Below, piece by piece: positions 1 through 47,574 of a DNA stretch of 47,574 nucleotides. Under the pieces are notes generated by a model, which was not told the origin of the DNA, did not search any database, and saw only the letters and a program-made list of their open reading frames with translations. The stretch is from Escherichia phage RobRod40, in the sequence record OR896835.1; one strand, written 5' to 3'. Within the stretch, counting starts at the first letter, position 1; every line of letters begins with the position of its first letter. Position numbers and translations under genes: made by a program.

Positions 1-1572
1 ATGAGTGATTTAATCGTCTGGGATGAACTGACATACGCAGAAAAGATGGCTATCAAGGCCATCTCTGAGCATAGTTTCGAGGGGTTCTTGCGGTGCTTCT
101 TCCAGATAACTCAGGGTGAGAGATTTAAAATGAATTGGCATGCGAAGTACCTTTGCCGCGTCATAGATGAGATTCTTGAGGGTAAGAGAAAGGACACCAT
201 CATAAACGTAGCTCCCGGATCAGCCAAAACAGAACTATTTAGCATTCACTTCCCTGTATATAGCATGATTAAGATTAAGAAGGTCAGGAATCTTAGCTTG
301 TCATTCTCTGACTCATTGGTTAAGCGTAACTCTAAGCGCGTTCGTGACCTGATTAAGTCAAAGGAATTCCAGGAACTATGGCCATGCTCCTTCGGAACGT
401 GCAGGGATGACGAGATTCAGGTACTGGATGAGAATGGTAAAGTTAGGTTTGAATCTATATCTAAGGCGATGGCTGGACAGGTGACGGGAAGTAGGGGTGG
501 ATACATGACTGACGATTATAGTGGCTGCATAATGCTGGATGACCCACTAAAACCTGATGACGCGCTAAGTAATGTAAGAAGAGAGGCTGTCAATATGCTT
601 CTCAAGAACACAATTCGTTCACGTCGAGCTAGCTCAGTAAAGGGAAAGGAAACGCCAATACTTGCCGTGCAGCAAAGACTTCATGTTCTGGACACTAGCA
701 ACTTCATGGAGTCAGGGAAAATGGGCATCAAGTTCGACGTAGTGAAAGTTCCAGCCATAGTCACAGAGGATTACGCCGACACGCTTCCTGAGTGGATCAG
801 GCAACAATTTATTGATGATGTTCTTTCATCACCATTTGTAGAGCGTGATGGTGTTAAGTATTACAGCTACTTTCCGGAAAAGGAGTCAATAGAAGACTTG
901 ATGGCCATGCGGGATGCTGACCCGTATACATTCCTAAGTCAGTACGCTCAAGAACCTGTAGCACTAGGTGGCAACCTAATCAACGTAGATTGGTTCCAGA
1001 GAATTAGCGATACGTTCAGGAACCCAGTTAAGTACGATTATAGATTCATAACTTGCGATACTGCGATGACTACAAAGAGTTATAGTGACTTCTCCGTGCT
1101 TCAGTTGTGGGGATATAAGGATGCTAAGATTTACCTGATAGACCAGCGCAGGGGCAAATGGGAGGCACCAGAGTTGGAAGCTGAACTACTCGATTTTGAG
1201 AAGAAATCAAGGGCAACCAGTCAGTCAGATGGCATCCTTCGAAAAATTATCATCGAGAAGAAAGCTTCTGGTATCGGCCTGATTCAATCGGCAGGTAGGG
1301 TAATGCGAACGCCGATAGAGCCATACGTTCCGGATAACGATAAGCTGACTCGCGTAATGAGCGCATTGCCACAAATTAAAGCTGGTAACGTAGTTCTTCC
1401 AGAATCAGCACCATGGCTAAGCGGATTACTTACGGAGATTGCGGCCTTTACGGCAGACGACTCACATAAGCATGATGACCAAATTGACTGTCTAACAATG
1501 GCGGTAAACCTTGTTCTCAATATAGCAGATGATCCAAAATCAAGAATGCTTCGCCTTGCCGGAATAAAATAG
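1..1572 (+). CDS. terminase large subunit
   Basis: 523-aa ORF starting at window base 1; P-loop-like segment VAPGSAKT near N-terminus; sits directly upstream of portal and (circularly) downstream of terS-like gene and HNH at window end. Confidence 0.8.
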   Translation: MSDLIVWDELTYAEKMAIKAISEHSFEGFLRCFFQITQGERFKMNWHAKYLCRVIDEILEGKRKDTIINVAPGSAKTELFSIHFPVYSMIKIKKVRNLSLSFSDSLVKRNSKRVRDLIKSKEFQELWPCSFGTCRDDEIQVLDENGKVRFESISKAMAGQVTGSRGGYMTDDYSGCIMLDDPLKPDDALSNVRREAVNMLLKNTIRSRRASSVKGKETPILAVQQRLHVLDTSNFMESGKMGIKFDVVKVPAIVTEDYADTLPEWIRQQFIDDVLSSPFVERDGVKYYSYFPEKESIEDLMAMRDADPYTFLSQYAQEPVALGGNLINVDWFQRISDTFRNPVKYDYRFITCDTAMTTKSYSDFSVLQLWGYKDAKIYLIDQRRGKWEAPELEAELLDFEKKSRATSQSDGILRKIIIEKKASGIGLIQSAGRVMRTPIEPYVPDNDKLTRVMSALPQIKAGNVVLPESAPWLSGLLTEIAAFTADDSHKHDDQIDCLTMAVNLVLNIADDPKSRMLRLAGIK

Positions 1573-1612
1573 CACTTTATGCAAAGAATAAAGCTCACGG
1601 ATGAGCTAACAT
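1569..1612 (+). promoter_or_regulatory. conserved promoter-like module (variant ATAGCAC-ttt-ATGCAAAG, 22 bp, TAACAT)
   Basis: terL stop TAG embedded in motif; spacer holds palindrome GCTCAcggaTGAGC; precedes HNH paralog 1. Confidence 0.5.
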
Positions 1613-1635
1613 AATCAAAAAAAAGAGGGTGTATT

Positions 1636-2112
1636 ATGAATTGGGCTGAATTTTTTAGATACGAAGATGGAAATCTGGTAAGGGTTATCACAACCTCAAG
1701 TAGAGCTATTGAGGGCATGGTTGCTGGAAGCTTGCCTGGCAATGGCTATCTGCACATAAGAATAGGCGACAGGCGTGTAAAAAACCATCGCATAATTTGG
1801 GAGATGCACAATGGAAGGATACCAGAAGGGATGGAGATATATCATATCAATCACATAAAGACAGATAACAGGATCGAGAATTTAAGGCTCGTAAGTCACA
1901 AACAGAACCTATCAAACGCATCGCTTAGGTCCGACTCGTCAACTGGTACGAGTGGCGTTAGTTGGAACAGAAACAGGCAGAAGTGGCACGCTTATATAAA
2001 GTCTAACTACAAGAGGATGCACATAGGATTTTTTGATTCCTTTGATAACGCCGTAGCAGCAAGAAAGAAAAAGGAGATTGAACTGGGATTTCATGAGAAT
2101 CACGGAAAATAG
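1636..2112 (+). CDS. HNH homing endonuclease (paralog 1)
   Basis: MNW..F.Y.DG N-terminus, WEMHNG and HINHIKTDNRIENLR motifs; RBS AAGAGGG upstream; shares these motifs with three other ORFs in window. Confidence 0.85.
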   Translation: MNWAEFFRYEDGNLVRVITTSSRAIEGMVAGSLPGNGYLHIRIGDRRVKNHRIIWEMHNGRIPEGMEIYHINHIKTDNRIENLRLVSHKQNLSNASLRSDSSTGTSGVSWNRNRQKWHAYIKSNYKRMHIGFFDSFDNAVAARKKKEIELGFHENHGK

Positions 2113-2152
2113 CACTAATTGCTAAACATCAACACCAAGTATGGAGTATAGT
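2109..2152 (+). promoter_or_regulatory. conserved promoter-like module (ATAGCAC-taa-TTGCTAAA, 22 bp, TATAGT)
   Basis: Stop TAG of HNH embedded; followed by TACCTCACGAAAACGAG leader and RBS. Confidence 0.6.
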
Positions 2153-2183
2153 TACCTCACGAAAACGAGAGGAGAAAAGACAA

Positions 2184-2570
2184 ATGAAAAGCATTTCAAA
2201 AGCTGTATATCTTGGCAACACTAATGGGGAGTATTATGGTTTTACTGTAGGTAATACATATAGTGTTAAATATTTTGAAGCTATAAGTGAAAACTGTTTT
2301 TGGTGTTCAGATGATGATGGTGTTTACCGATATGTCAAAAACGGACCATTGCACAAGTTTAAACTAAGTGATGAGGATGGCTATTTTGTAACTGAGGCTG
2401 AATGCGAAGTCATGCCCCCTATAGACGATAAAAAACCCGAGCTTAGATATTACATCAACGGACATGAGGTTGACGTGATTGAGTTCGGAAATGTTGGCCG
2501 TACTGTATATGAGCTTGATCGGGATGGCATAAAGTGCGACACAATCAAGTTCGAAGTAAAATTCGAGTAA
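2184..2570 (+). CDS. hypothetical protein (accessory gene between HNH and portal)
   Basis: 128-aa ORF with RBS GAGAGGAG; own upstream promoter-like module and downstream terminator. Confidence 0.6.
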   Translation: MKSISKAVYLGNTNGEYYGFTVGNTYSVKYFEAISENCFWCSDDDGVYRYVKNGPLHKFKLSDEDGYFVTEAECEVMPPIDDKKPELRYYINGHEVDVIEFGNVGRTVYELDRDGIKCDTIKFEVKFE

Positions 2571-2592
2571 CCATAAAAGCTATGATAAACTA

Positions 2593-2616
2593 AGCCCCTA
2601 TATGGGGCTTTTTTAT
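2593..2616 (+). terminator. rho-independent terminator
   Basis: GC hairpin AGCCCC-tata-GGGGCT followed by T-run. Confidence 0.7.
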
Positions 2617-2627
2617 TGGAGAAAAAC

Positions 2628-3881
2628 ATGGTCAAGACAGACAGCTACGCCAATATCTTTCTCGGCGGTAGTGATGGTAGTGAGATTTACGGAAGTTTAC
2701 AGAATCAGGCACCAACAATTCTGGCCTCGCTTTACGCGGATAATGCTCTAGTGCGTCGAATTATCGACACAATCCCAGAGACGGCATTGGCGGCAGGATT
2801 CCATATTGATGGTATTGATGATGAGCCTGCATTCTGGTCGCGCTGGGATGATTTAGAAATGACGCAGAATATTAACGATGCATGGTCATGGGCTAGGTTG
2901 TTCGGCGGGGCTGCTATTGTCGCTATCGTTAAGGACAATAGAGCGCTAACAAGTCCGGTAAGAGAAGGAGCGGAACTTGAAACTGTTCGCGTTTACGACC
3001 GTACACAAGTAAAGGTTCAAACTCGCGAGGAGAATCCACGCAATGCACGTTTTGGTAAGCCACTTACCTATCGCATCACCACTAACGAAAGCGATATGTT
3101 TTACGATGTGCATTACAGCCGCATTCACGTCATCGATGGCGAGAGAATTCCTAACGTAATGCGTCGGCAAAATGATGGCTGGGGCCGCAGCGTTCTTTCC
3201 AGTGATATTCTTGACTCAATCAAGGATTACACCAATTGCGAACGACTCGCCACCCAGCTGCTGAGACGCAAGCAACAGGCGGTGTGGAAAGCCAAAGGTC
3301 TGGCTGAGCTGTGTGATGATAGCGAAGGATTTGGTGCCGCGCGCTTGCGACTTGCTCAGGTAGATAACAACAGTGGAGTTGGTCAGGCGATTGGTATTGA
3401 CGCGGAATCTGAAGAATATAGCGTTCTAAACTCTGATATTGGCGGGATTGATGCGTTTCTGGACAAGAAGCTCGATAGAATCGTTGCACTGAGCGGTATT
3501 CATGAAATAATCCTGAAGAACAAGAACGTTGGCGGTGTATCATCAAGCCAGAACACGGCTTTGGAGACATTCCACAAGCTAGTTGACCGCAAGCGTAATA
3601 GCGAGCTACTTCCTATTCTTGAGTTCTTAATCCCGTTCATTGTTAATGTGTCTGAATGGTCAGTGGAGTTTAACCCATTAGCTCAGGAGTCAAGCAAGGA
3701 TAAAGCGGAAATTCTGGAGAAGAACGTAAACAGCATCGCGGCACTAATTGCAGCTGGAGCTATGGATACTAACGAGGCTCGTGATACACTACGCACTATC
3801 GCGCCAGAGATTAAGATTGGTGATGGTGATATTGAGGCTCCGGAACAAGAACCCGCAGAGGAGGTTGTGATTAATGAGTAA
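2628..3881 (+). CDS. portal protein
   Basis: ~417-aa ORF after terL; ATG at 2628 preceded by GGAG (ORF-track start 2616 is TTG); size and position typical of siphovirus portal. Confidence 0.7.
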   Translation: MVKTDSYANIFLGGSDGSEIYGSLQNQAPTILASLYADNALVRRIIDTIPETALAAGFHIDGIDDEPAFWSRWDDLEMTQNINDAWSWARLFGGAAIVAIVKDNRALTSPVREGAELETVRVYDRTQVKVQTREENPRNARFGKPLTYRITTNESDMFYDVHYSRIHVIDGERIPNVMRRQNDGWGRSVLSSDILDSIKDYTNCERLATQLLRRKQQAVWKAKGLAELCDDSEGFGAARLRLAQVDNNSGVGQAIGIDAESEEYSVLNSDIGGIDAFLDKKLDRIVALSGIHEIILKNKNVGGVSSSQNTALETFHKLVDRKRNSELLPILEFLIPFIVNVSEWSVEFNPLAQESSKDKAEILEKNVNSIAALIAAGAMDTNEARDTLRTIAPEIKIGDGDIEAPEQEPAEEVVINE

Positions 3882-4962
3882 AATCCGCTATGACAGCGCA
3901 AAGTTTAAAGCAACAATCGACGAGAATGGATTCTTAGTCGACACACCAGTAGTTGCACGTCTCGGCGTGCAAGTCTACTACATGGAAGACGGGCGCACTG
4001 TTCGAGAGTTTCGCCCAGCAGAGGAGGTTTTCAAGGAGGAATCACTCGCAAGTTACCAGGGCAAGCCAATGACTATGGACCATGTTTTCGTTAACTCTGA
4101 GAACGCTAAAGAAGTAGTGGTGGGTTCCGTTAGTGGCAAAGCTGAGCCATTAGGTAGCTCCGTGGTTGCTCCTATCGTTGTTTACGACAATACAGCCATT
4201 CAGGAAGCTATGGCAGGTAACGCTAAGGAGTTATCGGTTGGATACTCTGCGATTCTTGACGAAACTCCAGGTTGGGGCGACCCTGTTACTGGTGAATACG
4301 TCCTTAAATCTGATGGTGATCAATTCGATGCGCCAGAAGGATGGCAGGAGTTCGACGCAATTCAGCGTGATATTAAAGTTAACCATCTCGCAATGGTGTA
4401 TCGCGGTCGCGCAGGTATTGCCAAATTGAATATGGACGGTGAGCAGGAAAACCCGTATACTACTGACGTTGATATCAATAAAGAGGATAAACAGGAAATG
4501 ACAATTAAGATTAAACTCGACGGCGCACAGGAATTTGAAGTTGCCCCGGAAATCGCTTCTCACATCGAAGCACTGAACGCAAAGGCCGATACCGCAATCG
4601 CTGAGCGTGATGCACTGAAAGCTAAAGTAGATGCTATGCCAGAGGAAATCGAAGCCGCTGTAGCCAAAGCAAAAGCTGATGCTGATGCTCTCGCCGCTCT
4701 GGTTGCTGTTGCTGCTGAGGCTGGCGTTAAGGCTGATGGTATGGATTCTAAAGGAATCAAAGTAGCTTACGTTAAAGAAGTCTCCGGTCTTGATGTTGCT
4801 GAGAAATCTGACGCGTACATCGACGCAGCGTTCGACATTGCCAAAGAATCTGATAAAATGGCTGAAGTACGTAAAGCGACTACCGCTTCCGACAAATCTG
4901 ACAGCGCCAATGAGCCTAAGAAATTAGACCCGCGTGCTCGTTTAGCTAAAATTAAGAAATAA
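3874..4962 (+). CDS. putative head morphogenesis / scaffolding protein (possible prohead protease domain)
   Basis: 362 aa; globular N-terminal half then Ala/Glu/Lys-rich predicted coiled coil (AKADTAIAERDALKAKVDAMPEEIEAAVAKAKADADALAALVAVAAEAG); start overlaps portal stop. Confidence 0.5.
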   Translation: MSKIRYDSAKFKATIDENGFLVDTPVVARLGVQVYYMEDGRTVREFRPAEEVFKEESLASYQGKPMTMDHVFVNSENAKEVVVGSVSGKAEPLGSSVVAPIVVYDNTAIQEAMAGNAKELSVGYSAILDETPGWGDPVTGEYVLKSDGDQFDAPEGWQEFDAIQRDIKVNHLAMVYRGRAGIAKLNMDGEQENPYTTDVDINKEDKQEMTIKIKLDGAQEFEVAPEIASHIEALNAKADTAIAERDALKAKVDAMPEEIEAAVAKAKADADALAALVAVAAEAGVKADGMDSKGIKVAYVKEVSGLDVAEKSDAYIDAAFDIAKESDKMAEVRKATTASDKSDSANEPKKLDPRARLAKIKK

Positions 4963-4974
4963 GGAGTTATAAAC

Positions 4975-5496
4975 ATGGCAATTCGTTCCGTAGCACTGGC
5001 TGGTATGGTTTCTGATACCTCTCTCTATAACATCGACGGCGCTTGTGTTGTTGGTGGCGCAGCAGCAATTCCTGTTGGCACTGTCGTTGGTGTTACATCC
5101 GCTCAGCCTGTAGATGGTCACAAGGTTGTTGGCCTTCCCGCCGTAACTGGTACGCCAGTCAAACCTTATGGTGTTGTTGTTAAATCTCATTACGAGACCC
5201 CAGATGGTACGGCTCGCGTAAATGAAGCAGTTAACGTAATGACTCATGGTCGCATCTGGGTACGCACCACTCTAGCAGCTGCGCCAGTTTTTGGTAGCAA
5301 GGTTTTCGTAAACGCAAGTGGTGTTGTTGTTGCTGAAGCGGCTGGCACTACTTGGGAGACTGGTTTTACATTTGCTGGTGGTTATGCGTCTGCTTATGCT
5401 GGCGGCGCTAACCCAATCAAGCAAGGTGAAAGCTACGATGGTGCAATCGTTGAGGTTCAGCTGATTCAATCCGCTGACTCAGCTGTCGCAGCTTAA
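4975..5496 (+). CDS. putative capsid decoration / structural protein
   Basis: 173 aa, Gly/Val/Ala-rich; strong RBS TAAGGAG; followed by rho-independent terminator; position between scaffold and capsid. Confidence 0.45.
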   Translation: MAIRSVALAGMVSDTSLYNIDGACVVGGAAAIPVGTVVGVTSAQPVDGHKVVGLPAVTGTPVKPYGVVVKSHYETPDGTARVNEAVNVMTHGRIWVRTTLAAAPVFGSKVFVNASGVVVAEAAGTTWETGFTFAGGYASAYAGGANPIKQGESYDGAIVEVQLIQSADSAVAA

Positions 5497-5502
5497 TTAC
5501 AC

Positions 5503-5523
5503 GGCCCTTCGGGGCCTTTTTTA
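5503..5523 (+). terminator. rho-independent terminator
   Basis: GGCCC-ttcg-GGGCC hairpin then TTTTTT. Confidence 0.75.
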
Positions 5524-5534
5524 ATGGAGGCTTT

Positions 5535-6080
5535 ATGATAAAAGTATTTTCTGGTGACTTCGAGTTCGCGCATGAGGCTGATGCATTTCTTAATGATGCA
5601 ATTTCCTCAGGATTCAAATATCTAGTTAGATCTCTGAGCACATCACAAATGATTCAGGCCTATAGTCGCAGCGACACAACGCCAGGGAAAGGGGTTATAA
5701 GAAAGGACGGGGTGAGAGTTTTGGGTGTAGCCCTGTCTGACGACCCTAGATGCGGAGAATTGGTTGATGAATTTTCGGTTTTTAAGTCAGCGGAGTATGA
5801 GGAGTATACCCATGAGATTGATGGTGTATGGGTTAACTATATCCACAATGACTTCTTAGATAAATTAAATGATGGCTGGAGGACGGTTACAGACAACAGC
5901 GTATCTCCTTTAAGCTACTACTATCAGGTGTTGACGTGGTCATGGGAGTACAGCTACTATTACACAAGATCATCATCAACTTATGGTATTTGCTTTTTGG
6001 CTAGATTTGCAAATCATGATTCAACTAAAAAGTCTGGTTGGGCTTTAGTCAAGTACGAAGAAGTTGACTCTCCAGAGTAA
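5535..6080 (+). CDS. hypothetical protein (terminator-flanked, moron-like)
   Basis: 181-aa ORF, RBS GGAGG; flanked on both sides by strong terminators; Tyr/Ser-rich C-terminus. Confidence 0.55.
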   Translation: MIKVFSGDFEFAHEADAFLNDAISSGFKYLVRSLSTSQMIQAYSRSDTTPGKGVIRKDGVRVLGVALSDDPRCGELVDEFSVFKSAEYEEYTHEIDGVWVNYIHNDFLDKLNDGWRTVTDNSVSPLSYYYQVLTWSWEYSYYYTRSSSTYGICFLARFANHDSTKKSGWALVKYEEVDSPE

Positions 6081-6085
6081 ATTAA

Positions 6086-6109
6086 AGCCTCCTTCGGGAG
6101 GTTTTTTTA
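6086..6109 (+). terminator. rho-independent terminator
   Basis: CCTCC-ttcg-GGAGG hairpin then TTTTTTT. Confidence 0.75.
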
Positions 6110-6161
6110 TGCCTGTAATCTGTTAGACTTATTAAGTATATTAACCAATCAGGAGATTAAG

Positions 6162-7595
6162 ATGGCTAGTGAATTAAGAGCAGTGACTGCTGGTACTGCC
6201 CATGCCCTAAAGCAAAAAATCACCGAATACATAGCTGAAGGTTGGCAGCCTTATGGCAGGATCCTTAATGCTGGGGCGACAAGTGTTGGCATTATAATGG
6301 CGAAAGGTACTGAGGCAAACATTACTGATGTTGATGTTATTACCGCAGATTCAAGGGCTTCCTTAGTTTCTAAGATTAACTCATCCATAGAAAATGGATT
6401 TGAGATGTTCGGCGAGCAGGAAGTGAACGCAAGTAGATTTATCGCATTCATGACTAAAGGGTCTCAAGGTTCATCTGGTGGCGGTGGTGAACCTGGACCA
6501 ATTGGACCAAAGGGTGATAAGGGAGATAAGGGTGACAAGGGAGACGTTGGTGAGCGCGGACCCGCTGGCGTAGCTGGTTCTGCTGGCGCTACAGGCCCGA
6601 CAGGCCCTCAGGGTTTAACTGGACCTGCTGGCGAAAAAGGTGATACTGGAGAGCAAGGCCCAATTGGCCCTACTGGTCCCACTGGCCCAAAGGGTGATAC
6701 TGGCGCAACTGGCCCCGCCGGACCGCAAGGCCCAAGAGGATTGCAAGGTGAACAGGGGGTTCCGGGCGAGGTTGGACCGGCTGGCTTGACATTCCAGGGC
6801 GCATGGGATTCTGCCTCCACATATGTGAAGGATGACACTGTAGTTTATGATGGATCTACTTGGTTTGCTCCAGATGCTGTAGCCTCAGGTTTGGTTCCAG
6901 GTGTTGCTCCTGAGTGGATCCTTTTAGCTGCACAAGGCGCAAGGGGAGAGGATGGTCCGCAGGGTCCGGTTGGCCCTCAGGGTTTACAGGGTGCCACTGG
7001 CCCGGCAGGTCCTACTGGCGCTACTGGCGCTACAGGTCCGCAAGGTCCCAGAGGTATACAAGGTCAAACCGGCCCGGCAGGTCCAGCAGGTCCTCAGGGT
7101 GAGGCTGGTCCTCAGGGTATTCAGGGACCACAGGGTATCGCTGGACCTCAGGGATTAACTGGCCCTCAGGGTCCAAAGGGTGATAAAGGTGATGCTCCTT
7201 ACACATTGTTTAACTCGCAGAACGTTACATCAACATACATTGAAATCCCCATTCCGCAAGTAACCAACACTGTACTTAGGGTTAGGCTTTCAGGTGCCAA
7301 CTTTGAATATAGCGTTTTAAGTAAAGGTGGCGCTAATAGATATGTTGACTTTTACACATTCATCCCGTCATTAACCAGCTCAACGGGTAACATCTATACC
7401 GGAGGAACCACCTTAACACCAACTGGTAGTCTTTTTTTGGGTAATTCCCCTGTGGCTCTCGGGTTAAGGGAGTTGACAATAACACTTAAGGAATGGGGTG
7501 ACAGGACACTAACTACAATAAAGGCGATACATCACGGCAGATCAGGTGACACAACAAGACCCTTGCAGATAACTATGTTTAGTAATAAGTATTAA
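6162..7595 (+). CDS. collagen-like repeat fibre protein
   Basis: Two long Gly-X-Y repeat tracts interrupted by a [13 protein letters not shown] tail-fibre-like segment; non-collagenous N- and C-terminal domains. Confidence 0.8.
6513..6548 (+). repeat. tandem 9-bp coding repeats (GGTGATAAG-like x4) in collagen-like gene
   Basis: ggtgataag ggagataag ggtgacaag ggagacgtt encoding [11 protein letters not shown]. Confidence 0.7.
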
Positions 7596-7609
7596 CAAAA
7601 AGCCCACCA

Positions 7610-7637
7610 TTGCGTGGGCTAAAAACTCGTGTATAAT
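7610..7637 (+). promoter_or_regulatory. candidate promoter for major capsid gene (TTGCGT-16-TGTATAAT)
   Basis: Perfect TATAAT at 7632-7637 with upstream TG; -35 region overlaps hairpin 7601-7620. Confidence 0.4.
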
Positions 7638-7675
7638 AAACCCGTAGACACCTAACTGAAAAGGAACAATAAAGA

Positions 7676-8620
7676 ATGGCCATTAAATTTGATGCAGAAC
7701 AAGCAAAAATCACCGCTCACCTCGAGCAAATGGGCGTAGATAAAGCTGATGCCGCCGGTATCTGGACCGTTAAGCAGCTGACCGCCACCCTGAATCGTGC
7801 TTACGAAAAAGAATATGCAGACAACTCCGTTGTTAACATCTTCCCTGTAACCAATGAAATCCCTGGTCACGCTAAGTATTTCGAATATCCAGAATTTGAT
7901 GGCGTTGGTATTGCTCAGATTATCGCGGATTACTCTGACGACCTGCCGCTGGTTGATGCTTTCATGACAGAGAAGCAAGGTAAAGTTTTCCGTTTCGGTA
8001 ACGCATTCCTGATTTCTACTGATGAAATTAAAGCAGGCGCTGCTACTGGTCAGTCTCTGTCAACTCGCAAACAGGCACTGGCTTTCGAAGCGCACGACAA
8101 CCTGCTGGATAAACTGGTTTGGTCTGGATCCACTCCGCACGGTATCGTGAGCGTATTCGACCAGCCGAACATCAACAACGTTGTTGCAACACCAGACTGG
8201 AGCGAGCCGCTGAACGCAATTAATGACGTTACTGCAATGATTGATGCGGTTGAGACTTCAACTCAGGGCTTCCATCACGTGACTGATATTCTACTTCCGG
8301 CATCTGCTCGCCGAGTAATGCAGGTTCTTGTTCCGAGTACTACCCTGAGCTACGGTGAGCTGTTCACCCGTAATAATCCGGGCCTGACTATTCGTTACAT
8401 GCAGTTCCTGGATAACTACGATGGCGCAGGTGGTAAGGCTGCTCTGGCGTTTGAAAAGAACCCGTTGAATATGTCTATCGAGATTCCAGAAGCTACAAAC
8501 GTACTTCCTGGTCAGCCGAAAGACTTGCACTTCAAGTACCCAGTAACTTCTAAAGCGACCGGTCTGATTGTTTATCGCCCTCTGACGATGGCAGTAATCA
8601 AAGGTATTACCTTCGCGTAA
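7676..8620 (+). CDS. major capsid protein
   Basis: 314 aa; own promoter with perfect TATAAT; strong terminator downstream; position in head module. Confidence 0.75.
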   Translation: MAIKFDAEQAKITAHLEQMGVDKADAAGIWTVKQLTATLNRAYEKEYADNSVVNIFPVTNEIPGHAKYFEYPEFDGVGIAQIIADYSDDLPLVDAFMTEKQGKVFRFGNAFLISTDEIKAGAATGQSLSTRKQALAFEAHDNLLDKLVWSGSTPHGIVSVFDQPNINNVVATPDWSEPLNAINDVTAMIDAVETSTQGFHHVTDILLPASARRVMQVLVPSTTLSYGELFTRNNPGLTIRYMQFLDNYDGAGGKAALAFEKNPLNMSIEIPEATNVLPGQPKDLHFKYPVTSKATGLIVYRPLTMAVIKGITFA

Positions 8621-8626
8621 TAAATC

Positions 8627-8649
8627 GCCCTCTTCGGAGGGCTTTTTTA
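8627..8649 (+). terminator. rho-independent terminator after major capsid gene
   Basis: GCCCTC-ttcg-GAGGGC hairpin then TTTTTT. Confidence 0.8.
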
Positions 8650-8653
8650 CGTC

Positions 8654-8682
8654 TGTACCAAATGGATTTGTTCGGTTATAAT
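8654..8682 (+). promoter_or_regulatory. candidate promoter with perfect -10 TATAAT (weak -35)
   Basis: TATAAT at 8677-8682 then AACAAAGGAG RBS; shares downstream layout with 46465-46494. Confidence 0.3.
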
Positions 8683-8712
8683 CACTCAATCAGATAAACA
8701 AAGGAGACAAAA

Positions 8713-8958
8713 ATGATTCGTTTAGAACACACTGGCGCTTGCCTTATCGTTTACAAGGGTGAGAAATATTTACCAGGCGACACTTTCGAGGTTGATGTAA
8801 TTTGCGACGGACTCAAGCGCTTAATCGCAGAGGGTAAGCTCACCATTGAGGGTGACACCAAAGCAACCAAGCAGATCGCGCAGGAAATTGTTAGCAAGAA
8901 GAAGCGCAAAGAACCGAAAACCATCTCCGAAGCTGAGACTGGTAACGAGTACAAATAA
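8713..8958 (+). CDS. hypothetical protein (Lys-rich C-terminus)
   Basis: 81-aa ORF, RBS AAGGAG; TATAAT promoter upstream; terminator-like hairpin downstream. Confidence 0.55.
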   Translation: MIRLEHTGACLIVYKGEKYLPGDTFEVDVICDGLKRLIAEGKLTIEGDTKATKQIAQEIVSKKKRKEPKTISEAETGNEYK

Positions 8959-8964
8959 CAAACA

Positions 8965-8986
8965 GGGCGCTTCAGCGTCCTTTATT
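8965..8986 (+). terminator. possible weak terminator
   Basis: GGGCGC-ttca-GCGTCC (one G-U) then TTTATT. Confidence 0.4.
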
Positions 8987-8999
8987 GTATGGAGCTAAT

Positions 9000-9401
9000 A
9001 TGAATGATGAAATTTTGGCGTTTATGCGATCTCTTGTTCCTGCGCTCAAGGAAGTGGATGATGAATCAATTAATGTGTGGGTCGATTTGGCACGCCTCTA
9101 CGTATGTGAGGATAAGTTTGGTAATGATGCAGATCGCGCTGTGGGCCTTTATGCACTACACCTGATGCTTTCTGATGGAGCGTTTAAGGGTGAGAATGAA
9201 GGCTTGGAAACATACAGCCGTAGAATGGCGAGTTATGCACTGAGCGGTGAATTCTCTATCACTTATGATAACCAGTCAGCAATTCAGGGCGACTTATCAT
9301 CTTCCTCCTGGGGCCGTATGTACAAAGCACTTCTCCGCAAGAAAGGTGGCGGCTTTGGATTGATTACTTCCGCTCGTGTCGGTGGGTGCGGTTGCCGATG
9401 A
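9000..9401 (+). CDS. putative head-tail connector/adaptor protein
   Basis: ATG at 9000 preceded by GGAG (track start 8985 is TTG); gene order between capsid and tail genes. Confidence 0.45.
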   Translation: MNDEILAFMRSLVPALKEVDDESINVWVDLARLYVCEDKFGNDADRAVGLYALHLMLSDGAFKGENEGLETYSRRMASYALSGEFSITYDNQSAIQGDLSSSSWGRMYKALLRKKGGGFGLITSARVGGCGCR

Positions 9402-9769
9402 ACTACAAAGAAATCGAATCAATCACTCGCGCTGGAATTAACTTCTTTAGTGATTCTAATGGCGTTTACGAGATGAGCACTGGCGCTGGATATGTTAAGA
9501 TCGTTAATGGTGTTGAAGTAGAAGTGCCAGCACAAACATTCCAGTTAAAGGGTTTGGTGCGGGAAATCAAGACGCGCGATATCGATGGTGAGTTTATCCA
9601 GTTTGGAGATAAACGCGGAATCTTCACGGCTCAGGTGGAAATCAAGCAGGGTTATCAGATTGAAGTTGATGGTGAAACTTTTGTTGTTGTTGACCCTCGA
9701 CCAGTTAAACCAACCGGCACAGTTGTTGGGTATAGACCGATTCTTCGCAGGGTGGCTACATATGGCTAG
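9398..9769 (+). CDS. putative head-tail joining protein
   Basis: ATGA start/stop overlap with upstream gene; position in head-tail connector block. Confidence 0.45.
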   Translation: MNYKEIESITRAGINFFSDSNGVYEMSTGAGYVKIVNGVEVEVPAQTFQLKGLVREIKTRDIDGEFIQFGDKRGIFTAQVEIKQGYQIEVDGETFVVVDPRPVKPTGTVVGYRPILRRVATYG

Positions 9770-10211
9770 TTTTATACCGAAGGCTAATGGTGGGGTTATT
9801 GAATTTAGCCGCTCCATTTCTGAATGGATAGATAAGGTTGAGTCTGGAGTTGAGGAAGTTGTTGCAGGAACCATTATCAACACAGCTAAGGGGCTGGTAG
9901 ATCAGTCACCAGTTGACACCGGAAGGTTCAAGGCCAACTGGCAAATAACAGCAAACTCCCCGGCTCAACAGTCAGTAATTGACTATGATAAGCTTGGGAC
10001 TGAGACAAAAAGAGCGCTCGCAAGACAGGCCAGGGCAGTAGCTAGATCGAAGGGAACAAAAGTTATTTACATAACAAACAGGCTTGATTACTCAATTCAC
10101 CTTGAGTATGGCGGCTCAGGCCAGGCTCCAAACGGCATCATTAGGATTGTTCAAATGAGGCTTGGTAGATACTTCCAGGAAGCTATAGAGGAGGCTAAGC
10201 GTGCACTATGA
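9762..10211 (+). CDS. putative neck / tail completion protein
   Basis: ATG at 9762 overlapping upstream stop; track ORF 9585..10211 has implausible N-terminal extension; position-based call. Confidence 0.4.
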   Translation: MASFIPKANGGVIEFSRSISEWIDKVESGVEEVVAGTIINTAKGLVDQSPVDTGRFKANWQITANSPAQQSVIDYDKLGTETKRALARQARAVARSKGTKVIYITNRLDYSIHLEYGGSGQAPNGIIRIVQMRLGRYFQEAIEEAKRAL

Positions 10212-10602
10212 ATTATCTATAGCAGCCAGAAAATATGTTAATGATTTGCTGGTGAGCAACTTCCCTGTCAGATATCCAGTATCCTGGGAAAATGTTTCTT
10301 TCACTCCTCCAGCAGATGGCTCTATCTGGCTAAAGTATGACTATATCGAGGTTGATACCGTAACCTACGGACTTAGCAGGAAGTGCAAATACTATGTAGG
10401 AATGGTGCAGGTTTCTGTTTTCTTTAGCCCTGGTACTGGCATTGACAAGCCGAGACAAATCGCTAATCAATTGGCAGAATCTATCGTTGATGGTACAATG
10501 CTTGACAGCGGGACCATTTATGAGTCTGGAGTTGTTAACCCGGTTATCAAATCCAAATCTGGGTGGTTTATCCCGGTTCATTTTTATGTTCGTCTAGACT
10601 AG
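10201..10602 (+). CDS. putative tail terminator-like protein
   Basis: GTG start preceded by GGAGG; overlaps upstream stop; position before major tail gene. Confidence 0.4.
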   Translation: MHYELSIAARKYVNDLLVSNFPVRYPVSWENVSFTPPADGSIWLKYDYIEVDTVTYGLSRKCKYYVGMVQVSVFFSPGTGIDKPRQIANQLAESIVDGTMLDSGTIYESGVVNPVIKSKSGWFIPVHFYVRLD

Positions 10603-10610
10603 GAACTAGC

Positions 10611-11096
10611 ATGAAAGATTTCTTAAATTCTCTTTACGATTATCGCGATGGAAAGATTTACAAGAAGGGCGGTGATAAACCATGTGGTTACGGTAAGACA
10701 AATGGCTACGTTCAAACATACGTTTCAAAGACTGGTAAGCGATATGTTCATAGATTGATCTGGGAAATGCATAATGGTGAAATTGCATATGGAATGCAGA
10801 TAGATCACATTAATGGTGTTAGGGATGATAATCGAATTGAGAATTTAAGATGCGTGACCGTAACTGATAACAGAAGAAATGCTGGAACCAGGTATCGCTC
10901 ACGTAGATTTCCTGGAGTTAATGGAGTAAACTACAACAAGCGCGATGATCTTTGGCATGCAATTATTTCTGACAAAGGAAGAGCAAGGAGTCTTGGTCAT
11001 TATAAGAGTTTTGTCTCAGCTTGCGAAGCAAGGATTGTCGCTGAAGTATTATTGGGATATCACGCTGGTCACGCAATGCGGGATAGCGTTTATTAA
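10611..11096 (+). CDS. HNH homing endonuclease (paralog 2)
   Basis: ATG at 10611 after AGGA; HRLIWEMHNG and IDHINGVRDDNRIENLR motifs; inserted between tail-completion and major tail genes. Confidence 0.85.
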   Translation: MKDFLNSLYDYRDGKIYKKGGDKPCGYGKTNGYVQTYVSKTGKRYVHRLIWEMHNGEIAYGMQIDHINGVRDDNRIENLRCVTVTDNRRNAGTRYRSRRFPGVNGVNYNKRDDLWHAIISDKGRARSLGHYKSFVSACEARIVAEVLLGYHAGHAMRDSVY

Positions 11097-11105
11097 TCTA
11101 ACTTA

Positions 11106-11780
11106 TTGAATTGGAGGTGTATTATTGCCCATCTCAGCAATGGCACGCAGGTCTTCGTAGAAGGCTCTCGCGGAGCTGCAATTGACGTAACTGCAATTTC
11201 TAACTCAGTTACCCCTGTTTTAACTGTATCTGACGCATCTGGATTGGTTGTTGGTGATTACCTTCTTTTCACCTCTTCTGCCTCCACGCTTCTGGCTGAT
11301 AAGCAAGTTCGCGTAACTGCAATCACTGGTACGTCAGTAACTGTTGAAGGTATTGATACCTCTAGCACTACAAAGTTCCCAGCCGGTTTAACTGGTGAGG
11401 TTGTTAAAATCACCTCTTGGTTCGAAGTTCCGTGTGTTCAGGACGTATCTACTGATGGCGGCGAACAGCAGTTCGTTAACTTCCAGTGTTTGTCCGATGA
11501 CCGTGAACAGCAGATTCCGACTTATAAATCTGCCGTAACGAATACCTTCACCTTTGCTCACGAGTACACCAACCCGGTCTATCCGGTCCTGCGTAACTAC
11601 GATGAGTCAGGTCAGGTTGTCGCGATTCGCCTGTTCGTACCTCGAGCTAGCGAAATGCGTTTGCAGTCCGGCACTATCGCTTTCAATGACACCCCCACCA
11701 TTGGTGTTAACGAAATCGAAACGGTATCCATCGCAGTATCCATTCGTGGCCGCCTGTCCTCTGTGGCAGCTGAAGTTTAA
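11106..11780 (+). CDS. major tail (tube) protein
   Basis: ~220 aa; strong terminator immediately downstream; position before chaperone and tape measure; start uncertain (no in-frame ATG/GTG near GGAGG at 11113-11117). Confidence 0.6.
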   Translation: MNWRCIIAHLSNGTQVFVEGSRGAAIDVTAISNSVTPVLTVSDASGLVVGDYLLFTSSASTLLADKQVRVTAITGTSVTVEGIDTSSTTKFPAGLTGEVVKITSWFEVPCVQDVSTDGGEQQFVNFQCLSDDREQQIPTYKSAVTNTFTFAHEYTNPVYPVLRNYDESGQVVAIRLFVPRASEMRLQSGTIAFNDTPTIGVNEIETVSIAVSIRGRLSSVAAEV

Positions 11781-11787
11781 AACATAA

Positions 11788-11809
11788 ACCCTCTTCGGAG
11801 GGTTTTTTA
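11788..11809 (+). terminator. rho-independent terminator after major tail gene
   Basis: ACCCTC-ttcg-GAGGGT hairpin then TTTTTT. Confidence 0.8.
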
Positions 11810-11813
11810 TTGC

Positions 11814-11857
11814 ATAGCACTTTTTGCTAAAGCACTTATTCAACTTTGATGTATAGT
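11814..11857 (+). promoter_or_regulatory. conserved promoter-like module (ATAGCAC-ttt-TTGCTAAA, 22 bp, TATAGT)
   Basis: Directly after major-tail terminator; followed by TACTTCATCGAAACGA leader; precedes lipoprotein gene. Confidence 0.6.
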
Positions 11858-11890
11858 TACTTCATCGAAACGAAATGAGAGATTAAAGAA

Positions 11891-12277
11891 ATGAAAGCAA
11901 TCATCGCAATTATGGCAACACTGCTACTTGCTGGCTGTAACAGCGATAAGGTTAAGACACTTAATGTTGATCTGGCTTCAAATGAATGCAAGAACATCGT
12001 ATACAACGCGACGGTTAACAATGAGGCATTTACTAGGCTTTCATTCAAATACCCAGAACTTAAAGATTCCGTTATGTACGTGGCCCACATTGAGTGCACT
12101 AAATCTGTTAACAATTTTACCCGTGGTGTTGTAATTGAACACACCACAACATTGGCAAAGGTATCAAAGCCTAGTGACGCTTCAATCGCGATGGTTTATA
12201 CTAAGATCTATAGTTTAGAGGCTCTCGCTAGTATGGTTGGCGAGAAACTAGCTTACTCACGCGTTGTTATGAAATAA
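11891..12277 (+). CDS. predicted lipoprotein inserted in tail module
   Basis: N-terminal signal peptide with lipobox LLAGC; own promoter-like module upstream. Confidence 0.65.
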   Translation: MKAIIAIMATLLLAGCNSDKVKTLNVDLASNECKNIVYNATVNNEAFTRLSFKYPELKDSVMYVAHIECTKSVNNFTRGVVIEHTTTLAKVSKPSDASIAMVYTKIYSLEALASMVGEKLAYSRVVMK

Positions 12278-12295
12278 AATAGAGGATAAAACGAG

Positions 12296-12610
12296 ATGGC
12301 AAAGTTCAAACTTTCACTGGCGGCACTGCCAGACTTCAAGCTCCCAGTAAAATTTAAGCTGGCTAACGACCAGGATGTAGAGGTTGTTTTTACAGTTAAG
12401 CACAAGAAGACCTCTGAGCTTCAGGAGCTACTACAGAAAGAAGACCTGAGCACTAAAGAATTGATTATGGCAATCGCCTCTGATTGGGATCTGGAAGAAG
12501 AATTTAATGAAGAAAACGTCATTGAGTTTGCTGATTTATTCCCGTCATCCACAGTTGCGCTAACAACTGCTTACATGCAAGCATTGGCTGGGCAGCGAGT
12601 AAAAAACTAA
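12296..12610 (+). CDS. tail assembly chaperone (gpG-like)
   Basis: 104-aa acidic protein immediately upstream of tape measure; ends with slippery A_AAA_AAC before stop. Confidence 0.7.
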   Translation: MAKFKLSLAALPDFKLPVKFKLANDQDVEVVFTVKHKKTSELQELLQKEDLSTKELIMAIASDWDLEEEFNEENVIEFADLFPSSTVALTTAYMQALAGQRVKN

Positions 12611-12930
12611 AACGAGCGGTGTATCTACAGTACCAGTCAGAGCCAACAGATGCCGAACTGGAAGCTATTGGGATGCGCCGCTCTGATTACGAAGACGAAG
12701 AACCTGAGGTTTTACACTTCGACGAAAACATGATGAAAGCGTGGGACATTTATTGTTCAATGGCTACACAATGGAGGGTTGGAGCTAACGGAGCTACGGG
12801 TCTCGATTACAACGTGCTAAATTTCCTCTTTAGAGTGTATAATGTCTCAGAAGAAGAATTGGTGCTCAGCGATTTACGCATCCTTGAAGCTAAGGCTCTA
12901 GAGATGATGGATAACCTGAGAAAAAAATAA
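12296..12930 (+). CDS. tail assembly chaperone frameshift fusion (gpGT-like), predicted -1 shift at 12601-12607
   Basis: Downstream ORF (track 12619..12930) is in the -1 frame relative to G-like ORF and remains open upstream through the slippery site; conserved lambda-like G/GT arrangement. Confidence 0.6.
12601..12607 (+). other. predicted -1 programmed ribosomal frameshift slippery heptamer A_AAA_AAC
   Basis: XXXYYYZ heptamer just before G-like stop; -1 frame continues into T-like ORF. Confidence 0.6.
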
Positions 12931-12953
12931 CCCGCTTCGGCGGGTTTTCTATT
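12931..12953 (+). terminator. terminator/attenuator between chaperone and tape measure
   Basis: CCCGC-ttcg-GCGGG hairpin then TTTTCTATT. Confidence 0.6.
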
Positions 12954-12965
12954 ATGGAGGCTTAG

Positions 12966-15737
12966 ATGGCAACAAATGAATTAGCCGGAATCACACTAGC
13001 CGTAGACGTATCGCAGGTAGATAGGGGAACGCAATCCCTACAGAAGTTTAGGCAGGCTAACCAACAGGCCGCTTCCGGTATTAGTGAATTCGTCAACGCT
13101 GAGCAGGTCGCTAAAAACCAGGCTAGAGACACCGCGCGAGCACTTGCTGAGCAACAGGCTTCACTAGCTAAGCTGCAAACAGCTATTGATCCAACTGCGG
13201 CAAAGTTCCGCAAGCTGCAAGAGGCTGCGGTAGGTCTCGATAAGGCATTCGCGGCTGGAGTGGTGCCTGATGAGGAATTTTTCCGATTAGGTGAGGCTCT
13301 TGAAACTCAAAACGCAAAACTTGCTCGTTCACGTGCTGCGCTAACTGAAGAGGGGAGGGCTGCGGCTCAGGCTGCAAAGGATAAGGCAAAGGCAAAGGCT
13401 GAAGCGGATAGATTTATTGCGTCACTGCAACGACAGGCTCAAGCGGCAACATTGACGCGTGAAGAGTACTTGAAGTTGCAGGCGGCCCAGCTTGGCGTAT
13501 CCGCACAGGCGACCCCATTAATCAACCAGATTGGAGCAGCAACCCAAAGGACTGTTGAAAATCTTGGCAAGCAAGCCGCAGCATTCCAGAGGTCAGGTTT
13601 AAGTGCGGGACAATACAAGAATGCGATTTCTCAGTTACCAGCACAGATTACTGATATTGGTACATCATTAGCTGGCGGCATTCCTATTTGGCTTATTGCA
13701 ATCCAGCAGGGTGGGCAGATTAAGGATTCATTTGGCGGCATTGCTAATACTGCGAGATTCCTTCTTTCTTATCTCAACCCTCTCACAGTAGCCGCTGGCG
13801 TTCTTGGTGCTGGCTTTGCTTACGCCGCGGTAAGTATTTACAAGAGCGAGGCAGCCATTAAGGCAGCAAGAAAGGCGGTTGAGGAAACTCTGGGTGTCAC
13901 AGATGAGGCGGCTCGACAGTTAAGCATTAGCATCGCCAAGATTTCAGAGGCATCAGGGAAGACCGCTGAAGATATCGCGAAGTCATTCGTATCAACACGT
14001 GACGGAGCGCAAGAAGCAATTCTGAAGCTGATTGATGTTGGTGTAAGTTATGATGATGCAAGGGAGCTAGTTGAGCGATATAAGGATGCCTCCAACTTTA
14101 CCCAAGTTAACGCGCAAATCGAGCAACACAGACTTGAAGCTGCAAAGATTCAGGATAGCTGGTTCGAGAACGCAAAGGCCGTTAGCTACTATAACGATGT
14201 TGCAGTCCAGGGCCTAGTTAACTCACCACTAACAAACGTGGCGGCAAGAAACAGCGCGGCAATTCAGGAGTTCGCAAGCCTTCTGGAAAAGGACGTTAAC
14301 CAAGCTCTTATAGATGGAAATAGACATGTAGCCGAGCAAGTTGATTTAATCGGTAAAGAATACTTGGCACTTGACCGCGTGGCTGGTGCGGAGAAATCCC
14401 TGGCAGACGCTAGAAAGCAAGCAGCGGCAATCGCCAGAAGCGGTAACGCTGAAGCTATCGCCCAGGCCAATAGAGTCATTCAGTTGCGTCAGCGAGAGGT
14501 TGATGAAGCCAAGAAGGCCGAAGCGGAGAGAAATAAGCCAGCAAAAACGAAAGCACCAAAGGAAGCCAGAGACCTTACCATCAATTATGAGTCAGGAGTC
14601 CTTGCTCTTGAGGCGCAGTTAAGGCTTCTTCAGGACGTAGGGAGTCAGACAAAGGCAATCAGCACTGAGCGGAGAAAGCTTCTTGAGGAAGAAGCTAAGT
14701 TTGCAATCCTTGAGGAGCGTCAAGCAGCTGGTACAATAGGAAGAGAACAGGCCAGGCTTCTTCTTGAAAAGGATAAAGTTCTTGAACTAGCAAGACAGAA
14801 GGCTGAACTAGGTGATCAGATTGTTTTGCAGGAGCGCGCTAATAAGCTGGCTGAGGATAACCGCAAAAAGATTCTTCAGATAAACAACGAAGCAAATAAC
14901 ATCGATTTGGGCGCTGGGTTATCATCTCGGGATCAACAAAGGTCAAGAGAGATTCAGGCTCTTCAGTCCAATCAGGAAAACGCTGGTGGTTCTCTTGATG
15001 ACTTAGATTTCCAGCAATTACTGGAAGCAAGAAGGCAGTACTACAAGGATGAGGATAATCTCAGAGCAAACTGGAAAGCAGGTGTGACCTCCACTCTCTC
15101 TGACTTGAGTGATGAGTATACCAACTTCAACAAAATCGCCGGGGATTTAACCGCTGCGGCATTCAATGGAATTACCGATCAGATTACAAACCTTGTAACC
15201 ACTGGTGAGACCAACTTCCGGGAGTTCACCGCAAACATCCTCAAAATGATTGCTAAGATTGCAACTCAATTACTTTTGGTTAAGGCTATTGAATCTACAA
15301 TCAAGAGCTTTGGTGGTAACACTGGCGCGGGTAGTGCCTTCGAGTCAATAAGGTCAGCAATTGGTTTCGCTGGTGGTGGTTACACTGGTGATGGTGGAAA
15401 GTACCAGCCAGCGGGTACGGTACACCGAGGTGAATTCGTATTCACAAAAGAAGCAACAAGCCGAATTGGTGTTAAGAACCTTTACGCACTGATGAAAGGT
15501 TACGCAAATGGCGGTGCTGTAGGTGGCCCATCTGGTTATGCTAATGGCGGTTTGGTTTCTGGTGGGTCAGATGTTAATGTTAGTGGTATCACCGTTAACG
15601 TTAATGGTGGCGTTGGTAGCGACCCAGAACAGGCCAAAGCATTGCAGAGTGGCGTTAAGGCAATCGTAGCTGAAGAGATTGCTCAGTCTTTCCAGCAGGG
15701 AGGCAAAGCGTATGCCTATTTGAGAGGTTTTAACTAA
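12966..15737 (+). CDS. tail tape measure protein
   Basis: 923 aa, Ala/Gln/Glu-rich coiled-coil-like with Gly-rich C-terminal region; RBS GGAGG; follows G/GT chaperone. Confidence 0.85.
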   Translation: MATNELAGITLAVDVSQVDRGTQSLQKFRQANQQAASGISEFVNAEQVAKNQARDTARALAEQQASLAKLQTAIDPTAAKFRKLQEAAVGLDKAFAAGVVPDEEFFRLGEALETQNAKLARSRAALTEEGRAAAQAAKDKAKAKAEADRFIASLQRQAQAATLTREEYLKLQAAQLGVSAQATPLINQIGAATQRTVENLGKQAAAFQRSGLSAGQYKNAISQLPAQITDIGTSLAGGIPIWLIAIQQGGQIKDSFGGIANTARFLLSYLNPLTVAAGVLGAGFAYAAVSIYKSEAAIKAARKAVEETLGVTDEAARQLSISIAKISEASGKTAEDIAKSFVSTRDGAQEAILKLIDVGVSYDDARELVERYKDASNFTQVNAQIEQHRLEAAKIQDSWFENAKAVSYYNDVAVQGLVNSPLTNVAARNSAAIQEFASLLEKDVNQALIDGNRHVAEQVDLIGKEYLALDRVAGAEKSLADARKQAAAIARSGNAEAIAQANRVIQLRQREVDEAKKAEAERNKPAKTKAPKEARDLTINYESGVLALEAQLRLLQDVGSQTKAISTERRKLLEEEAKFAILEERQAAGTIGREQARLLLEKDKVLELARQKAELGDQIVLQERANKLAEDNRKKILQINNEANNIDLGAGLSSRDQQRSREIQALQSNQENAGGSLDDLDFQQLLEARRQYYKDEDNLRANWKAGVTSTLSDLSDEYTNFNKIAGDLTAAAFNGITDQITNLVTTGETNFREFTANILKMIAKIATQLLLVKAIESTIKSFGGNTGAGSAFESIRSAIGFAGGGYTGDGGKYQPAGTVHRGEFVFTKEATSRIGVKNLYALMKGYANGGAVGGPSGYANGGLVSGGSDVNVSGITVNVNGGVGSDPEQAKALQSGVKAIVAEEIAQSFQQGGKAYAYLRGFN

Positions 15738-15767
15738 TTAATGGGGCTTCGGCCCCTAAGGATTTTT

Positions 15768-16118
15768 ATGGCTATTGATACATTTACCTGGTGCACTCAG
15801 ATACAGGGCGGCTCAGCATCTTTCAGTAACACGAACAACGTGCGAATTGTTAGCTTCGGCAATGGTTATTCCCAACGCGGAACAGGTGGTTATCGTAGTA
15901 ATACTCGAAGCTACCAGATGACCTACACCAACAAAGACTGGCGCGAGGTGATGGATTTTTGCTTCAATCACATCATTACCCCGTTCCTTTGGACTACGCC
16001 ACAAGGTGATACATCGATGTTTGTGATTCAGCAGGACAGCATTAGCGTTACACCACTCAGTAAGGAGATTCAGACTGTAAGCATGCAATTCGTGGAAGTA
16101 TTTAGCTCAATGCGTTAA
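15768..16118 (+). CDS. minor tail protein (gpM-like)
   Basis: ATG at 15768 after AAGGA; follows tape measure; strong terminator downstream. Confidence 0.6.
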   Translation: MAIDTFTWCTQIQGGSASFSNTNNVRIVSFGNGYSQRGTGGYRSNTRSYQMTYTNKDWREVMDFCFNHIITPFLWTTPQGDTSMFVIQQDSISVTPLSKEIQTVSMQFVEVFSSMR

Positions 16119-16122
16119 ACTA

Positions 16123-16147
16123 AGCCCCATTAGGGGCTTTTTTTTAT
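16123..16147 (+). terminator. rho-independent terminator
   Basis: AGCCCC-atta-GGGGCT then TTTTTTTT. Confidence 0.75.
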
Positions 16148-16158
16148 TGGAGAAAATC

Positions 16159-16914
16159 ATGTTAAGTCCAAAGTTTGAAAATCAGTTGCAAGGCCTTTTC
16201 CCAGGCGAGATTGTAACTTTAATCCAGGTTGATGGGACCTCGTTTGGCTCTAACGTTTATTCGTTCCATAATGAGAACATTTCATACACGCCGGAAGAAA
16301 TCATGCTGGCCCAAATGAATGGCGAGCCACTACCAGAGAAGACAATCAAATTTCGCGGTGAAGAGTATGGACCTCGCCCATTCGGAATCTCTGGCATCAA
16401 CATGACCTCTGACGGTAAGGCCAACAAGGTTACGTTAACAGTATCAAACGTAGACCAGCGCATTAGTGCCTTGATTCGCACATATAATGGACTTGTTAAA
16501 GCAAAAGTAACTATCTGGATTACTACTCGGGATAACATCAATGAAGACGGAACCATTGCTGACGGGGACTATCGCCGATTCATTTACTTCATTGAACGAC
16601 CAAAGCAGGTTGATTATAAAACTGCATCATTTGAGCTAAGTAGCCCAATGGATATGGATGGCATTTATATCCCGGCGCGACTTGTTCAGTCTGTTTGTTA
16701 CTGGGCATCTCGTGGCTGGTATCGTAGCGGAAATGGATGCGACTACGCTGGCAATCGTTATTTTGACAAAGACGACAACCCGGCCAGTGACCCTTCTCTA
16801 GATTTCTGTGCGGGTACTGTTAACAGTTGCAAGATTAGATTCGGCGAGAATAATCAGCTTTCATTTGGTGGATGCGCAGCAGCAAGCCTTCAGGCCAAAG
16901 CAAATCAGAGCTAA
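16159..16914 (+). CDS. minor tail protein (gpL-like)
   Basis: ATG at 16159 after GGAG; Cys-rich C-terminus; gene order M-L-K-I-J. Confidence 0.65.
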   Translation: MLSPKFENQLQGLFPGEIVTLIQVDGTSFGSNVYSFHNENISYTPEEIMLAQMNGEPLPEKTIKFRGEEYGPRPFGISGINMTSDGKANKVTLTVSNVDQRISALIRTYNGLVKAKVTIWITTRDNINEDGTIADGDYRRFIYFIERPKQVDYKTASFELSSPMDMDGIYIPARLVQSVCYWASRGWYRSGNGCDYAGNRYFDKDDNPASDPSLDFCAGTVNSCKIRFGENNQLSFGGCAAASLQAKANQS

Positions 16915-16923
16915 GGGGGATAT

Positions 16924-17682
16924 ATGTTAACAAAAAGATGCAAATTAGAAATATTCCAGCACGCAAAAGAAGTTTACCCGCAAGAATGTTGCGGAGTTGT
17001 CACGCAGAAGGGCAGGGCGCAGAAATACCACAGAATCACCAACGCCAGCAAAGACCCAGAAAATGAGTTTATCCTTGATTCAAATGAGTATGCAGATGTT
17101 CTCTTTGAATTGGCTCACAATGAATCTATTGTTTACGTAGTTCACTCCCACACAGGCGATGGAGCGACAACCAGACCTAGTCCGGCTGATATTTGTAGCT
17201 GCAATGAATGCGAGATCCCTTACGTTATTGTAAGTATCCCAGAGGGAGATATGAGAATACTTGAACCATCAAACATGCCACTGATTGGTCGACCATGGGG
17301 TCTTGGTGGCTTTGATTGCTGGGGGTTAGTGATGAGTTTCCACAAGAAATTCGGCGTCAAACTGAATGACTACCGAGTTAATTACCCGTGGTGGGAGAAA
17401 CGGTACAATGAAAATATCTATGACGACAACTGGATTAAGGAAGGATTTGAGCTGGTAAAAACTTCGGATATTCCCATTGGCTCAATGATTATGATGCAGG
17501 TGCAAAGTGAGGTGACAAACCACGCTGGAATCTACATTGGCAATAACAGGTTCATTCACCATCTCTATGGTAAAATGAGCTTAATTGATATCTATTCCGA
17601 TTACTGGCGAGAGCGCACTGTGCGAATTGTTCGCCACAAGGATTTACCAGAGGATTTAATTTATGACCCAGAAACTGATTGA
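16924..17682 (+). CDS. tail assembly protein (gpK-like; JAMM/MPN + NlpC/P60-like)
   Basis: JAMM motif HSHTGDGATTRPSPAD, then Cys/His-containing C-terminal domain; RBS AAGGGGGA. Confidence 0.8.
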   Translation: MLTKRCKLEIFQHAKEVYPQECCGVVTQKGRAQKYHRITNASKDPENEFILDSNEYADVLFELAHNESIVYVVHSHTGDGATTRPSPADICSCNECEIPYVIVSIPEGDMRILEPSNMPLIGRPWGLGGFDCWGLVMSFHKKFGVKLNDYRVNYPWWEKRYNENIYDDNWIKEGFELVKTSDIPIGSMIMMQVQSEVTNHAGIYIGNNRFIHHLYGKMSLIDIYSDYWRERTVRIVRHKDLPEDLIYDPETD

Positions 17683-18244
17683 TATTAAGTTGGGCCTATC
17701 TCTAGGTCGCAAGTTTGGCAAGATTCACCAAATGGCTGTAAATAGCGTGCCCGAGGCCATGAGGGCTCTTTGCTCACAGATTCCAGCATTCAAAGAATTT
17801 ATGAATAGCCATGTGGGGCAAAACACCAGGTATGCAGTTTTCGTTGACGGCAAAAATGTGAACGAGCATCGAATTACCGATTTTAACGCCGTTCAGGAGA
17901 TACGCATTTTACCAATTCCTCAGGGTCGCAAGTCTGGAGGGTTGTTTCAAACCCTACTTGGGGCAGCTTTAATTGGCGCTAGCTTCTTCCTCACTGGCGG
18001 CATTGCAACTGCCGTTTTGGGTGCTGGCATCTCGCTAGCTGCTGGCGGCGTTGCTCAACTACTATCGCCGCAAACAACTGGATTGAAGGCTCAAGACAAT
18101 AAGACAAGCAACCGAGCATCATACGCATTCGGCTCGGCAGTGAACACGGTGGCCGCAGGTTATCCGGTCTGTCTGCCTTATGGCTACCGAACGGTTGGCG
18201 GCTCGGTATTTAGTGCCGGCAGCTACGCCGAAGACAACGCTTAA
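17663..18244 (+). CDS. tail assembly protein (gpI-like)
   Basis: 193 aa with Gly/Ala-rich hydrophobic stretch; overlaps K-like gene end; terminator downstream. Confidence 0.6.
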   Translation: MTQKLIDIKLGLSLGRKFGKIHQMAVNSVPEAMRALCSQIPAFKEFMNSHVGQNTRYAVFVDGKNVNEHRITDFNAVQEIRILPIPQGRKSGGLFQTLLGAALIGASFFLTGGIATAVLGAGISLAAGGVAQLLSPQTTGLKAQDNKTSNRASYAFGSAVNTVAAGYPVCLPYGYRTVGGSVFSAGSYAEDNA

Positions 18245-18252
18245 ATATCATA

Positions 18253-18274
18253 CCCGCCTAGTGCGGGTTTTTTA
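18253..18274 (+). terminator. rho-independent terminator
   Basis: CCCGC-ctagt-GCGGG then TTTTTT. Confidence 0.7.
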
Positions 18275-18324
18275 TTTAGTGTAGAATGGCACAAATGATC
18301 AAAACAAACATGAGGCTTTGTGAT

Positions 18325-21300
18325 ATGGCTGAAGAGATTAAGATTTATGGTGCTAAAGGCGGTAGCCAGAAGCAGCATCAACCAGTTGAGCAGGAAGATA
18401 ACCTAATTTCGGTTAACAAGGTTAAGGTATTGCTTGCTGTTGCTGATGGTGAGGTTGACTCTAATTTCTCCATGAAGGATTTATACCTTGCTGATGTGCC
18501 TGTTCAGAACCAGGATAACAGCTATAACTATGAGGGTGTTAGAGCAGAATTTCGCGCTGGGACTCAGTATCAGGATTACATTGCTGGACTTGATGGTGCT
18601 AACTCAGAGATTCAGGCATCTCGTGAAATCACGAATGACACGCCTTACATTATTGCGGTTAATAACAGTCAGCTTTCGGCAATTCGGGTTAAACTTTTTT
18701 GGCCTAGATTGGTTAAGCAAGAAAGCAACGGCGACCTGAATGGTACAACTTGCGAGTACGCAATTGACTTGTCCGTTAATGGCGGAGTATATCAGGAATA
18801 CACTCGCGGAGTTGCAAACGGTAAGACAACTACTGGTTACGACCGCAGCATTCGTGTAAACCTTCCGGCTGAATTTGATAGTGCACTGGTTCGGATCCGA
18901 AAGATTACAGCGGATTCAACGAGTAGCACACTGGTTAATGGAATGCAGATTACAACCTATCAGGAAGTAATCGACGCTAAATTCCGATATCCGCTTACAG
19001 CACTTGTTTATGTTGAGTTCGGCTCTGACCTTTTCCCTAACGGGATCCCGACAATATCAATCAAGAAGAGATGGAAGCTGATTCAAGTTCCAACGAACTA
19101 TAATCCGGAGACAAGAACCTACAGCGGAACATGGAATGGCCTGTTCAAGATGGCATGGTCAAACAACCCTGCCTGGGTTCTTTATGACTTAGTCACAAAC
19201 CGACGTTATGGTCTTGACCAGCGAGAGCTAGGTGTAGAGATTGATAAGTGGGGATTGTATGAAGCCGCGCAATTCTGTGACCAGATGGTTCCAGATGGCA
19301 AGGGTGGCTTAGAGCCGAGATACCTTTGCGATATGGTTGTGCAAAACAAGGTTGAAGCTTACACGCTAATTCGCGATATCTGCTCAATCTTCCGCGGACT
19401 GACTTTCTATGATGGCGAAAAGATTGGTATCGTGGTTGATAAGCCTCGCAATCCATCATACATCTTTACGAATGATAACGTTGTAAATGGGTTATTTAGC
19501 CGCACATTTGCCAGTGATAAGAGTCTTTACACTACCGCAAACGTCCAGTTTGATGATGTAGAGAACAACTATCAACAAGATGTAGAGCCGGTATTTGAAT
19601 TAGAGGCAACTCGTCGTTTTGGATTTAACCCTGTAGATTTGACTGCGATTGGCTGCACTCGCAGAAGTGAAGCAAACAGGCGCGGCAGGTGGCTCCTAAA
19701 AACCAACCTGAGAAGCGAAACTATCAGCTTCACTACCGGGCTGGAAGGCATGATTCCGATGATTGGCGAGGTCATTGCAGTTAATGACGCGGCATGGTCT
19801 AGCAACTATCAGTTAAACCTTTCCGGTCGTATTGAATCAGTTCAGGGATTGCAGGTTTTTACCCCGTTTAAAGTTGACGCAGCGCCGGGTGACAGAATTC
19901 TTCTGAACAAGCCAGACGGAAGTCCAGAGGCAAGAACTATTGCCAGCGTTTCGGAAGATGGTAGAACAATCAACCTTAACACCGCTTTCAGTTTTGTTGC
20001 TCAGCCTGATACTGTGTTCGCAATCGATAAGGACAATCTGGCGCTTCAGCAATATGTTGTGACCGGGATTCAAAAAGCGGATTCAGACGGCTCGGACTCG
20101 TTCCAGTATACGATTACAGCAGTAGAGTATGACCCGAACAAGTATGACGAGATTGACTACGGCGTTAACATTGTTGATCGTCCGACTTCAATTGTAGAGC
20201 CTGATAGATTGTCGCCACCAGAAAACCTTACCGTATCAAGTTACAGTAAAATTGTTCAGGGCTTGTCAGTTGAGACGATGGTCATTGGATGGGATAAGGC
20301 TCCATACGCTAAAACCTACAATGTTCAGTGGAGAAAAGAGAATGGCAACTGGATTAACGTACCCAGAACAGCTAGCACAGAAGTTGATATTGAGGGTATT
20401 TACGCAGGAATCTATGACGTTAGGGTTCGCAGCGTATCAGATACTGAAAACGTTTCTGCATGGTCTGACATTGTAACAGTATCGCTAACTGGCAAGATTG
20501 GTCGCCCATCGGCACCTACGGTTATCACGGCATCAACAGATGAGGTATTTGGCATCCGTGTTAAGTGGGGTTTCCCTGAAGGCTCTGGTGACACTGCTTA
20601 CACTGAACTTCAACAGGTTCCTGATAATGGTGATGGTACTTACAATCCTGATAACGCAAGTTTGCTTACATTACTTCCGTATCCGGCTTATGAATACTGG
20701 CACACGCCGATTCAGCCGGGTAAGGTTATCTGGTATCGCGCAAGGATTATAGATAGGATTGGCAATACATCTGATTGGACGGATTTCGTCAGAGGAATGA
20801 GTACTGATGATGCTCAGAAGATCGCTGAATATATCAAGGTTGATATCGAGCAGTCTGAAGGCTTTAAATACCTACAGCAGAATGCAATTGAGAAAAACCA
20901 GGACATTCAGAATCAAGCTGAGGCAATTATCGAGAACGCATTGGCGAATGACTCAGATGTAAGGCTTCAGTCTGTTAAGAATGGGAAATTTACAGCTTCA
21001 ATAACCGAAAGTCTTCAGTTGATTGCCGATGAGCAGCAAGCCAGGGTAACTCAGATATCTCAGCTTGAAGCGGATTTTGACGGAAGGGTTAATTCTTTAA
21101 ACACTGAACTAAGAGAGGTAATAACAACTGGTGATAGCGCTCTATCAAGATCAATTGATGATTTAAGGGTTGAGATTGACGAGAACATATCATCACAAAT
21201 AACAAACATAAACACAGCTTTAGTAACAGAAGCAGAAGCAAGAGCAACGGCTGACACGGCTTTGTCTGCAAGGCTTGGTCAGAACGAGGCAGCGCTAAAC

Positions 21301-21780
21301 CAGAAGCTGGATGCTTTCTCTAATGCCACATCAACTGGCGTGCAGTACGGAATTAGTCTTGGCCTAAAATACAATGGACAGACTTATTCATCTGGTATGA
21401 GCATGGAGTTAGTTGGCACTGGTGGCAATGTTCGCAGTCAATTCATTTTTGATGCAAACAGATTCGCGATCAGTAACGGTATCGGCTCTGGTTCCGGTCA
21501 GTGGCAACTCCCCTTCGTTGTCGAGAACGGTAACGTAATCATCCAGAGTGCAGTAATCGGAGATGGCTCAATCAGCAACGCGAAGATTGGTAACTTTATT
21601 CAGTCGAATAACTATGTAGCAAACACTACCGGCTGGAGACTTGATAAAGGTGGCACATTCGAGAATAACGGGTTTACGCCTGGTGAAGGCAGAATGAAGC
21701 AGACCAACCAAACAATTTCGGTTGCTGATGGAAATGGCAGGCTTCGCGTTCAGATTGGTCGTTTAACTGGAGTTTACTAA
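18325..21780 (+). CDS. tail tip / host specificity protein (gpJ-like)
   Basis: ~1150 aa; N-terminus MAEEIKIYGAKGGSQK resembles the J-family start; start 18325 chosen for GAGG RBS (in-frame alternatives 18286, 18310). Confidence 0.8.
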   Translation: MAEEIKIYGAKGGSQKQHQPVEQEDNLISVNKVKVLLAVADGEVDSNFSMKDLYLADVPVQNQDNSYNYEGVRAEFRAGTQYQDYIAGLDGANSEIQASREITNDTPYIIAVNNSQLSAIRVKLFWPRLVKQESNGDLNGTTCEYAIDLSVNGGVYQEYTRGVANGKTTTGYDRSIRVNLPAEFDSALVRIRKITADSTSSTLVNGMQITTYQEVIDAKFRYPLTALVYVEFGSDLFPNGIPTISIKKRWKLIQVPTNYNPETRTYSGTWNGLFKMAWSNNPAWVLYDLVTNRRYGLDQRELGVEIDKWGLYEAAQFCDQMVPDGKGGLEPRYLCDMVVQNKVEAYTLIRDICSIFRGLTFYDGEKIGIVVDKPRNPSYIFTNDNVVNGLFSRTFASDKSLYTTANVQFDDVENNYQQDVEPVFELEATRRFGFNPVDLTAIGCTRRSEANRRGRWLLKTNLRSETISFTTGLEGMIPMIGEVIAVNDAAWSSNYQLNLSGRIESVQGLQVFTPFKVDAAPGDRILLNKPDGSPEARTIASVSEDGRTINLNTAFSFVAQPDTVFAIDKDNLALQQYVVTGIQKADSDGSDSFQYTITAVEYDPNKYDEIDYGVNIVDRPTSIVEPDRLSPPENLTVSSYSKIVQGLSVETMVIGWDKAPYAKTYNVQWRKENGNWINVPRTASTEVDIEGIYAGIYDVRVRSVSDTENVSAWSDIVTVSLTGKIGRPSAPTVITASTDEVFGIRVKWGFPEGSGDTAYTELQQVPDNGDGTYNPDNASLLTLLPYPAYEYWHTPIQPGKVIWYRARIIDRIGNTSDWTDFVRGMSTDDAQKIAEYIKVDIEQSEGFKYLQQNAIEKNQDIQNQAEAIIENALANDSDVRLQSVKNGKFTASITESLQLIADEQQARVTQISQLEADFDGRVNSLNTELREVITTGDSALSRSIDDLRVEIDENISSQITNINTALVTEAEARATADTALSARLGQNEAALNQKLDAFSNATSTGVQYGISLGLKYNGQTYSSGMSMELVGTGGNVRSQFIFDANRFAISNGIGSGSGQWQLPFVVENGNVIIQSAVIGDGSISNAKIGNFIQSNNYVANTTGWRLDKGGTFENNGFTPGEGRMKQTNQTISVADGNGRLRVQIGRLTGVY

Positions 21781-21827
21781 GTGATAGAATTGGCAAATGG
21801 ATTTGCCTATTTCAATTGGAGATAATT

Positions 21828-22136
21828 ATGGCTGAGTATGGAATTGCAACATATGATGCAAATGGTAATTACAATAACTATGGGATTAAACCTGTGACGG
21901 TTGTTGGCTGGAATTTTCTAGCGGCCGGACAGAACTCGGCCTCATTCAGTTATCAGGTTCCAGCAGGAATGCACGTTAACTATGTTGTAAGCCTTGATGA
22001 CGGGTCTGTAGGTGGTCCAGGAAGGGCCATAATAGCTAGCGGAAACACCATAACAGTAACGCCAACAAACTCTCCAGGGCCAAATGTGTACCCTTCATCT
22101 AACTGCTATATAATCGCATACCTGGAGAATAACTAA
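21828..22136 (+). CDS. hypothetical tail-associated protein
   Basis: ATG 21828 after GGAG; immediately downstream of J-like gene. Confidence 0.5.
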   Translation: MAEYGIATYDANGNYNNYGIKPVTVVGWNFLAAGQNSASFSYQVPAGMHVNYVVSLDDGSVGGPGRAIIASGNTITVTPTNSPGPNVYPSSNCYIIAYLENN

Positions 22137-22825
22137 TGTCATATGGTGCTTTTATAGATGTGAATGGGAATCCATTCATAACTCCACTATCAACTCCATT
22201 TGCATTGTATGCGAAGGGGACCATTCAATCTGTGAACGTCAGTAGTTCACAAGTTGCTGAAAGGTACGTCAATATCCCTACTGGCGTTCCAGTTATAGCT
22301 TTTTGCAAAACAACAAACACAGCACAGGGTACGGCTCTTTCGGCCTTCACATTTAGAGAGGGAGCTAACGTTGGAACTGTTTACATTAGGGGTACAAACC
22401 CAGCAAACCAATCATACACATTAACTTATTATATATTTGCTATCTTTGAGCAGAGTTTACCGGATTGGGGGATGGCGATTTGGGATGATTCCGGCAAGTT
22501 GATATTAACCAATGAAACAAAGGTTTTAAGTGACCTAGTGACCGTTGGAACCCCTGGTTATGCAGGTGGCGGTTTAAATATTGACTCAACGCTTAGCGGT
22601 AGTTACGCGGTTGTTCCTACGATACTTGGAAACTACCAGATACAAATCGGAACGCTGCCAACTGGGCAACCAATAATTGGCAACTCAACAGCGGGAACAT
22701 CATGCAGGTATAACGGATCTACAACAAGAATAAACGCAGCCGCGACAACTCAGGCGGGTCAGGTATTCAATACAACAAATAATGGTAATGTGATCACAGC
22801 AATTAACACAGCAGCATACGACTAA
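22136..22825 (+). CDS. hypothetical tail-associated protein
   Basis: 229-aa ORF, start overlaps upstream stop; terminator downstream. Confidence 0.5.
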   Translation: MSYGAFIDVNGNPFITPLSTPFALYAKGTIQSVNVSSSQVAERYVNIPTGVPVIAFCKTTNTAQGTALSAFTFREGANVGTVYIRGTNPANQSYTLTYYIFAIFEQSLPDWGMAIWDDSGKLILTNETKVLSDLVTVGTPGYAGGGLNIDSTLSGSYAVVPTILGNYQIQIGTLPTGQPIIGNSTAGTSCRYNGSTTRINAAATTQAGQVFNTTNNGNVITAINTAAYD

Positions 22826-22847
22826 GCCCCTTTCGGGGCTTTTATTT
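22825..22847 (+). terminator. rho-independent terminator (between convergent genes)
   Basis: AGCCCC-tttc-GGGGCT then TTTTATTTT. Confidence 0.7.
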
Positions 22848-23068
22848 TACATTGAGCAGTCGTGAGACTTGAAGTTCTTATCTGATACATAGTGGAATGA
22901 GAAGGGGTATCCAGCACGCAATAGCATCTCATTACCGCGCATCTGAGAGCCAAAAACATAAACCGAGTACTCTGCTCCGCCTGATTCATAAATCGCCGTA
23001 CATGTGCGCTCTGGCATCGTAGAGCAACCAATCAGGAGCAATGCCGCAATTGCTATAATCTTTTTCAT
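22847..23068 (-). CDS. small lipoprotein (candidate superinfection-exclusion protein)
   Basis: MKKIIAIAALLLIGC signal peptide with lipobox; GGAGG RBS 8 nt upstream of ATG at 23068; ~73 aa, adjacent to tail fibre genes. Confidence 0.5.
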   Translation of the reverse strand: MKKIIAIAALLLIGCSTMPERTCTAIYESGGAEYSVYVFGSQMRGNEMLLRAGYPFSFHYVSDKNFKSHDCSM

Positions 23069-23069
23069 A

Positions 23070-23174
23070 TTAGAATCCTCCAAAGTTACTAGCCAGCAGA
23101 AGAACCCAAACGAAGAAGCCAGTTACGGCAGTGCCAGCGACCAGGGCAATTGAGTTGTTGATTAAGTTAGTCAT
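23070..23174 (-). CDS. small predicted membrane peptide
   Basis: 34-aa ORF with hydrophobic segment ALVAGTAVTGFFVWVLLLA; AAGGAA RBS; alternative longer start at 23300 lacks RBS. Confidence 0.3.
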   Translation of the reverse strand: MTNLINNSIALVAGTAVTGFFVWVLLLASNFGGF

Positions 23175-23310
23175 CTTGCATTCCTTGTTAAGTTGCTTAG
23201 TTTCGATGTGGTAATAATACAGCCGTCTCTGCGGAATGTCTTTAGCTATTCGTGCTATTGCATACGCGTAACCGATGTAACTCGATGTATACAATCTCAT
23301 CCGCGGAAAA

Positions 23311-23340
23311 TGATATACGCCAAGTTACGCAAATTTACGC
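23311..23340. repeat. iteron-like direct repeats (3 x TACGC at 10-bp period)
   Basis: gatataCGC / aagtTACGC / atttTACGC spaced one helical turn apart in AT-rich intergenic region. Confidence 0.5.
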
Positions 23341-23344
23341 ATTG

Positions 23345-23405
23345 GTTACATTAAAATATCTATATATATCAACCTTTTACTATTATTATTATTATTATAT
23401 ATATT
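23345..23405. repeat. AT-rich module GTTACATTAAAA...(TAT)6(AT)n, copy 1
   Basis: Homologous to 41661-41728; contains (TAT)6 microsatellite at 23381-23398. Confidence 0.6.
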
Positions 23406-23520
23406 ACTGTGTATATCATGTAACTACTTCTATAGAGTGTTCCGGTTATAATTTTAATATCATGTGGATTTATACAGTATCCAACAACCAGCATACCAAT
23501 GCACCCTCAGCAATAAATGA

Positions 23521-23552
23521 TATACACGATATACACGCTAGTTACATTGAGA
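23521..23552. repeat. second iteron cluster (2 x GATATACACG + CTAGTTACATT)
   Basis: tatacacgatatacacgctagttacattgag repeats the core of the first module. Confidence 0.45.
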
Positions 23553-23653
23553 TATGGCTGGTCTGGAGTGCCAAAAAACGTAACTAGCGCCAATGTATAC
23601 ACGTAATTACAAAGATTAACGCGTAAACTTGATTCAACGATTGGCAAAACCAA

Positions 23654-23681
23654 TTGGACTGGCTACGGTTCCGAGTATAAA
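23654..23681 (+). promoter_or_regulatory. candidate sigma70-type promoter (TTGGAC-16-TATAAA)
   Basis: Upstream of 23721 early operon; followed by CCTCATCGAAAGCAAAC leader; overlapped by inverted repeat ATTGGcaaaaCCAAT. Confidence 0.4.
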
Positions 23682-23720
23682 GTTACCTCATCGAAAGCAA
23701 ACAACCAGAGAGATGCACAA

Positions 23721-23915
23721 ATGACCTACTACATTATCAAAGAGAAAAACAATGCACTGTTCGGTGACTGCTATTTTGGTGGCCCTGCCGGATACACCAC
23801 GGATAAGAACGAAGCAGACAGATTCGAGACCAAAGGAGAAGCCCGTGATGTACTGACCGGTTACTTCACTGAGGAAGATTTGAATTCTGTTAAAGTAGTT
23901 AAGGTCAAGGGGTGA
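23721..23915 (+). CDS. hypothetical protein (first gene of early operon)
   Basis: 64-aa ORF downstream of AT-rich intergenic region and sigma70-like promoter. Confidence 0.5.
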   Translation: MTYYIIKEKNNALFGDCYFGGPAGYTTDKNEADRFETKGEARDVLTGYFTEEDLNSVKVVKVKG

Positions 23916-23918
23916 GTT

Positions 23919-24884
23919 ATGAGCTTTAAAGTTTTTACGCGAGAGGAGCTAAGCAACGAGGCTTACCACGCTGAAACCGACCACATCTCAGGCTCCTCAC
24001 TTGTCGAGATTATCCAGGGATCCCCAGCTAAGTGGAAGTTTAAACAGCGCAACAATGATAGCAAGGCTCTGAAGTTTGGAACGCTGAGTCACACGTACAT
24101 CCTCGAAGGTGACATGTTTGACAAAGAATACCTTAGAGCGACAGACCTTGACTCTATTGAAGGGTTAATTACAAGCCAAGCTGGATTATCGGCAGCGCTT
24201 AAAAAAGTTGGTGTGGCTGACACGTCAGGGAAGGGCTATAGCGAGCTTGTAGAGATGATGTATCGCTCTGGTGAGGATTGGGATGTTAAATGGCTAATTG
24301 AGCAGCAGGAGAGCGCCCAAGCGCTTGTAGAGGGCAAGGAGCTAGTTAGCGCATCAGACTACGACAAGGTGGTGGCGATGCGTGAAGTTCTCTGCAACAT
24401 TCCGGCGTATAATGCAATCGTGAATAGCGAAACAGCACAAAAGGAGTTATCAATCTTTGGTGAGATTCTTGGTGTCGGCGTGAAGATTCGAATTGACCAC
24501 GTTGATGTTGTTGATGGTGTAGTTCGGGTGACAGATTACAAAACGACCGCAGACGCAAGCCCGGAAGGATTCGGTAAATCGGCATTCTCGCACGGATACC
24601 TTGCAAAAATGGCCCTTCAGAGAGATCTGTTTGTGAAGGCATTTAACGAGAAGCGCAAGGTTGTCGTGGGATTGCTAGCGCAGGAGAAGGTAGAGCCATA
24701 TCTCCCAATGCTTTACACCCTAACCGACGAGCAGCTAAGAATTGGCCGACTTCAGTATCTTGAAGCGCTGGCTACGTACAAGAAGTGCAAGGAGCTAGAT
24801 ATCTGGCCGGGGTACTCTAATGGCATCACAGAGCAAGAGCTATTAGTTCCTGAGTGGGCGTTGAAACAGTATAAAGAAATCTAA
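23919..24884 (+). CDS. putative PD-(D/E)XK recombination exonuclease
   Basis: Motifs IRIDHVD and VTDYKTT (D...D/E.K) and C-terminal Q..Y; sits immediately upstream of Erf-like gene. Confidence 0.55.
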   Translation: MSFKVFTREELSNEAYHAETDHISGSSLVEIIQGSPAKWKFKQRNNDSKALKFGTLSHTYILEGDMFDKEYLRATDLDSIEGLITSQAGLSAALKKVGVADTSGKGYSELVEMMYRSGEDWDVKWLIEQQESAQALVEGKELVSASDYDKVVAMREVLCNIPAYNAIVNSETAQKELSIFGEILGVGVKIRIDHVDVVDGVVRVTDYKTTADASPEGFGKSAFSHGYLAKMALQRDLFVKAFNEKRKVVVGLLAQEKVEPYLPMLYTLTDEQLRIGRLQYLEALATYKKCKELDIWPGYSNGITEQELLVPEWALKQYKEI

Positions 24885-24928
24885 ATAGCACGAATTGCTA
24901 AAGACAAGATCAAAAGGTGGGGTATGAT
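24885..24928 (+). promoter_or_regulatory. conserved promoter-like module (ATAGCAC-gaa-TTGCTAAA, 22 bp, TATGAT)
   Basis: Palindrome GGGGTAtgatTACCCC spans the -10-like hexamer; precedes erf. Confidence 0.6.
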
Positions 24929-24957
24929 TACCCCATCAACAACGAACGAGGTTAAAG

Positions 24958-25608
24958 ATGCAAATTTCAGAATCATGCAAATCAATTTTAAACGCGCTGC
25001 ACACTGCCAAATCGCTATTTGCGAAAGCTGAAAAGTCTAAGCATAACTCGCACCTTAAGAATAAATACGCCACCCTAGAAGACGTTTTGGCAGCTGTTGA
25101 GCCAGGACTTGATGAGTGCGGGCTGGTAATGTTCCAGAGCGTACTTGATGATGAACAAACTAACCGTATCAAGGTTGAGACAAAGCTGTTCCACGCGGAG
25201 TCAGGCGAGTGGGTCAGCTTCTTAATGATTGTCCCAATCAGCAAGCAAGACGCTCAAGGTTACGGATCCGCACTTACATACGCTCGACGTTATGGAATCA
25301 CGGCGGCATTAGGACTTAGTCAGGCAGATGATGATGGAAATCTGGCAGCGAAAGGCGTTAAAGATTTCAAACGAGAGCTTGAGAAGTGCAACACATTAGA
25401 TGAGCTTCGTAACGTTTGGAAGGATGCTAAGCAGTCACTGGATGCGGCGGGTTGGAAGGTTTTCGAACCACACATCATCGAGCGAAAAGCAGAAATAGAA
25501 GCAAACGCAGCAACTGGCTTTAACCCAGCAACACCAAAGAAAGTTGCAGAAAAAAGTAGTAATGACGAAAAGCCTGAAGTAGAATCACAACAAATCGACA
25601 CATTCTAA
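24958..25608 (+). CDS. erf: Erf-family single-strand annealing protein
   Basis: GSALTYARRYGITAALG motif; located between exonuclease and SSB. Confidence 0.65.
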   Translation: MQISESCKSILNALHTAKSLFAKAEKSKHNSHLKNKYATLEDVLAAVEPGLDECGLVMFQSVLDDEQTNRIKVETKLFHAESGEWVSFLMIVPISKQDAQGYGSALTYARRYGITAALGLSQADDDGNLAAKGVKDFKRELEKCNTLDELRNVWKDAKQSLDAAGWKVFEPHIIERKAEIEANAATGFNPATPKKVAEKSSNDEKPEVESQQIDTF

Positions 25609-25650
25609 ATTTAACGGGGCTGCGACCCCAACAAGCAGAGAGATAAAAAC

Positions 25651-26076
25651 ATGCACGTAATTACTGGTCAGATTCGCCGCGCCCCATTCACCAAAGAAGG
25701 TCAGAACGCAAATGGCAACTGGAAAATGTTCGCGGTTGATTTGAGTGAGCGGTATAAGGATAAGGATGGTCAGTCTCAATACACTAACTACCGCGCAGTT
25801 TTCTTTGCTAAGGAGTCCATGCTAGATTGGTATAACGAAGCATTTCAGGAAGGCAAGGTTGTTAGTGTTAGCGCTGAAAGTCTGTCTGTAGATGTTCGGG
25901 ATAAAGATGGCAAGACTTACGTAACAATCAACATGAATAACCCTCGGCTTGAGTTTAGTCAGCGTGGTGAAGGTACGCAACAGCAGCAAAAAACACAGCA
26001 TCAGCAGCAACTGCAACAAAGACAGCAGCAGCAACCACAACAGCAAAGTCAATTCAACGACGATATCCCCTTCTGA
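25651..26076 (+). CDS. ssb: single-stranded DNA-binding protein
   Basis: OB-fold-like N-terminal region, Gln-rich linker and C-terminal acidic tail ending DDIPF. Confidence 0.85.
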   Translation: MHVITGQIRRAPFTKEGQNANGNWKMFAVDLSERYKDKDGQSQYTNYRAVFFAKESMLDWYNEAFQEGKVVSVSAESLSVDVRDKDGKTYVTINMNNPRLEFSQRGEGTQQQQKTQHQQQLQQRQQQQPQQQSQFNDDIPF

Positions 26077-26085
26077 TAAAAGATA

Positions 26086-26109
26086 AAGCCCCTTTCGGGG
26101 CTTTTTTAT
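26086..26109. terminator. bidirectional terminator between ssb and minus-strand tailspike
   Basis: AAGCCCC-tttc-GGGGCTT flanked by A-run upstream and T-run downstream. Confidence 0.7.
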
Positions 26110-28442
26110 TAACCTATTTTAGTGTAAGTCCATCTGTAAGTAGCTGTACCCAGTGCAGTTATAAAAACAATCCTTGAGCTAACATCAATTGTTGTAAAGG
26201 ATGCCGTCTTAGTGACTATAATTGATGACGCGGTTCCATCAAAGAGAACATCAGCTATGACGCTATAGTTTGTTCCAGCATTCTGCACCCAGCAACAAAC
26301 CTTATAAAGACCTGCTGAGTTAGGAAGTTCAAAAAGACCAGCTTGAACGTTTGCCTGCGCCACCGTTGAACCTTTAGCCGTATAAACACCATCAGTCTTC
26401 AATCCTTCTGATGAGTAGGTCTGCTTATAACCACCAACAATAGAACCACCCATAGGTTCAGTAAACCAGTTCACATTACCCTGACTAACAACAGATATTA
26501 CAGGAGCGCCACCTTTGGCTGACTGGAACCTGCCGCTTAAAATGTCAATTCTAGATGCTGAGTCCTGGGCGTAGATAGTTACAGGGTATCCACCAGTTCC
26601 AGTGTAAACCAAGCCGTCATTATCAAGAGAATCTTCCGAAGAGTCAATAATGACGTGAGAAGTTCCAGAAGCCTTGATATATGAAACCACACCACTAGAA
26701 CCTGCGCCAGTTGTTCTAACTTCGTTCTTCCATCCTGTCAGGCCTGAAATTCTTCCATTTGAGTTATTAAACCTAATCAGGCAACAATCCTGAGAACCGT
26801 TGGTGTCAATAATGTTACCTTCAACGTCCATCCCTAGTATGTTTACACTATGACTGTTGATGAAGTTAATTCCAGCCCCACCATAAGAGCCAGATGTTGA
26901 TGATATATTGCTTCCATCCATTGCGCAGTTAATCATCGTAACGCTCATTACTGCACCAAATTCATAAGGTGAAATGCAACCTGATGCGTAACAAGTCTCA
27001 AGCAACATTGTCGTCCCAGTCGCCTTGATGAATCCCGTTCTGCAATTCCTGGCCCAAACATTCTGTAACTTAGTTTGGTATGTTCCAGTGGTATCCGTGT
27101 AACAACCCCACGCTCCATGTACCGTGCAATCTTTGATACATGAATTTTCCAGACCAGTTGCAGAACCAACATTAGAAACGAAGTTAAATGCTATCTTTTG
27201 ATCATTCCCTGATGCTACGGTAGGTGTGGTTCCTGGATTATAAAAAATGTAAAGACCTTCAATAAATATTTGATACATTCTTATGTTTTGTGCATCACCC
27301 TGAACCAAGGCAAACAGGTTGATGTTACCATCAACTGAGATAAATGTTTGCGCCCTGTTAATTTGGTCTGTTCCCTCGCCAATAATTCTTGTGCTGTTGC
27401 CAATCCTTACAGTCCTGTTAATAAACATAAATCCTTTTGGTATGTATACCGTTTTGCCAGTATTAACCGCCGCCTGAAGCGCAACTGCGTCAAGTGACTC
27501 GTTAAGGTTTGATGCAAACGGATAAACAACCCGTGCAGCCTCAATTGTAGAGAATTTAGATGATAGCGGAACTAAACTACCGTTGTTTGTGGCGCCGAAA
27601 TCCATAACGTTAACAAAATCACCAAGTTTTGATTCCACGCTTCTAACTACTGATGATACATTATTCAGCTTGAAGTTAATCATTGATGAGCCATTATCAT
27701 TCTCAAGATTTTTAAGAACCCTTCCGTTTGAAAGGAGTCTCCATCCAGTAGCATCATCTATACCACCAGTTCCTTCTGGAGTTGATCCTTGCGGGACAAC
27801 CTTAGGGAATGCTCCAGACCACACATAAACAGAAGAGTTTTCAATGTCTATGATTTGCTGAGAATCACCCTCGAGAGTAACTCCACCCTGGAAGCTGCCA
27901 ACTAAAGCACCTGAAACTGATGCCGCCGCACTCTGGGCGACGCTTGCAGAGTTGATTGCAGATAATGCGGAATTAGAAGCAGAATCTTTGTCACTTGAAA
28001 CCTGAGCGGCATCGTTTGAAACCTGCGCACCAATTGAAACCACTTCATTATGCTGCGTGTCAACCTGAGCAACCTTAGCACTAAATTCATTTGCATCAAA
28101 GTTGTTGAAAGCATCAACAGCATCTGCAACCTCAGTTTCACGTGACTGATAGTAACGAAGAGTTTCTGCAACATCCTGCGCCAGTCCCTGAACGCTAATT
28201 CCATCATGGGCAAGGATTGCGTAACCAGTACCAGCAGGAACAGTTTCACCATTAGGATTGTATACAGCTAATGATGTGTCGCTAGTGATTTCAGAGATAG
28301 TGTAAATCTGTACTGGCTCTGTTTTAAAAACCAATGTAGCACCAACGCGAATAAGCGTTAGCGGCATAGTCCATTGAGTACCAACACCAGTAACTTGCCC
28401 GTTAGCGGCTAAACTGGCAGTGCCAGTATCATAAATTGCCAT
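26109..28442 (-). CDS. tail fibre / tailspike with beta-helix-like central domain
   Basis: N-terminus MAIYDTGTASLAANGQVTGVGTQW typical of tail-fibre anchor; Gly/Asn/Thr-rich central domain; ATG at 28442 with GGAG RBS (track start 28472 is GTG). Confidence 0.65.
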   Translation of the reverse strand: MAIYDTGTASLAANGQVTGVGTQWTMPLTLIRVGATLVFKTEPVQIYTISEITSDTSLAVYNPNGETVPAGTGYAILAHDGISVQGLAQDVAETLRYYQSRETEVADAVDAFNNFDANEFSAKVAQVDTQHNEVVSIGAQVSNDAAQVSSDKDSASNSALSAINSASVAQSAAASVSGALVGSFQGGVTLEGDSQQIIDIENSSVYVWSGAFPKVVPQGSTPEGTGGIDDATGWRLLSNGRVLKNLENDNGSSMINFKLNNVSSVVRSVESKLGDFVNVMDFGATNNGSLVPLSSKFSTIEAARVVYPFASNLNESLDAVALQAAVNTGKTVYIPKGFMFINRTVRIGNSTRIIGEGTDQINRAQTFISVDGNINLFALVQGDAQNIRMYQIFIEGLYIFYNPGTTPTVASGNDQKIAFNFVSNVGSATGLENSCIKDCTVHGAWGCYTDTTGTYQTKLQNVWARNCRTGFIKATGTTMLLETCYASGCISPYEFGAVMSVTMINCAMDGSNISSTSGSYGGAGINFINSHSVNILGMDVEGNIIDTNGSQDCCLIRFNNSNGRISGLTGWKNEVRTTGAGSSGVVSYIKASGTSHVIIDSSEDSLDNDGLVYTGTGGYPVTIYAQDSASRIDILSGRFQSAKGGAPVISVVSQGNVNWFTEPMGGSIVGGYKQTYSSEGLKTDGVYTAKGSTVAQANVQAGLFELPNSAGLYKVCCWVQNAGTNYSVIADVLFDGTASSIIVTKTASFTTIDVSSRIVFITALGTATYRWTYTKIG

Positions 28443-28465
28443 TGTGTAAATTCTCCATTTGTAAA

Positions 28466-28483
28466 ATAGCACGAATTGCTAAA
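28466..28483 (+). promoter_or_regulatory. motif copy ATAGCAC-gaa-TTGCTAAA without canonical downstream hexamer
   Basis: Lies in leader/upstream region of minus-strand tailspike gene; an extended -10 TGcTACAAT is present on the minus strand at 28488-28496. Confidence 0.4.
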
Positions 28484-28507
28484 GTGGATTGTAGCATCTT
28501 TCGGGTA

Positions 28508-28530
28508 TAAAAAAACCTCCCGAAGGAGGT
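28508..28530 (-). terminator. rho-independent terminator (minus strand, after primase-like gene)
   Basis: CCTCC-cgaa-GGAGG hairpin with A-run on + strand (T-run on minus). Confidence 0.7.
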
Positions 28531-29453
28531 TAGTCTAGTAATTCACTTGCCTTGTATATTCGCTTTCTTATGCCTGACTTGAAAAAATTATCATCATTTG
28601 GTATTACAACATCAAGATTACGATCGTCAGCAACGGCAAGTAAATCAAAAGCGTGGCGAGTACAAGCGATGCGTAACTTGTAGTTTCTAAGCGCGTAAGC
28701 AACCATTTCCATGTTGTAGCAGGAGTGGCAAACAAGTACGCAGCGGTTGCCAGTAGCAAGATGAGCGCGAATACCATCAATCCAATTATCGACCAGATAA
28801 GCGTACTCATCATCCTTAAATGAACCAATAACAGAAACAGATTGGCGAGTATAATCTTTTGCAGCATAACTAACATTCCCCTCTTCATTGATAAACATTA
28901 CATTGCACATTTCTTCTGATATACCGTCACTATAAGCCATAAAGCACGGTACTGCGTGGATTAGTTCTCCTGACTTTGCCCTGCCAACATCAAAACCGAA
29001 CTCACTATAAATACCCTCGTATGTACTGAGCGGCGTTGATTCTACTCTTTCCGTCCTTTCCATTATCTCTAAGCATCTTTCGTGGTCAATCTGAGCGCCC
29101 ATTTTGTAGATCTGAGTTCTTGATGCTTGCTTGTTTGCTTTAACTATAACCTCAATTGGTGTTAAGTTCAGCCAGTCACCAAGCAAATTTACTGAATCGG
29201 CGAAGGACGATCCAGTGCACTTCATGACCCATCCTATACCGGAGTCACTTCCGCATTTCGAACAAACTGCCGCGCCATTTCCTTTTTCACTGCCTATTTC
29301 GTCGGTAAATCTGAATCTGTCAGTGCCAAAGCAGTATGGGCATGGTCCGTGCTTCTTACTTAGGTGCCTATCATTCCAACCAAGCTCCTTTGCATAAAAT
29401 GATTTCCACAATCCGGCCATCTTAGGTATAACTTCATTCTTATCGTAACTCAT
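28530..29453 (-). CDS. putative DNA primase (zinc-finger containing)
   Basis: CPYCFG...CSKCG zinc-binding motif near N-terminus; position in replication block. Confidence 0.5.
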   Translation of the reverse strand: MSYDKNEVIPKMAGLWKSFYAKELGWNDRHLSKKHGPCPYCFGTDRFRFTDEIGSEKGNGAAVCSKCGSDSGIGWVMKCTGSSFADSVNLLGDWLNLTPIEVIVKANKQASRTQIYKMGAQIDHERCLEIMERTERVESTPLSTYEGIYSEFGFDVGRAKSGELIHAVPCFMAYSDGISEEMCNVMFINEEGNVSYAAKDYTRQSVSVIGSFKDDEYAYLVDNWIDGIRAHLATGNRCVLVCHSCYNMEMVAYALRNYKLRIACTRHAFDLLAVADDRNLDVVIPNDDNFFKSGIRKRIYKASELLD

Positions 29454-29929
29454 TTGCTTAACCCGTGATTTTCGTGAAAGTTGTATTTTCTCTCTGCTTC
29501 AATTCTTACTTTATACGCCTGCTCTGGAGTATCGAAGTTCCCAAGGTGTAGCTGCTTACCGTCAACCTTGATGTGAGCCTTAAATTTTCCGTGATTTAGC
29601 TTTGCCACTCCACAATAACCAGTTGTTGATAAAACGCTAAGCTTGCAATTTCTTGAGTTACCTTGATTTGTTGTTACTCTTAGGTTTTCTATTCTGTTAT
29701 CTAATTTGTTATGGTTTATATGATCAATGTAGTCGCCATTTTGAAGTTCTCCATTAAACATCTCCCACACAACTCTATGTACATAAGTCCTAAAGCCATT
29801 AATAGACACTTTGTAATAGCCAGATGTAGATAGTGAGTTGCACTCATCGCCAACCTTAACACGTCTTGCAGTGCTAATCTTCCAATGCAATTTGCCATCT
29901 ACATAGTAAAAATAATCATGCCAGTTCAT
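29450..29929 (-). CDS. HNH homing endonuclease (paralog 3)
   Basis: MNWHDYFYYVDGKL, HRVVWEMFNG, IDHINHNKLDNRIENLR motifs; GGAGAG RBS. Confidence 0.85.
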   Translation of the reverse strand: MNWHDYFYYVDGKLHWKISTARRVKVGDECNSLSTSGYYKVSINGFRTYVHRVVWEMFNGELQNGDYIDHINHNKLDNRIENLRVTTNQGNSRNCKLSVLSTTGYCGVAKLNHGKFKAHIKVDGKQLHLGNFDTPEQAYKVRIEAERKYNFHENHGLSK

Positions 29930-29960
29930 TTTCTTCTCTCCAATAAAAAAGGATGTACCG

Positions 29961-30004
29961 ATTATGGCACATCCAATTACTTACTCTTTAGCTTTTCGTG
30001 CTGC
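29961..30004 (-). promoter_or_regulatory. conserved promoter-like module, variant (CAGCAC-gaa-AAGCTAAA, 22 bp, CATAAT) on minus strand
   Basis: Overlaps 3' end of regulator gene; palindrome GGATGTgccataatcgGTACATCC spans -10; precedes HNH paralog 3. Confidence 0.5.
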
Positions 30005-30454
30005 TTCGTTAGCGGCCTTAATCTTTCGCCATGATCGACACTCTGGCTTGGTGGCTAGTTCAGCTTCAGTAACCACACGCAGCATGTGACGCTTTTTGCA
30101 CCGAAGTGTCAGCGGTTTTCCGTTACCATCGAATTGCAGGTCTGGTCGGCAGAATGTTGCGCGAAAGCCTTCTCCATTTCGCTTGTAGTAGTTGTGCGAT
30201 AGCTGGGCACCACGCGCAGAAATCATACCGCGCTTAAACCATTCTTCTACAGCCTGCGGTGTTACCTTTAGCTGCTTTGCGATATTCGCCTTTGTGCCGA
30301 AGAAATCAAGAACTATCTCTAGTCGAGCACGTAATCCAGCCCTTACCTCATCTTTCAAAACGTAGTAGCCTGAAGGTCGTTTGCGTTGCTTCTTATCTTG
30401 TGTGCGGACCGTTCCGTTATTACCGTTAGTCGTTCGCTTGTCAACTGAATTCAT
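29981..30454 (-). CDS. putative HTH DNA-binding regulator
   Basis: Candidate helix-turn-helix TKANIAKQLKVTPQAVEEWFKRG; basic N- and C-termini; GAGGTG RBS; divergent from helicase operon. Confidence 0.5.
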   Translation of the reverse strand: MNSVDKRTTNGNNGTVRTQDKKQRKRPSGYYVLKDEVRAGLRARLEIVLDFFGTKANIAKQLKVTPQAVEEWFKRGMISARGAQLSHNYYKRNGEGFRATFCRPDLQFDGNGKPLTLRCKKRHMLRVVTEAELATKPECRSWRKIKAANEAARKAKE

Positions 30455-30466
30455 TTAATCACCTCA

Positions 30467-30510
30467 ATAGCATTTTTTGTTAAAAGTCATTCTGATTTGA
30501 TGTTAGTATT
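30467..30510 (+). promoter_or_regulatory. promoter-like module variant (ATAGCAT-ttt-TTGTTAAA) in divergent region
   Basis: Between minus-strand regulator and + strand helicase; -10-like TAGTAT offset by 1 bp from canonical 22-bp spacing. Confidence 0.4.
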
Positions 30511-30555
30511 GTACTCAATTAAACGCTACAAGACAATTTTTATAGGAATTTAGAT

Positions 30556-32550
30556 ATGTTGCCTATCGAGAAGCTGGTTGCCAACTTTGATAAAGAAAGA
30601 ATTAAACAGATTCAGAAAGATTACCAGTTTGGCGAGATAACCCCTTACGAGTTCCAGTGCGTTACATTTGATGCAATTGGAAAGGCTATTGGCAAGTATG
30701 AGGCACCATTTATCGCAGACCTTTCCGTATCGGCTGGTAAGACAATCATTCTCGCCATGATTGGAAAGCGCATGGAGCAATTAGGATTGCCTTATATGGT
30801 TCTTTCTCGCCAGTCAGAGATAATAAGCCAGAACTCAGAAGAACTTCGAAACTTCGGAATCCGCAACAGCGTCTATTGCGCTGGCCTTAACGTTAAATCA
30901 GTTTATTACCCAACCATAGTTGCCAGTGAGGGCACGGCAGCTAACGGCTTGTTTAAGGGGCTTGGTGACTATGTCCCTGCCGTTATCGCTATCGATGAAT
31001 GTCACATGCTTGATGCTATGGATATCGTGGAAGCCGAAGAGAATGAAGAAACATTTGAGCAAATGAGCACAAAAAAAGGAGAGGTGGTCTTTAAAGATGG
31101 CGTTAATACCGGACTTCTTGGCACGGGCCGCGCACAGTACACGCTGATAATTACCGAGATGAAACGCCGTTGTCGTGAGAAGTATGGTCGTGAGCTTCGT
31201 ATATTCGGCCTTACTGGTAGCCCTTATCGAAACAATGACCATATTGTCGTTAGCAATCCAAACATCCGTGGATTCTGGCGCAAAACAGTTATTCAGGTGC
31301 CAACAAATTACCTTGTTGATTTGGGGTTCGTGGTACCAACAGTTTACGGCGAGGTTGGTGATTTAGGTTATGACCTTAGTGAATTTGCGCCAGACGGTAG
31401 CGATGGTGTGAAAGACTTCAGTAAGAAAGAAATGGATGCGATGCAGGAAAAGATTCATCAAAACCAGTCCATGACGCAAAAGATTATGCAGTTCGCAGCA
31501 AAGTTTATGGAGTCTCGCAACGCTGCACTTGTGACATGCTCTGGAAAGCGCCACTGCGAGGAAGCGGCGGCAGCGCTTCCTGAGGGTGCAACCTGGGCTA
31601 TAGTAACTGACTCAACTGGTGAGAAAAAGCGTCGTGAGATTCTTTCTGACGCAGCTGAGGGTAAGTATAAATTCATATTTCAGATTGGCTGCCTAACAAC
31701 CGGAGTTAACGTCCCGCCGTGGGATACGTCAATAATTCTTCGCAAGGTTGGTAGCATCACGTTACTGATTCAGCTTTTGGGGCGAGGAATGCGAATCCTT
31801 AAGAAGAAGCATAAGGAAATGGGAATGGTTAAGGATGATCACGTGGTGCTGGACTTCGCTGGTACTCTTGATGACATGGCGGAATTGTACTTTGACCCAA
31901 TCATAGAGGAAGTGCAGGACCAGAAATTTAAGTCTTCACGCAAAGGCGGCGATGAGCCAAGAATATGTCCAGCCTGTAGTTACGAGAACTCTCCTTTTGC
32001 TCGTCGTTGCAATAACGTAATTGATGGGAAGCGTTGTGAGCATTTTTTTACATTTCGCTTATGTGAAGATATAGAGGACCCGCAGACAAAAGTTACTATT
32101 AAGAAAGGTTGTGGTGAGAAGAATGATATTGCCGCTAAAAACTGCCGGTGCTGCGGAGAAATGCTTATTGACCCTAACGCAAAGTTGTCTGGAAAGATGT
32201 ATAGACAAGGGGATTGGTTGAGAGTTTACGGATTCAGTATTGGGTTAACTAAAAACCAAACCGGAATCGTTGCTCGCTATGAAATCATGGCTCACAGCGG
32301 AGACAGGTTTGTTGCTTACGAAACTTTCTTTCCAGAGAGTGACCATCGAGTTTGCTCTGTGAAGTGGAAGGCGTTTTGCCAAACTCATATCGCTAACAAA
32401 ACAGAAGCATTTCGCATCGGAAGACTTCGAAACGCTAAGATGATTATGACCAATGCAAGCCAATTCCGCGAGCCTATGCGAGTGACGCACAGAAAAAACC
32501 AGAAAGGTCAGGATATTATCGCAAATAAATCTTTTACTATGGAGGATTGA
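30556..32550 (+). CDS. putative SF2 DNA helicase (DExH-type)
   Basis: Walker A-like SVSAGKT and Walker B DECH; C-terminal Cys clusters suggesting zinc ribbons. Confidence 0.65.
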   Translation: MLPIEKLVANFDKERIKQIQKDYQFGEITPYEFQCVTFDAIGKAIGKYEAPFIADLSVSAGKTIILAMIGKRMEQLGLPYMVLSRQSEIISQNSEELRNFGIRNSVYCAGLNVKSVYYPTIVASEGTAANGLFKGLGDYVPAVIAIDECHMLDAMDIVEAEENEETFEQMSTKKGEVVFKDGVNTGLLGTGRAQYTLIITEMKRRCREKYGRELRIFGLTGSPYRNNDHIVVSNPNIRGFWRKTVIQVPTNYLVDLGFVVPTVYGEVGDLGYDLSEFAPDGSDGVKDFSKKEMDAMQEKIHQNQSMTQKIMQFAAKFMESRNAALVTCSGKRHCEEAAAALPEGATWAIVTDSTGEKKRREILSDAAEGKYKFIFQIGCLTTGVNVPPWDTSIILRKVGSITLLIQLLGRGMRILKKKHKEMGMVKDDHVVLDFAGTLDDMAELYFDPIIEEVQDQKFKSSRKGGDEPRICPACSYENSPFARRCNNVIDGKRCEHFFTFRLCEDIEDPQTKVTIKKGCGEKNDIAAKNCRCCGEMLIDPNAKLSGKMYRQGDWLRVYGFSIGLTKNQTGIVARYEIMAHSGDRFVAYETFFPESDHRVCSVKWKAFCQTHIANKTEAFRIGRLRNAKMIMTNASQFREPMRVTHRKNQKGQDIIANKSFTMED

Positions 32551-32551
32551 T

Positions 32552-32971
32552 ATGAAAATTACAGATAAGGTTGATTACATTGAGTTTTACCCAGGTCCTG
32601 TTAAGTCATGCCCTAAAGAGGATGACGAACAAATCTTTTGCTCTGATTGGGTTAAGTATAACTACCCAGAGATGGTATTTTTCCACTGCGTGAATGAGGG
32701 TAAGAAAACCATTGGACAAGCAAGAAAGGACCAGGCTAAAGGATTGCTTAAAGGGGTTTCGGACTGCTTATTCCTGATACCTGAATCTCTACGAGGCAAA
32801 TACCCTTTTGGAGCCATAGAGCTAAAGAGGGCCGGGAAGACCCAAGCTAGCCCAGTCAGTGGCGAGCAGAAGTCCTTCCTTAAAAGCGTGAGAGAGTCAG
32901 GTGGTTTTGCCGCAGTGGCCTACGGTCGTGAAGGTTTTCTGGCAGCATTCAAAGAAATGATTTCAAAATAG
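32552..32971 (+). CDS. VRR-NUC domain nuclease
   Basis: FHCVNEG, GVSDCLFL, GAIELKRAGK and Q..FL...G pattern matching the VRR-NUC PD-(D/E)XK layout. Confidence 0.7.
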   Translation: MKITDKVDYIEFYPGPVKSCPKEDDEQIFCSDWVKYNYPEMVFFHCVNEGKKTIGQARKDQAKGLLKGVSDCLFLIPESLRGKYPFGAIELKRAGKTQASPVSGEQKSFLKSVRESGGFAAVAYGREGFLAAFKEMISK

Positions 32972-33011
32972 CACGAATTGCTAAATACGAATCGGTGAGG
33001 TGGTGTATTAT
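32968..33011 (+). promoter_or_regulatory. conserved promoter-like module (ATAGCAC-gaa-TTGCTAAA, 22 bp, TATTAT)
   Basis: Palindrome GAGGTGgtgtattatCACCTC spans -10; leader CATCGAAACGAAAC. Confidence 0.6.
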
Positions 33012-33047
33012 CACCTCATCGAAACGAAACACAGAGAGAGAAACAAA

Positions 33048-33251
33048 ATGGCTACTATCTACACCACTAAGAAATACATTTCACGTAAAACTGGTTACGA
33101 GTATAACCTTGTTCTTGATGACTCGCTCGGCATGCTTCTCGCTGACGCTGAAGATGCTGAATACTGCTTTGAAGTTAGCCCGACTTACAAAGATGATTTA
33201 GAAACTGTTAAAAACGAATTTGGCGAAAAATTTGATGAGGTATCAGAATAA
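33048..33251 (+). CDS. hypothetical protein
   Basis: ATG 33048 after RBS AGAGAGAG and promoter-like module; track ORF 33000 start lacks RBS. Confidence 0.5.
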   Translation: MATIYTTKKYISRKTGYEYNLVLDDSLGMLLADAEDAEYCFEVSPTYKDDLETVKNEFGEKFDEVSE

Positions 33252-33472
33252 TGGCAGTTTTTACATTTGAGCACCAATGGGAAGTATTTAAGTTAATGGC
33301 AGTTGAGGAGTTAAATAAAGCTGGGTATAACAAAAACCCGTGGGACTTAGCATTTTGCCTGGACATGAGTTTTGAGCAGGATTACCTGAACACAGATATC
33401 GAAACATGGCGCGACCGTATGGTTGCTGATATCGAAGAAATGAAGAAAGATTGCCCTGAGGATTTCTTATGA
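33251..33472 (+). CDS. hypothetical protein
   Basis: 73-aa ORF, TAATG stop/start overlap. Confidence 0.5.
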   Translation: MAVFTFEHQWEVFKLMAVEELNKAGYNKNPWDLAFCLDMSFEQDYLNTDIETWRDRMVADIEEMKKDCPEDFL

Positions 33473-33666
33473 TCAACGAAAGGCCTTTTGTTGTTACATT
33501 TAAGCCAAGAAACAAACCCAGAATGGATATTGACGAATACTTACTAAAAAACGGAAATAGCTATTTTGTTCTTGAGATTTCGGCCGACTCGGATAGGTAC
33601 ATTGTTCGCAACGATGCTGGCATGGTTGTTAGCGTTTCAAAATTGGATGTGGAGATTGTGAGATGA
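33469..33666 (+). CDS. hypothetical protein
   Basis: 65-aa ORF, ATGA overlap with upstream gene. Confidence 0.5.
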   Translation: MINERPFVVTFKPRNKPRMDIDEYLLKNGNSYFVLEISADSDRYIVRNDAGMVVSVSKLDVEIVR

Positions 33667-33863
33667 TTACAGCAACCTGTGTAAAAACAAATGGCTCATT
33701 CACGCTGTTCAATGAGTACGAATTCAAACTTGATCCGATTAATGACCAGGTTGAAATAGTTAGCGATGACGGATTTGCATGGAAGTTACATAATGAATTT
33801 GATGGGTACTACGGGTGTAATGATGCGAAAGGCAAACATGTTAGCTTTCTGGTTTATGAATAG
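33663..33863 (+). CDS. hypothetical protein
   Basis: 66-aa ORF, ATGA overlap; stop followed by promoter-like module. Confidence 0.5.
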   Translation: MITATCVKTNGSFTLFNEYEFKLDPINDQVEIVSDDGFAWKLHNEFDGYYGCNDAKGKHVSFLVYE

Positions 33864-33907
33864 ATAGCACTTTTTGTTAAAACTAAAATCCACGGATGGA
33901 TTATATT
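33864..33907 (+). promoter_or_regulatory. conserved promoter-like module (ATAGCAC-ttt-TTGTTAAA, 22 bp, TATATT)
   Basis: Spacer palindrome ATCCAcggATGGAT; leader CATCAACAACG. Confidence 0.6.
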
Positions 33908-33937
33908 AAACACATCAACAACGCAGAGGGTTAAAAA

Positions 33938-34135
33938 ATGAAGGCAATTGTCGTTTACAACGCGAAAGGTCGCAATTACTTTACTGTTGGGAATATTTAC
34001 GATGTTTCACCAGCTTACCCTAAAGATGAAGAACAGTTATTATTTGATGTTACTGACGATGAAGGCGATCGTGTCTCAATAATAATTAGCGAATCTGCTG
34101 ATTGCGCTCATGGTTTCGTTTGGGAGCTTTTATAA
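33938..34135 (+). CDS. hypothetical protein
   Basis: 65-aa ORF, RBS AGAGGG. Confidence 0.5.
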   Translation: MKAIVVYNAKGRNYFTVGNIYDVSPAYPKDEEQLLFDVTDDEGDRVSIIISESADCAHGFVWELL

Positions 34136-34260
34136 TGAAAATTGTAGACAAAGAGATTTTTGAAATTGCACAGGCTTACGCAAAACAGGCTGTTAGGGAT
34201 AGTGACAATTATTGCTGGATGTGCGCTAAAGAATACCTGAAAATGGCTTACGGCTTATGA
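34135..34260 (+). CDS. small hypothetical protein (41 aa, CWMC motif)
   Basis: Below track cutoff; TAATG overlap upstream and ATGA overlap downstream suggest translational coupling. Confidence 0.35.
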   Translation: MKIVDKEIFEIAQAYAKQAVRDSDNYCWMCAKEYLKMAYGL

Positions 34261-34505
34261 TAGTTGAAACCGGACGCGCCGCAGTATGGGCGCATTGTGG
34301 AGAGGCGGGATTGCAGGAAGATATTAAGCAGATTTCTCGCTTCTTTGATATAAAAGATATCAGCGTTGTGTTCAATGGTAAGTTCTCTTACATGGGTGAG
34401 AGACCAAGAAAATACGTAAGAGTTAAGCCTGGTGTCAGTATTGATGTTAACGAGTTCCTTAAATCTGAGGGATTCAAGTTTAAGATAACGAAGCCTAAGG
34501 ATTGA
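34257..34505 (+). CDS. hypothetical protein
   Basis: 82-aa ORF in tightly packed early operon. Confidence 0.5.
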   Translation: MIVETGRAAVWAHCGEAGLQEDIKQISRFFDIKDISVVFNGKFSYMGERPRKYVRVKPGVSIDVNEFLKSEGFKFKITKPKD

Positions 34506-34507
34506 GC

Positions 34508-34759
34508 ATGTTGGGTTTAGATTTTCAGCAAGAGCATTACGATTTAGTACATGGACAAAGTGGAGCTAAGTTTAGAGCGATACCTATTGCTGACTGGCTC
34601 CCTCCTGACTATGTGGATGTGAACGCAAAAACTAAAGACGGGAAGTGGGTGCAGATTTACTATTCCCCAGCGTGTGGAAACCTTTGCATGACTGACCTTG
34701 AGAGAAAATTAGCAATTAGTGCGGAAGTGATCGACTACTGGTTGAAAGAAGTTGAATGA
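34508..34759 (+). CDS. hypothetical protein
   Basis: ATG 34508 after AAGGA (track start 34502 is TTG). Confidence 0.5.
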   Translation: MLGLDFQQEHYDLVHGQSGAKFRAIPIADWLPPDYVDVNAKTKDGKWVQIYYSPACGNLCMTDLERKLAISAEVIDYWLKEVE

Positions 34760-34842
34760 CGAGCCTAATACTAGTAGCATCGTTACCACTGTTCAGCTTT
34801 ACTATCTTATATTTTATCGCAATGAATTAAGGAACTTATATA

Positions 34843-35973
34843 ATGGCAACTGCAAAAATCACCAACGAACAATTGCGCGAAGAGCTTGCAAATGGGATGA
34901 CCAACAAAGCAATCGCAGAGAAGTATGGAATGAACATTCGCAACGTTGAATTACGTCGTAGTAAATTGGCTAAGAGTGGAGAATTGCACGGAAACCCTGG
35001 CATCAAGAAGTTAGTTCCAGATGGGTATATGGTTAAGGGAACTTCAACAATGATTGATGCGGATGGTAACGAAAAGATTCGCTGGGTCAAAACTTCTATA
35101 GATAATGAGCGCCTTGAGATTTTGATGGATCAGGCTCGTGAGGCATTCTGTTCTGATTTACCAAAAGCAGATGCGGTAATCCACTCAGGCAATGAGATTA
35201 ACTCTGAATTAATGACTCTTTACCCGATTTTCGATATCCATATTGGTATGATGGCTCATCGTCATGAATCTGGTGAGAATTATGACACGAACGCGGCAGA
35301 GAAATTAATGGGATCATATTTTGACCATGCAATTTCTGTATCACCTGCGTCAGAGAAAGCCGTGGTTTTAGTTGGTGGTGACTTCCTTCACTCTGACGGA
35401 TTGGAGGCTGTAACCCCAGCGAGCGGGCACTGCCTTGATCAGGATAGTCGGTATGCTAAGTTAGTTTATGTTGCGATTCGCTCAATTCGTGGTGCAGTAG
35501 AGAAGATGCTTAAGAAGCATAAGAATGTAGAGATTCAGATTATAGAGGGAAATCATGACCAAAGTGGTATGATTTGGCTTCGCGCGGCAATGGCTGCATT
35601 TTATGAAAATGAGAGTCGGGTGTTTGTTGATACCAGTCCGGCAATCATGCACAAAACACGATTTGGCTCAACACTACTTGGTTACACGCACGGTCACACG
35701 ATGAAGAAGGCTGAGGGTCGACTCGCAGCAATGGCGACAGACTACCGCAAAGACTTTGGTGAATGTGAGTTTGTTTACTGCCATTCCGGGCATTTTCACC
35801 ACGCAACTGTCACGGAGTGCACGCTTGGCATTGATGAAGTTCACCCAGCGCTGGCTAGTAAGGATGCGTATGCGGCCCGTGGAGGTTGGCGCTCATATCG
35901 TCAAGCGGCTGCAATAATCTATCACAAGGAGTTTGGCGAGGTTGGTCGCCACATTTATCGCCCAGGTATGTAA
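34843..35973 (+). CDS. HTH domain + metallophosphoesterase fusion protein
   Basis: N-terminal HTH-like MTNKAIAEKYGMNIRNVELRRSKL; calcineurin-like motifs GDFLHSD, GNHD, GHTHGH. Confidence 0.6.
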   Translation: MATAKITNEQLREELANGMTNKAIAEKYGMNIRNVELRRSKLAKSGELHGNPGIKKLVPDGYMVKGTSTMIDADGNEKIRWVKTSIDNERLEILMDQAREAFCSDLPKADAVIHSGNEINSELMTLYPIFDIHIGMMAHRHESGENYDTNAAEKLMGSYFDHAISVSPASEKAVVLVGGDFLHSDGLEAVTPASGHCLDQDSRYAKLVYVAIRSIRGAVEKMLKKHKNVEIQIIEGNHDQSGMIWLRAAMAAFYENESRVFVDTSPAIMHKTRFGSTLLGYTHGHTMKKAEGRLAAMATDYRKDFGECEFVYCHSGHFHHATVTECTLGIDEVHPALASKDAYAARGGWRSYRQAAAIIYHKEFGEVGRHIYRPGM

Positions 35974-36017
35974 ATAGCACTTTTTGCCTAACCCATGCCG
36001 TAGAAATGCGGCATAAT
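35974..36017 (+). promoter_or_regulatory. conserved promoter-like module (ATAGCAC-ttt-TTGCCTAA, 22 bp, CATAAT)
   Basis: Spacer palindrome TGCCGtagaaatGCGGCA; leader CATCGAAACGAG. Confidence 0.6.
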
Positions 36018-36058
36018 CACCACATCGAAACGAGATAAACTAAACGAGGAAACACAAA

Positions 36059-36235
36059 ATGACTAAAATGATTTATTGCACCAAGAACAATTCAAAGACG
36101 CTGCCATTTACAGTTAACCAGCCGTACAACGCAGAGTACCAGGGCGACGGATATTACAAAATTTATGGCGACGATATGACGCACATCTTAGCGCCGATTG
36201 ATGGTTCGTTAGTTGAATTTATTATCGCCGAGTAG
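36059..36235 (+). CDS. small hypothetical protein (58 aa)
   Basis: Below track cutoff; preceded by promoter-like module and RBS AACGAGGA; followed by strong terminator. Confidence 0.4.
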   Translation: MTKMIYCTKNNSKTLPFTVNQPYNAEYQGDGYYKIYGDDMTHILAPIDGSLVEFIIAE

Positions 36236-36261
36236 AGTAACAAAAACATAGCTTTACAACC

Positions 36262-36288
36262 GGGGGGCCTTTTGGCTCCCCTTTTTTA
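36262..36288 (+). terminator. rho-independent terminator upstream of lysis cassette
   Basis: 8-bp stem GGGGGGCC/GGCTCCCC with tttt loop then TTTTTT. Confidence 0.75.
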
Positions 36289-36365
36289 TGCTTCTTTTCC
36301 AAGCAGGGCTAATGTATCATTCTTTTACTAACTTAAACATTGACAAATAGATAAAGGTGGGTCAC

Positions 36366-36581
36366 ATGAGGGAAGTAATCAACGCCGCTACGGCGTCAAC
36401 TGGCGGCGCTGCGGTAACTGGCGCGGCAACTGGTCAAATGACTATAGCAATAATCAGCCTTATCGCTCTAATCATTTTTGGAGCTTGGGGTGCTTACTGG
36501 AAGTATAAGGATAGCCAGGCAATTCGACGAGCGCTTGAATCAGGGGATTTAAAGACGGCAATCAAGATAAGGAGCAAGTAA
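36366..36581 (+). CDS. putative holin (pinholin-like)
   Basis: 71 aa with hydrophobic TMD MTIAIISLIALIIFGAWGAYW and charged C-terminus; immediately upstream of endolysin; RBS AGGTGG. Confidence 0.55.
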   Translation: MREVINAATASTGGAAVTGAATGQMTIAIISLIALIIFGAWGAYWKYKDSQAIRRALESGDLKTAIKIRSK

Positions 36582-37067
36582 ATGAAGCAGAAGCTAGTGG
36601 TTGGTGCTGCGACCGCTGCGGCAATATACATCGCAGCGCCGCTTATTGAGCTTGTTGAAGGCGTAGAGAATAAGCCATACATGGATATTGCTGGAATCCC
36701 TACAGTTTGCGCCGGCGTTACTGGCCCTGACGTGGTTTGGGGCAAGAATTACAGCAATAGAGAGTGCCGAAAACTTCTAGAGAAGCACATTCAGATTCAT
36801 GGCAAGTATGTTGAGGATGCAGTTACCTACCCAATAGAACCAGAGACAAGGGCGGCGTTAATCAGCTTTAGCTACAATGTTGGCGGCTCAGCGATGAGGA
36901 AATCTACTGCTGTTAAGTTAATTAACCAGGGTAAGATTGAGCAAGGCTGTAAGGCTTTGGGTCTCTGGAATAAAGCTACCATTAACGGCAAGAAGGTTGT
37001 GGTTAAGGGGTTGGTGAATCGCAGGAATGAGGAGATTAAGTTATGCTTAAGTGGATTGCAGCGTTAG
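36582..37067 (+). CDS. SAR-endolysin (GH24 lysozyme with N-terminal signal-anchor-release domain)
   Basis: Weakly hydrophobic Gly/Ala-rich N-terminal helix VVGAATAAAIYIAAPLI followed by catalytic E-x8-D-x5-T triad (EGVENKPYMDIAGIPT). Confidence 0.8.
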   Translation: MKQKLVVGAATAAAIYIAAPLIELVEGVENKPYMDIAGIPTVCAGVTGPDVVWGKNYSNRECRKLLEKHIQIHGKYVEDAVTYPIEPETRAALISFSYNVGGSAMRKSTAVKLINQGKIEQGCKALGLWNKATINGKKVVVKGLVNRRNEEIKLCLSGLQR

Positions 37068-37432
37068 TAATGTGCGTAGCTTTATCTGGATGCTCAGCAA
37101 CATCTGCTCTGACCGGATTAATTGGCAGTAAGCCAGAGATTAGCGCTCAAGCTGGTGCAGAAAACAATAAGGTTGGTGTTGGGTTAACGAACAAGGTTGA
37201 CTCAAGTAACTCAAGTGAAACCGCGGTTAAAGATTCTAATGTTGGGTCACTGGATAGCTCGAGCGGGAAAAAGACTGCTGAAAACTCGATTAAGGCCTCA
37301 ACAATCACTGCCGAAAAGATTGAGATTACCAACAACGACTCATCCGCACTTCCGTGGATTGGAACAGGAGCTATGGGGTTACTTGTTTTTATCCTCCTGA
37401 CTGCAATATTAAGACGTAAAAAAGCCTCCTGA
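37043..37432 (+). CDS. unimolecular spanin (lipoprotein with C-terminal TMD)
   Basis: Lipobox ALSGC at N-terminus and C-terminal TMD GAMGLLVFILLTAIL followed by RRKK; overlaps endolysin end. Confidence 0.7.
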   Translation: MLKWIAALVMCVALSGCSATSALTGLIGSKPEISAQAGAENNKVGVGLTNKVDSSNSSETAVKDSNVGSLDSSSGKKTAENSIKASTITAEKIEITNNDSSALPWIGTGAMGLLVFILLTAILRRKKAS

Positions 37433-37449
37433 TGGAGGCTATATTTTTA
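37417..37449. terminator. bidirectional terminator between spanin and convergent minus-strand operon
   Basis: AGCCTCC-tgat-GGAGGCT flanked by A-run and T-run. Confidence 0.7.
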
Positions 37450-37782
37450 GCTAAATAACTCGTCGTCAGCCATTGTTCCTACATTCATCATCTCTTTTAT
37501 GTACTTGCTCTCATACCCGCTAAATGCCTCGAAGTTGAAATAAAATGGCCTTTTCAAACTCCCCTTGCTAACAAACTCACCACACTTACCATCAATGTAC
37601 CCAGCAGTTAACATCTTTGCGCAGAACTCCTTTGAAGCAGCGCTGCAAAACTCCCTATGCGATAAACCCGATGCCTTGCTGAACCTCTCAGAGTCCTTAT
37701 GTTGGTATATGAACCGCGCCAAATGCTGGCGCGTAAAGTATGAATACGACTCACAGAAGCGGTATAAATCCAAAATGAACAC
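37447..37782 (-). CDS. hypothetical Cys-rich protein
   Basis: 111-aa ORF last in minus-strand operon; convergent bidirectional terminator. Confidence 0.45.
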   Translation of the reverse strand: MFILDLYRFCESYSYFTRQHLARFIYQHKDSERFSKASGLSHREFCSAASKEFCAKMLTAGYIDGKCGEFVSKGSLKRPFYFNFEAFSGYESKYIKEMMNVGTMADDELFS

Positions 37783-37785
37783 TTA

Positions 37786-39369
37786 TCACCCCAACAGTCG
37801 TGGATTAATGTAAACTTTATCACCAATCAGGCACGTATAGTTTTTCTCATCAAGCATTGGCAGTAAGTGATCTTTAATCTTTGTCATTACACCAGCCTGA
37901 GCCTCAAACGGCTTAACCTTTCGAGCCGCCTCATACAATGAACGAATACCAACTACACCTTTCCCGTTCTTGCCTTGCTTGATCAGTATATCAACCAGCT
38001 TGCTCATCTCAGCATGGTCGCCAGCGTGACCAGCAGCGTTAGCTGATGACAGATAAGTCTTACTCAGTTCCTGGAACATAATTACAGCCTCTTGCATGGT
38101 GTCGAGCTCGATCTCTCTGGACTTCTGTGGACTACCGCCATTTGGGCTGAACCAGTTGCGCACAGTGTGAAGAACAGCTGCAATCCTGATGGCCTGCTTA
38201 TCGAACTTACCCAACGCGCCACGTAACATTGTGTGTGAATACTTCCCGCCATCTGCAAGGTGAGGCTCCATCTCCTGACGCGCACGGTTTAGGTATTTCA
38301 TCGCTGAGTTGCTCACTGTCAGCTTAACATCTTGCTCATTCATTATTTCATGAACTAAAAGGAAGTAATCTGCCTTCAGCCCGCTATTAATTGGTTCGTA
38401 TGTTGAGTTGCCATTCTCATCAACGAATACGCGCTCACCAAGGAATGATTTTTCACGAACCAAAAGGAAGCGTTCAGATACACCGATACCGCGCGCACCA
38501 GCATTCATGATGGCGTTGATTGTTTCATCCTGCGCAATTACAGAGATGCAACCCATAGCAACGAAACTCATGTTATTTTCTGCGTTGGCACGCGCAATGG
38601 ATACGCTACCAGCGTCCCACGCTTTCAGTACAAGTTCGCTGTTCGTTTTCTTCGAGCCATCACCGTAAGTCATGCCAAGAAGTGAGTTGACGCTCGTTGC
38701 CTCATCCGAAATTACCGCAAAGTTGCCCTGGCGGTTGTTTATTCGCGCAAGACCTTCAGGCGTGGTATCTGATACTGGAAATACGATATCACACAGCTTC
38801 TCGAGTTTCTCCTCTAACTCCTCTTTCTCCTCAAAAAGAGAAGCCATCTCAGAGGGTGACTTTTCCTGCTTCATCTCTTTGGACAATGCAGATAGTTTGG
38901 CCATGATCTTTTTGCGCTCACGCTTTCGCACCTCATTCAGTCGCTCATTCTCAGAAATCATCGGAGCAAGGGCTAGTGAGTTGATGGCCGATTTACCCGT
39001 AGATGGTGGCTGACTGGTTACGACATATAGCGACGTTGGCTGCTGTGTGCCGTGATACTCGACAGTAAAGCGCCCAAGCATGGCAGCGGAAATACACCCC
39101 AGGAAGTGCATATAAGCTGAAGATTCGGGAAATTGAACAGAGCGAGCAATGTTAGCTGACAGTTTGCCAACAACATCAACATCATTACCGAGTGAGATTA
39201 CGGGATACTTGTCATTAGCAGCATCAATCTCTACTGGCGCTTTCCAGAATGATTGAGACTGTCGATAGCCATTGGCATTAATAGCCACTCGCAGAGGTGG
39301 AAGGTTGTCTGCGGCAGCAATTGCCATAACCTGCTCAACAGATAGTTTATCTTCGTTGAAATCAAACAT
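37786..39369 (-). CDS. P-loop containing protein (long paralog of 42539..43063)
   Basis: 527 aa; Walker A-like QPPSTGKS; N-terminal ~40 aa and C-terminal ~65 aa align with the 174-aa + strand protein; extended -10 promoter and GGAGAG RBS. Confidence 0.6.
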   Translation of the reverse strand: MFDFNEDKLSVEQVMAIAAADNLPPLRVAINANGYRQSQSFWKAPVEIDAANDKYPVISLGNDVDVVGKLSANIARSVQFPESSAYMHFLGCISAAMLGRFTVEYHGTQQPTSLYVVTSQPPSTGKSAINSLALAPMISENERLNEVRKRERKKIMAKLSALSKEMKQEKSPSEMASLFEEKEELEEKLEKLCDIVFPVSDTTPEGLARINNRQGNFAVISDEATSVNSLLGMTYGDGSKKTNSELVLKAWDAGSVSIARANAENNMSFVAMGCISVIAQDETINAIMNAGARGIGVSERFLLVREKSFLGERVFVDENGNSTYEPINSGLKADYFLLVHEIMNEQDVKLTVSNSAMKYLNRARQEMEPHLADGGKYSHTMLRGALGKFDKQAIRIAAVLHTVRNWFSPNGGSPQKSREIELDTMQEAVIMFQELSKTYLSSANAAGHAGDHAEMSKLVDILIKQGKNGKGVVGIRSLYEAARKVKPFEAQAGVMTKIKDHLLPMLDEKNYTCLIGDKVYINPRLLG

Positions 39370-39399
39370 TATTTCTCTCCGTGTTGTTTCTGAGCGGAC

Positions 39400-39443
39400 A
39401 TTATATCAACGACCGCTTTTAATTCATTATCAATTTGTGCTAT
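39400..39443 (-). promoter_or_regulatory. conserved promoter-like module on minus strand (ATAGCAC-aaa-TTGATAAT, 22 bp, TGaTATAAT)
   Basis: Extended -10 TGnTATAAT; precedes 527-aa P-loop gene. Confidence 0.6.
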
Positions 39444-39794
39444 TTAAATGTATTGCACCTCGAAATGGTAAGTCTGGCAAAGAGTGTAAAATCCAACATC
39501 CTCGCTACGGTAAAGCTGCCAAGCGTTGCCATCTTCATCGTAAATGTAACCCGCAGATTGACCAAGACCAGCATGAAGATTAACTTGATATCGCTTTCCT
39601 TCTTTGAAGTCTTTTTTAACTCCTGACTTGTGGTTAACCTTCGTACAGTAAATCGTCTTCGTCTTGATGTACCTACCGCGTTCTTCCAGGTTAACCCATT
39701 TACCATCTTTCTTGATTTGCTCTACACCGTCTTTAACACGAGCTTTGTATAATACGTTTTCGTTGCTAATGAAGTTTTTAGTTGTTGCTGTCAT
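39444..39794 (-). CDS. hypothetical protein
   Basis: 116-aa ORF with its own promoter-like module. Confidence 0.5.
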   Translation of the reverse strand: MTATTKNFISNENVLYKARVKDGVEQIKKDGKWVNLEERGRYIKTKTIYCTKVNHKSGVKKDFKEGKRYQVNLHAGLGQSAGYIYDEDGNAWQLYRSEDVGFYTLCQTYHFEVQYI

Positions 39795-39830
39795 TTTGAT
39801 TTCCTTTGCGTGCTTCGTTTCGATGAGATG

Positions 39831-39874
39831 AATATACAGGAAAAGCCCCGAAGGGCTTTAGCAATTAGTGCTAT
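39831..39874 (-). promoter_or_regulatory. conserved promoter-like module on minus strand (ATAGCAC-taa-TTGCTAAA, 22 bp, TATATT)
   Basis: Terminator hairpin sits inside the 22-bp spacer; leader CATCTCATCGAAACGAAG. Confidence 0.6.
39840..39858 (-). terminator. terminator-like hairpin embedded in a promoter-module spacer (minus strand)
   Basis: Minus-strand AGCCC-ttcg-GGGCT then TTTT, lying between the TTGCTAAA motif and the -10-like hexamer. Confidence 0.5.
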
Positions 39875-39875
39875 T

Positions 39876-40550
39876 TTAGCTGTTGGCGAGGTATACAGCA
39901 CGGGCGAACCCGCGCGGGGTTAGAGAGCGCAACTGCTTAGTCTTAGCAGACTTCCCGCCGAGGTACTTCCATCCCCAAAAGAAACCGATGTTAATCGGCC
40001 CGTGATTCTTCACTGGCTCAACGAATCCGTTGCCATGCCAGATGCAAGTTTTCTTGGTGTAGCCGTCGTATTTTGGCATTTTTTCGTGGTATGGCAGATC
40101 ATGAGCATTCATTAGCCCGCCGTACTCATACGGGTTGAAATAGAAATCAGGCTTACGCCACATGCTTGACAGCTTGCCTACCGGGTTTTCAACCATCCAT
40201 GGAGCCTGGAAGTAATTACCAACCTCTTCGACGAGCTTAGCATTATCCAGTGCATACGCCAGTTCATCTTCCCCGCGCTCATGCTGTGATCCTGACTGAG
40301 AGAACAGTGTGCAATCAGGAAATCCGATAACCATTTGCGCCGGAGGCAGGCCAAGTAATTCACACTTAGTGATGAAATCTTTGTCTATCCACATGTTGAT
40401 GTAGTGAATATTCTCATGCTGCATCTTGATTTGATATTCGCCATGATTACCAGAATCCGCGTTGAAACAGTAGACGGTGTGACCATTCTCAGCCCATGGC
40501 AGGCCAGCGATACCTGAACCATCAAACAGACAGTAAATTACCTTTTTCAT
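39876..40550 (-). CDS. putative compact DNA (cytosine-5) methyltransferase-like protein
   Basis: Motif I-like LFDGSGIAG, motif IV-like GFPDCTLFSQSG, motif VI-like ENPVG, C-terminal RSLTPRGFARA; unusually short at 224 aa. Confidence 0.4.
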   Translation of the reverse strand: MKKVIYCLFDGSGIAGLPWAENGHTVYCFNADSGNHGEYQIKMQHENIHYINMWIDKDFITKCELLGLPPAQMVIGFPDCTLFSQSGSQHERGEDELAYALDNAKLVEEVGNYFQAPWMVENPVGKLSSMWRKPDFYFNPYEYGGLMNAHDLPYHEKMPKYDGYTKKTCIWHGNGFVEPVKNHGPINIGFFWGWKYLGGKSAKTKQLRSLTPRGFARAVYLANS

Positions 40551-40699
40551 TTCTTCTTTGCCTTCTCAATTGCTTTTTGGATGATATTGAAGCTCTCAAT
40601 CAAATCTTCTTTAAAGTAGTCACCAACAGGCCAACCTTTGCAGCTGTATTTGGCTATGGTTTCTAGATCGTAATAGTTCAAGTCAGATGGTTTAAGCAT
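40547..40699 (-). CDS. small hypothetical protein (50 aa)
   Basis: Below track cutoff; TAATG and ATGA overlaps with neighbours. Confidence 0.35.
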   Translation of the reverse strand: MLKPSDLNYYDLETIAKYSCKGWPVGDYFKEDLIESFNIIQKAIEKAKKK

Positions 40700-40938
40700 T
40701 ACTTCACCTCGTCAAAAGTTGCGATGCCAGGGATAAACATACCAACCTTCCAACCAGCGATAGCAACCCACCCAGAATCGTGCTTGTGCGGTCGCTCGGC
40801 GCCATTAATCAACCACTCGTTCGGGATTACCTTCCCGTTAATAATTAGCGACTCAGCGTCGTATAAGGAGCCTTTTACGAATGGAGTAAGAGCCTTCTTG
40901 TCGGTGCTGGTGATGCAATTAGTGCAGCGAATTTTCAT
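40699..40938 (-). CDS. hypothetical protein
   Basis: 79-aa ORF in minus-strand operon. Confidence 0.5.
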   Translation of the reverse strand: MKIRCTNCITSTDKKALTPFVKGSLYDAESLIINGKVIPNEWLINGAERPHKHDSGWVAIAGWKVGMFIPGIATFDEVK

Positions 40939-40948
40939 ATCTCAATTC

Positions 40949-41128
40949 TCAAATAAATGGTAAACATTCGACGCAGCCAAGACCATCGCAGCACAGGAAT
41001 TCATCCTCTGACTGGAATTGCTTAGCCAAATCAATATCCAACCTTCCGCGCACTACAAGTTCGGTGTAATCTTCGTTAAGCCCAATCAGTGCGCATTCGT
41101 GACGTAACTCATCTTTGCTGTTCATCAT
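40949..41128 (-). CDS. small Cys-rich hypothetical protein (59 aa)
   Basis: C-terminal CCDGLGCVEC cluster; ATGA overlap with upstream small ORF. Confidence 0.35.
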   Translation of the reverse strand: MMNSKDELRHECALIGLNEDYTELVVRGRLDIDLAKQFQSEDEFLCCDGLGCVECLPFI

Positions 41129-41304
41129 TTTTGCAACTCCGCTTCGTAGTATTCGTATGAATTGAACTTATCGATTTCGTTCATCTTCTCGCAAACCTGC
41201 TCTGCCATCTGCTCACTTAGGCATACGCAGTGGACGGCTGTGTCGTAATCCGGATCACGCGGTTCAGAAATCACGACGTAGCAATACATTTTTACAGTGC
41301 TCAT
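41125..41304 (-). CDS. small hypothetical protein (59 aa)
   Basis: First ORF of minus-strand operon; RBS GGAGAAAA; ~40 bp downstream of promoter-like module. Confidence 0.35.
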   Translation of the reverse strand: MSTVKMYCYVVISEPRDPDYDTAVHCVCLSEQMAEQVCEKMNEIDKFNSYEYYEAELQK

Positions 41305-41345
41305 TTATTTTCTCCAGTTCTCTTCACTCATTTCGATGAGCTAAC

Positions 41346-41389
41346 TATATCCTCCCCGACTGATAATGTCTTTAACAAAAAGTGCTATT
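41346..41389 (-). promoter_or_regulatory. promoter-like module on minus strand (ATAGCAC-ttt-TTGTTAAA, ~22-23 bp, TATAGT-like)
   Basis: Leader TAGCTCATCGAAATGAG; adjacent to inverted-repeat operator array; precedes minus-strand operon. Confidence 0.5.
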
Positions 41390-41407
41390 CGTTGGATTTA
41401 CGTATTG

Positions 41408-41470
41408 TTGCAGATATTGCAATGATTCACATGATTATTGCACATAAAGCAATATTGCTTCAGATGCAAT
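41408..41470. promoter_or_regulatory. inverted-repeat operator-like array
   Basis: TTGCA-N5-TGCAA (41408-41422) and two abutting ATTGC-N7-GCAAT sites (41437-41453, 41454-41470) just upstream of minus-strand promoter module. Confidence 0.4.
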
Positions 41471-41630
41471 GATGTTTTTGATTGTTGCGAAAATTGAAAT
41501 GAAGTGGTGAGTGAGTGAATGAAAGATGGATGGACTACCATACAAGTTGATTTTTATTCTGGCTGAGCCATTTTCATGCTTACGCGTAAACGAAATAACT
41601 AGCTGTATGCCATTTGCGTCCGCGGGAAAT

Positions 41631-41660
41631 CGTATACGCATGATACGCAGCGATACGCAC
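41631..41660. repeat. iteron-like direct repeats (3 x ATACGC at ~10-bp period)
   Basis: cgtATACGCa / tgATACGCag / cgATACGCac. Confidence 0.5.
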
Positions 41661-41728
41661 TAGTTACATTAAAACATCCTTATATAACAACCATTTATCT
41701 ATATTATTATTATTATTATATATATATG
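41661..41728. repeat. AT-rich module CTAGTTACATTAAAAC...(TAT)6(AT)n, copy 2
   Basis: Homologous to 23345-23405; (TAT)6 at 41702-41719. Confidence 0.6.
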
Positions 41729-41947
41729 TATGCTATGTAAGCCATGTCATATGGTGAAGTTGATATATTTCTATGATTTATTCCTACACATGTAGGAATG
41801 AGACTACTTTGTAGGAATGAAAAGGCATATATAGGCATGAATCTCCAAAAAGTTGGCATACATGGCACACGCAGCCATTTACACCAGTCATGTCGAGCAC
41901 TATTCCCAAATAAACGTAGGCAATCGCCATTGATACACAAATTAACG

Positions 41948-41976
41948 TTGACTTACAGGTTAACCATCAATATAAT
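41948..41976 (+). promoter_or_regulatory. near-consensus sigma70-type promoter (TTGACT-17-TATAAT)
   Basis: Canonical hexamers and spacing upstream of 42015 operon; followed by ATCATCGAAACAACAAACGA leader. Confidence 0.6.
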
Positions 41977-42014
41977 GACAATCATCGAAACAACAAACGA
42001 AAAGAGGATATACA

Positions 42015-42539
42015 ATGAGCGTTAAAACATTGGGTGCAGTTATTCGATATATGATTGACCAGGCGATTGAGTCTGAAGATAAGTCATTCACAGTACGGCT
42101 TCGTGATATCGCAAGAGCGACAACGGGAATAAACCCAAAATCATTAAGTGATGATGAGATAGTTGAGTTCGAAAAGGTCAAGGGCCTTAAAAGTTCATAC
42201 ATTTATAATACAGCCTCCAGGGTTCAGCGATTGCAGGAACTAAACCTCAGGGCAAAATATGAGATGGTATTCGTCAATGAAGATGGCGAAATACAAAGTG
42301 GCTCTTCTGTTGTCGACGGGCTTGGTTACAGAGCAATGCGAATCTTCCTTGTTGAGGGTGCTGTGAAGCCAGTTTGCCGAGCAAGGGCCGACTCAGAGAA
42401 CGAGGCTATGGCGGTTGAAAGATTCAAGTCCAGGCTTCTTAAGCTTTCACCAAGCGTTGCCGGCCTGGAAGGTGATGAACTTAAGGGCGCTGTGGCAATG
42501 ATTAACGCCTATCAGGAAATGATTAAGGAGACCAAATAA
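42015..42539 (+). CDS. hypothetical protein (first gene of + operon beside iteron region)
   Basis: 174-aa ORF immediately downstream of near-consensus sigma70 promoter and AT-rich iteron module. Confidence 0.55.
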   Translation: MSVKTLGAVIRYMIDQAIESEDKSFTVRLRDIARATTGINPKSLSDDEIVEFEKVKGLKSSYIYNTASRVQRLQELNLRAKYEMVFVNEDGEIQSGSSVVDGLGYRAMRIFLVEGAVKPVCRARADSENEAMAVERFKSRLLKLSPSVAGLEGDELKGAVAMINAYQEMIKETK

Positions 42540-43063
42540 TGTTTGATTTTACCGAAGAGAGGCTGACAGATGAGCAGATTATGGGTATTGCGAAGCAGGA
42601 TGGGATTCCCCCGATACGGGTTGCAATCAATGCTAACGGGTATCGGCATGTTCAGCACCTCTGGGGTCAGCCTGATTCATCTGAAGTATACATAGATGAA
42701 GATCTTGGCGTTCTGATTAAGTTGCTCAGGAAAATGGCAAGGAACGGAAAGGGAGTATTGGGGGTGAGGTCTTTATACGAAACCGCGCGCAAGGTTAAGC
42801 CATTTGAGGGTCGCAATGGAATCATGGCGTGCATTAAGGATGAACTAATCCCCGCTCTAGAGGAAATGAATCTCGCTTGCCTCATTGGAGATAAGATTTA
42901 TGTCCACCCGGCTATCATTGATGAGTATTGGCAGCCTAACTTCAAAACTTACGAAGCTGAGCACGTTAGTAGACTACCATACCACTTACGGTACAGTGAG
43001 GAGGAGGTGGAGAGAACGATGGAGTTCTACCGGAAAGCTAAATCACTTCTGAACGGTGAATAG
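42539..43063 (+). CDS. short paralog of the 527-aa P-loop protein (lacks central domain)
   Basis: MFDFTEERLTDEQIMGIAKQDGIPPIRVAINANGYR and NGKGVLGVRSLYETARKVKPFEG segments match N- and C-terminal segments of 37786..39369. Confidence 0.6.
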   Translation: MFDFTEERLTDEQIMGIAKQDGIPPIRVAINANGYRHVQHLWGQPDSSEVYIDEDLGVLIKLLRKMARNGKGVLGVRSLYETARKVKPFEGRNGIMACIKDELIPALEEMNLACLIGDKIYVHPAIIDEYWQPNFKTYEAEHVSRLPYHLRYSEEEVERTMEFYRKAKSLLNGE

Positions 43064-43103
43064 CACGAATTGCCAAACCTTCCGCAAGGCCATTTGATAT
43101 AGT
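43060..43103 (+). promoter_or_regulatory. conserved promoter-like module (ATAGCAC-gaa-TTGCCAAA, 22 bp, TATAGT)
   Basis: Stop TAG embedded; spacer palindrome CCTTccgcAAGG. Confidence 0.55.
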
Positions 43104-43142
43104 ATCTCTTGTCGAGTGAACGCAAACAAATGAGGATTTAAC

Positions 43143-43886
43143 ATGAACAGATATGAGCCACGCATCTATCAGACACTATCAGGCTATTTTTCAGCCGCAA
43201 TGAGACGCCACTACAATGGAACGTACATCACCTACGAATCGCATAAGCAGGAAATTGAGTATCTACAGGCGCGTTTAAAGGCGTTAGAATCGAAGCAAAA
43301 AGACTCGATTTCAATCTCTTCAATTATTGCCGAGCACGTAGATGATGCGATTCGTAAATCCATTGGCGAGGCTGTTCACCAGGCAATTGATGAGATGTTC
43401 AAGGCTGAGTACAAATACAATGGCGATCCGTGCCATAGCGCAGTTGACTCAATCCTGGATGAGCTGGCTGTCGCCCCTGGTAAAACAGTTAAGGATGACA
43501 CCTATAGCGTCGCCGATGGATTGACGAAGAACGGTAAATTCACTTTCGGTAGTAATTTCGGTGAAGGAAAGGAGTTTACAATGCCAGTAGGCGAAACCGA
43601 ATCAGAGCATGGTCGCAAGGTGGCTGTTTGTTACTACGTTGCAGGCAATGCAAACGCATTCATCAAAGGCTGTGAGTATGAGTATGAAGTTGATGAATGT
43701 GAACCTGGGTGTGAGCCTCGAATCATTCATATCGTTCAAGATGCCTTCGTTTCTGATTTAAAATGTGAGCAACGATGGGATGCAAGAAAAGTCGGTGAAT
43801 TCAGGGATGCAAACGGCAAACTTGGTGACGCATACGTCATCGTTAAGCCTGGCGGCGGAGTTGTAGCTCAATTTTATATCAAATAG
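43143..43886 (+). CDS. hypothetical protein
   Basis: 247-aa ORF with promoter-like module upstream; Cys pairs near C-terminus. Confidence 0.55.
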   Translation: MNRYEPRIYQTLSGYFSAAMRRHYNGTYITYESHKQEIEYLQARLKALESKQKDSISISSIIAEHVDDAIRKSIGEAVHQAIDEMFKAEYKYNGDPCHSAVDSILDELAVAPGKTVKDDTYSVADGLTKNGKFTFGSNFGEGKEFTMPVGETESEHGRKVAVCYYVAGNANAFIKGCEYEYEVDECEPGCEPRIIHIVQDAFVSDLKCEQRWDARKVGEFRDANGKLGDAYVIVKPGGGVVAQFYIK

Positions 43887-43926
43887 CACGTTTTGTTAAA
43901 AGGGGATTCATCCTGACCGGTATAAT
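43883..43926 (+). promoter_or_regulatory. conserved promoter-like module (ATAGCAC-gtt-TTGTTAAA, 22 bp, TATAAT)
   Basis: Palindrome GGGGATT...AATCCCC spans -10; stop TAG embedded. Confidence 0.6.
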
Positions 43927-43998
43927 CCCCGCATCAACCACACTAATGGAAGTCAAGTGACGATATACGAACATAAATTTAGTAGCAGGGGTATTGAT

Positions 43999-44082
43999 AT
44001 GCTCCTGCATTATGTAGACGAAAAATACGCAAAGCTCATGCTTAAGACGCATGGCGGCACAATAACGAGGATTGAGATATGA
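43999..44082 (+). CDS. very small ORF (27 aa), speculative
   Basis: RBS AGGGG; ATGA overlap with next gene start. Confidence 0.2.
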   Translation: MLLHYVDEKYAKLMLKTHGGTITRIEI

Positions 44083-44327
44083 GCAAATACGACCGCAAGA
44101 TTATTGGCATTGATGGAACGGTAACAACAGTAGATGTTTATCGTGTTCTTGATGCGTTTGGCGTATCTGACCCAGCAACGCAGCACGCGATAAAAAAGAT
44201 GCTTTTTACTGGTCAGCGTGGTCACAAAGATTACCTTACTGATCTTAATGACTCGATTGATTCATTGCAGAAGGCTAAAGAGCTTTACGGGCAGAAGATT
44301 ATTTATGAGTCTGGCAACCAACTATAG
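44079..44327 (+). CDS. hypothetical protein
   Basis: 82-aa ORF. Confidence 0.5.
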   Translation: MSKYDRKIIGIDGTVTTVDVYRVLDAFGVSDPATQHAIKKMLFTGQRGHKDYLTDLNDSIDSLQKAKELYGQKIIYESGNQL

Positions 44328-44334
44328 ATGGTAA

Positions 44335-44378
44335 ACAGCACGAATTGCTAAACACGCTACGGCTGGTTTTTTTATAGT
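44335..44378 (+). promoter_or_regulatory. conserved promoter-like module (ACAGCAC-gaa-TTGCTAAA, 22 bp, TATAGT)
   Basis: Leader TAGTTCATACCAAACGAGAGG. Confidence 0.55.
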
Positions 44379-44407
44379 TAGTTCATACCAAACGAGAGGA
44401 AAGCAAG

Positions 44408-44638
44408 ATGATTACTATCAACCTGTCAGATAAGCAAGCCGCCATACTGAAACAACTACTAGCCAGCCAGACTATGCAGTGCTCTGCCGATGAGTACTAC
44501 GAGATGGTCAAAGAAGTTGGCACACAGATCAACAACCAGCAGTTTGACGTCAGTGACTTTGAGTTATCGCGTCAATATGAGGCGCTTAGCGTAAATGCTG
44601 CGTACATGGAGGGCTGGGATAAGGCGACTAAGAAATGA
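44408..44638 (+). CDS. hypothetical protein
   Basis: 76-aa ORF, RBS GAGAGGAAAG, promoter-like module upstream. Confidence 0.5.
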   Translation: MITINLSDKQAAILKQLLASQTMQCSADEYYEMVKEVGTQINNQQFDVSDFELSRQYEALSVNAAYMEGWDKATKK

Positions 44639-44781
44639 TTTACATCCACACGTACTACACTGGTAAGTTTAACAGCGTTAAGCATGTTCGTGTTTATGAA
44701 TCCATAATTGATGCACTCAAGCAGCAGGCAGTTCTTGGTGGTACAATTAAGTACTGTGAAGTAATCCAAGAATACAAATAG
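44635..44781 (+). CDS. small hypothetical protein (48 aa)
   Basis: ATGA overlap with upstream gene; stop TAG embedded in next promoter-like module. Confidence 0.35.
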   Translation: MIYIHTYYTGKFNSVKHVRVYESIIDALKQQAVLGGTIKYCEVIQEYK

Positions 44782-44821
44782 CACTAATTGTTAAAATAGC
44801 ATTGGGGTAATTTGTTATAGT
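44778..44821 (+). promoter_or_regulatory. conserved promoter-like module (ATAGCAC-taa-TTGTTAAA, 22 bp, TATAGT)
   Basis: Palindrome GGGGTAatttgttatagtTACCCC spans -10; leader CATCGAAGCGA. Confidence 0.6.
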
Positions 44822-44851
44822 TACCCCATCGAAGCGAATGAGGACAAACAG

Positions 44852-47574: not shown

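Follow-up and report, generated by a model that had tools for sequence, protein, structure and literature searches.

Similar elements already described are the PeSLs of the T4-like phage RB49, composite terminator/promoter cassettes for which terminator activity and very strong promoter activity have been reported, and whose crossovers, seen in mini-circles, fall between the -10 element and the ATG (PMC2839356). In these cassettes GGGGnn...nnCCCC stems surround the -10 and are followed by CATCGAAACGA. Also comparable are the A1 and A3 promoters of phage T7, whose starts are annotated and which read TACAGCC|ATCGAGAGG and TACCAC|ATGAAACGA. The window that we analysed, the whole 47,574 nt of Escherichia phage RobRod40 (OR896835.1), is a complete Rtp/T1-like (Drexlerviridae) genome. 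Its cassettes share with the RB49 PeSLs both the stem and CATCGAAACGA, and between RB49 and Drexlerviridae the stretches from -10 to ATG are 70-85% identical. The best reading is that the block discussed here, yACCyC followed by AUCGAAACGA, belongs to a PeSL-like cassette and is not an RNA signal specific to Drexlerviridae.

A conserved block at the promoters of RobRod40

An earlier note on this DNA had listed eight sites carrying the block, common to motif-type and canonical promoters, and we recovered it at all of them. With at most one mismatch CATCGAAACGA has 8 matches in the whole window against 0.73 +/- 0.80 expected, a count reached by 0 of 100 shuffles, and every match sits about 6 nt 3' of a -10 hexamer, so that the block is indeed anchored to promoters. 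YCATCGAAA is likewise found 6 times in the window (0.77 expected). Matches of at least 10/11 give predicted starts at 11864, 23207(-), 33018, 36024, 39824(-), 41337(-) and 44828, with a further one at the sigma70-type promoter at 41984 (CATCGAAACAA); the copy at site 2153 is looser (CACGAAAACGA), and variants occur in the cassettes at 24934 and 33913 (CATCAACAACG), 43932 (CATCAACCACA), 44384 (CATACCAAACG) and 45570 (TATCAACACAA). The offset is fixed in all motif-type promoters: -10 hexamer, 6-nt discriminator, then start. The strict block is present in only about half of the RobRod40 promoters, and the proposal that most phage mRNAs begin alike was therefore too broad. The exact ATCGAAAC is also found three times within coding sequence (11715, 31226 and 33398).

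The elements are as follows (ITS, initial transcribed sequence; block matches out of 11; all starts are predicted):

1569-1638, plus: copy of the repeat, degenerate (3 mismatches), ahead of the HNH gene 1636-2112.
2109-2186, plus: cassette before virion protein/portal genes; repeat 2109-2126, at whose TAG the upstream HNH ORF stops; -10 TATAGT 2147-2152, discriminator TACCTC 2153-2158, start A2159, ITS ACGAAAACGA (8/11), ATG 2184; no stable stem (z +0.8).
11814-11893, plus: cassette of the gene that precedes the tape-measure module, with a bidirectional terminator upstream (11786-11805); -10 TATAGT 11852-11857, discriminator TACTTC, start A11864, ITS ATCGAAACGA (11/11), ATG 11891; weak stem only, TTTGATG/CATCGAA.
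23172-23258, minus: cassette before the Rtp45-like lipoprotein gene; -10 TATTAT 23214-23219, discriminator TACCAC, start A23207, ITS ATCGAAACTA (10/11), ATG 23174; its TACCAC-ATCGAAAC is nearly the TACCAC-ATGAAAC of T7 A3.
23654-23723, plus: sigma70-like promoter, TTGGAC (23654-23659)-16-TATAAA (23676-23681), then GTTACCTC-ATCGAAAGC, A23690, ATG 23721; the block begins 9 nt past the -10, a shift of 2 nt compared with the other copies.
24885-24960, plus: cassette before the Erf-like gene; -10 TATGAT 24923-24928, discriminator TACCCC, start A24935, variant ITS ATCAACAACGA, ATG 24958; stem 24916-24937 encloses the -10 (RNA fold -15.5 kcal/mol, z -5.3).
30467-30558, plus: degenerate cassette before a helicase gene; the HTH regulator gene 29981-30454(-) diverges from it.
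32968-33050, plus: cassette after the VRR-NUC gene; -10 TATTAT 33006-33011, discriminator CACCTC, start A33018, ITS ATCGAAACGAAAC (11/11), ATG 33048; 14-bp stem 32992-33022 encloses the -10 and takes in +1..+5 (-20.2 kcal/mol, z -5.5).
33864-33940, plus: cassette; -10 TATATT 33902-33907, start A33914, variant ITS ATCAACAACG, ATG 33938.
35974-36061, plus: cassette of the gene that precedes the lysis genes; -10 CATAAT 36012-36017, discriminator CACCAC, start A36024, ITS ATCGAAACGAGATAAAC (11/11), ATG 36059; hairpin 35995-36014 abuts the -10 (z -4.2); 41/55 identity with an RB49 PeSL from -10 to ATG.
39367-39443, minus: cassette before a helicase gene; -10 TATAAT 39400-39405, ITS CAGAAACAAC, ATG 39369; stem 39393-39417 encloses the -10 (z -3.4).
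39792-39874, minus: cassette with a terminator-like spacer hairpin (GCCCcttcGGGGC + TTTT); -10 TATATT 39831-39836, discriminator CATCTC, start A39824, ITS ATCGAAACGA (11/11), ATG 39794.
41302-41388, minus: cassette directed leftward within the divergent early region; -10 TATAGT 41344-41349, discriminator TAGCTC, start A41337, ITS ATCGAAATGA (10/11), ATG 41304.
41948-42017, plus: near-consensus sigma70 promoter, TTGACT (41948-41953)-17-TATAAT (41971-41976), then GACAATC-ATCGAAACAAC, A41984, ATG 42015.
43060-43145, plus: cassette with the repeat and without the block (3/11); -10 TATAGT 43098-43103.
43883-44001, plus: cassette; -10 TATAAT 43921-43926, start A43933, ITS ATCAACCACA; stem 43902-43930 (GGGGATT/AATCCCC) encloses the -10 (z -2.0).
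44335-44410, plus: cassette; -10 TATAGT 44373-44378, start A44385, variant ITS ATACCAAACGA, ATG 44408; its ATACC(G)AAACGA variant recurs in RB49 PeSLs.
44778-44854, plus: cassette; -10 TATAGT 44816-44821, discriminator TACCCC, start A44828, ITS ATCGAAGCGA (10/11), ATG 44852; stem 44803-44828 (GGGGTAA/TTACCCC) encloses the -10 (z -4.0).
45521-45597, plus: cassette; -10 TATAAT 45559-45564, discriminator TACCCT, start A45571, ITS ATCAACACAA, ATG 45595.
46998-47072, plus: cassette; -10 GATAAT 47036-47041, start about A47048, ITS AACAAACTAA, ATG 47070.

The minus-strand cassettes at 23172 and 41302 were absent from the earlier list.

Cassette architecture and predicted start site

The block recurs within a fixed terminator-promoter-leader cassette of about 76 nt, where it is best read as spanning core promoter, start site and leader. 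The cassette begins with the stop codon of the upstream gene, which is often TAG within ATAGCAC (in 76 of 129 cases the upstream ORF ends at the TAG of the repeat), and continues with a repeat of 21 nt that had been published before, aaATAGCACnnnTTGnTAAAA, a 20-nt spacer (exactly this length in 171 of 279 hits) and a (TG)n TATAgT -10 element, its hexamer usually preceded by G-14. A C-rich 6-nt discriminator, yACCyC, leads to C-1/A+1, and AUCGAAACGA opens an A-rich, U-poor, unstructured leader of about 25 nt, the most common length, with the Shine-Dalgarno sequence (SD) and the ATG at its end. Across 170 unique family promoters the information profile shows G-14, TATAaT, C-3 (0.67 bit), C-1 (0.99 bit) and A+1 (1.29 bit), with 0.3-0.9 bit per position over +2..+11; the block is thus conserved family-wide, at a level far below that of the upstream repeat (about 30 bits).

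The A of ATCGAAACGA, the 7th nucleotide past the -10, is where transcription is expected to start, as the earlier note had supposed: C-1 is present in 129 and A+1 in 148 of the 170 promoters, and the annotated starts of T7 A1 and A3 both fall on the equivalent A. In leaders of unusual length the register of the block follows the promoter and not the start codon (7.4 vs 4.3 bits). The start in the cassettes is a prediction, since a literature search found no mapped 5' ends for Drexlerviridae phages; with it, the block would comprise the last 6 untranscribed bases, the start site and the first 10 transcribed bases.

The -35..-30 region of the cassettes reads AAAACn, which is not sigma70-like, TTGCTA and the -10 are 22 nt apart, and T-15 is found in only 42% of copies, so that activity with the host polymerase alone is uncertain. 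We hypothesise that the E. coli sigma70 holoenzyme initiates at the A of CATCG, and that the inverted repeat within the 21-nt repeat (TAGCA-N5-TGCTA, centred at -42) stands in for a -35 element, probably through a bound factor. A candidate for this factor is the phage's Cro-like HTH protein, the only one seen, encoded at 29981-30454(-) and matching phrog_2856. The promoter at 41948, the best sigma70 match in the genome (11/12), carries the block without the upstream repeat, and the ITS block is therefore independent of it.

A stem around the -10 element

Covariation links the spacer to the first half of the block, and among 164 family promoters a G/C-rich stem encloses the -10 in about 40% (68 promoters) and abuts it in 56. 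The partners are the discriminator and spacer positions -26..-15, with the -10 in the loop. The longest helix averages 4.79 bp between a promoter's own arms vs 3.78 bp with arms swapped between promoters (z 14, inflated because the sequences share phylogeny and are not independent), and the same test on control regions gave z -0.4 to -1.6; G-T pairs add to the covariation signal and A-C pairs do not. Mean fold energy over -32..+8 is -11.7 kcal/mol vs -5.0 for shuffles, and stems of RobRod40 have z-scores of -3.4 to -5.5, with a weaker -2.0 at 43883. In the Rtp orthologue of the promoter at 32968 the arms differ and complementarity is kept (GATGGGG/CCCCATC), whereas the stem of the 43060 cassette appears broken relative to the AGGCCA...TGGCCT of T1/TLS. 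About a quarter of cassettes have no convincing stem.

The earlier note had taken the whole block as a leader. This holds for AUCGAAACGA; yACCyC lies upstream of the predicted start and is not leader RNA: it is the discriminator, and many copies use it as the 3' arm of the covarying stem. Stems enclosing the -10 have AUCGAAAC as their 3' neighbour and no U tract, and termination at them is a supposition drawn from a single tested stem of RB49; they may attenuate or terminate transcripts of the upstream gene, whose stop codon is in the repeat. Overall, the block is probably the promoter-proximal part of a PeSL-type composite, in which a short leader follows a terminator/attenuator stem and a promoter for host RNA polymerase.

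The leader and the occurrence of the block in other phages

Only 7.5% of positions +3..+12 are T, and +1..+45 folds at -2.3 kcal/mol vs -6.6 for random 45-mers. The purine-rich, U-poor ITS could favour initiation at one position and help polymerase to escape the promoter, and may also serve as an unstructured 5' end leading directly into the Shine-Dalgarno sequence. The block is not peculiar to RobRod40 regulation: besides PeSL-type cassettes it is found downstream of sigma70 promoters of KP15-, LPCS28- and KVP40-like phages and Jersey-like siphoviruses, in the putative pL of HK639 (the same first 15 nt) and, as near matches, in T7 A1 and A3. A promoter context accompanies 59 of 93 viral hits vs 10 of 116 in bacterial genomes, where it appears to be a chance pattern.

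A dedicated 5'-terminal RNA element, in which AUCGAAACGA(AAC/GAUAC) is recognised as RNA and might block pyrophosphate removal or RNase E entry, enhance translation or bind a host or phage factor, is compatible with this viral promoter bias, with the anchoring of the block to the 5' end and not to the SD, and with its conservation to +13..+16 (CGAAACGAAAC, CGAAACGAGATAC) across phages with differing upstream promoter halves and hosts, including a KVP40-size Vibrio phage contig. Moreover, U+2, C+3 and G+4 run counter to leader composition, and an A-rich unstructured leader leaves them unexplained. We nevertheless consider such an element unlikely: folding found no stable structure in the leader, complementarity of the block to 16S rRNA (6 nt) is no more than chance (shuffles reach 5-9), no Rfam family matched, half of the block as originally drawn is untranscribed, no factor is known, and many RobRod40 cassettes function on looser variants, among them ATCAACAACG and ATACCAAACG. 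A dedicated leader function of the kind proposed may exist, but no test here points to one.

Possible exchange of cassettes

Of 43 breakpoints relative to Rtp, 10 lie in a cassette or within 12 nt of one, where 1.9 would be expected (P about 1e-5), although clustering in intergenic DNA is expected anyway. They include 44832 and 45583, inside the leaders of the 44778 and 45521 cassettes, 44411 and 45597, at the ATGs of the 44335 and 45521 cassettes, and 39444/39449, by the cassette at 39367(-). Homology to Rtp stops at 1603 and restarts at 2107, a gap that marks the HNH gene 1636-2112 as flanked by two cassette copies. Together with the PeSL mini-circle crossovers and the similarity to RB49 leaders, this could mean that the block is a recombination linker only, its similarity kept by exchange or gene conversion among cassettes and co-infecting phages, with no sequence-specific role in expression. 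We regard this as still less likely, because conservation is position-specific (C-1/A+1 strongest) while the spacer varies freely, because the block is kept beside unrelated upstream halves (Vibrio and enterobacterial phages, T7 A3, lambdoid pL), and because 10-16 nt is short for homologous exchange. Within a PeSL-type composite, the conserved stretch from -10 to ATG may instead double as a homology patch for the exchange of gene cassettes.

Finally, a put-, ops- or Q-site-like loading or modification signal that makes polymerase starting on the block termination-resistant is very improbable, even though strong plus-strand terminators (2592, 5503, 8627, 8964, 11786, 12929, 16122 and 18252) lie in a late region whose only cassettes are those at 2109 and 11814, and the putative pL of HK639 lies upstream of a put-like antiterminator RNA, since that annotated put RNA starts about 70 nt 3' of the block, T1-like leaders are unstructured and about 25 nt long, the ITS has by inspection no -10-like pause element, and single small genes are also headed by the block.

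The conserved block unites discriminator, predicted start site and first transcribed bases

The window, which is the whole genome of a T1-like siphophage of the family Drexlerviridae, has about 84% identity to vB_EcoS-type coliphages (megablast) and is collinear with phage Rtp at 73-96% identity, the collinearity beginning exactly at the terL start codon (local blastn). The earlier note had listed eight places at which a conserved block recurs after -10-like hexamers, and we confirmed all eight, each copy lying 3' of such a hexamer, and found two further copies at 23208 and 41338, both on the minus strand. With at most one mismatch, CATCGAAACGA occurs 8 times in the window against 0.73 expected, a count reached by 0 of 100 shuffles, and the core octamer ATCGAAAC is found elsewhere in the window three times only, all within coding sequence. 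The note had also read the block as a 5' leader shared by most phage mRNAs; its placement of the start site is plausible, but half of the block lies outside the leader and nothing points to a dedicated RNA function. Because of the promoter information profile and the anatomy of the cassettes, we regard the block as three joined parts, namely the discriminator (yACCyC, -6 to -1), the predicted start at C-1/A+1 and the ten bases at the head of the transcript.

A common architecture, here called the cassette, was found at 18 promoter-like sites in the window: ATAGCACnnnTTGcTAAA, 20 nt, TATAgT, a 6-nt discriminator, C/A, a short leader, a Shine-Dalgarno (SD) sequence and ATG. When 279 unique sites bearing the 21-nt repeat were pooled from the window, T1, TLS, Rtp and IMG/VR loci, the repeat lay exactly 20 nt from the -10 in 171. 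The information profile, built on the 170 sites with a good -10, places the repeat at -52 to -31, followed by G-14 (134 of 170, with T-15 in only 71) and by a hexamer in which T-12 (137), A-11 (170), T-10 (150) and T-7 (170) are joined by a and a/g. An extended -10 sigma70 promoter has TGn directly 5' of a TATAAT-like hexamer and a start some 7 nt further on, at a pyrimidine/purine step. Further downstream, C-3 carries 0.67 bit, C-1 0.99 bit (129/170) and A+1 1.29 bit (148/170), and positions +2 to +11 hold 0.3-0.9 bit each, the consensus being A-T-C-G-A-A-A-C-G-A-A. The leaders carry an SD, and their length (+1 to ATG) peaks sharply at 25 nt. A sigma70-type -35 was not found in the cassettes, where -35 to -30 reads AAAACn and TTGCTA stands 22 nt from the -10; their upstream element is the 21-nt repeat and not an AT-rich tract with a -35. 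Among the block sites of the window only 41948 and 23654 are sigma70-type promoters, and the genome has no surplus of sigma70 promoters (28 against 30, 30 against 37 and 14 against 17 expected).

E. coli RNA polymerase usually prefers to start at an A that is the seventh base after the -10 and is preceded by a pyrimidine, and the conserved A of the block is the seventh base past the -10 and follows a pyrimidine. Since no start-site (5'-end) mapping for any Drexlerviridae phage was found in the literature searched, we infer from the sequence that transcription starts at this A; a literature search for papers containing ATCGAAACGA returned none concerning a phage leader. In 59 promoters with leaders other than 24-26 nt, aligning the block on the promoter gives 7.4 bits and aligning it on the ATG gives 4.3 bits. 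The block also lies 3' of TTGACT-17-TATAAT (41948-41976), a sigma70 promoter that lacks the repeat and is the only one in the genome close to the consensus. The block is therefore tied to the start site, and not to the repeat or to the ribosome-binding site. This sigma70 promoter forms, with a leftward cassette starting at 41337, a divergent control region (41302-42017) whose first rightward gene encodes a DUF7174 protein.

The 21-nt repeat ends the upstream gene and heads the promoter

Counting co-directional upstream ORFs of at least 60 codons, we found that the ORF ends at the repeat in 129 of 164 promoters, with the TAG of ATAGCAC (76/129), the TAA of GCTAAA (18) or a stop just before the repeat (13). 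At all loci the stop-codon positions within the repeat are +1 to +3 and +14 to +16. As both TAG and TAA are used, the cassette closes ORFs in more than one frame and, as the upstream gene stops at the repeat, its transcripts must run into the stem that follows. From the upstream stop codon, the unit reaches to the SD and start codon of the gene that follows.

The accessible part of the published account of phage TLS (PMC11447400, 2024) describes 18 copies of a 21-nt repeat about 76 nt before start codons, identical to that of the window in sequence, orientation and distance, and leaves its function open between a stoperator, an enhancer site and an UP element. That part covers the repeat alone, along with just three intergenic sigma70-like promoters; the -10 at fixed distance, the stem and the shared start sequence seen here go unmentioned in it. 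Our results offer a testable answer to the TLS question, in which the 21-nt repeats would be the upstream element of promoters whose -10 is fixed 20 nt away, and they appear embedded in terminator-promoter-leader cassettes. The repeat has inverted symmetry, TAGCA-N5-TGCTA, about a centre at -42 from the predicted start, in agreement with the geometry of class II activators, whose dimer site lies near -41.5 and overlaps the -35 region. The sole DNA-binding candidate that we found is a 157-aa Cro-like HTH protein (29981-30454, minus strand), which might bind the repeat.

One perfect plus-strand copy of the 21-nt repeat (28466-28483) lies in the gap that separates the tail-fibre gene from the primase gene, both on the minus strand; no plus-strand gene follows it, and it leads into a minus-strand terminator (28514-28531). 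Its position is kept in Rtp (33762) and T1 (34902), so this copy may serve as an antisense promoter or only as a binding site. T1 also has good minus-strand copies at 18850 and 15086, within the plus-strand structural region and antisense to late genes.

A stem encloses or abuts the -10 in most promoters

The discriminator is complementary to the spacer just 5' of the -10, and the arms vary between promoters while the pairing is kept (GGGGTA/TACCCC, GGGGTT/AACCCC, AGGCCA/TGGCCT, AGGCACA/TGTGCCT and GATGCGTG/CACGCATC). The longest helix between a promoter's own -26 to -15 and -8 to -1 segments averages 4.79 bp, against 3.78 bp with swapped arms (z 14); the promoter sequences are mutually related, so that the stem z-scores overstate independence, yet more than 25 distinct arm pairs are represented. 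An outer helix joining -33 to -23 with +1 to +10 is weaker (z 3.8), and three control region pairs gave z of -0.4 to -1.6. In fixed register, 52% of positions were paired, whereas column shuffles gave 47.5% and slid partners 38-45%. RNA folding of -32 to +8 gave -11.7 kcal/mol, against -5.0 kcal/mol for shuffles, and at the orthologous promoters 32968 of the window and 37795 of Rtp the arms differ and both are paired. A cruciform on both DNA strands is disfavoured because the covariation signal rises when G-T pairs are allowed and not when A-C pairs are, which points to the sense strand.

Examples of stems in the window
32992-33022, stem, -20.2 kcal/mol, z -5.5
24916-24937, stem, z -5.3
44803-44828, stem, z -4.0
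35995-36014, stem, z -4.2
39393-39417, minus strand, stem, z -3.4

RNA folding gave no stem at cassettes 2109 and 11814. Across the 164 promoters, 68 stems enclose the -10, 56 abut a T-rich -10 in the manner of a terminator, 22 are otherwise placed and 18 are weak. The intrinsic-terminator feature is present where the stem abuts a T-rich -10, as at cassettes 39874 (minus strand) and 35974, and cassette sites of T1 carry a terminator annotation; stems enclosing the -10 are followed by AUCGAAAC and not by a U tract, and lack this feature. The possibility that a -10-enclosing stem generally accompanies the block was rejected, since no stem covariation was seen in 59 promoters that have the block outside the Drexlerviridae (z 0.4); stem and initial transcribed sequence (ITS) are therefore separable. 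Outside the Drexlerviridae, an LPCS28-like T4-type contig (L152, 10899) has a sigma70 promoter with the same -10-enclosing stem, GATGGGGTC...GACCCCATC, followed by ATCGAAACGAG.

The downstream half matches the PeSL cassettes of T4-type phages

Promoter-early stem-loop (PeSL) cassettes are described in T4-type phages (RB49/phi1, PST/T4 and nt-1/KVP40) in the accessible parts of two accounts (Arbiol 2010, PMC2839356; Comeau 2014, PMC4122927). There the RB49 units begin at the upstream stop codon and comprise, in order, an AT-rich tract, -35, -10, SD and ATG, with a G-run/C-run stem, G-T pairs included, mostly between -35 and -10 or overlapping the -10; the conserved start and ITS are not singled out in these parts (PMC2839356, PMC4122927). 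The window cassettes likewise have a stable G-run/C-run stem that includes G-T pairs and either overlaps the -10 or lies in the stretch separating it from the upstream element. In the RB49 sequence itself (...cGGGGATATagcataATATCCCCATCGAAACGAGATAC... and ...GGGGGTAgtaataTACCCCCATCGAAACGAAATAC...), we recognised the stem around the -10, the discriminator and the ITS of the window, and leaders of the form CATCGAAACGA or CATACC(G)AAACGA are common to both. From -10 to ATG, the cassettes of T1, Rtp and the window are 70-85% identical to RB49 PeSLs, and a matrix built from Drexlerviridae scores the RB49 PeSL starts well above control promoters. Thus the downstream half of the T1-like cassette corresponds, by its sequence, to the PeSL half.

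The upstream halves differ: PeSLs have an AT-rich tract and TTGACA at 17 nt, the window has the 21-nt repeat ATAGCACnnnTTGnTAAAA, whose end stands 20 nt before the -10, and this difference defines a variant. PeSLs occur in T4-type phages and head only early ORFans, whereas the cassettes described here occur in Drexlerviridae siphoviruses and, in the window, head late structural and lysis genes too. We conclude that the element belongs to the known PeSL-type kind of composite cassette, as a variant with a different upstream half. The shared stem, start and leader half links T1-like siphoviruses to T4-type PeSLs and, at the level of sequence, points to regulatory modules exchanged, or strongly converged, between unrelated coliphages.

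The closest analogue of the upstream half is the PmSL variant of nt-1, in which, according to the part of Comeau 2014 (PMC4122927) that treats it, an activator (Mot) box containing TGCT replaces the -35 and is paired with the -10. The stretch TTGCTAAA of the window repeat resembles the T4 Mot box. A Mot box (tTGCTTtA) is centred near -30, 11-13 bp from the -10, whereas TTGCTAAA occupies -40 to -33, leaves 20 bp to the -10 and belongs to the inverted repeat centred at -42. The spacing of 20 bp is not that of a MotA-dependent middle promoter, and no MotA or AsiA homologue was identified for the window phage.

One RB49 PeSL stem terminated transcription as well as rrnB T1, and the RB49 promoters were strong enough to hamper cloning, as stated in the accessible part of Arbiol 2010 (PMC2839356), where the combination of termination by the stem and a strong in vivo promoter is demonstrated only for PeSL211/210 and 206/205. 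By likeness to these, the stem of the T1-like cassettes may act as an attenuator of upstream transcripts. The same part places mini-circle crossovers between -10 and ATG (PMC2839356). Between the window and Rtp, boundaries of gene insertions, deletions and replacements lie at cassettes more often than expected (10 of the 43 homology breakpoints, where 1.9 would be expected), with the caveat that breakpoints favour intergenic DNA anyway; this clustering is consistent with PeSL-type shuffling.

An HNH gene at 1636-2112 (Pfam HNH_3, E = 5e-21) lies between a degenerate and a full cassette copy (window 1569-2186), and around it the homology to Rtp ends at 1603 and resumes at 2107. The window has a second HNH gene (29450-29929, minus strand), and Rtp has its own behind the repeat at 21393.

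The block recurs at promoters of other phages

Scanning IMG/VR for TAnnnT-N5-CATCGAAACGA gave at least 120 loci, and among the matches listed (141) 114 lack the Drexlerviridae repeat. A TTG at -35 with a 16-18 nt spacer is present in 59 of the 93 unique non-repeat sequences among the matches listed, where chance would give about 5%, and many of these listed block promoters have an SD and ATG 20-35 nt downstream. In bacteria, where each species was represented by one genome, the same pattern matched 116 times, and only 10 of these matches have such a -35 (59/93 among the viral matches listed against 10/116, Fisher P = 1e-17).

Block promoters outside the T1-like phages
Klebsiella phage KP15, block promoter in the rIIA/rIIB region
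Cronobacter phages LPCS28/S13, block promoter
244,834-bp contig of KVP40 size, block promoter
Jersey-like Salmonella/E. coli siphoviruses, block promoter
Lambdoid-type phages, family of at least 27 block promoters corresponding to the 'putative pL' of HK639 and the phi80 O-L region

To our knowledge, this conservation of start and ITS across families is undescribed so far. The transcript start of the HK639/phi80-type pL is identical to the block over 15 nt, CATCGAAACGAAACA, although this promoter, unlike the cassettes, has its own operators and -35. The annotated put-like antiterminator RNA of HK639 starts about 70 nt downstream of the shared 15 nt, so the block is not put: matches to 'putL-like antiterminator RNA' represent the pL transcript start, about 70 nt 5' of put. 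Nor do the leaders, of about 25 nt and unstructured, resemble the HK022-type put RNA of about 70 nt with two stem-loops, and the block was absent from the 6-kb HK022 segment examined. In HK639 the stretch from the pL start to the put-like RNA (1500-1572, about 70 nt, ATCGAAACGAAACATCGAYAGCTGAGSGAAGTTAGCCAGC...) is highly conserved in at least 27 lambdoid-type IMG/VR loci, and the promoters and operators upstream of it differ among the contigs.

T7 promoters A3 (TACCAC followed by ATGAAACGA; in fuller form tacgat GTACCAC ATGAAACGACAG) and A1 (TACAGCC followed by ATCGAGAGG, after gatact) have a near-identical discriminator, start and ITS, and the T7 record annotates both starts on the A equivalent to that of the block. 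They are strong, major early promoters served by the host polymerase, and differ from the cassettes in their canonical -35, 7-nt discriminators and lack of stem cassettes, being one base off the block (an indel in A3). The block as a universal sigma70 optimum was rejected: among 140 viral-contig promoters with the consensus extended -10 form (TTGACA-N14-TGnTATAAT, a sample probably mostly from other hosts), none matches it at 9/11 or better, so that sigma70 promoters do not carry the block universally. The short start and ITS recurs at phage promoters and not in bacterial genomes, and could help to mark phage promoters during annotation and be a candidate building block of strong, well-defined expression cassettes.

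Possible roles of the transcribed part

The leaders are nearly structure-free (-2.3 kcal/mol for +1 to +45, against -6.6 for random 45-mers of the genome) and consist of 48% A and 13% T, with only 7.5% T at +3 to +12. Easily escaped promoters, in studies of the T5 N25 ITS, reportedly have properties that a purine-rich, U-poor ITS matches. The composition of the ITS fits easy promoter escape, by analogy with N25, and also fits an open landing site for ribosomes. Such general properties leave the specific U+2, C+3 and G+4 unaccounted for, as well as the extension to +13 to +16 across families, and a specific interaction therefore keeps some probability, albeit a low one, be it with the polymerase during initial transcription or in a 5'-end-dependent RNA process. 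It is likewise a tentative, rather improbable reading that AUCGAAACGA(AAC/GAUAC) is a phage-specific start or 5'-end signal, kept or repeatedly acquired in at least four phage groups (Drexlerviridae; RB49-, KP15-, LPCS28- and KVP40-like T4-type phages; the HK639/phi80-type lambdoid pL; Jersey-like siphoviruses; with T7 A3 one base away). Such a signal would act through a defined interaction, with RNA polymerase in initial transcription or in 5'-end-dependent decay or translation, and not through mere composition. Inspection of the ITS showed no sigma-dependent pause element or boxA, and in an Rfam search of the window only a tRNA reached the gathering threshold, the leaders matching no family. 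Pairing of the leader with 16S rRNA was rejected, as the best complementarity to the E. coli molecule is 6 nt and shuffles reach 5-9 nt.

Late terminators and a tRNA gene

The late region (2592-18268) has strong intrinsic plus-strand terminators, placed behind many of the late genes and several of them bidirectional, at 2592, 5503, 8627, 8964, 11786, 12929, 16122 and 18252, and only two cassettes, 2109 and 11814; those at 2592, 5503, 8627, 8964, 12929, 16122 and 18252 have no cassette behind them. With many late terminators and two cassettes, late expression therefore needs read-through or antitermination, to which no link of the block was found. The portal gene begins 6 nt past the terminator at 2592-2610. 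A tRNA-Arg(TCT) gene (46107-46184, plus strand; Rfam 57.4 bits; ARAGORN) lies among the small ORFs of the early region.

Follow-up and report, generated by a model that had tools for sequence, protein, structure and literature searches.

Three small genes in the head-gene block of Escherichia phage RobRod40: probably one core gene and two dispensable cassettes

Gene content of the head-gene block

The window analysed here is the whole genome of Escherichia phage RobRod40 (47,574 nt; OR896835.1; GC 0.446), which is Rtp-like and belongs to the Drexlerviridae, Braunvirinae. Three small open reading frames of its head-gene block, orf128, orf181 and orf81, were compared across loci of relatives (Table 1). 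All three ORFs, which a first-pass annotation had singled out, are real: each lies on the + strand and has an ATG start and a Shine-Dalgarno sequence. The hairpins that flank them were likewise confirmed upon folding, with scoring by minimum free energy and by z-score against shuffles. The same annotation had described the three as genes of unknown function inserted between conserved morphogenesis genes; the first part was borne out, and the second applies to orf128 and orf181 but not to orf81, which is a core gene. The annotation had missed the largest insertions of the span, two genes encoding an HNH endonuclease and a 477-aa collagen-like protein. The portal gene likely starts at the ATG at 2628, which follows a GGAG, rather than at the TTG at 2616 given in the ORF list.

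Table 1. Features of the RobRod40 head-gene block (window coordinates).
Feature	Coordinates	Strand	Evidence or remark
Terminase large subunit (TerL), left border of variable slot 1	1..1572	+	phrog_38 E 6e-107, Terminase_6C
HNH homing endonuclease, mobile insertion in slot 1	1636..2112	+	HNH_3 E 5e-21, phrog_99 E 1e-58
Promoter-like TAAACA-18-TATAGT, conserved 5' leader of orf128 cassette	2123..2152	+	consensus-level match
orf128	2184..2570	+	accessory fast-evolving two-domain protein; hypervariable N-terminal beta domain, conserved C-terminal domain
Core TerL/portal terminator	2592..2610	+	-12.9 kcal/mol, z -2.5, then T6; present with or without orf128; annotated in T1
Portal protein, right border of slot 1	2628..3881	+	Phage_portal_3 E 4e-69
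Prohead protease, coiled-coil C-terminal part	3874..4962	+	phrog_530 E 6e-110, DUF2213
Capsid cement protein (T1 gp49 homolog), left border of variable slot 2	4975..5496	+	PF22758 E 5e-26
Terminator T_B, before orf181	5503..5516	+	GGCCCTTCGGGGCC then T6; -11.0 kcal/mol, z -2.9
orf181	5535..6080	+	near-orphan accessory protein, first position of slot 2
Terminator T_A, after orf181	6088..6101	+	GCCTCCTTCGGGAGG then T7; -12.3 kcal/mol, z -3.7
Collagen-like virion protein, second position of slot 2	6162..7595	+	477 aa; Collagen E 3e-29, DUF1737
Hairpin at collagen-cassette/core junction	7601..7620		forms only where the two abut; no + strand U-tract
Extended -10 promoter-like element of capsid gene	7610..7637	+	TTGCGT, 16 nt, TG-TATAAT; putative function
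Major capsid protein, right border of slot 2	7676..8620	+	phrog_264 E 3e-89; PDB 9n01 E 3e-202
Core capsid-gene terminator, before orf81	8627..8642	+	-12.2 kcal/mol, z -3.3, then T6; in all relatives; annotated in T1
TATAAT upstream of orf81	8677..8682	+	conserved in all relatives
orf81	8713..8958	+	core Drexlerviridae DUF7444 protein (T1 gp46, rtp28)
Core hairpin after orf81	8964..8981	+	-12.0 kcal/mol, z -3.9; weak U-tract (TTTATTGT); annotated terminator in T1

Transcriptional punctuation and orf81

Predicted terminators were modestly more frequent across the region than expected by chance (17 found versus 10.1 ± 3.8), and the promoter-scan count was at chance level (17 versus 19.7 ± 4.8). 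Specific intergenic hairpins are conserved among the relatives, and in Rtp and AHS24 their stems, that of the hairpin after orf81 included, carry compensatory changes. The T1 annotation places terminators at the corresponding four junctions, among them TerL/portal, the capsid gene and the position after orf81. The terminators 3' of orf128 and orf181 belong to the core and are kept in genomes without those genes; neither insert brought a downstream terminator of its own. Flanking by terminators, which had been taken as a signature of morons, does not discriminate, since the major capsid gene is flanked in the same way and the tail module is similarly punctuated.

The orf81 product passes the gathering cutoff of Pfam PF24231 (DUF7444; 71.4 bits against a cutoff of 27), a family matched by T1 ST46 at 105 bits (E 2e-30). 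The gene occurs in 288 phage records, T1 and Klebsiella phages among them, and in 77 protein clusters; its dN/dS (0.04–0.06) equals that of the capsid gene, and its GC content is 0.459 against 0.446 for the genome. In L011 and L012, its TATAAT is kept despite an HNH gene inserted upstream. The synteny comparison suggested in the first-pass annotation, which had set conservation in all relatives together with presence as virion structural proteins against its own reading, separated the three genes: orf128 and orf181 are patchy, whereas orf81 is conserved in every relative examined and missing from none of the 19/19 loci that reach its position. Acquisition of orf81 as a moron, or laterally in some other way, was rejected on its universal presence in relatives and its conserved flanks, T1 included. 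The terminator before orf81, its -10 element and the hairpin behind it would together form a family-wide transcriptional punctuation isolating the highly expressed capsid gene.

The DUF7444 profile had no match in the PDB, and T1 gp46 is absent from the modelled T1 virion. The product of orf81 probably acts as a small factor in assembly or packaging rather than forming an ordered part of the virion, and the absence from the T1 model may also be compatible with a disordered or low-copy virion component. Lambda gpFI is a small non-structural DNA-packaging accessory protein whose gene lies between those for the capsid and the head-tail adaptor. The orf81 product and T1 gp46 resemble it in that position, and T1 gp46 also in being missing from the modelled virion; for orf81 the analogy is positional only, with no detectable sequence similarity.

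Variable slots between TerL and portal and between cement and capsid genes

In slot 1, orf128 is absent from BEK6, DTL, L011, L014, AHS24, T1 and Rogue1. Phages without the gene have a TerL-to-portal gap of 48 nt that contains the core terminator, whereas those with it carry a 440–470-bp cassette with conserved ends at the same point. The leader with TAAACA-18-TATAGT is found in all orf128-bearing loci and is missing where orf128 is missing. The gene was found in 28 phage records, and its 35 homologs (45–70% identity) keep their length and many invariant columns; in L007 it carries a nonsense allele (TAG at codon 5). It is AT-rich (GC 0.377 versus 0.446 for the genome), the one clear deviation in composition among the three ORFs. 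Its dN/dS is 0.4–0.5, or 0.3–0.5 at the widest, and its dS is similar to that of neighbouring genes, which suggests divergence in situ rather than recent import. The adjoining HNH gene and its AugustePiccard counterpart at this site share 96% identity, against just 81% for the adjacent TerL.

Over its full length, orf128 matches phrog_14592 (E 1e-32), labelled "virion structural protein", a label for which no proteomic or structural record and no traceable experiment was found. The conserved C-terminal domain combined with a hypervariable N-terminal beta domain would fit a binding protein under diversifying pressure, either virion-borne or aimed at a host factor. Structure prediction, also among the checks proposed earlier, was weak for orf128 and orf181, with pLDDT values of 36 and 57, and fold searches were not significant.

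The product of orf181 had no match in Pfam (E up to 10), PHROG, NCBIfam, PADLOC or the PDB; its relatives amount to two among 5.8e9 proteins and four clusters among 1.84e9 representative proteins. All known copies lie directly after the cement gene (the window, L004, L007, L008, L020 and L021). Its dN/dS is 0.15, and invariant columns persist across homologs down to 26% identity. Its GC content is 0.414 (genome, 0.446); GC3 does not discriminate an insert here, because the cement gene itself stands at 0.333. In the viable phage JulesPiccard, orf181 has an in-frame stop at codon 75; this and the orf128 nonsense allele could be sequencing errors.

The two terminators around orf181 differ in distribution. 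T_B lies directly 3' of the cement gene solely in loci of the orf181 family and in DTL, whereas T_A takes that place in all other loci, and in phages with an empty slot the T_A sequence comes immediately after the cement gene. Judged from this arrangement of sequences, T_A is the ancestral cement-gene terminator, displaced downstream of orf181. With just 18 nt between terminator and ATG, orf181 can have no promoter of its own; the earlier statement that each of the three genes is bounded by terminators and/or has its own promoter thus stands for the flanking hairpins and falls for a promoter at orf181. The promoter-like element of the capsid gene at the other end of slot 2 is invariant or nearly so in 19/19 loci, AHS24 included.

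The cement protein matches the cement protein of PDB 9kmg/9kzj (E 5e-27). Behind orf181, the collagen-like protein consists of two DUF1737-type N-terminal repeats (a double domain also present in Rogue1 gp21 and the BEK6 fibre), collagen repeats, a globular domain, further collagen repeats and, at the C-terminus, a beta domain. Rogue1 gp21, encoded in the same slot, is its full-length ortholog (37% identity, E 1e-72); this likeness concerns the neighbour of orf181 and none of the three ORFs. Rogue1 gp21 was a major band in purified virions, identified by mass spectrometry (PMC3496638). Elsewhere, gp21 is wrongly labelled "DNA polymerase I" or "tail fiber". The collagen-like protein is absent from Rtp, SU57 and BEK2, and IME253 retains a remnant of its gene in slot 2. 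In AugustePiccard, a GDSL esterase that matches a PHROG labelled "head decoration" takes the place of orf181. In T1, the cement-to-capsid slot holds gp48 (PDB 9kzj; "decoration protein gp29" in 9kmh), a cement paralog with a Big_2 Ig domain that is accessory like orf181, being absent from Rtp. It was resolved on the T1 capsid by cryo-EM, where it sits at quasi-threefold positions with its C-terminal domain protruding (PMC11945409). T1 gp48 differs in having no sequence similarity to orf181 or the collagen protein.

Since the slot elsewhere holds proven capsid-surface or virion proteins, we tentatively suggest that orf181 encodes a late capsid-associated accessory protein, a decoration or adaptor, although this is somewhat less than an even proposition. 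Function by slot is a weak argument, as HNH endonucleases use neighbouring junctions too. No similarity to other slot occupants was detected for orf181, nor a beta-tulip cement domain of the PF22758 type (by Pfam and by sequence). Its family does not share the N-terminal double DUF1737-type domain, the comparison with the DUF1737 anchor profile giving an hhalign probability of 0.7% (E 0.08, 14 columns). Published proteomics of relatives detected major proteins only (Rogue1 study: PMC3496638).

Origin and role of the accessory genes

Taken together, the three small ORFs of the head-gene block probably comprise one core gene, orf81, and two dispensable swap-in cassettes, orf128 and orf181, and we consider this two-class explanation as a whole likely. 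The cassettes would sit at TerL|portal and cement|capsid, two hot-spots of recombination; conserved intergenic regulatory sequences form the borders and could act as homology arms when genes are gained, lost or replaced. For orf181, the inserted unit would comprise T_B, a ribosome-binding site and the coding sequence and would lie upstream of the ancestral T_A; with no promoter of its own, the gene would be expressed late, through transcription that reads through from the head operon. In T1-like phages, HNH homing endonucleases are inserted at the junctions beside orf128 and orf81, namely TerL|portal and capsid|orf81, with a terminator on one side and the leader of the next gene on the other; they differ from orf128, orf181 and orf81, which carry no nuclease motifs and have no HNH match in Pfam or PHROG. 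The cassette pattern is ordinary phage mosaicism, with no sign of a new system.

The first-pass annotation had read all three genes as laterally acquired morons with autonomous promoters and terminators and with host-interaction or anti-defence functions. Morons of lambdoid and HK97-type phages were reportedly described by Juhala and colleagues and by Hendrix and colleagues in 2000. Like these, orf128 and orf181 are additional genes set among essential head genes, precisely absent in some close relatives and adjoining terminators, and orf128 deviates in base composition; their accessory nature, to which the nonsense alleles also point, is the part of that reading that survives. It gains from their patchy distribution and precise insertion points and, for orf128, from AT-richness, fast evolution and a conserved promoter-like leader, and anti-defence factors are common among small, fast-evolving phage proteins. 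Drexlerviridae capsid proteins are, moreover, sensed by Avs7, which makes a counter-measure near the capsid gene conceivable. As a description of all three genes it is nevertheless unlikely: orf81 is core with core flanks and is no insert, the gap before orf181 is too short for a promoter, the downstream terminators are part of the core genome and occur without orf128 and orf181 as well, and the dS of orf128 matches that of its neighbours. Drexlerviridae are virulent phages, so that RobRod40, unlike the moron-bearing phages, would offer no prophage state for moron expression, and the reading found no match in any functional library searched (PHROG, Pfam, NCBIfam, PADLOC).

A dedicated role for orf181 as an assembly or attachment factor, chaperone or adaptor, of the downstream collagen-like fibre would account for the occurrence of the 477-aa collagen/DUF1737 protein after an orf181-family gene in 4/6 loci (the window, L008, L020 and L021). 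The DNA module shared by the window and L021 runs from 54 nt before the end of orf181 through the collagen gene, and the C-terminal peptide KSGWALVKYEEVDSPE of orf181 is conserved as protein, with the DNA differences there mostly synonymous. Such a role is quite improbable, however, given that the collagen protein of AugustePiccard, 96% identical, is accompanied by the GDSL esterase in place of orf181, that Rogue1 virions contain gp21 with no orf181 homolog in the genome, and that an intact orf181 homolog occurs in L007 without a collagen gene. It is very improbable that orf128 and/or orf181 are decaying or non-functional products of recombination. The nonsense alleles in L007 and JulesPiccard, the near-orphan status of orf181, the low-confidence structure predictions and the IME253 remnant, which indicates that decay does happen in slot 2, would be in line with such an origin; against it, dN/dS is below 1 for both genes, length and many invariant columns are maintained among the homologs of each, and both have a strong Shine-Dalgarno sequence.

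Gene order and terminators of the head module

The RobRod40 window is a complete genome of 47,574 bp from an Rtp-like siphovirus (Drexlerviridae, Braunvirinae), with 85–89% DNA identity to AugustePiccard, Rtp, DTL, IME253 and ∼100 further records. Synteny was compared across 23 related loci (GenBank phages, IMG/VR contigs, Logan and ENA contigs, T1 and Rogue1; some are designated here by L numbers) using tblastn with the window proteins, and the junction sequences were read directly. The first-pass annotation had interpreted three small ORFs of the head module, orf128, orf181 and orf81, as laterally acquired extra genes (morons) bounded by terminators and/or bearing their own promoters. All three are genuine ORFs, each with a good ribosome-binding site, and the hairpins flanking them exist as described. 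The HNH gene and the collagen-like gene, which are the two largest inserts within the same span, had been overlooked.

Features of the RobRod40 head module
Feature	Position	Strand	Remark
TerL	1-1572	+	
HNH homing endonuclease	1636-2112	+	
Promoter-like element	2123-2152		TAAACA-18-TATAGT, upstream of orf128
orf128	2184-2570	+	
Hairpin	2592-2610		
Portal	2628-3881	+	
Prohead protease	3874-4962	+	
Capsid cement protein	4975-5496	+	PF22758
Hairpin T_B	5503-5516		before orf181
orf181	5535-6080	+	
Hairpin T_A	6088-6101		after orf181
Collagen-like protein	6162-7595	+	477 aa
Sixth hairpin	7601-7620		
Major capsid protein	7676-8620	+	
Hairpin	8627-8642		
Promoter-like element	8677-8682		TATAAT, upstream of orf81
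orf81	8713-8958	+	
Hairpin	8964-8981		
Head-tail adaptor	from about 9011	+	

Five of the hairpins have GC-rich stems and UUCG-type loops. Their folding energies of −11 to −13 kcal/mol are 2.5 to 3.9 SD lower than those of shuffled controls, and T6–T7 follows most of them. The sixth has no U-tract on the + strand, its T-run being on the minus strand only. It forms only in genomes with the collagen cassette, the 3′ end of which supplies AGCCCA; this pairs with a core TGGGCT that overlaps the −35 region of the conserved capsid-gene promoter, and the hairpin could modulate that promoter or stabilise the upstream mRNA. A generic promoter scan was at chance level (17 vs. 19.7 ± 4.8), and a terminator scan was mildly enriched (17 found vs. 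10.1 ± 3.8). Promoter-like elements lie upstream of orf128 and of orf81, the TATAAT of the latter being conserved in all relatives; for orf181, the 18 nt between T_B and the ATG are too short for a promoter.

Terminator flanking does not serve as the moron signature it was taken for. T1 has the same four terminators (annotated) as the head-gene junctions of the window, JK06-like phages have 18–21 terminators per genome (PMC4070988), and the tail module of RobRod40 is punctuated likewise. All of the flanking terminators except T_B were found to be core elements; they would tune stoichiometry, with the capsid gene probably forming its own promoter-to-terminator unit. Because terminators punctuate the whole late region of T1-like phages, the description "terminator-flanked small ORF" is unusable as a moron criterion in this group, and we consider this correction the chief value of the analysis. 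Core and accessory genes are separable by synteny comparison only.

The gene downstream of the capsid gene

In every locus reaching that position, orf81 lies directly 3′ of the capsid gene, with 57–99% identity. The gene is found in 288 records of phages, Drexlerviridae of Escherichia, Klebsiella, Shigella and Cronobacter, and forms 77 protein clusters, all of them stand-alone proteins of 81–104 aa on phage-sized contigs. It belongs to Pfam DUF7444 (71 bits vs. a cutoff of 27), as does T1 gp46/ST46 (E 2e-30), and its dN/dS of 0.04–0.06 is the same as that of the capsid gene. All relatives retain the terminator of the capsid gene as well as the TATAAT upstream and the hairpin downstream of orf81; stem substitutions in these flanking elements in Rtp and AHS24 are compensatory, and the T1 annotation has terminators at the corresponding places. 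In L011, phiEB49 and Rogue1 an HNH gene has been inserted upstream of orf81, after the capsid-gene terminator and before the TATAAT, leaving the orf81 unit intact. orf81 therefore fails the "laterally acquired" reading; it is a core gene and no moron.

Conservation in all relatives together with a place in the virion had been named as the finding that would count against morons. orf81 is conserved everywhere, and a place in the virion is not demonstrable for it: gp46 is nowhere mentioned for the near-atomic structure of the complete T1 virion, in which gp47, gp48, gp49, gp52, gp45, gp44, gp42, gp41 and the tip proteins are modelled (PMC11945409), and a DUF7444 profile including T1's own sequence had no match in the PDB. 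The order of capsid gene, small protein and adaptor is a positional mirror of lambda E-FI-FII, an analogy which suggests that orf81 may have an accessory role in packaging or assembly.

Two cassette junctions

In phages without orf128 (BEK6, DTL, L011, L014, AHS24, T1 and Rogue1), the TerL stop is separated from portal by just 48 nt, consisting of TGATAAACT, a core terminator (AGCCCC-loop-GGGGCT-T6) and the ribosome-binding site of portal. Phages with orf128 have a unit of 440–470 bp placed exactly between the TerL stop and TGATAAACT, with a conserved 5′ leader that includes TAAACA-18-TATAGT and a conserved 3′ end encoding ...KFEVKFE*. The family is small (28 phage records, 35 clusters), and its members range down to 45–70% identity vs. 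>90% in the flanking genes; the GC content of orf128 (0.377) is the lowest of the module vs. 0.446 for the genome. Its dS of 0.5–0.7 matches the neighbouring genes, and its dN/dS is 0.4–0.5 (∼0.55 in the N-terminal and ∼0.33 in the C-terminal domain). The alignment contains an N-terminal beta-rich domain with a conserved scaffold and variable loops, a variable acidic/Cys linker and then a well-conserved C-terminal domain. One copy (L007, 3568–3942) has a TAG at codon 5, a single in-frame stop in an otherwise intact relative. orf128 is an accessory cassette, which may have its own weak promoter, and the pairing of a conserved with a hypervariable domain would fit a binding protein in an arms race. 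Its PHROG match carries the label "virion structural protein"; tracing this label to any experiment gave none.

The second junction lies between the cement and capsid genes, and every copy of orf181 is directly 3′ of the cement gene. Where the slot is empty, the cement gene is followed by T_A (GCCTCCTTCGGGAGG-T7), a conserved extended −10 promoter (TTGCGT-16-TGTATAAT) and the capsid gene; orf181-family loci have the cement gene, T_B (GGCCCTTCGGGGCC-T6), a ribosome-binding site, the gene and then T_A. orf181 would be expressed late and at a low level, by read-through past T_B on the late head transcript. The family is nearly an orphan, with two relatives among 5.8 billion proteins and only four clusters when 1.84 billion representatives were scanned exhaustively with HMMER. 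orf181 is under purifying selection (dN/dS of 0.15); it is also dispensable, since JulesPiccard, a viable BASEL phage, carries a copy (5643–6185) with a single in-frame stop at codon 75. The GenBank record of JulesPiccard splits this copy into three small CDSs. The C-terminal peptide KSGWALVKYEEVDSPE is kept among members that are otherwise 26–30% identical. Between the window and L021, DNA homology picks up again 54 nt before the orf181 stop, which makes the end of the gene a mosaic joint. Of the five differences within these 54 nt, four are synonymous, and L008 has further ones; the peptide is therefore under constraint as a protein sequence too.

Structure prediction was one of the proposed checks: AlphaFold2 gave an unusable pLDDT of 36 for orf181 (3-sequence alignment) and only 57 for orf128 (35 sequences), and Foldseek searches of the orf128 model against BFVD and PDB gave nothing at E ≤ 0.001, with a weak SH3-like resemblance of its N-terminal domain above that threshold. 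For orf81, orf128 and orf181, PDB sequence and profile searches yielded no meaningful match, NCBIfam and PADLOC yielded no match, and cross-comparison of the three families found nothing. A literature search for phiEB49 proteomics found nothing relevant, and the KanT1 Drexlerviridae paper does not discuss the three genes.

The cement/capsid junction is hypervariable across the compared loci.

Occupants of the cement/capsid junction
Occupant	Loci
Empty	Rtp, SU57, BEK2, L014, L015, L019
gp48, a cement paralog fused to a Big_2 Ig domain	T1
GDSL esterase (PHROG "head decoration")	AugustePiccard (collagen protein as well), L017
Fibrous proteins sharing a double DUF1737-type N-terminal anchor	BEK6, L011, phiEB49, DTL, Rogue1, AHS24
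orf181 family, then collagen or DUF1737 protein	RobRod40, L020, L021, L008
orf181 family alone	JulesPiccard, L007
43-aa collagen-protein remnant	IME253

Experimental support covers two of these occupants. In T1, gp48 has been resolved at the surface of the capsid; its C-terminal domain points outward and was suggested by the structure authors to aid adsorption (PMC11945409; PDB 9kzj, 9kmh). Rogue1 gp21, encoded between the cement and capsid genes, is among the three major bands of CsCl-purified particles (PMC3496638), and the collagen-like protein of RobRod40 is its full-length ortholog (E 1e-72). GenBank labels for homologs of the collagen protein read "DNA polymerase I", "tail fiber protein" or "hypothetical", and its recognition as a virion protein corrects widespread mis-annotation as a "DNA polymerase" or "tail fiber". 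The double DUF1737-type anchor is confined to Drexlerviridae (32 records) and is fused to non-collagen fibre domains in BEK6, DTL and phiEB49. In IME253, a 43-aa ORF (8735–8865) matches the C-terminal end of the collagen protein; this deletion remnant indicates that the cassette was lost in that lineage.

Homology between orf181 and the other occupants was not detectable, and a capsid-linked role is most likely by association with them. That orf181 serves as a dedicated chaperone of the collagen fibre is unlikely because each occurs without the other, the fibre in AugustePiccard and Rogue1 and orf181 in L007. The N-terminus of orf181 resembled the collagen anchor by eye, but a DUF1737-type domain found no support with hhalign (probability 0.7%), and no link was found to a 177-aa protein of L016. 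An unannotated 161-aa ORF of DTL (8667–9151) occupies the orf181 position with a T_B-type terminator just upstream; its N-terminus matches the family marginally (hhalign E 1e-3, probability 21%), and it may be a very distant member.

Both junctions gain, lose and replace dispensable units at fixed borders, which are formed by conserved regulatory sequences. The conserved terminator and promoter sequences would act as homology arms in cassette exchange. Accessory cassettes located where head genes meet are well known from phage mosaicism, and those of orf128 and orf181 belong to this known type. They resemble morons in distribution and placement but differ in occurring in a virulent phage. Two defining moron features fail as well: both cassettes come without a downstream terminator of their own, and orf181 also lacks a promoter. 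The first-pass interpretation is partly supported: it was right in spirit for orf128 and orf181, which are precisely present or absent among the loci, and wrong for orf81.

A bolder reading, which we hold to be rather unlikely, is that the cement/capsid junction of Drexlerviridae is a dedicated "capsid display" locus, with orf181 a new capsid-bound class. The conserved terminator and promoter elements would then be recombination arms between which interchangeable surface modules are plugged; those seen so far comprise the Ig-cement paralog, the GDSL esterase, collagen and other fibres on the DUF1737 anchor, and the orphan orf181 family. Under such a display scheme orf181 would be an adhesin or adaptor docking via KSGWALVKYEEVDSPE, and orf128 might either be carried on the virion as a second hypervariable binder or act as a new anti-defence protein.

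Rtp-like phages often turn up as contaminants in laboratories and fermentations, and they are candidate therapeutics. Two precise cassette slots with their border sequences are now defined in this group; as evidently tolerated sites, they would suit engineering of payloads or capsid-display modules. These slots and the orf128 (hypervariable) and orf181 families, which are cheap targets for knockout and proteomics, are the most useful leads.

The capsid protein and other variable positions

The RobRod40 capsid protein is nearly identical (E 3e-202) to that of ZL19 in PDB 9N01/9YIX, where it is bound with EF-Tu by the bacterial immune sensor SeAvs7; RobRod40 is therefore probably an Avs7 target. 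These entries had been considered as a solved Rtp-like virion; they are in fact an Avs7-capsid-protein-EF-Tu immune complex, and the absence of other phage proteins from them is therefore uninformative.

The HNH protein next to TerL is 96% identical to the same-site copy of AugustePiccard, whereas the adjacent TerL is only 81% identical, which implies recent horizontal spread of the endonuclease. The gene has its own leader, resembling that of orf128, with a CGGA-loop hairpin (1592–1607). A second HNH endonuclease ORF (177 aa, 10563–11096) lies in the tail module between a tail-terminator-like gene and the major tail protein gene.

A third presence/absence position of the head module is found between portal and protease. 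A MuF-like head-morphogenesis gene (rtp24, T1 ST51) occurs there in Rtp, BEK2, BEK6, T1 and Rogue1 and is absent in RobRod40, where portal and protease overlap (3874–3881), and in AugustePiccard, JulesPiccard and SU57. Lastly, the genome carries a single tRNA-Arg (anticodon TCT) at 46107–46184, as reported for other T1-like phages too.

Follow-up and report, generated by a model that had tools for sequence, protein, structure and literature searches.

A probable collagen-like head fibre with a tandem DUF1737 anchor, encoded among the capsid genes of Escherichia phage RobRod40

Escherichia phage RobRod40, a T1/Rtp-like coliphage (Rtp-like Braunvirinae), encodes among its capsid genes a 477-aa collagen-like protein that is, in our judgment, likely to be a trimeric head fibre: a non-essential decoration of the capsid that acts as an auxiliary adhesin. 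The gene lies in a stretch of 47,574 nucleotides (sequence record OR896835.1; the window hereafter), and an earlier note, made from the letters of that stretch alone, had suggested a head fibre or an auxiliary adhesin. This suggestion is now supported by an N-terminal DUF1737 anchor, an unvarying position among head genes at 10 of 10 loci, head-fibre C-termini on relatives of the anchor, the presence of an orthologue in Rogue1 virions, a CBM5/12-type module, and tail fibres that are encoded elsewhere. By analogy with better-characterised phages, the protein would be attached to the capsid in RobRod40 as well.

The gene and its surroundings are listed in Table 1. The open reading frame is exactly the one given in the earlier note, on the + strand and with an ATG start, and the location claimed for it, between the scaffold/decoration and major capsid genes, is correct: the protease/scaffold and Phage_cement genes lie 5′ and the phrog_264 capsid gene (Pfam Major_capside in homologous loci) lies 3′, the product of the latter being the proposed binding partner of the fibre. 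The 181-aa orphan ORF that follows the cement gene has no match in Pfam or PHROG, and a single homologue among 50,697 phage records. Of the two terminators said to flank the fibre gene, the upstream one stands, in that a hairpin with a U-run looks like an intrinsic terminator that ends the orphan gene. On the downstream side, the + strand directly 3′ of the stable hairpin reads AAAAACUCG, without a U-run, so there is no canonical + strand terminator, and the terminator scan lists this hairpin on the minus strand only. Spurious ORFs on both strands, which had been expected from the repeat composition, do occur inside the Gly-X-Y tracts (6608-6838 on the − strand; 6914-7102 and 6952-7158 on the + strand). 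The tail genes are complete elsewhere in the window, and comprise the tape measure, L/K/I-like proteins, J, and a lateral fibre.

Table 1. Features of the fibre gene and its neighbourhood (positions in the window)
Feature	Position	Strand	Details
Protease/scaffold gene	3874-4962		Upstream context
Capsid cement/decoration protein	4975..5496	+	Pfam Phage_cement PF22758, E 5.3e-26
181-aa orphan ORF	5535..6080	+	In the same variable slot
Hairpin then U-run (GCCUCC-UUCG-GGAGG-UUUUUUU)	6084..6105	+	-12.3 kcal/mol; z -2.6
Shine-Dalgarno AGGAG	6151..6155	+	6 nt 5′ of ATG; read from sequence
Fibre CDS	6162..7595	+	ATG start; 477 aa; collagen-like fibre protein
DUF1737 repeat 1, proposed capsid anchor	6162..6311	+	Residues 1-50; motif EGWQPYG
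DUF1737 repeat 2	6312..6461	+	Residues 51-100; Pfam E 0.019, same register
Collagen tract 1, 37 Gly-X-Y triplets	6459..6791	+	Residues 100-210; Gly/Ser-rich linker at start
(GDK)x4 imperfect 9-bp tandem repeat	6513..6545	+	TRF 6510-6541, period 9, 3.6 copies, 86% matches
CBM5/12-type module (48 aa) between collagen tracts	6792..6935	+	Residues 211-258
Collagen tract 2, 29 Gly-X-Y triplets	6936..7196	+	Residues 259-345
C-terminal 10-strand beta-sandwich knob, exchangeable fibre tip	7197..7592	+	Residues 346-477
Stable hairpin 3′ of stop codon	7601..7620	+	-12.6 kcal/mol; A-run 5′ of stem
Major capsid protein gene	7676..8620	+	phrog_264, E 2.6e-89

Compared as profiles, residues 1-100 prove to be two tandem copies of DUF1737, a duplication newly recognised here. 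Repeat 1 matches Pfam PF08410 at 31.7 bits (cut-off 24; E 1.4e-7; residues 6-33), and it matches residues 2-57 of phi24B gp84 by BLASTP (E 3e-8; 46% identity over 28 aa) and the N-terminus of gp84 by hhalign (96.9%, E 1.8e-10), the motif EGWQPYG being identical in the two. The profile of repeat 1 aligns with that of repeat 2 at 97.8% (hhalign, E 7e-13), and in the homologue from MM01 Pfam itself calls repeat 2 DUF1737 (E 2.1e-7). BLASTP of the two repeats as single sequences gives no alignment, and the duplication is visible only by profile-profile comparison. The DUF1737 fold consists of a single helix with three antiparallel strands. The AF2 model of the N-terminus, which is of moderate quality only (pLDDT 68, pTM 0.56), predicts a beta-alpha-beta-beta arrangement twice. 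Foldseek found nothing below E 0.5 for this model in the PDB, its top matches being Y-family polymerase little-finger domains at an uninformative TM of ~0.2, and the sequence profile of the N-terminal family had no significant match in the PDB. In phi24B, DUF1737 is a capsid-binding domain that forms, in a cryo-EM model, a hexamer at the central pore of the hexon (bioRxiv 10.64898/2026.04.10.717836, an unreviewed 2026 preprint on a T=9 podovirus with another capsid protein). The anchoring Tyr42 “tooth” loop of phi24B gp84 is not conserved in the RobRod40 protein.

Beyond the anchor lie the two long Gly-X-Y tracts that the earlier note had recognised. They hold 37 and 29 uninterrupted triplets, and the Pfam Collagen match of the protein (PF01391, E 3e-29) is far above chance; proline occupies X in 29 of the 66 triplets, and Y is mainly Q, T, A, or K. 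The 9-bp tandem repeat described in the first tract was recovered by TRF (period 9, 3.6 copies). The further claim, that such repeats make the gene prone to length variation by slippage, holds in part. Length differences among distant homologues are indels in multiples of Gly-X-Y, and an indel between Rogue1 and JK06 is flanked by GPVGP, whereas the fibre gene of AugustePiccard, the closest relative (~92% nt identity), is identical in length, and the DNA repeats are not exact copies (60-86% identity). The segment that interrupts the collagen had been likened to a carbohydrate-binding repeat, and this likeness is borne out. Residues 211-258 in isolation give a sub-threshold Pfam CBM_5_12 match (E 2.3e-4), the window sequence scoring 18.2-21.6 bits, below the PF02839 gathering score of 26.2, and precomputed PF02839 matches are present in many homologues. 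A profile of 33 homologous modules aligns with the full length of 1ED7, the chitin-binding domain from chitinase A1 of B. circulans (E 2.3e-6), and has further matches in Chitinase 60 and chitin deacetylase, to their CBMs; the W, Y, Y, and W positions of these CBM5/12-type modules are conserved.

Genes that encode the anchor had one address in the Drexlerviridae sampled: at all 10 loci they sit immediately 5′ of the major capsid gene and 3′ of the cement gene, and never near J or the lateral-fibre genes. The tandem anchor is confined to Drexlerviridae (32 of 50,697 phage records), and an exhaustive phmmer search of 1.84 billion representatives returned 21 matches, ~17 of them genuine; P0124, P0131, P0132, and P0133 were discarded as repetitive, unrelated proteins on inspection. 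Homologues were recovered with the full-length query and exhaustive phmmer, word-indexed searches with the isolated N- or C-terminal domain having given one match each. Behind the anchor there is always a fibrous region of trimer type, either collagen or tail-fibre-repeat/coiled-coil, and two anchor-bearing proteins (P0128, E 6.2e-7; P0130, E 1.4e-8) have a Pfam Phage_head_fibr C-terminus, above the cut-off. The window protein itself has no match to that family (PF11133). AugustePiccard bas01_0010 shares 97.6% aa identity with the fibre protein; AugustePiccard is Bas01, a publicly available phage. The gene is accessory: Rtp, JulesPiccard, JeanPiccard, and ACG-M12 lack it, as do most of 104 related records, and the slot that it occupies is variable and bounded by hairpins, with a GDSL esterase, DUF1353, and orphans as other cargo. 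No DUF1737-like module was found by hhalign in the slot-mates (the 181-aa orphan and the GDSL esterase of AugustePiccard/L008, below 1% each).

The fibre tip is exchanged among these phages, and the anchor appears to follow the capsid protein where the knob does not, a mosaicism read from few, non-independent pairs. Between e4/1c and MM01, identity is 95% at the N-terminus, 97% in the capsid protein, and 27% in the knob; between the window and e4/1c, it is 97% in the cement protein, 42% at the N-terminus, 83% in the capsid protein, and 96% in the knob. Covariation of anchor and capsid protein reaches a Spearman coefficient of 0.39, again over few, non-independent pairs. The same collagen-CBM-collagen-knob cassette, with knob identities of 45-52%, is also joined to other N-termini: in T4-like JS10 (EpJS10_0176), where the gene adjoins two hoc genes and the knob fold resembles that of RobRod40 at TM 0.81; in rV5-like A7_1 (A71_112), where it lies inside the tail-fibre cluster; and in a T7-like contig. 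These proteins differ from that of RobRod40 in their N-terminal adaptors and neighbourhoods and presumably in their mounting site on the virion. Because one cassette is found on different N-termini, the N-terminus, not the fibre, would set the mounting place.

The earlier note had made its reading depend on the presence of the protein in purified virions, and for an orthologue this presence is on record. Rogue1 gp21, which has the same architecture and position as the RobRod40 protein and an anchor only ~28% identical to it, was identified by mass spectrometry in CsCl-purified virions, at 59.5% coverage, from a visible SDS-PAGE band (PMC3496638). Such a band is no proof of high copy number, and head fibres are unreported in negative-stain EM of Rogue1. 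We found no prior characterisation in the literature on collagen in Drexlerviridae or T1-like phages, or on cryo-EM of Drexlerviridae decoration proteins.

In the mechanism that we propose, the two DUF1737 domains in the N-terminal 100 residues would dock on the outer lattice of the major capsid protein, most probably at the hexon centre, which is where phi24B gp84 has its homologous domain. Three chains would wind their Gly-X-Y tracts into a triple helix, the 111 and 87 residues of the tracts extending ~32 and 25 nm at 0.286 nm per residue, and this helix would hold a glycan-binding module of CBM5/12 type mid-shaft and the exchangeable beta-sandwich knob at its tip. Module and knob may bind polysaccharide of the host envelope or the gut weakly and reversibly, and such weak binding would raise the local concentration of phage before the tail engages its receptor. 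More tentatively, the tandem DUF1737 could be a symmetry adaptor, in which three chains with two domains each would contribute six domains to a pseudo-hexameric ring like the homo-hexamer of phi24B. The anchor would then co-evolve with the capsid protein, and the collagen tracts would serve as recombination joints for swaps of CBM and knob that would span siphoviruses, myoviruses, and podoviruses. We hold this extension to be possible but somewhat doubtful. If it is true, it would be an encoded way to mount a 3-fold fibre on a quasi-6-fold capsomer, and up to 60 fibres of ~60 nm each would widen the capture diameter from ~60 to ~180 nm, or roughly threefold.

By analogy, the RobRod40 fibre would belong with a known kind of decoration represented by SPP1 gp12, phi29 gp8.5, and Hoc. 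The gene for SPP1 gp12 lies just 5′ of the major capsid gene; its product, which binds the capsid in a reversible, temperature-dependent way, has ~64 aa and ~8 Gly-X-Y triplets and is not known to carry a DUF1737, CBM, or knob. The RobRod40 protein by comparison has 477 aa, 66 triplets, and three globular modules, and the likeness between the two is one of architecture and gene position. SPP1 gp12 decorates hexon centres (quasi-6-fold) as a collagen-like trimer, is non-essential, and has a proposed role in adhesion (review PMC7602432). phi29 gp8.5 (PF11133) is a trimeric, dispensable head fibre that is thought to help host-wall attachment, but it is a helix-turn-helix supercoil on quasi-3-fold sites, whereas the RobRod40 fibre is collagen-like. 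T4 Hoc and T5 pb10, like the proposed fibre, are accessory, adhesion-type decorations of the hexon centre; they are monomeric strings of Ig-like domains, whereas the RobRod40 protein has no Ig or Hoc match in Pfam. The resemblance to phi24B gp84, a NanS-p-type esterase, lies in an N-terminal PF08410 that carries a payload off the capsid surface. However, each gp84 chain has a single DUF1737 and the protein binds as a hexamer, and the RobRod40 protein has two per chain and is presumably a trimer; the payload is an esterase in the one and a collagen/CBM fibre in the other; the capsid is that of a T=9 podovirus as opposed to a T1-like siphovirus; and the SSP self-cleavage sites of gp84 are not apparent in the RobRod40 protein.

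Database names point to a different mounting place. phrog_5073, “tail fiber protein”, matches over the full length (E 4.8e-118), tail-fiber names are given in RefSeq for e4/1c, C119, Sf12, and Rogue1, the CBM profile weakly matches the solved tail-fibre chains 8ke9 and 9rkv, and A7_1 uses the collagen-CBM-knob cassette among its tail fibres. Nevertheless, a tail or side fibre on the tail tip or tail tube, with a primary or secondary role in receptor binding, is unlikely. The annotations are propagated names without experiment, and the A7_1, JS10, and T7-like proteins have a common cassette but different N-termini. The location is the head block, not a tail module, at all 10 loci, with J and lateral-fibre genes intact elsewhere; the N-terminus is the capsid-binding DUF1737, with no tail adaptor or tail/baseplate attachment domain; and relatives of the anchor bear a head-fibre C-terminus. 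The protein being most likely a capsid-mounted collagen-like fibre, the “tail fibre” and “DNA polymerase” labels of the family are probably wrong. The latter label (phrog_22681; DNA polymerase I in the homologues of JK06, C119, phiKP26, and Sf12) was rejected because the Pfam matches are Collagen, DUF1737, and CBM_5_12 only, with no polymerase or exonuclease domain. The label in JK06 had already been called incorrect by the authors of the Rogue1 study (PMC3496638).

Two further readings bear on where, and whether, the protein sits on the particle. It seems improbable that the fibre stands away from the hexon centre, either at the neck or portal vertex as a whisker or collar of the T4 fibritin type or at a capsid 3-fold in the manner of phi29 gp8.5. 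A 3-fold site would be a natural fit for a trimer, but Phage_cement-type proteins, one of which is encoded just 5′ here, usually occupy 3-fold and inter-capsomer sites, and a 6-fold site better accounts for the conserved anchor duplication. The fibre gene, moreover, does not adjoin the head-tail connector genes. Head fibres of phi29 do occupy quasi-3-fold sites (PMC7602432), and two members of the anchor family have a phi29 fibre C-terminus, but the sole structural datum on DUF1737, that from phi24B, is at a hexon centre. It is very unlikely that the product is a non-virion, moron-like one, whether a late collagen-like adhesin that is released or on the cell surface or a pseudo-structural relic, even though the accessory distribution of the gene, and a variable, hairpin-bounded slot common to unrelated cargo, would suit such a role. 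CsCl-purified virions of Rogue1 contain the orthologue, the anchor has a known capsid-binding homologue in phi24B, the RobRod40 reading frame is unbroken, has a strong RBS, and shows 96-98% aa conservation with AugustePiccard, and we read no signal peptide at the N-terminus.

The preferred reading, a capsid-mounted trimeric collagen fibre, concerns the T1/Rtp-like coliphages, which are BASEL model phages, fermentation contaminants, and therapy candidates. It would provide a natural modular display scaffold, made of an anchor, a rigid spacer, and an exchangeable tip, with potential uses in phage display or engineering. It would place DUF1737, newly recognised as a capsid-binding domain, in a second, independent context, and it yields a testable model of how a trimeric fibre may be fitted to a hexameric capsomer. 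For the T1/Rtp-like phages themselves, re-assignment of the protein as a capsid-mounted collagen fibre would alter where in their genomes the determinants of host range and adsorption are sought.

The collagen gene encodes a 477-aa protein that starts at an ATG with an AGGAG Shine-Dalgarno six bases 5' of it, as read from the sequence, and that comprises an N-terminal anchor (residues 1-100), two uninterrupted Gly-X-Y tracts, a middle segment, and a C-terminal knob. The tracts carry mostly Pro at X and mostly Gln, Thr, Ala, or Lys at Y, match Pfam Collagen (E 3e-29), and have a G+C content of 61-62% vs. 44.6% for the window. The genome is that of a Braunvirinae (Rtp-like, Drexlerviridae) coliphage, and its closest record is the BASEL phage AugustePiccard (Bas01), which aligns to 83% of the first 25 kb at ~88% identity. 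The genes run terminase, portal, protease/scaffold, Phage_cement, a 181-aa orphan, collagen gene, and major capsid; the tail module, complete and inclusive of L/K/I-like minor tail proteins, lies farther downstream than the capsid gene.

Features of the window discussed in the text
Feature	Position	Strand	Remarks
HNH-type ORF	1636-2112	+	after terminase gene
Portal	2616-3881		
Protease/scaffold	3874-4962		
Phage_cement protein	4975-5496		Pfam E 5e-26
181-aa orphan ORF	5535-6080	+	terminator-like hairpins on both sides
Upstream hairpin	6084-6105	+	-12.3 kcal/mol, then U-run; resembles intrinsic terminator
Collagen gene	6162-7595	+	477 aa
Gly-X-Y tract 1	6459-6791	+	residues 100-210, 37 triplets, uninterrupted
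Gly-X-Y tract 2	6936-7196	+	residues 259-345, 29 triplets, uninterrupted
Downstream hairpin	7601-7620		-12.6 kcal/mol; A-run before stem, no U-run after
Major capsid protein	7676-8620		
HNH-type ORF	10563-11096	+	within head-tail/tail block
128-aa lipoprotein-like ORF	11891-12277	+	between major tail protein and tail-chaperone genes
Tape measure	12966-15737		
Central fibre J	18286-21780		
Lateral fibre	26109-28472	-	

The N-terminal anchor is a tandem DUF1737. Residues 6-33 match the Pfam family above its curated cut-off (31.7 vs. 24 bits), and residues 51-100, scanned alone, give a weak match (E 0.019) to the same profile columns. Profile-profile comparison of the two repeats, based on the two halves of a 15-member family alignment, gave a probability of 97.8% (E 7e-13) across 49 columns; the second repeat of the MM01 homologue is itself called DUF1737 by Pfam (E 2.1e-7), and the AF2 model of the anchor shows beta-alpha-beta-beta twice (pLDDT 68). 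Together, these results identify the tandem. In the Stx phage phi24B, residues 2-57 of the esterase gp84, “the previously described DUF1737”, have cryo-EM density as a hexamer bound at the hexon-centre pore, and the authors named them the capsid-binding domain (preprint, bioRxiv 10.64898/2026.04.10.717836). The N-terminus of gp84 (vb_24B_21) shares an identical EGWQPYG with repeat 1 of the window protein, matches that protein by BLASTP (E 3e-8), and matches the anchor-family profile by hhalign (96.9%). The Tyr42 “tooth” loop of phi24B is not conserved in the window protein, a difference that might be expected because the capsid proteins differ.

An exhaustive phmmer search with residues 1-105 (E <= 1e-3) returned only 21 hits among 1.84 billion representatives, four of which were discarded as unrelated repetitive proteins. 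In the remainder, the anchor is N-terminal and leads into a fibre-like part made of collagen or of a 'W..VTGKP.TF' tail-fibre repeat/coiled coil; two anchor-bearing proteins, P0128 and P0130, have a Pfam Phage_head_fibr (phi29 gp8.5) C-terminus, above cut-off. Among 50,697 phage records, 32 carry the anchor, all named as Escherichia, Shigella, Enterobacteria, or Klebsiella phages, and every one examined is a Drexlerviridae (T1-like) genome. The capsid gene immediately follows the anchor-encoding gene in each of the 10 loci examined (the window, AugustePiccard, e4/1c, two metagenomic contigs, phiEB49, Rogue1, MM01, ES, and BEK6). The short, 229-aa members of phiEB49 (locus L010, 3492-4181) and BEK6 (locus L015, 2992-3681) have, after the tandem DUF1737, a 'VAWGDVTGKPSTF' tail-fibre-type repeat instead of collagen and an Ala-rich C-terminus that is probably a coiled coil; RefSeq labels the phiEB49 protein “virion structural protein”.

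An earlier note proposed a head fibre or auxiliary adhesin, to be sought in purified virions, and an orthologue has been found there. Rogue1 gp21 was identified by MALDI-QqTOF in a 52.7-kDa band of CsCl-purified virions with a coverage of 59.5%; the two further bands that were analysed corresponded to the major capsid and major tail proteins (PMC3496638). Rogue1_0021 has the window protein's order of tandem DUF1737, collagen, CBM, and collagen, with a different knob, and contains the four GPVGP pentamers of Kropinski and colleagues, who judged the name 'DNA polymerase I' of the JK06 homologue wrong and noted that this homologue lacks a segment bounded by GPVGP repeats (PMC3496638). A role outside the virion is thus unlikely. 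That the protein is instead a tail fibre is suggested by propagated names and by use of the same cassette in tail clusters of other phages, but this reading is contradicted by both the DUF1737 anchor and the gene position, and we consider it improbable.

The preferred reading is a fibre mounted on the capsid. Three chains, judging from the Gly-X-Y tracts, would wind into a collagen triple helix; a length of 0.286 nm per residue puts the tracts at ~32 and 25 nm, about as long as the capsid is wide. Three chains with two DUF1737 each would supply six domains for a pseudo-hexameric ring on a hexon centre, as the phi24B homo-hexamer suggests, and the product of the upstream cement gene would sit between capsomers. 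The evidence bears directly on the domain architecture, homology, synteny, modular exchange, and the finding of the Rogue1 orthologue in virions, whereas the trimer, its binding site, the 3 x 2 geometry, and the ligand are inferred. Mounting at the neck or at a 3-fold site appears as improbable as a tail fibre.

The 48-residue segment separating the tracts is an example of a widespread ~50-aa unit (G-L-x-W/F-x-G-x-W-...-Y-...-D-x-V-x-Y-x-G-...-P-...-W-x-L-L-x-x-G), always flanked by collagen and present in one to three copies per protein. Its profile matches the full chitinase A1 chitin-binding domain (1ED7; E 2.3e-6) and other CBM5/12 modules; the window segment by itself falls below the Pfam CBM5/12 cut-off. 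The knob (residues 346-477) is predicted with high confidence as a ten-strand beta-sandwich (pLDDT 91.5), and it has clear structural relatives at the C-terminal ends of further phage proteins of collagen-like or 'tail-fibre-like' type (JS10, TM 0.81). The module and the exchangeable knob would provide weak, multivalent glycan binding, a role of the kind proposed for Hoc, pb10, SPP1 gp12, and phi29 gp8.5 (review, PMC7602432).

The collagen-CBM-collagen-knob cassette also occurs with unrelated N-termini in three settings outside Drexlerviridae. In T4-like JS10 (locus L004, 5743-6750), a 335-aa cassette protein with a different N-terminus (MADSIFGHDGRG...) lies directly beside two genes labelled hoc. 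A knob homologue occurs at a similar genome coordinate in VR25 and VR26. The JS10 protein may serve Dhakavirus phages as a head fibre on another anchor. In rV5-like A7_1, the cassette sits within the tail-fibre cluster behind a 36-aa N-terminal adaptor, and in a T7-like contig between holin and lysozyme. Within Drexlerviridae, the Rogunavirinae phages e4/1c (locus L003, 3785-5302) and MM01 (locus L013, 3001-4542) share 95% identity in the anchor and 97% in the capsid protein, with unrelated knobs (27%). The window, from Braunvirinae, and e4/1c share 97% in cement and 96% in the knob, but 42% in the anchor and 83% in the capsid protein; by sequence comparison, the e4/1c knob is a clean case of a tip swapped between subfamilies, joined at the collagen tract. 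Near-identical anchors occur in three pairs, which also rank highest in capsid-protein similarity, even though it is the far end of the gene, not the end next to the capsid gene, that encodes the anchor. That the anchor tracks the capsid protein is suggestive only (Spearman 0.39, small sample, non-independent pairs).

The cement-to-capsid interval is a variable slot, and the collagen gene is absent from most Rtp-like records. The slot contains nothing but small ORFs in JulesPiccard, a 429-aa protein and a collagen protein 97.6% identical to the window protein in AugustePiccard, and two small ORFs plus a 505-aa homologue in e4/1c. The 181-aa orphan matches no Pfam or PHROG family; its sole homologue among the 50,697 records is a JulesPiccard stretch (91% identity) annotated as three small ORFs. 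The AugustePiccard “putative head outer capsid protein” (locus L001, 3707-4996) is rather an esterase of the GDSL/SGNH type that carries a CE2_N-like domain (Pfam E 4e-13), and a metagenomic relative (locus L008, 2384-3670) has the same gene as well as an unknown 280-aa protein and a DUF1353 protein. Thus, the slot collects surface-active cargo, a pattern that echoes the capsid-displayed esterase of phi24B; a DUF1737-like module was not found in the slot esterase (hhalign <1%).

Elsewhere in the window, two ORFs carry an HNH-type homing-endonuclease signature (...HRIIWEMHNG...HINH/HINGV..DNRIENLR...), assigned from sequence reading and from AugustePiccard and contig annotations (HNH_3). The 128-aa ORF starts MKAIIAIMATLLLAGCNSD, a typical lipoprotein signal with lipobox, and could, from its sequence, be a superinfection-exclusion lipoprotein.

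Several details of the earlier note concerned the gene itself. Tandem Repeats Finder recovered its 9-bp repeat as an imperfect (GDK)x4 array at 6510-6541, and the spurious ORFs that it expected number three (62-76 aa, both strands, entirely within the tracts). Its suggestion of length variation holds between homologues, whose tracts differ by multiples of three residues, which fits recombination inside the collagen repeats, but not against AugustePiccard, whose protein is identical in length; given also that DNA-level repeat identity is only 60-86%, the gene is not obviously hypervariable. Of the proposed flanking terminators, the upstream hairpin resembles an intrinsic one, whereas the downstream hairpin, from its A-run and lack of a U-run, is not a canonical plus-strand terminator. 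It is oriented as a minus-strand terminator, yet all neighbouring genes are on the plus strand; it may stabilise the 3' end of the RNA or, as a weak attenuator, set the fibre:capsid transcript ratio. Comparable hairpins also follow the cement and capsid genes.

Neither fibres on capsids nor collagen-like decoration proteins are new (phi29 gp8.5, SPP1 gp12), and DUF1737 was reported as a capsid binder in 2026. Our literature search turned up nothing on a tandem DUF1737 joined to collagen, CBM, and knob, on the confinement of this architecture to Drexlerviridae, or on the symmetry matching that it would imply. The tandem-DUF1737 fibre model lends itself to testing on Bas01, a publicly available BASEL phage.

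Follow-up and report, generated by a model that had tools for sequence, protein, structure and literature searches.

The window analyzed here, the whole 47,574-nucleotide stretch of DNA from Escherichia phage RobRod40 (OR896835.1), carries a stem-loop directly upstream of the major capsid protein gene, at a site where two overlapping elements of different origin would meet: a sigma70-type capsid promoter and the 3' stem-loop of a fibre-gene cassette. The explanation that we favor, and that we consider to have about an even chance of being correct, is that the hairpin is the terminator-derived 3' stem-loop of this optional cassette, fused to the capsid promoter, and that it may stabilize the fibre RNA. 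The left half of the structure (A-run plus AGCC) would then have been brought by the cassette; the loop and right arm are the -35 element and spacer of the promoter. The features that bear on this explanation are collected in Table 1.

Table 1. Features of the capsid promoter region and of the adjoining cassette, in window coordinates
Feature	Position	Strand	Remarks
Cement/decoration protein gene	4975-5496	+	PF22758; followed by a terminator
Orphan 181-aa ORF	5535-6080	+	No Pfam match; between terminators 5503-5522 and 6088-6107
Intrinsic terminator CCTCCTTCGGGAGG + T7	6088-6107	+	Canonical; tail score 5.03; left edge of fibre cassette
Optional fibre/decoration gene, 477 aa	6162-7595	+	DUF1737 N-terminus, collagen repeats, variable C-terminal domain
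Left A-run	7596-7600	+	Belongs to 3' end of fibre cassette; T-run when read on the minus strand
Stem-loop AGCCCAC-cattgc-GTGGGCT	7601-7620	+	A-runs on both sides
5' arm AGCCCAC	7601-7607	+	AGCC from fibre cassette; CAC common to cassette-less phages
Loop CATTGC	7608-7613	+	Holds first 4 bases of -35; invariant in all Rtp-like relatives
-35 TTGCGT	7610-7615	+	3/6 consensus matches, TTG kept; BPROM-annotated in SU57 (L003 3008-3035)
3' arm GTGGGCT	7614-7620	+	Last 2 bases of -35 and first 5 of promoter spacer
Right A-run AAAAA	7621-7625	+	Within 16-nt promoter spacer; conserved with or without hairpin
-10 TATAAT	7632-7637	+	6/6 consensus matches; TATAAT-like -10 in all 80 related loci
Major capsid protein gene	7676-8620	+	PF09950

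Structure of the hairpin

Read from 5' to 3', the region is TAT TAA CAAAA AGCCCAC CATTGC GTGGGCT AAAAA CTCGTG TATAAT. The stop codon of the fibre gene (TAA, 7593 to 7595) is shortly followed by the GC-rich stem-loop, whose stem of 7 bp, including 5 GC pairs, begins 5 nt beyond it. Sequence and folding both bear out the first-pass annotation in its description of a hairpin with A-runs on both sides. The predicted plus-strand RNA fold reached -12.6 kcal/mol (z -2.8 in 46 nt and -4.0 in 36 nt) and the minus-strand fold -13.4 kcal/mol, with pair probabilities of at least 0.93 in contexts of 200 to 360 nt. Perfect 7-bp GC-rich hairpins with loops of 3 to 8 nt occur 17 times in the window, compared to 4.9 ± 2.5 in dinucleotide shuffles, and most of them are intergenic terminators; the chance expectation of such a perfect 7-bp hairpin in an 80-nt spacer is roughly 0.01. 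The hairpin is a real but ordinary feature. Scanning positions 7300 to 7900 against Rfam yielded just a sub-threshold match on the minus strand to RF02278 (19.5 bits versus a gathering score of 50, E 0.2), which we treated as chance matching to a terminator-like stem.

The capsid promoter

The promoter that shares bases with the hairpin is of the sigma70 type, consisting of TTGCGT, 16 nt, and TATAAT, with 38 nt between the end of the -10 and the capsid ATG. The overlap of the hairpin with the -35 had been pointed out before and holds at the level of single bases, the loop carrying TTGC and the 3' arm providing the rest of the -35 together with the start of the spacer. The pattern TTGnnn, N16-17, TAtaAT lies upstream of the capsid gene in 80 of 80 related loci, which encode capsid proteins 51 to 96% identical, and the flanks diverge. 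In the window, this is the only plus-strand site that has a perfect -10, TTG at the -35, and TG just before the -10; the -10 at 41948 is perfect as well but lacks the preceding TG. The capsid promoter is among the best promoter matches in the genome, and the identical 28 bases are annotated as a promoter in SU57 (BPROM). Judging from these alignments, the promoter, conserved across Drexlerviridae, is the conserved functional element at the site. Since the 5' arm is missing in phages that keep the promoter, the promoter appears to work without the hairpin and not to need it. Transcription would start near position 7644, and capsid mRNA from this promoter would thus not contain the hairpin. The hexamer TTAACA at 7592 to 7597, considered as an alternative -35, was rejected, as it lies 34 nt from the -10. 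A literature search for mapped transcripts in T1-like, Rtp-like, or other Drexlerviridae phages found none, yielding only in silico promoter and terminator predictions (TLS, PMC11447400).

The perfect dyad symmetry centred on the -35 could also be read as a palindromic operator, at which a dimeric regulator would bind AGCCCAC-N6-GTGGGCT and control capsid transcription; a protein-binding site was indeed among the roles first suggested for the hairpin. However, neither the palindrome (allowing up to 2 mismatches) nor the promoter core has a second copy in the window, and this single-copy occurrence speaks against both an operator and a repeat family. Moreover, most phages that have the identical promoter lack the left half-site, and phage UDF157lw loses the DNA symmetry yet keeps the RNA pairing. 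We therefore reject the operator as extremely improbable.

The fibre cassette and the origin of the 5' arm

The window belongs to an Rtp-like Drexlerviridae coliphage (Rtp/T1-like), and the region is 94.5% identical to that of Bas01 AugustePiccard and 88.7% identical to that of e4/1c. Its gene order is prohead protease, cement protein, terminator, 181-aa ORF, terminator, fibre, hairpin, and major capsid protein. The fibre gene is absent in Rtp, JeanPiccard, and SU57 and decayed in IME253 and ZL19. No convincing -35/-10 pair was seen by eye at positions 6108 to 6161 as a cassette promoter, and the fibre gene is presumably transcribed via terminator read-through.

In the Rtp-type phages (Rtp, JeanPiccard, and IME253 sequences), the terminator found at 6088 to 6107 in the window stands directly beside the capsid promoter. 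Rtp, JeanPiccard, two further loci (L014 and L016), and metagenome loci show a T-run, then ACAC, ATAC, or ATGT, and then CATTGCGTGGGCT, with no 5' arm. In cassette-less phages of the Rtp type, the same terminator, AAAGCCTCCTTCGGGAGG-T7, thus abuts ACAC/ATAC/ATGT-CATTGCGTGGGCTAAAAACTCGTGTATAAT; the loop, the 3' arm, and the promoter are present, and AGCC is missing. In a 101-nt search of 50,697 phage records, matches extended left of position ∼7599 only in records with the fibre gene or a remnant of it. SU57 and locus L024 retain 13 nt of the left end of the cassette (ATTGCCCGTCATC, like 6108 to 6119), joined to CCCAC or TCAT, which marks them on sequence grounds as deletion derivatives. Where the 5' arm is missing, the 3' arm drifts to GTGGGGT, GTGGGTT, or GTGGTCT. 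A metagenome scan with a degenerate promoter/5' UTR pattern returned 9 loci, all of them either cassette-less or of the L017 type described below, and among these 9 there were no new variants of the window-type stem; scanning viral contigs with the degenerate pattern gave no further loci beyond those already compared.

Taken at face value, these comparisons mean that the hairpin travels with the fibre gene and that the 5' arm is dispensable overall, as many phages lack it. Conservation in related phages, to which the first-pass annotation had looked as a check, is therefore divided: the promoter and the loop are conserved, but the 5' arm occurs only with the fibre gene or its remnant. A symmetric design of the two A-runs was considered and rejected, since the left run goes with the cassette, whereas the right run, conserved in all relatives, is part of the promoter spacer; given these two origins, the symmetrical A-flanked look is a coincidence.

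Two observations concern the variability of this part of the genome. The decayed fibre genes of IME253 (L005 2820-3010) and ZL19 (L006), unannotated in both records, start with MASELRAA, are then interrupted by a premature stop, have lost a large internal segment, and keep the last ∼50 codons and the intact hairpin. In Bas01, a gene for a 430-aa "head outer capsid protein" takes the place of the orphan ORF, and positions 5535 to 6080 represent a second variable slot next to the fibre cassette.

Termination signals on either strand

The reported lack of a plus-strand T-run was corroborated. The plus-strand tail, AAAAACTCGTG, contains no U-tract, and its score of 0.07 is the lowest of the 17 hairpins, compared to 2.7 to 5.0 for the phage's own plus-strand terminators; within the plus-strand structural block, the capsid-promoter hairpin is the sole one with a T-less plus-strand tail. 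A U-tract after the stem is likewise absent on the plus strand in every relative. Intrinsic termination in E. coli needs a U-tract, and intrinsic termination is thus not expected on the plus strand. With AAAAA instead of a U-tract after the stem, polymerase coming from the fibre gene would be expected to read into the capsid gene.

For the homologous hairpin of MM01 (L104, 1504-1521), GenBank carries an ARNold call (-13.9) of a putative terminator, though no plus-strand U-tract follows the stem; this call is probably a mis-annotation, or was made on the minus strand. Together with the stable stem immediately upstream of the -10, the call could be taken to favor a weak plus-strand terminator or pause site that cuts fibre read-through and protects the capsid promoter from occlusion. 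We nevertheless regard such a function as highly improbable, given the five A's that follow the stem, the bottom rank of the tail, the U-tract requirement in E. coli, and the fact that no relative has a U-tract, though T's in the spacer would be tolerated.

On the minus strand, the hairpin together with TTTTTGTT (tail TTTTTGTTAAT) scores 3.94, which is within the range of the phage's real terminators and equals the value of a genuine minus-strand terminator at 28514 to 28531 (4.0). The terminator scan flags the site on this strand only, so that by its form the hairpin could terminate only antisense transcription, just as had been proposed. An intrinsic minus-strand terminator that stops leftward antisense transcription from the capsid gene before it reaches the fibre gene would agree with these values and with the minus-strand folding energy. 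It would, however, have little to act on: consistent with what had been noted before, no credible minus-strand gene lies within about 18 kb, all credible genes there being on the plus strand. The nearby minus-strand ORFs are shadows inside the capsid gene, the first long ones appear from ∼26.1 kb, and the only nearby promoter-like site on the minus strand (7662 to 7633, 9/12 match, 6 nt away) would yield an RNA of ∼30 nt. Nor is the minus-strand T-run conserved, as MM01, Phagiculus, UDF157lw, and AHP42 keep a stem without it. The left A-run corresponds to AAAGA in IME253 and to TTAAC, TTAAT, or TTAAA in MM01, Phagiculus, and UDF157lw, and the minus-strand tail reads GTTAATGTTATGG in MM01 and TCTTTGTT in IME253. 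The stem of UDF157lw, moreover, pairs as plus-strand RNA only, and the left A-run is accounted for by the A-tract usual in bidirectional-style terminators such as that of phage A5-4 (see below). The suggested antisense barrier thus suits the form of the site in this phage but not in its stem-bearing relatives, and we consider it unlikely.

Pairing in fibre-bearing relatives

The stem varies among the phages that carry the fibre gene. MM01 and Phagiculus (Rogunavirinae) have GCCCGC-cattgc-GCGGGC, in which an A-U pair of the window is replaced by G-C. The stem of UDF157lw, AAGGUCGC/GCGGUCUU, includes two G·U pairs and forms in plus-strand RNA (-6.7), but the minus strand does not adopt this register; the stem is no better than shuffles (z -0.9). 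AHP42, BECP10, and AHS24 have a weaker stem of -7.9 kcal/mol in a shifted register. Across six distinct sequences, 88% of the cells were paired, versus at most 57% with the partner slid, and 2 pairs had changed on both sides. This level of covariation was reached by 10 of 500 shuffles, and it stems from ∼3 to 4 lineages and probably 2 to 3 mutational events. The alignment gives modest support to compensatory change that maintains plus-strand pairing where the fibre gene is present. Template-switch correction of quasi-palindromes could, however, produce matched changes without functional selection.

Among the roles put forward at first inspection, the most fitting is that of a 3' hairpin for the collagen-like mRNA, with the 5' arm found only together with the fibre gene and with compensatory and G·U changes that are specific to the plus strand; its stabilizing effect would be the conjectural part. 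We propose that the hairpin would fold in read-through RNAs from the fibre gene, that cleavage would take place in the downstream A/U-rich stretch, and that the hairpin would then block 3'-to-5' exonucleases, with the blocked decay stabilizing a low-abundance fibre message. We infer both read-through and RNA stabilization, the latter by analogy to known stem-loops, and if the hairpin has any role, that of a stabilizer is the most likely one.

Terminator ancestry and other occupants of the slot

The C-terminal domain of the fibre protein shares 48% identity with a domain from the Vequintavirinae phage A5-4, where the gene is followed by the canonical terminator AAAGCCACC-ttcg-GGTGGCTTT-ATTTTT. 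This terminator aligns base for base with the hairpin of the window, which suggests that in evolutionary terms the hairpin is a terminator stem and that the left A-run is the usual A-tract of such a terminator. The position of the ancestral U-tract is taken in the window by the A-rich spacer of the promoter.

Hairpins without a U-tract are also found at the ends of other accessory genes that occupy this slot; their sequences are unrelated, and they either abut the -35 or enclose it. In the L017 type, the hairpin is GGGCGACU-N19-AGUCGCCC, with TTGATT in the loop; G·U variants of it occur, and the predicted folding energy is -17.9 to -18.9 kcal/mol (z -3.2 to -5.0). Locus L023 has AGCCCA-agga-UGGGCU, and L013 has GCCUC-auggac-GAGGC, located 3' of a GDSL-lipase-like gene. 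This gene, a GDSL-lipase/acylhydrolase-like one at 1866 to 2909 of an Rtp-like contig, replaces the collagen fibre upstream of the capsid promoter.

A serious alternative, though in our estimation a clearly less probable one than the cassette stem-loop with a role in fibre RNA, is that the hairpin is a functionless relic, the 5' half of an old cassette terminator that came to stand beside a promoter whose spacer is, or descends from, the 3' half. Complementarity would then persist through recent ancestry and template-switch correction of the quasi-palindrome rather than through selection, which we likewise hold to be possible but doubtful. The relic would account for most relatives having an unchanged promoter without the 5' arm, for the small number of independent lineages, and for the weak stems of UDF157lw and the AHP42 group, and homology to the A5-4 terminator explains the origin of the hairpin without any present function. 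What speaks against it is that sequence-unrelated hairpins without U-tracts recur at the same position after different accessory genes (the L017 type, L023, and L013), that matched changes preserve pairing and the G·U solutions function on the plus strand only, and that drift at the outer 3'-arm positions is confined to phages without the 5' arm.

A stem brackets the capsid -35 in at least two unrelated sequence versions, that of the window and that of the L017 type. It is conceivable, but in our view a long shot, that hairpins enclosing promoter elements are a deliberate design in these phages. If so, promoter-bracketing stems could couple promoter activity to upstream read-through, either through a nascent-RNA hairpin forming as the incoming polymerase sits on the -10 or through extrusion of a DNA hairpin, and this would amount to a principle of regulation that has not been described in T1-like phages.

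Relation to known systems

The proposed stabilizing function has precedents in mRNA-stabilizing stem-loops, such as the REP hairpins of E. coli malE-malF and terminator hairpins that act as barriers to 3' exonucleases. Like these, the hairpin has a stable GC-rich stem directly after a cistron and no U-tract, so that transcription continues; by analogy, it would be expected to block PNPase and RNase II and thereby to uncouple the stability of the upstream message from that of the downstream one. In contrast to the REP family, the hairpin in the window is single-copy and shares bases with a promoter, and its stabilizing role is putative. It also resembles the intrinsic terminators at 6088 to 6107 and 8627 to 8642 and that of A5-4, having an A-tract, a GC-rich 7-bp stem of the AGCCC type, and a short loop after a stop codon, but its plus-strand U-tract is replaced by the AAAAA spacer, and a T-run is present on the minus strand only.

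The fibre gene itself is reminiscent of moron or accessory cassettes, as it occupies exactly the interval bounded by the cement-protein terminator on one side and the capsid promoter on the other and is present, decayed, or deleted in close relatives. It differs from these in having no clear cassette promoter at 6108 to 6161 and in its terminator, which lacks a U-tract and is merged with the resident promoter. Late "transcriptons" of the T1/TLS type have been described as RpoD promoters flanked by rho-independent terminators (PMC11447400). The capsid gene conforms to this organization in having a sigma70-type promoter of its own, which in Rtp-type genomes comes directly after a terminator; in this phage, unlike in transcriptons, the fibre gene and a non-terminating hairpin are located between the terminator and the promoter.

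The hairpin has little significance beyond annotation; a homologous stem is already annotated as a putative terminator in MM01, and the promoter is annotated in SU57. The hairpin marks the right boundary of a gain-and-loss cassette for a collagen-like capsid or virion fibre, which is useful for defining module boundaries in Drexlerviridae genomes and helps to avoid mis-annotating a plus-strand terminator here, as in MM01. For engineering, the insertion-tolerant slot that lies downstream of the cement-protein terminator and upstream of the capsid promoter could be of use.

Additional observations

An ORF resembling HNH_3 homing endonucleases (10563 to 11096, E 6e-21) is located between tail-assembly genes, with its sequence overlapping the end of the gene before it. 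The annotated coding sequences in the Rtp, Bas01, Bas02, and SU57 regions include no counterpart of this ORF.

In T1-like relatives (L028, L029, L033, L040, L044, L059, L064, and others), a conserved stem-loop is found at the start of the capsid 5' UTR, ∼5 to 35 nt after the -10, for example AGAGCCGTG...CGGCTCT or GAGGCTGTT...AACAGCCTT. It may be a 5' mRNA stabilizer. The capsid leader of the window contains no such 5' UTR stem-loop.

The repeat ATAGCACnnnTTGnTAAA occurs in 19 copies in the window, compared to 0.5 expected. Plus-strand copies are found, for example, at 2109 to 2126, 11814 to 11831, 24885 to 24902, 32968 to 32985, 43883 to 43900, 44778 to 44795, and 46998 to 47015, and minus-strand copies are found at 23241, 39426, 39857, and 41371. 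In phage TLS, this repeat has been reported as a 21-nt "direct repeat," its function being unknown there (PMC11447400). At a fixed spacing of ∼20 nt downstream of every copy there is a -10-like TATAnT, usually with CATCGAAACGA after it, and by their sequence the units resemble a family of phage promoters that lack a normal -35. Six to seven of the 19 promoter-like units ("ATAGCAC...TTGnTAAA") have an inverted repeat of varying sequence that brackets the -10, such as TGGGGTA-tgat-TACCCCA, GAGGTG...CACCTC, GGGGAT...ATCCCC, or GGGGTA...TACCCC, with no U-tract in any of them; these inverted repeats lie at 24918 to 24935, ∼32990 to 33015, ∼43903 to 43930, ∼44800 to 44825, and, on the minus strand, ∼39400. 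A hairpin around a promoter element is a theme common to these -10-bracketing repeats and the capsid hairpin. In T1-like relatives (L040, L044, L064, L066, and L067, at ∼2938 to 2955 on the plus strand, and others), the repeat ATAGCACnnnTTGnTAAA is found reversed inside the capsid promoter, as TTGCAC-g-TTTAACAAAAAGTGCTATcat; there it provides the spacer as well as an extended -10. At a homologous downstream intergenic site, the orientation of the repeat is opposite in T1-like and Rtp-like genomes.

Follow-up and report, generated by a model that had tools for sequence, protein, structure and literature searches.

The locus considered here raises the question of where translation of the major tail tube gene of a coliphage begins. 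The window, i.e. the whole stretch of 47,574 nt from Escherichia phage RobRod40 (OR896835.1) that was analysed, is an Rtp-like coliphage of the Drexlerviridae (T1/Rtp-like), and its open reading frame (ORF) at 11106-11780 matches the Phage_tail_3 tail tube family over the entire profile (Pfam PF08813, E=4.5e-68, 228.5 bits at a cutoff of 24.2, profile positions 1-165 of 165). This major tail tube gene has no ATG or GTG adjoining its Shine-Dalgarno (SD) sequence. Its start region reads TAT TAA(11094) TCT AAC TTA TTG(11106) AAT TGG AGG TGT ATT(11121) ATT(11124) GCC CAT CTC AGC AAT GGC, and on re-reading every coordinate that a sequence-only reading had assigned to the GGAGG (11113-11117), the two ATT codons and the TTG proved correct.

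Scanning the frame from the stop codon at 11094, the only candidates near the 5' end are TTG 11106, ATT 11121 and ATT 11124, and the later in-frame candidates are TTG 11244 (residue 40, no SD), ATG 11655 (residue 177) and GTG 11763. The earlier claim that the first in-frame ATG or GTG lies far downstream thus holds; TTG 11244 had not been mentioned in it. We rejected TTG 11244 as a start: it is without an SD and would remove 40 residues conserved by purifying selection. The spacing from GGAGG is good for ATT 11124 (6 nt) and too close for ATT 11121 (3 nt). The leader is A/U-rich, and the upstream stop lies at most 27 nt from the AUU (27 nt in the window). In the window, the SD and the start are partly buried in predicted local mRNA structure, with a mean probability of being unpaired of approximately 0.3. 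Elsewhere in the window, a search for a second copy of the motif gave just one chance-level match with 3 mismatches. The features of the region are collected in the table.

Table. Features at and around the start of the tail tube gene; positions are those of the window.
Feature	Position	Strand	Remarks
Tail terminator gene	10201-10602	+	Pfam Phage_tail_terminator_5, E=2e-20; left neighbour
Free-standing HNH endonuclease gene	10611-11096	+	161 aa; ATG at 10611, stop TAA 11094-11096; Pfam HNH_3, E=5.8e-21
In-frame stop TAA	11094-11096	+	closes the tail tube frame upstream; is also the stop of the HNH ORF
TTG	11106-11108	+	sole canonical in-frame codon upstream; 5' of GGAGG, without SD, not conserved
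Invariant translation-initiation block TTGGAGGTGTATTATTGC	11111-11128	+	18 nt; same in 8 distinct genomes
SD GGAGGTG	11113-11119	+	7 bp complementary to the 16S rRNA 3' end; GGAGG core 11113-11117
In-frame ATT, first of tandem pair	11121	+	3 nt from GGAGG, 1 nt from the extended GGAGGUG
Proposed AUU start codon	11124-11126	+	6 nt past GGAGG; aligned with the ATG of orthologs
Tail tube coding sequence as redefined	11124-11780	+	218 codons plus stop; length equals that of ATG-type orthologs
Out-of-frame (+1) TTG overlapping the ATT (ATTG)	11125-11160	+	7 nt past GGAGG; 11-codon ORF to TAG 11158-11160
Intrinsic terminator	11786-11812	+	hairpin 11786-11805 and T-run; directly after the tail tube gene

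Comparison with related phages suggests which of these codons is used. In the records of AugustePiccard, Rtp, OzMSK, IME253 and others, the junction reads GAC TAA CAA AAG GAA AAA TAC ATG GCC CAT CTC AGC AAT GGC, and the annotated ATG of more than 80 relatives falls precisely on ATT 11124 in the alignment. BLAST breakpoints against an IME253-type genome lie at the same place: homology stops at window position 10601 and resumes exactly at 11124. The 218-aa orthologs begin MAHLSNGTQVFVEG, and among the 120 best homologs in a collection of 5.8 billion proteins, all but five clusters have an M(A)HLxNG start. The five exceptional clusters start M[N/I]WRCIIAHLSNGT, which is the GGAGG/ATT-ATT allele called from the upstream TTG. 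None of the ATG-type homologs examined has an N-terminal extension. The tail tube protein of the window is up to 99.5% identical to that of IME253 and only 64% identical to that of phiEB49. ATG-type tail tube genes (rtp33 of Rtp, gp41 of T1; Phage_tail_3) and the gene in the window are alike in protein, length from the aligned start, gene order and 3' terminator; the MM01 record annotates a terminator at the equivalent position, and 3' of the tail tube gene follow a Phage_TAC_4/DUF1799 chaperone pair and then the tape measure gene. They differ in the intergenic region, which is TAACAAAAGGAAAAATAC-ATG in the ATG-type relatives and TAA...TTGGAGGTGTATT-ATT in the window.

The ATT allele is present in at least seven other genomes. 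Phage records containing the exact motif are those of vB_EcoS_MM01, DTL and phiEB49 (n=3), and six SRA/ENA contigs contain it, of which L137 and L142 have the HNH gene and L138/L139 and L140/L141 lack it. With the window, this makes eight distinct genomes, which comprise isolates and metagenomes from Germany, the USA, an industrial fermenter, activated sludge and SRA assemblies. MM01 is from horse dung in Germany and DTL is an isolate from an industrial fermenter, both without the HNH gene; phiEB49 is from wastewater in the USA and has an HNH gene directly upstream (71% nucleotide identity). In IMG/VR, an exact-motif scan recovered only DTL and phiEB49, and the 8 loci recovered with the tail tube protein were without exception of known types. 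A metagenome scan with GGAGGTGTATTANNGCNCA was discarded as too permissive, giving at least 120 matches with no tail tube homolog among those retrieved.

The block TTGGAGGTGTATTATTGC is invariant in all eight genomes, and both its flanks vary: upstream, 5 of 16 columns are invariant, and downstream the same is true for 4 of 20 third codon positions as opposed to 22 of 38 first and second positions. The codons after the ATT vary synonymously (Ser as AGC/TCA/AGT, Leu as CTC/TTA/CTT), with the amino acids kept. Because this synonymous variation reflects selection at the protein level directly after the ATT, translation must enter the frame at or before 11127. An invariant block amid varying flanks also excludes the sequencing error or indel that had been offered as an alternative, i.e. 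an assembly in which the true sequence at 11124-11126 is ATG. A single G-to-T difference separates ATT 11124 from the orthologous ATG, as such an error would require; against this, the ATT ATT block is the same in eight genomes from separate sources that differ at neighbouring synonymous sites, and it is the whole intergenic region, not one base, that differs from the ATG allele. We regard the probability of this explanation as virtually nil.

Two of the eight genomes are particularly informative. In DTL the region reads TAA ATT AAC TCA TTT ATT TGG AGG TGT ATT ATT and in phiEB49 TAA CTT GTT ACT TGG AGG TGT ATT ATT, so that between the in-frame stop and the ATT codons neither genome contains any in-frame ATG, GTG or TTG. 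Both are cultured, plaque-forming and viable phages. It follows that TTG 11106, whose position is occupied by TTT in DTL, cannot be the common start and that the shared block must support non-canonical initiation. The sequence-only reading had treated this TTG, from which the MM01 record starts the gene, as a candidate on a par with the ATT codons. A start there would yield a protein of 224 aa with an MNWRCI extension and the predicted peptide CIIAHLSNGTQVFVEGSR, would place GGAGG inside the coding sequence, and would depend on SD-independent initiation or on termination-coupled reinitiation 9 nt past the HNH stop. It has in its favour that it is the sole canonical in-frame codon near the 5' end, that an equivalent is present in six of the eight ATT-allele genomes, always 4-9 nt after the upstream stop, and that one dataset (Hecht et al.) ranks UUG intrinsically above AUU. 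The TTG has no upstream SD, however; the strong SD comes after it and from there cannot place the UUG in the P site; the TTG is absent from DTL and phiEB49, which have the same block; the codon that follows it varies radically (AAT for Asn or ATT for Ile) next to an invariant block; and no ATG-type homolog examined has an N-terminal extension to match. Parity between the two candidates is thus lost, and we consider initiation at TTG 11106 distinctly unlikely, although coupled reinitiation at this codon could contribute in this genome.

We suggest instead that translation probably starts at AUU 11124 behind the strong SD, which is also the best interpretation of the original observation that no canonical start stands beside the SD, given that ATT 11124 occupies the position of the ATG in orthologs and that DTL and phiEB49 are without a canonical codon. 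In this model, the 7-bp SD GGAGGUG (11113-11119) would anchor a 30S subunit that is either newly recruited or has just completed termination at TAA 11094-11096; anchoring in the A/U-rich leader would put AUU 11124 in the P site, where the initiator tRNA would read AUU as fMet. The predicted product is the 218-aa M-A-H-L-S-N-G... protein that relatives make from ATG, with the N-terminus (M)AHLSNGTQVFVEGSR.

This model can be compared with the two established cases of AUU initiation in E. coli, infC and pcnB (PMC3592434). At the level of sequence, everything expected of an AUU-initiated gene of this type appears to be in place: a usable canonical in-frame start is wholly absent in DTL and phiEB49, and the window has only the SD-less TTG 11106; the AUU lies at a functional distance from the SD, with a 6-nt gap after GGAGG; and it is homologous to the AUG of the orthologs and followed by codons under protein-level selection. 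Like the gene in the window, infC and pcnB have an AUU at proper SD spacing in place of AUG, and infC resembles it further in that its AUU lies a few nucleotides past an upstream stop, in an A/U-rich context with translational coupling (PMC3592434). In contrast, infC and pcnB encode low-abundance regulatory or enzymatic proteins whose expression the AUU limits or autoregulates, whereas the protein encoded here is among the most abundant in the virion. The gene in the window also differs in its exceptionally strong SD, its tandem ATT codons, the overlapping out-of-frame UUG, and in that its AUU start is a predicted one.

How efficient such a start would be depends on which measurements are applied. 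Osterman et al. found AUU to be 6-8-fold below AUG, or 4-fold below in the infC context, and its output to be raised approximately 2-fold by translational coupling and approximately 3-fold by an A/U-rich enhancer (PMC3592434); under these figures, a strong SD could restore adequate output. According to Hecht et al., AUU gives 1-2% and UUG 10-100% of AUG, and by these figures the AUU should lose out to the out-of-frame UUG 11125, whose spacing of 7 nt is just as good. Such an outcome is hard to reconcile with a protein of which each virion needs hundreds of copies, and efficiency matters because the tail tube protein is a major virion band in T1-like phages; the T1-like proteomics study from which this is known deals with ATG-type phages only (PMC4070988). 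Our literature searches found no N-terminal, proteomic or ribosome-profiling data for MM01, DTL, phiEB49 or this phage, and those on ATT/AUU start codons in combination with phages returned nothing on phage structural genes. Moreover, the SD and the start codon alone do not account for the invariance of the 6-nt spacer TGTATT. Because of the competing UUG, the partial occlusion of the SD, the invariant spacer and the abundance of the product, we hold initiation at AUU 11124 to be likely rather than close to certain.

The same UUG opens the way to recoding. Translation might start at UUG 11125, or elsewhere, and reach the tail tube frame by a frame shift; alternatively, the N-terminus could come from further upstream, by removal of an intron or by readthrough of the stop codon of the upstream gene. 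UUG 11125 has an ideal SD spacing and the +1 ORF that it opens is found in all ATT-allele genomes (11 codons in Rtp-like members, 19 in phiEB49), and in the window, MM01, DTL and phiEB49 the tail gene shares its frame with the upstream TAA. The +1 peptide, however, differs between genomes in sequence and length, the first 11 codons contain no conserved slippery sequence and the genomes share no slippery heptamer. With respect to RNA processing, a search of 10100-12000 against Rfam returned no group I or group II intron or other relevant RNA family (E<=1), and only 8 nt separate the tail terminator stop from the HNH ATG. Readthrough is opposed by the HNH stop being out of frame with the tail gene in L137 and L142, and by its products, which would be HNH-tube or terminator-tube fusions and are implausible given that the tube orthologs are all approximately 218 aa. 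Taken together, we judge recoding or RNA processing to be very improbable.

A different question is why an AUU would be used. The ATT could be a deliberate throttle, an idea raised in the sequence-only reading; the output of tail tube protein would then be reduced, or would respond to IF3, ppGpp or temperature, in comparison with ATG-type phages. This proposal is compatible with a start at AUU 11124 and differs only on the reason for it. The precedents of AUU-limited expression in infC and pcnB speak for it, as does the possibility that the overlapping UUG 11125 could divert ribosomes; AUU starts are also described as being discriminated against by IF3 and as competing poorly under nutrient limitation, ppGpp and low temperature (PMC5499595). 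On the other hand, the ATT allele also has a stronger SD, with GGAGGUG in place of AAGGA and a predicted SD:anti-SD duplex of -13.7 kcal/mol as compared with -5.6 kcal/mol in the ATG-type relatives, and the product forms a major virion band in T1-like phages (PMC4070988). The strengthening of the SD together with the change to ATT points to compensation, not reduction, and we therefore think a throttle improbable and favor a model in which the weak AUU codon of the tail tube gene would be offset by the much stronger SD.

The ATT allele may be linked to the gene immediately upstream. The sequence-only reading contains no mention of the HNH endonuclease cassette, which ends exactly at the proposed start codon. 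The HNH ORF separates the tail terminator gene from the tail tube gene. It is an insertion when compared with related phages, more than 80 of which match in two pieces that leave it out; homology to these HNH-less relatives ends at the tail terminator stop codon (BLAST breakpoint at window position 10601). Accordingly, the region has matches of 80-95% identity in 88 phage records, all of them short of full length because the HNH ORF is missing there, and the best match to positions 10200-12300 in an August 2025 phage collection, AugustePiccard, has 90.8% identity over 75% of the query, with no full-length match in that collection. All four HNH genes seen at this site go with the ATT allele; the ATG-type records, more than 80 in number, have none there. 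Encoded by the window, phiEB49, L137 and L142, the four proteins are orthologous (72-77% identity, approximately 160 aa), and their genes occupy the same site. An HNH alignment scan of IMG/VR gave 80 loci, of which only that of phiEB49 has a tail tube gene downstream; the remaining loci are paralogs of at most 48% identity at other sites.

In two lineages, the right boundary of the cassette coincides with the start codon, as seen by comparing the window with L009 and phiEB49 with L223. L223, an HNH-less relative of phiEB49, has its own initiation region, TAATTAAGGAGATTTAC-ATG, and homology resumes exactly at the A of the ATT/ATG. These boundaries imply that one and the same block, arriving with the cassette, took the place of the resident SD and of the third start-codon base in both lineages. 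We therefore take the block to be the right-hand end of a site-specific free-standing HNH cassette that has rewritten the start region in at least two lineages. After the ATT, phiEB49 and the window share GCCCATCTC, where HNH-less L223 has GCTCACCTT; the shared sequence hints at a short co-conversion tract. The left junctions are less uniform: it is TAG-gaactagc-ATG in the window and L137 and TAA-aaggttgcaa-ATG in L142, and phiEB49 has a left spacer of 70 nt (L008 1251-1320) with a terminator-like hairpin, AAAGCCCCTCCTGGGGCTTTTGTT, and a GAGGGTG SD of its own, as against 8-10 nt in the others. With differing left spacers and the same right block, the cassettes share their right end and differ in their left ends. 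The block persists without the HNH ORF in four ATT-allele genomes (MM01, DTL, L138 and L140), in which the junction TAA ATT AAC TYA TTG resembles the 3' end of the HNH gene in the window, TAA TCT AAC TTA TTG. This resemblance fits a precise loss of the ORF or, alternatively, an uninvaded donor allele.

This arrangement is reminiscent of the free-standing homing endonucleases of phage T4 (seg/mob; 'intronless homing'). As in T4, the HNH ORF sits precisely between conserved genes and is present in some close relatives and missing from others, divergent lineages have orthologs at one and the same site, and flanking sequence is replaced along with the ORF. Unlike T4-style cassettes, the 3' end of the cassette in the window would supply the SD and a non-canonical start to an essential gene, and endonuclease activity, target site and homing are putative here. 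Extending the analogy, the cassette might be a selfish element that brings its own replacement ribosome-binding site and start codon, its rewritten SD, spacer and G-to-T change destroying a putative target. That target would span the resident SD-ATG, the AUU would be the price of immunity and the strong SD would compensate for it; MM01, DTL, L138 and L140 could then be immune 'scars' left after loss of the endonuclease. We regard this scenario as a whole as improbable; if true, it would explain why even the spacer is invariant. More generally, a link of the AUU start to a mobile element is plausible but unproven.

The window (47.6 kb) contains at least four HNH genes; paralogs at 1636-2112 (+), 29450-29929 (-) and 47088-47573 (+) are 38-44% identical to the HNH protein encoded at 10611-11096. 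The idea that an ATT start is a general property of HNH cassettes was rejected, since the genes downstream of the checkable paralogs (the first two) start with an ordinary ATG, and the ATT is thus specific to the cassette at 10611-11096.

An AUU start at 11124 would account for three mis-annotations in public records. In MM01 (MK373793; L004, 1511-2185) the coding sequence is called from the TTG (675 nt, 224 aa). In DTL (RefSeq NC_047893; L007, 1790-2182) it is called from a downstream ATG (393 nt, 130 aa) and in phiEB49 (RefSeq NC_023743; L008, 1921-2475) it comprises 555 nt (184 aa), both being N-terminally truncated; the DTL paper lists the gene simply as a 393-nt ORF 40. The extended and truncated coding sequences arise because gene callers do not allow ATT, and callers that exclude it will truncate or extend other such genes. 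Apparently, therefore, this is an AUU-initiated major structural gene that has gone unrecognised so far and has repeatedly been mis-annotated. To our knowledge, AUU starts have otherwise been confirmed in E. coli only for the low-abundance infC and pcnB. If confirmed, the tail tube gene would be a natural example of an AUU start behind an E. coli phage protein that is among the most abundant in the virion. Published estimates of AUU efficiency lie an order of magnitude apart (1-2% versus 12-25% of AUG), and the compact 18-nt natural context of this start would be informative about the degree to which a weak codon is rescued by a strong SD and an A/U-rich leader. The locus would likewise be an instance in which the translation signals of an essential gene were rewritten by an adjacent homing-endonuclease cassette.

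Three further observations concern other parts of the window. Between the tail tube and chaperone genes, an ORF at 11891-12277 (+) begins MKAIIAIMATLLLAGCNSD, a signal peptide of the lipoprotein type whose lipobox is LAGC. The ORF is a homolog of rtp34 with no Pfam match, its equivalent is annotated as much shorter (249 nt) in OzMSK and DTL, and it may encode a surface or superinfection-exclusion lipoprotein in the tail module. The tail assembly chaperone pair lies at 12296-12610 (Phage_TAC_4) and 12619-12930 (DUF1799), both on the + strand, and for the equivalent ORFs of OzMSK the record gives a joint product made by programmed frameshifting. Finally, a 523-aa ORF at 1-1572 (+) has its ATG at base 1 and an HNH ORF reaches the last bases, so that the window looks like a complete genome re-oriented to a gene start.

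What the first reader, a model, noticed from the sequence alone, without database searches (positions are those of the whole stretch)
11891..12277. Two lipoprotein genes embedded in or next to the tail module: candidate receptor-blocking exclusion factors
ORF 11891-12277 (lipobox LLAGC) sits between the major tail and chaperone genes with its own promoter module. A second small lipoprotein, 22847-23068 (minus, lipobox LLIGC, about 73 aa), lies directly after the tail-tip/fibre genes in the opposite orientation. Small phage lipoproteins next to receptor-binding genes are known to block the phage's own outer-membrane receptor (Cor of phi80/N15, Llp of T5). Either could be a superinfection-exclusion or lysis-inhibition protein.
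Basis: inference. Interest (0 to 1): 0.55.

Follow-up and report, generated by a model that had tools for sequence, protein, structure and literature searches.

The report
Cor plus an uncharacterised Rtp34-like lipoprotein
Of the two small lipoprotein genes in this T1/Rtp-like coliphage, one is the well-known Cor protein that shuts the FhuA receptor, and the other belongs to a tiny phage-only family of exported proteins in a fast-changing slot of the tail operon, function untested.

Summary
The window is a complete Rtp-like (Drexlerviridae, Braunvirinae) coliphage genome. Both ORFs exist as described and both carry textbook lipoprotein signals.

ORF B (22847-23068, minus) is ordinary. It is Cor, above NCBIfam's curated cut-off and 81% identical to T1 Cor. 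It sits behind a T1-type receptor-binding cassette, so it almost certainly blocks FhuA. This is already known.

ORF A (11891-12277) is the homologue of rtp34, an annotated but unstudied gene.
- It belongs to a very small family: 31 clusters among 5.8 billion proteins, all on Drexlerviridae phage contigs.
- It has two invariant cysteines and a confident alpha/beta model with no structural relative.
- Only its signal peptide resembles Cor, Llp or Rtp45.
- It occupies a replaceable slot between the major tail protein and the tail chaperone. That slot is empty in T1 and holds an unrelated 82-aa exported protein in most Rtp-like phages. One natural chimera swaps the export signals.
- Its presence does not follow the receptor-binding allele, and the phage has a separate spanin.

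ORF A is therefore not the phage's own-receptor blocker and not a spanin. The best guess is an envelope-acting accessory or exclusion factor with an unknown target. An "own promoter" was not confirmed.

The parts
11786..11805 (+). Intrinsic terminator after the major tail protein gene (8-bp stem, T-run). It is a backbone element, not part of the inserted gene.
   Evidence: Invariant in five phages whatever the downstream cargo. A terminator is annotated at the same place in T1, MM01 and CEB_EC3a.
11806..11890 (+). Conserved 85-nt leader with a -10-like TATAGT (11852-11857) and a weak GAGAG Shine-Dalgarno. No canonical sigma-70 promoter.
   Evidence: A search for a repeated promoter module in the window found nothing.
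11891..12277 (+). ORF A: Rtp34-family lipoprotein precursor, 128 aa. Signal peptide is aa 1-15 (11891-11935). The lipidated Cys16 is at 11936-11938. The mature domain is 112 aa, with invariant Cys33 and Cys69.
12296..12930 (+). Tail assembly chaperone pair (G-like 12296-12610, T-like/DUF1799 12619-12930). It lies immediately downstream, with no terminator in between, so it is probably co-transcribed with ORF A.
21816..22825 (+). T1-type receptor-binding cassette after the J-like protein. The two genes are 87% and 91% identical to T1 gp32 and gp31. This allele is linked to FhuA.
   Evidence: literature.
22847..23068 (-). ORF B: Cor superinfection-exclusion lipoprotein, 73 aa, lipobox LIGC with Cys15 (23026-23024).
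23070..23174 (-). Small hydrophobic ORF (34 aa, MTNLINNSIALVAGTAVTGFFVWVLLLASNFGGF) directly upstream of cor and co-oriented with it. Its stop lies 1 nt before the cor ATG. Conserved in JulesPiccard.
37043..37432 (+). Third and last lipobox ORF of the genome: a T1 gp11-like unimolecular spanin in the holin-endolysin-spanin cassette. It shows that the spanin role is already filled.

Best explanation
The finding joins two unrelated genes.

(1) ORF B is Cor. [quoted passage not shown] There it binds the phage's terminal receptor, predicted to be FhuA, so that further T1-, phi80- or T5-type phages, and released progeny, cannot adsorb productively. Family membership is shown here. The mechanism is taken from work on Cor and Llp.

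(2) ORF A is a member of the small, phage-only Rtp34 family. It is an exported protein, normally lipid-anchored. A linker of only about 5 residues joins the anchor to a compact alpha/beta domain that is probably disulfide-bonded (Cys33-Cys69).
- It is encoded in a replaceable accessory slot just behind the attenuating terminator of the major tail protein gene, and is probably transcribed with the tail chaperone and tape-measure genes.
- What is shown: export signal, selection, slot behaviour, absence of any link to the receptor-binding allele, absence of homology to known exclusion lipoproteins, and absence of a spanin architecture.
- What is inferred: it acts autonomously in the cell envelope on a host component other than the phage's own terminal receptor. 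The most likely role is an additional exclusion or progeny-protection factor aimed at competing phages.

Confidence by step:
- ORF B is Cor: about 0.9.
- ORF A is an exported Rtp34-family accessory protein: about 0.9.
- ORF A acts as an envelope-directed exclusion factor of any kind, this reading and rival 2 together: about 0.45.
- This particular version, binding a host envelope protein other than the phage's own receptor: about 0.3.
For: ORF B:
- NCBIfam Cor equivalog above its cut-off and PHROG 1119 E 5e-28.
- 81% identical to T1 Cor and 92% to JulesPiccard 'superinfection exclusion lipoprotein Cor'.
- The adjacent cassette is 87-91% identical to T1 gp32/gp31.
- The Cor cassette is reported as a consistent feature of FhuA-targeting phages (PMC13164509). 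The receptor-binding locus allele predicts the receptor (PMC8594841).

ORF A:
- Lipobox present, and only 3 such ORFs in the genome against 0.1 expected.
- 84-95% identical to rtp34, Bas01 and MM01 homologues.
- The family has 31 clusters of 5.8 billion proteins, or 5 representatives of 1.84 billion, all on phage-sized Drexlerviridae contigs.
- Cys33 and Cys69 are invariant.
- dN/dS is 0.18, with dN three times that of the flanking genes.
- All five AF2 models have pLDDT 84.5-86.6.
- Slot behaviour. The flanks are conserved right up to the start codon and to the chaperone's ribosome-binding site, whatever the cargo. T1 has no gene there. 82 phage records carry an unrelated 82-aa protein with an N-terminal signal in the slot. 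In TR1 the major tail protein is 97% identical but the slot protein only 29%. GC is 40.3% against 44.6% for the genome.
- A natural chimera (L020/P0032) joins the 82-aa-type signal to a TR1-type mature domain.
- A third clade sits elsewhere in Warwickvirus-like genomes, which shows the gene is autonomous.
Against: There is no experimental or homology-based functional evidence for ORF A.
- No fold relative was found among solved or viral structures.
- Nothing matched in PADLOC.
- Two family members (P0014, P0032) lack the lipobox Cys, and one (P0017) has Asp at +2, an inner-membrane retention signal. A fixed tether to the outer membrane is therefore not essential, which weakens the 'binds an outer-membrane protein from below' version.
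- If ORF A is transcribed only with late tail genes, it comes late for classical superinfection exclusion.
- The family is so rare, and so readily replaced by an unrelated gene, that its benefit must be conditional.
- For ORF B, FhuA binding is inferred from homology, not tested.
Confidence: 0.45

Rival explanations
1. ORF A blocks the phage's own terminal receptor, as Cor, Llp and Rtp45 do.
For: It is a small lipoprotein of a virulent siphophage with a short tether. There is a weak PHROG 1119 (Cor) hit at E 0.011.
Against: That hit, and the hhalign matches to Cor and Rtp45, cover only the signal peptide. The mature domain is 112 aa and helical, against about 55-60 aa for the known blockers. 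The gene is 10 kb from the receptor-binding locus. Its presence is uncoupled from the receptor allele: Bas01 has it, while Bas02 and OzMSK lack it, and all carry the Rtp44/DUF6453-type receptor-binding locus (LptD is demonstrated for Bas01 and Bas02). This window has it together with a FhuA/T1-type cassette, and L014 has it with an allele only 42% identical to Rtp44. Every one of these phages already carries a cognate exclusion lipoprotein beside its receptor-binding genes.
Confidence: 0.07
2. ORF A acts after adsorption. As a periplasmic factor it would jam the incoming tail tip, the tape-measure conduit or a tail-borne wall hydrolase of superinfecting siphophages. This would be functionally like HK97 gp15, T4 Spackle or TP-J34 Ltp, and independent of the receptor used.
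For: It sits in the tail operon next to the chaperone and tape-measure genes, as the HK97 gp15 moron does (own knowledge). It is independent of the receptor-binding allele. The family tolerates an outer-membrane anchor, a probable inner-membrane anchor, or no lipid anchor. That fits a target which spans the periplasm. The small helical disulfide-bonded periplasmic domain is reminiscent of Spackle (own knowledge).
Against: No sequence or fold similarity to any of these proteins was seen in the PDB searches. The flanks recombine right at the gene borders, so there is no sign of co-adaptation with the neighbouring tape-measure genes. The idea rests on analogy only.
Confidence: 0.17
3. ORF A is a lysis-related protein: a spanin component, an antiholin or lysis-inhibition factor, or a regulator of outer-membrane disruption.
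For: Outer-membrane lipoproteins of phages are most often o-spanins. There is a weak PHROG 1275 'Rz-like spanin' hit at E 0.012. The Warwick-type relatives lie next to the lysis cassette in some genomes. The gene is probably co-transcribed with late genes.
Against: The genome has a complete holin-endolysin-u-spanin cassette; the spanin at 37043-37432 matches phrog_1804 at E 9.7e-50. ORF A has no C-terminal transmembrane segment and no partner i-spanin. The spanin hit covers residues 2-37, the signal peptide. Most relatives lack the gene altogether and still lyse their hosts.
Confidence: 0.07
4. ORF A has some other envelope role unrelated to phage-phage competition. Examples are countering a host periplasmic or outer-membrane defence, or modulating envelope stress or vesiculation during infection.
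For: The slot shows fast allele turnover and replacement by unrelated exported proteins. That is the signature expected of any host-interaction gene. No homology constrains the function.
Against: No positive evidence. Nothing matched in PADLOC. No known anti-defence protein of coliphages is a lipoprotein of this type (own knowledge).
Confidence: 0.2
5. ORF A is a virion or tail-assembly component, or a non-functional or spurious ORF.
For: It lies inside the tail morphogenesis operon.
Against: A Sec/SPase II signal sends the protein out of the cytoplasm, where tails are assembled. T1 and most Rtp-like phages build tails without it. It is not spurious: dN/dS is 0.18, two cysteines are invariant across 31 clusters, and the fold prediction is confident.
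Confidence: 0.03

Closest known systems
Cor exclusion lipoprotein of T1, phi80, N15, HK022 and mEp167 (NCBIfam NF047972, PHROG 1119)
   Same: ORF B is a member. It scores above the curated cut-off, is 81% identical to T1 Cor, and has the same size, lipobox, position and inverted orientation behind the gp32/gp31-type cassette. ORF A shares only the lipoprotein signal.
   Different: ORF B shows nothing notable, apart from sitting on an Rtp-like backbone rather than a Tunavirus one. ORF A has an unrelated mature domain twice as long, a different locus, and no coupling to the receptor allele.
Rtp45 of phage Rtp: exclusion lipoprotein bound to LptDE(M), cryo-EM 9RPS (PMC12685063)
   Same: It comes from the same phage group, and Rtp itself encodes both Rtp45 and Rtp34. 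It is a periplasmic, outer-membrane-tethered small lipoprotein with a disulfide.
   Different: Rtp45 occupies the position that cor occupies in this window. It is about 6 kDa and beta-hairpin rich. hhalign against the Rtp34 family aligns only the signal region, with probability 8%. ORF B is only 27% identical to it over 48 residues.
Llp of T5 (FhuA-Llp complex, PDB 8A60)
   Same: It is the functional model for ORF B. ORF B's weak best PDB hit is Llp (E 0.62).
   Different: That similarity is not significant. Llp is encoded next to pb5 in an early region. There is no relation to ORF A.
HK97 gp15 moron (inner-membrane protein that blocks DNA entry), encoded inside the tail operon next to the tape-measure gene (own knowledge)
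   Same: It is an accessory gene inserted among the tail chaperone and tape-measure genes of a lambda-like tail module. It encodes an envelope protein and is absent from close relatives.
   Different: gp15 is a transmembrane protein of a temperate phage expressed from the prophage. ORF A is a lipoprotein of a virulent phage.
T4 Spackle (gp61.3) and TP-J34 Ltp (own knowledge)
   Same: These are small exported, mostly helical proteins. Spackle has a disulfide and Ltp is a lipoprotein. Both stop superinfecting phage after adsorption.
Spanins (Rz1-type o-spanin; T1 gp11 u-spanin)
   Same: Phage outer-membrane lipoproteins with the same kind of signal.
   Different: ORF A lacks a C-terminal transmembrane domain and an i-spanin partner. 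The real u-spanin is at 37043-37432.

Membership tests
Cor exclusion lipoprotein (ORF B) | Match to the curated family model above its cut-off | tested here: met
   NF047972 scores 47.8 bits against a cut-off of 31, E 1.1e-12, covering residues 1-72. PHROG 1119 E 5e-28.
Cor exclusion lipoprotein (ORF B) | SPase II signal with lipobox Cys | tested here: met
   MKKIIAIAALLLIGC, Cys15.
Cor exclusion lipoprotein (ORF B) | Encoded next to the cognate receptor-binding cassette, in inverted orientation | tested here: met
   Same layout as T1 ST32-ST31-ST30(cor). The neighbours are 87% and 91% identical to the T1 genes.
Cor exclusion lipoprotein (ORF B) | Inactivates FhuA and excludes FhuA-dependent phages | not testable with these tools
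   Inferred from 81% identity to T1 Cor and from the literature.
Receptor-blocking lipoproteins Cor/Llp/Rtp45 (ORF A) | Sequence or profile similarity of the mature domain | tested here: not met
   The PHROG 1119 hit (E 0.011) covers residues 1-54 only. No NCBIfam Cor hit. hhalign against Cor aligns 15 signal-peptide columns, and against Rtp45 gives probability 8%.
Receptor-blocking lipoproteins Cor/Llp/Rtp45 (ORF A) | Adjacent to the receptor-binding gene and co-varying with it | tested here: not met
   ORF A is 9.5 kb upstream of the cassette. Carriers have LptD-type, FhuA-type and a third Rtp44-like allele. Non-carriers with the LptD type also exist.
Receptor-blocking lipoproteins Cor/Llp/Rtp45 (ORF A) | Very small mature protein (about 55-60 aa) | tested here: not met
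   The mature domain is 112 aa with five helices and a small sheet.
Bacterial-type lipoprotein precursor (ORF A) | Positive n-region, uncharged hydrophobic core, [LVI][ASTVI][GAS]C lipobox with Cys at position 15-35 | tested here: met
   K2, AIIAIMATLLL, L-A-G-C16. 29 of 31 family clusters keep the Cys. Actual lipidation and the sorting to the outer membrane predicted from Asn at +2 cannot be tested here.
Rtp34 family (ORF A) | Full-length homology to rtp34 of phage Rtp | tested here: met
   86% identity over 128 aa to P0004 (rtp34), E 4e-64. Same slot and flanks.
Spanin (ORF A) | o-spanin paired with or embedded in an i-spanin gene, or u-spanin with a C-terminal transmembrane domain, within the lysis cassette | tested here: not met
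   No C-terminal hydrophobic segment and no partner gene. The gene lies in the tail operon. The genome's u-spanin is 37043-37432, phrog_1804 E 9.7e-50.
Moron (ORF A) | Accessory gene absent from relatives, with deviant composition | tested here: met
   Absent in T1 and replaced by an unrelated gene in 82 records. GC is 40.3% against 44.6% for the genome and 48.9% for the upstream gene.
Moron (ORF A) | Own promoter and own terminator | tested here: inconclusive
   No sigma-70 consensus match in the gap; only TATAGT. There is no terminator after the gene, and the upstream terminator belongs to the backbone.

The most novel reading that the evidence does not exclude
The slot between the major tail protein and the tail chaperone in Rtp-like phages may be an unrecognised, rapidly exchanging 'periplasmic exclusion cassette'. 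Its alternative cargos would be the Rtp34-type, TR1-type and 82-aa-type exported proteins, which shuffle even their export signals. They would form a new class of exclusion factors that act independently of the outer-membrane receptor, for example by jamming the tail tip or tape-measure conduit of competing siphophages, or by binding a so far unexploited envelope machine.
Probability: 0.15. Interest if true: 0.6.

Novelty: new variant of a known kind. Interest (0 to 1): 0.33.

Why it matters
Phage exclusion lipoproteins have proved to be precise probes of essential outer-membrane machines, as shown by Llp-FhuA and Rtp45-LptDE. ORF B adds nothing new. ORF A belongs to a phage-only family that is well folded, under selection, and unrelated to any studied exclusion protein. 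It sits in a slot that nearly every Rtp-like phage fills with some exported protein. If it excludes other phages, it would reveal a new envelope target or a receptor-independent exclusion step. It would also matter for designing phage cocktails and for understanding why Rtp/T1-like contaminants out-compete other phages. Convenient matched strains already exist: BASEL Bas01 carries the gene and Bas02 and Bas03 carry the 82-aa alternative.

Tried and rejected
- Repeated 'promoter module': searching the window for the leader sequence found only the one copy, and the 12-mer occurred at chance level.
- Link between Rtp34 and LptD targeting, suggested because Rtp and Bas01 both have the gene. Rejected: Bas02 and OzMSK lack it, and this window pairs it with a T1/FhuA cassette.
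- Homology between the 82-aa slot protein and the Rtp34 family, which I suspected by eye around the two cysteines. hhalign gave probability 0.2%.
- Pfam, NCBIfam, PADLOC and a PDB sequence profile gave nothing beyond signal-peptide noise.
- Bacterial homologues: no match in complete E. coli genomes. The one hit in GTDB species genomes is a Paenibacillus thermonuclease-like lipoprotein that shares the chance word FKYPELKD. Rejected.
- Literature: rtp34 is not discussed in any held paper. The original Rtp genome paper is not held. The MSK 'virion proteome' is based only on gel-band sizes and is uninformative.
- The first AF2 run on the shallow alignment gave only 1 of 5 confident models. It was superseded by the run on the deeper alignment.

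Full report
WHAT THE WINDOW IS. The 47.6-kb window is a complete genome of an Rtp-like virulent coliphage (Drexlerviridae, Braunvirinae). The stretch 10500-13500 is 88-92% identical at the DNA level to AugustePiccard (BASEL Bas01), Rtp, MM01 and about 85 other records. Gene order is the usual terminase - portal - capsid - tail - replication - lysis.

THE OBSERVATION. Both ORFs exist as described.
- ORF A (11891-12277, +, 128 aa) begins MKAIIAIMATLLLAGC. ORF B (22847-23068, -, 73 aa) begins MKKIIAIAALLLIGC and has a GGAGGA Shine-Dalgarno 7 nt upstream.
- ORF A lies between the major tail protein (PF08813, E 4.5e-68) and the G-like tail assembly chaperone (PF08748, E 2.4e-34).
- A rule-based lipobox scan of all ORFs of at least 40 aa found exactly three candidates in the genome: A, B and the spanin at 37043-37432. 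Shuffled sequence gave 0.1 +/- 0.3. The signals are therefore not chance.
- The part of the observation that does not hold is the 'own promoter module'. The gap 11806-11890 contains no sigma-70 match of at least 9/12. It has only a -10-like TATAGT without a correctly spaced -35.
- The whole gap, including the terminator 11786-11805, is backbone sequence. It is almost invariant in phages that carry a different gene in this position, and T1 has the terminator with no gene at all.
- No terminator separates ORF A from the chaperone gene. ORF A is therefore most simply read as part of the late tail transcript, downstream of an attenuating terminator.

ORF B IS COR.
- It scores 47.8 bits on NCBIfam NF047972 'phage exclusion lipoprotein Cor' (cut-off 31) and E 5e-28 on PHROG 1119.
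- It is 81% identical to T1 Cor and 92% identical to the annotated Cor of JulesPiccard.
- The two genes between the J-like protein and cor are 87% and 91% identical to T1 gp32 and gp31.
- In small siphophages the allele of this locus predicts the terminal receptor (PMC8594841). The gp32-gp31-cor cassette is described as a constant feature of FhuA-targeting phages (PMC13164509).
- This phage has an Rtp backbone but a T1/FhuA-type host-recognition module. It lacks the Rtp44/Rtp45 (LptD) module of Rtp itself.
- ORF B is thus an ordinary, already known exclusion lipoprotein.

ORF A IS THE rtp34 HOMOLOGUE, FROM A TINY PHAGE-ONLY FAMILY.
- It is 84-90% identical to 'hypothetical protein' rtp34 of Rtp and to its counterparts in AugustePiccard and MM01. 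Those are the only close hits in 50,697 phage records.
- Against 5.8 billion proteins a single-sequence search found 14 clusters and a profile search found 31. A full HMM scan of 1.84 billion 50%-identity representatives found 5.
- Every member lies on a phage-sized contig with Drexlerviridae neighbours. Nothing was found in complete E. coli genomes. The single hit in GTDB species genomes is a chance word match in a Paenibacillus nuclease lipoprotein.
- Three clades exist:
  - Rtp34-type, 128 aa.
  - TR1-type, 126 aa, about 29% identical.
  - A longer Warwickvirus-type, which lies in a different part of the genome, after the helicase and VRR-NUC genes and near the lysis cassette.
- Invariant positions are K22, C33, N35, E68, C69, V102 and A121. 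The two cysteines fall in helices 1 and 3 of the model, which suggests a periplasmic disulfide.
- With the 31-sequence alignment all five AlphaFold2 models are confident (pLDDT 84.5-86.6, pTM 0.76). Secondary structure is strand 22-25, helices 26-42, 45-53 and 57-74, strand 81-83, helices 96-105 and 108-123. Only about five residues separate the lipidated Cys16 from the fold.
- Pfam, NCBIfam, PADLOC and a PDB sequence profile give nothing beyond the signal peptide.
- It is a real gene. Among seven Rtp34-type alleles dN/dS is 0.18, although dN is three times that of the flanking structural genes.

THE SLOT. The most informative result is the behaviour of the locus.
- T1 has nothing between its major tail protein and chaperone genes.
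- In 82 Rtp-like records the slot holds an 82-aa protein with an N-terminal signal and two cysteines. Profile comparison shows it is not homologous to the Rtp34 family.
- Four records hold the Rtp34 type and one, TR1, holds the TR1 type.
- The exchange borders are sharp. Sequence is conserved up to ATGAA at the start codon, and again from the chaperone's ribosome-binding site onward.
- Between this window and TR1 the major tail protein is 97% identical, the chaperones 70-73%, and the slot protein 29%. Against JeanPiccard the flanks are 94-99% identical and the slot genes are unrelated.
- The slot gene has lower GC: 40.3% against 44.6% for the genome and 48.9% for the upstream gene.
- One metagenomic phage (L020) carries a chimera. 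The signal sequence of the 82-aa type is fused to a TR1-type mature domain. Another (P0014) has a non-lipoprotein signal. One Warwick-type member has Asp at +2.
- The slot therefore always encodes an exported protein, but the kind of membrane tether is negotiable.

WHAT ORF A IS NOT.
- It is not a Cor/Llp/Rtp45 relative. Similarity is confined to the signal peptide. The mature domain is twice as large and helical.
- It is not coupled to the receptor. AugustePiccard carries it and JeanPiccard lacks it, yet both use LptD. OzMSK lacks it and carries the Rtp44-type locus. This window combines it with a FhuA-type cassette. L014 combines it with an allele only 42% identical to Rtp44.
- All these phages already have a cognate exclusion lipoprotein next to their receptor-binding genes.
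- It is not a spanin. The genome has a holin-endolysin-u-spanin cassette, with phrog_1804 at E 9.7e-50, and ORF A has no C-terminal membrane segment.
- It is unlikely to be a virion part, because it is exported and most relatives lack it.

MOST LIKELY MECHANISM.
- Shown: ORF A is an exported, normally lipid-anchored, compact and fast-evolving accessory protein. It moves as an autonomous cassette.
- Inferred: it works in the envelope on a host or incoming-phage component other than the phage's own terminal receptor.
- In a strictly virulent phage the known uses of such proteins are exclusion of competitors, protection of progeny, and lysis. With lysis covered, I favour an exclusion or protection role of some kind, with combined probability about 0.45.
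  - One version binds a host envelope protein from the periplasmic side, with probability about 0.3. The short tether and Asn at +2, which predicts Lol sorting to the outer membrane, support this version.
  - The other version acts after adsorption on the incoming tail, as HK97 gp15, Spackle and Ltp do (about 0.17). The dispensable lipid anchor and the independence from the receptor support this version.
- A different envelope role, for instance against a host defence, cannot be excluded (about 0.2).
- None of this has been tested. No paper in the library mentions rtp34, and the recent Rtp45-LptDE study does not address it.

VERDICT. The finding is half textbook and half an uncharacterised lead. 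ORF B is Cor. ORF A is a real lipoprotein of an orphan family, in a hypervariable slot for exported proteins. Interest is modest. The gene is already annotated in Rtp, a lipoprotein moron in a tail operon would not surprise a specialist, and no mechanism is established. The slot and its signal-swapping alleles are nonetheless a concrete, cheaply testable entry point, using the matched BASEL phages.

Noticed in passing
window 23070-23174 (-): A 34-aa hydrophobic ORF (MTNLINNSIALVAGTAVTGFFVWVLLLASNFGGF) ends 1 nt before the cor start codon and is co-oriented with it. Almost the same peptide is encoded upstream of cor in JulesPiccard (bas03_0032). It may be a small membrane partner or leader peptide of cor.
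   Followed up: partly
window 10563-11096 (+): An HNH endonuclease (PF13392, E 5.8e-21) is inserted between the tail terminator and the major tail protein genes. It is present in metagenomic relatives L014 and L015 but absent from Rtp, AugustePiccard and JeanPiccard. The major tail protein ORF here can start at a TTG (11106), giving 224 aa instead of 218.
   Followed up: partly
L020 6001-6426 (P0032); L007 1848-2243 (P0014): These are natural variants of the slot protein without a lipobox cysteine. P0032 is a chimera of the 82-aa-type signal sequence and a TR1-type mature domain, which shows recombination between unrelated slot alleles inside the coding sequence.
   Followed up: yes
L005 3941-4375 (BEK12A); L018 6001-6441: Distant Rtp34-family lipoproteins (about 28-33% identical) in Tempevirinae/Warwickvirus-like phages lie in a different module, after the helicase and VRR-NUC genes and next to the Dam or lysis genes. 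One representative (P0017) has Asp at +2, an inner-membrane retention signal.
   Followed up: partly
window 12929-12946: A bidirectional hairpin terminator lies between the T-like chaperone gene and the tape-measure gene, as annotated in T1 and MM01. The tail operon is thus punctuated by attenuators after the major tail protein and after the chaperones.
   Followed up: no
window 23340-23480: A very AT-rich stretch with (TAA)n-like simple repeats and several overlapping promoter-like hexamers on the minus strand lies upstream of the cor transcription unit. It marks the divergent junction between the tail and recombination modules.
   Followed up: no
window 21816-23068 versus the Rtp backbone: The genome is a mosaic. 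The tail backbone is about 90% identical to Rtp and AugustePiccard, but the host-recognition and exclusion cassette is T1-type (87-91% protein identity to T1). This predicts FhuA rather than LptD as the terminal receptor.
   Followed up: yes
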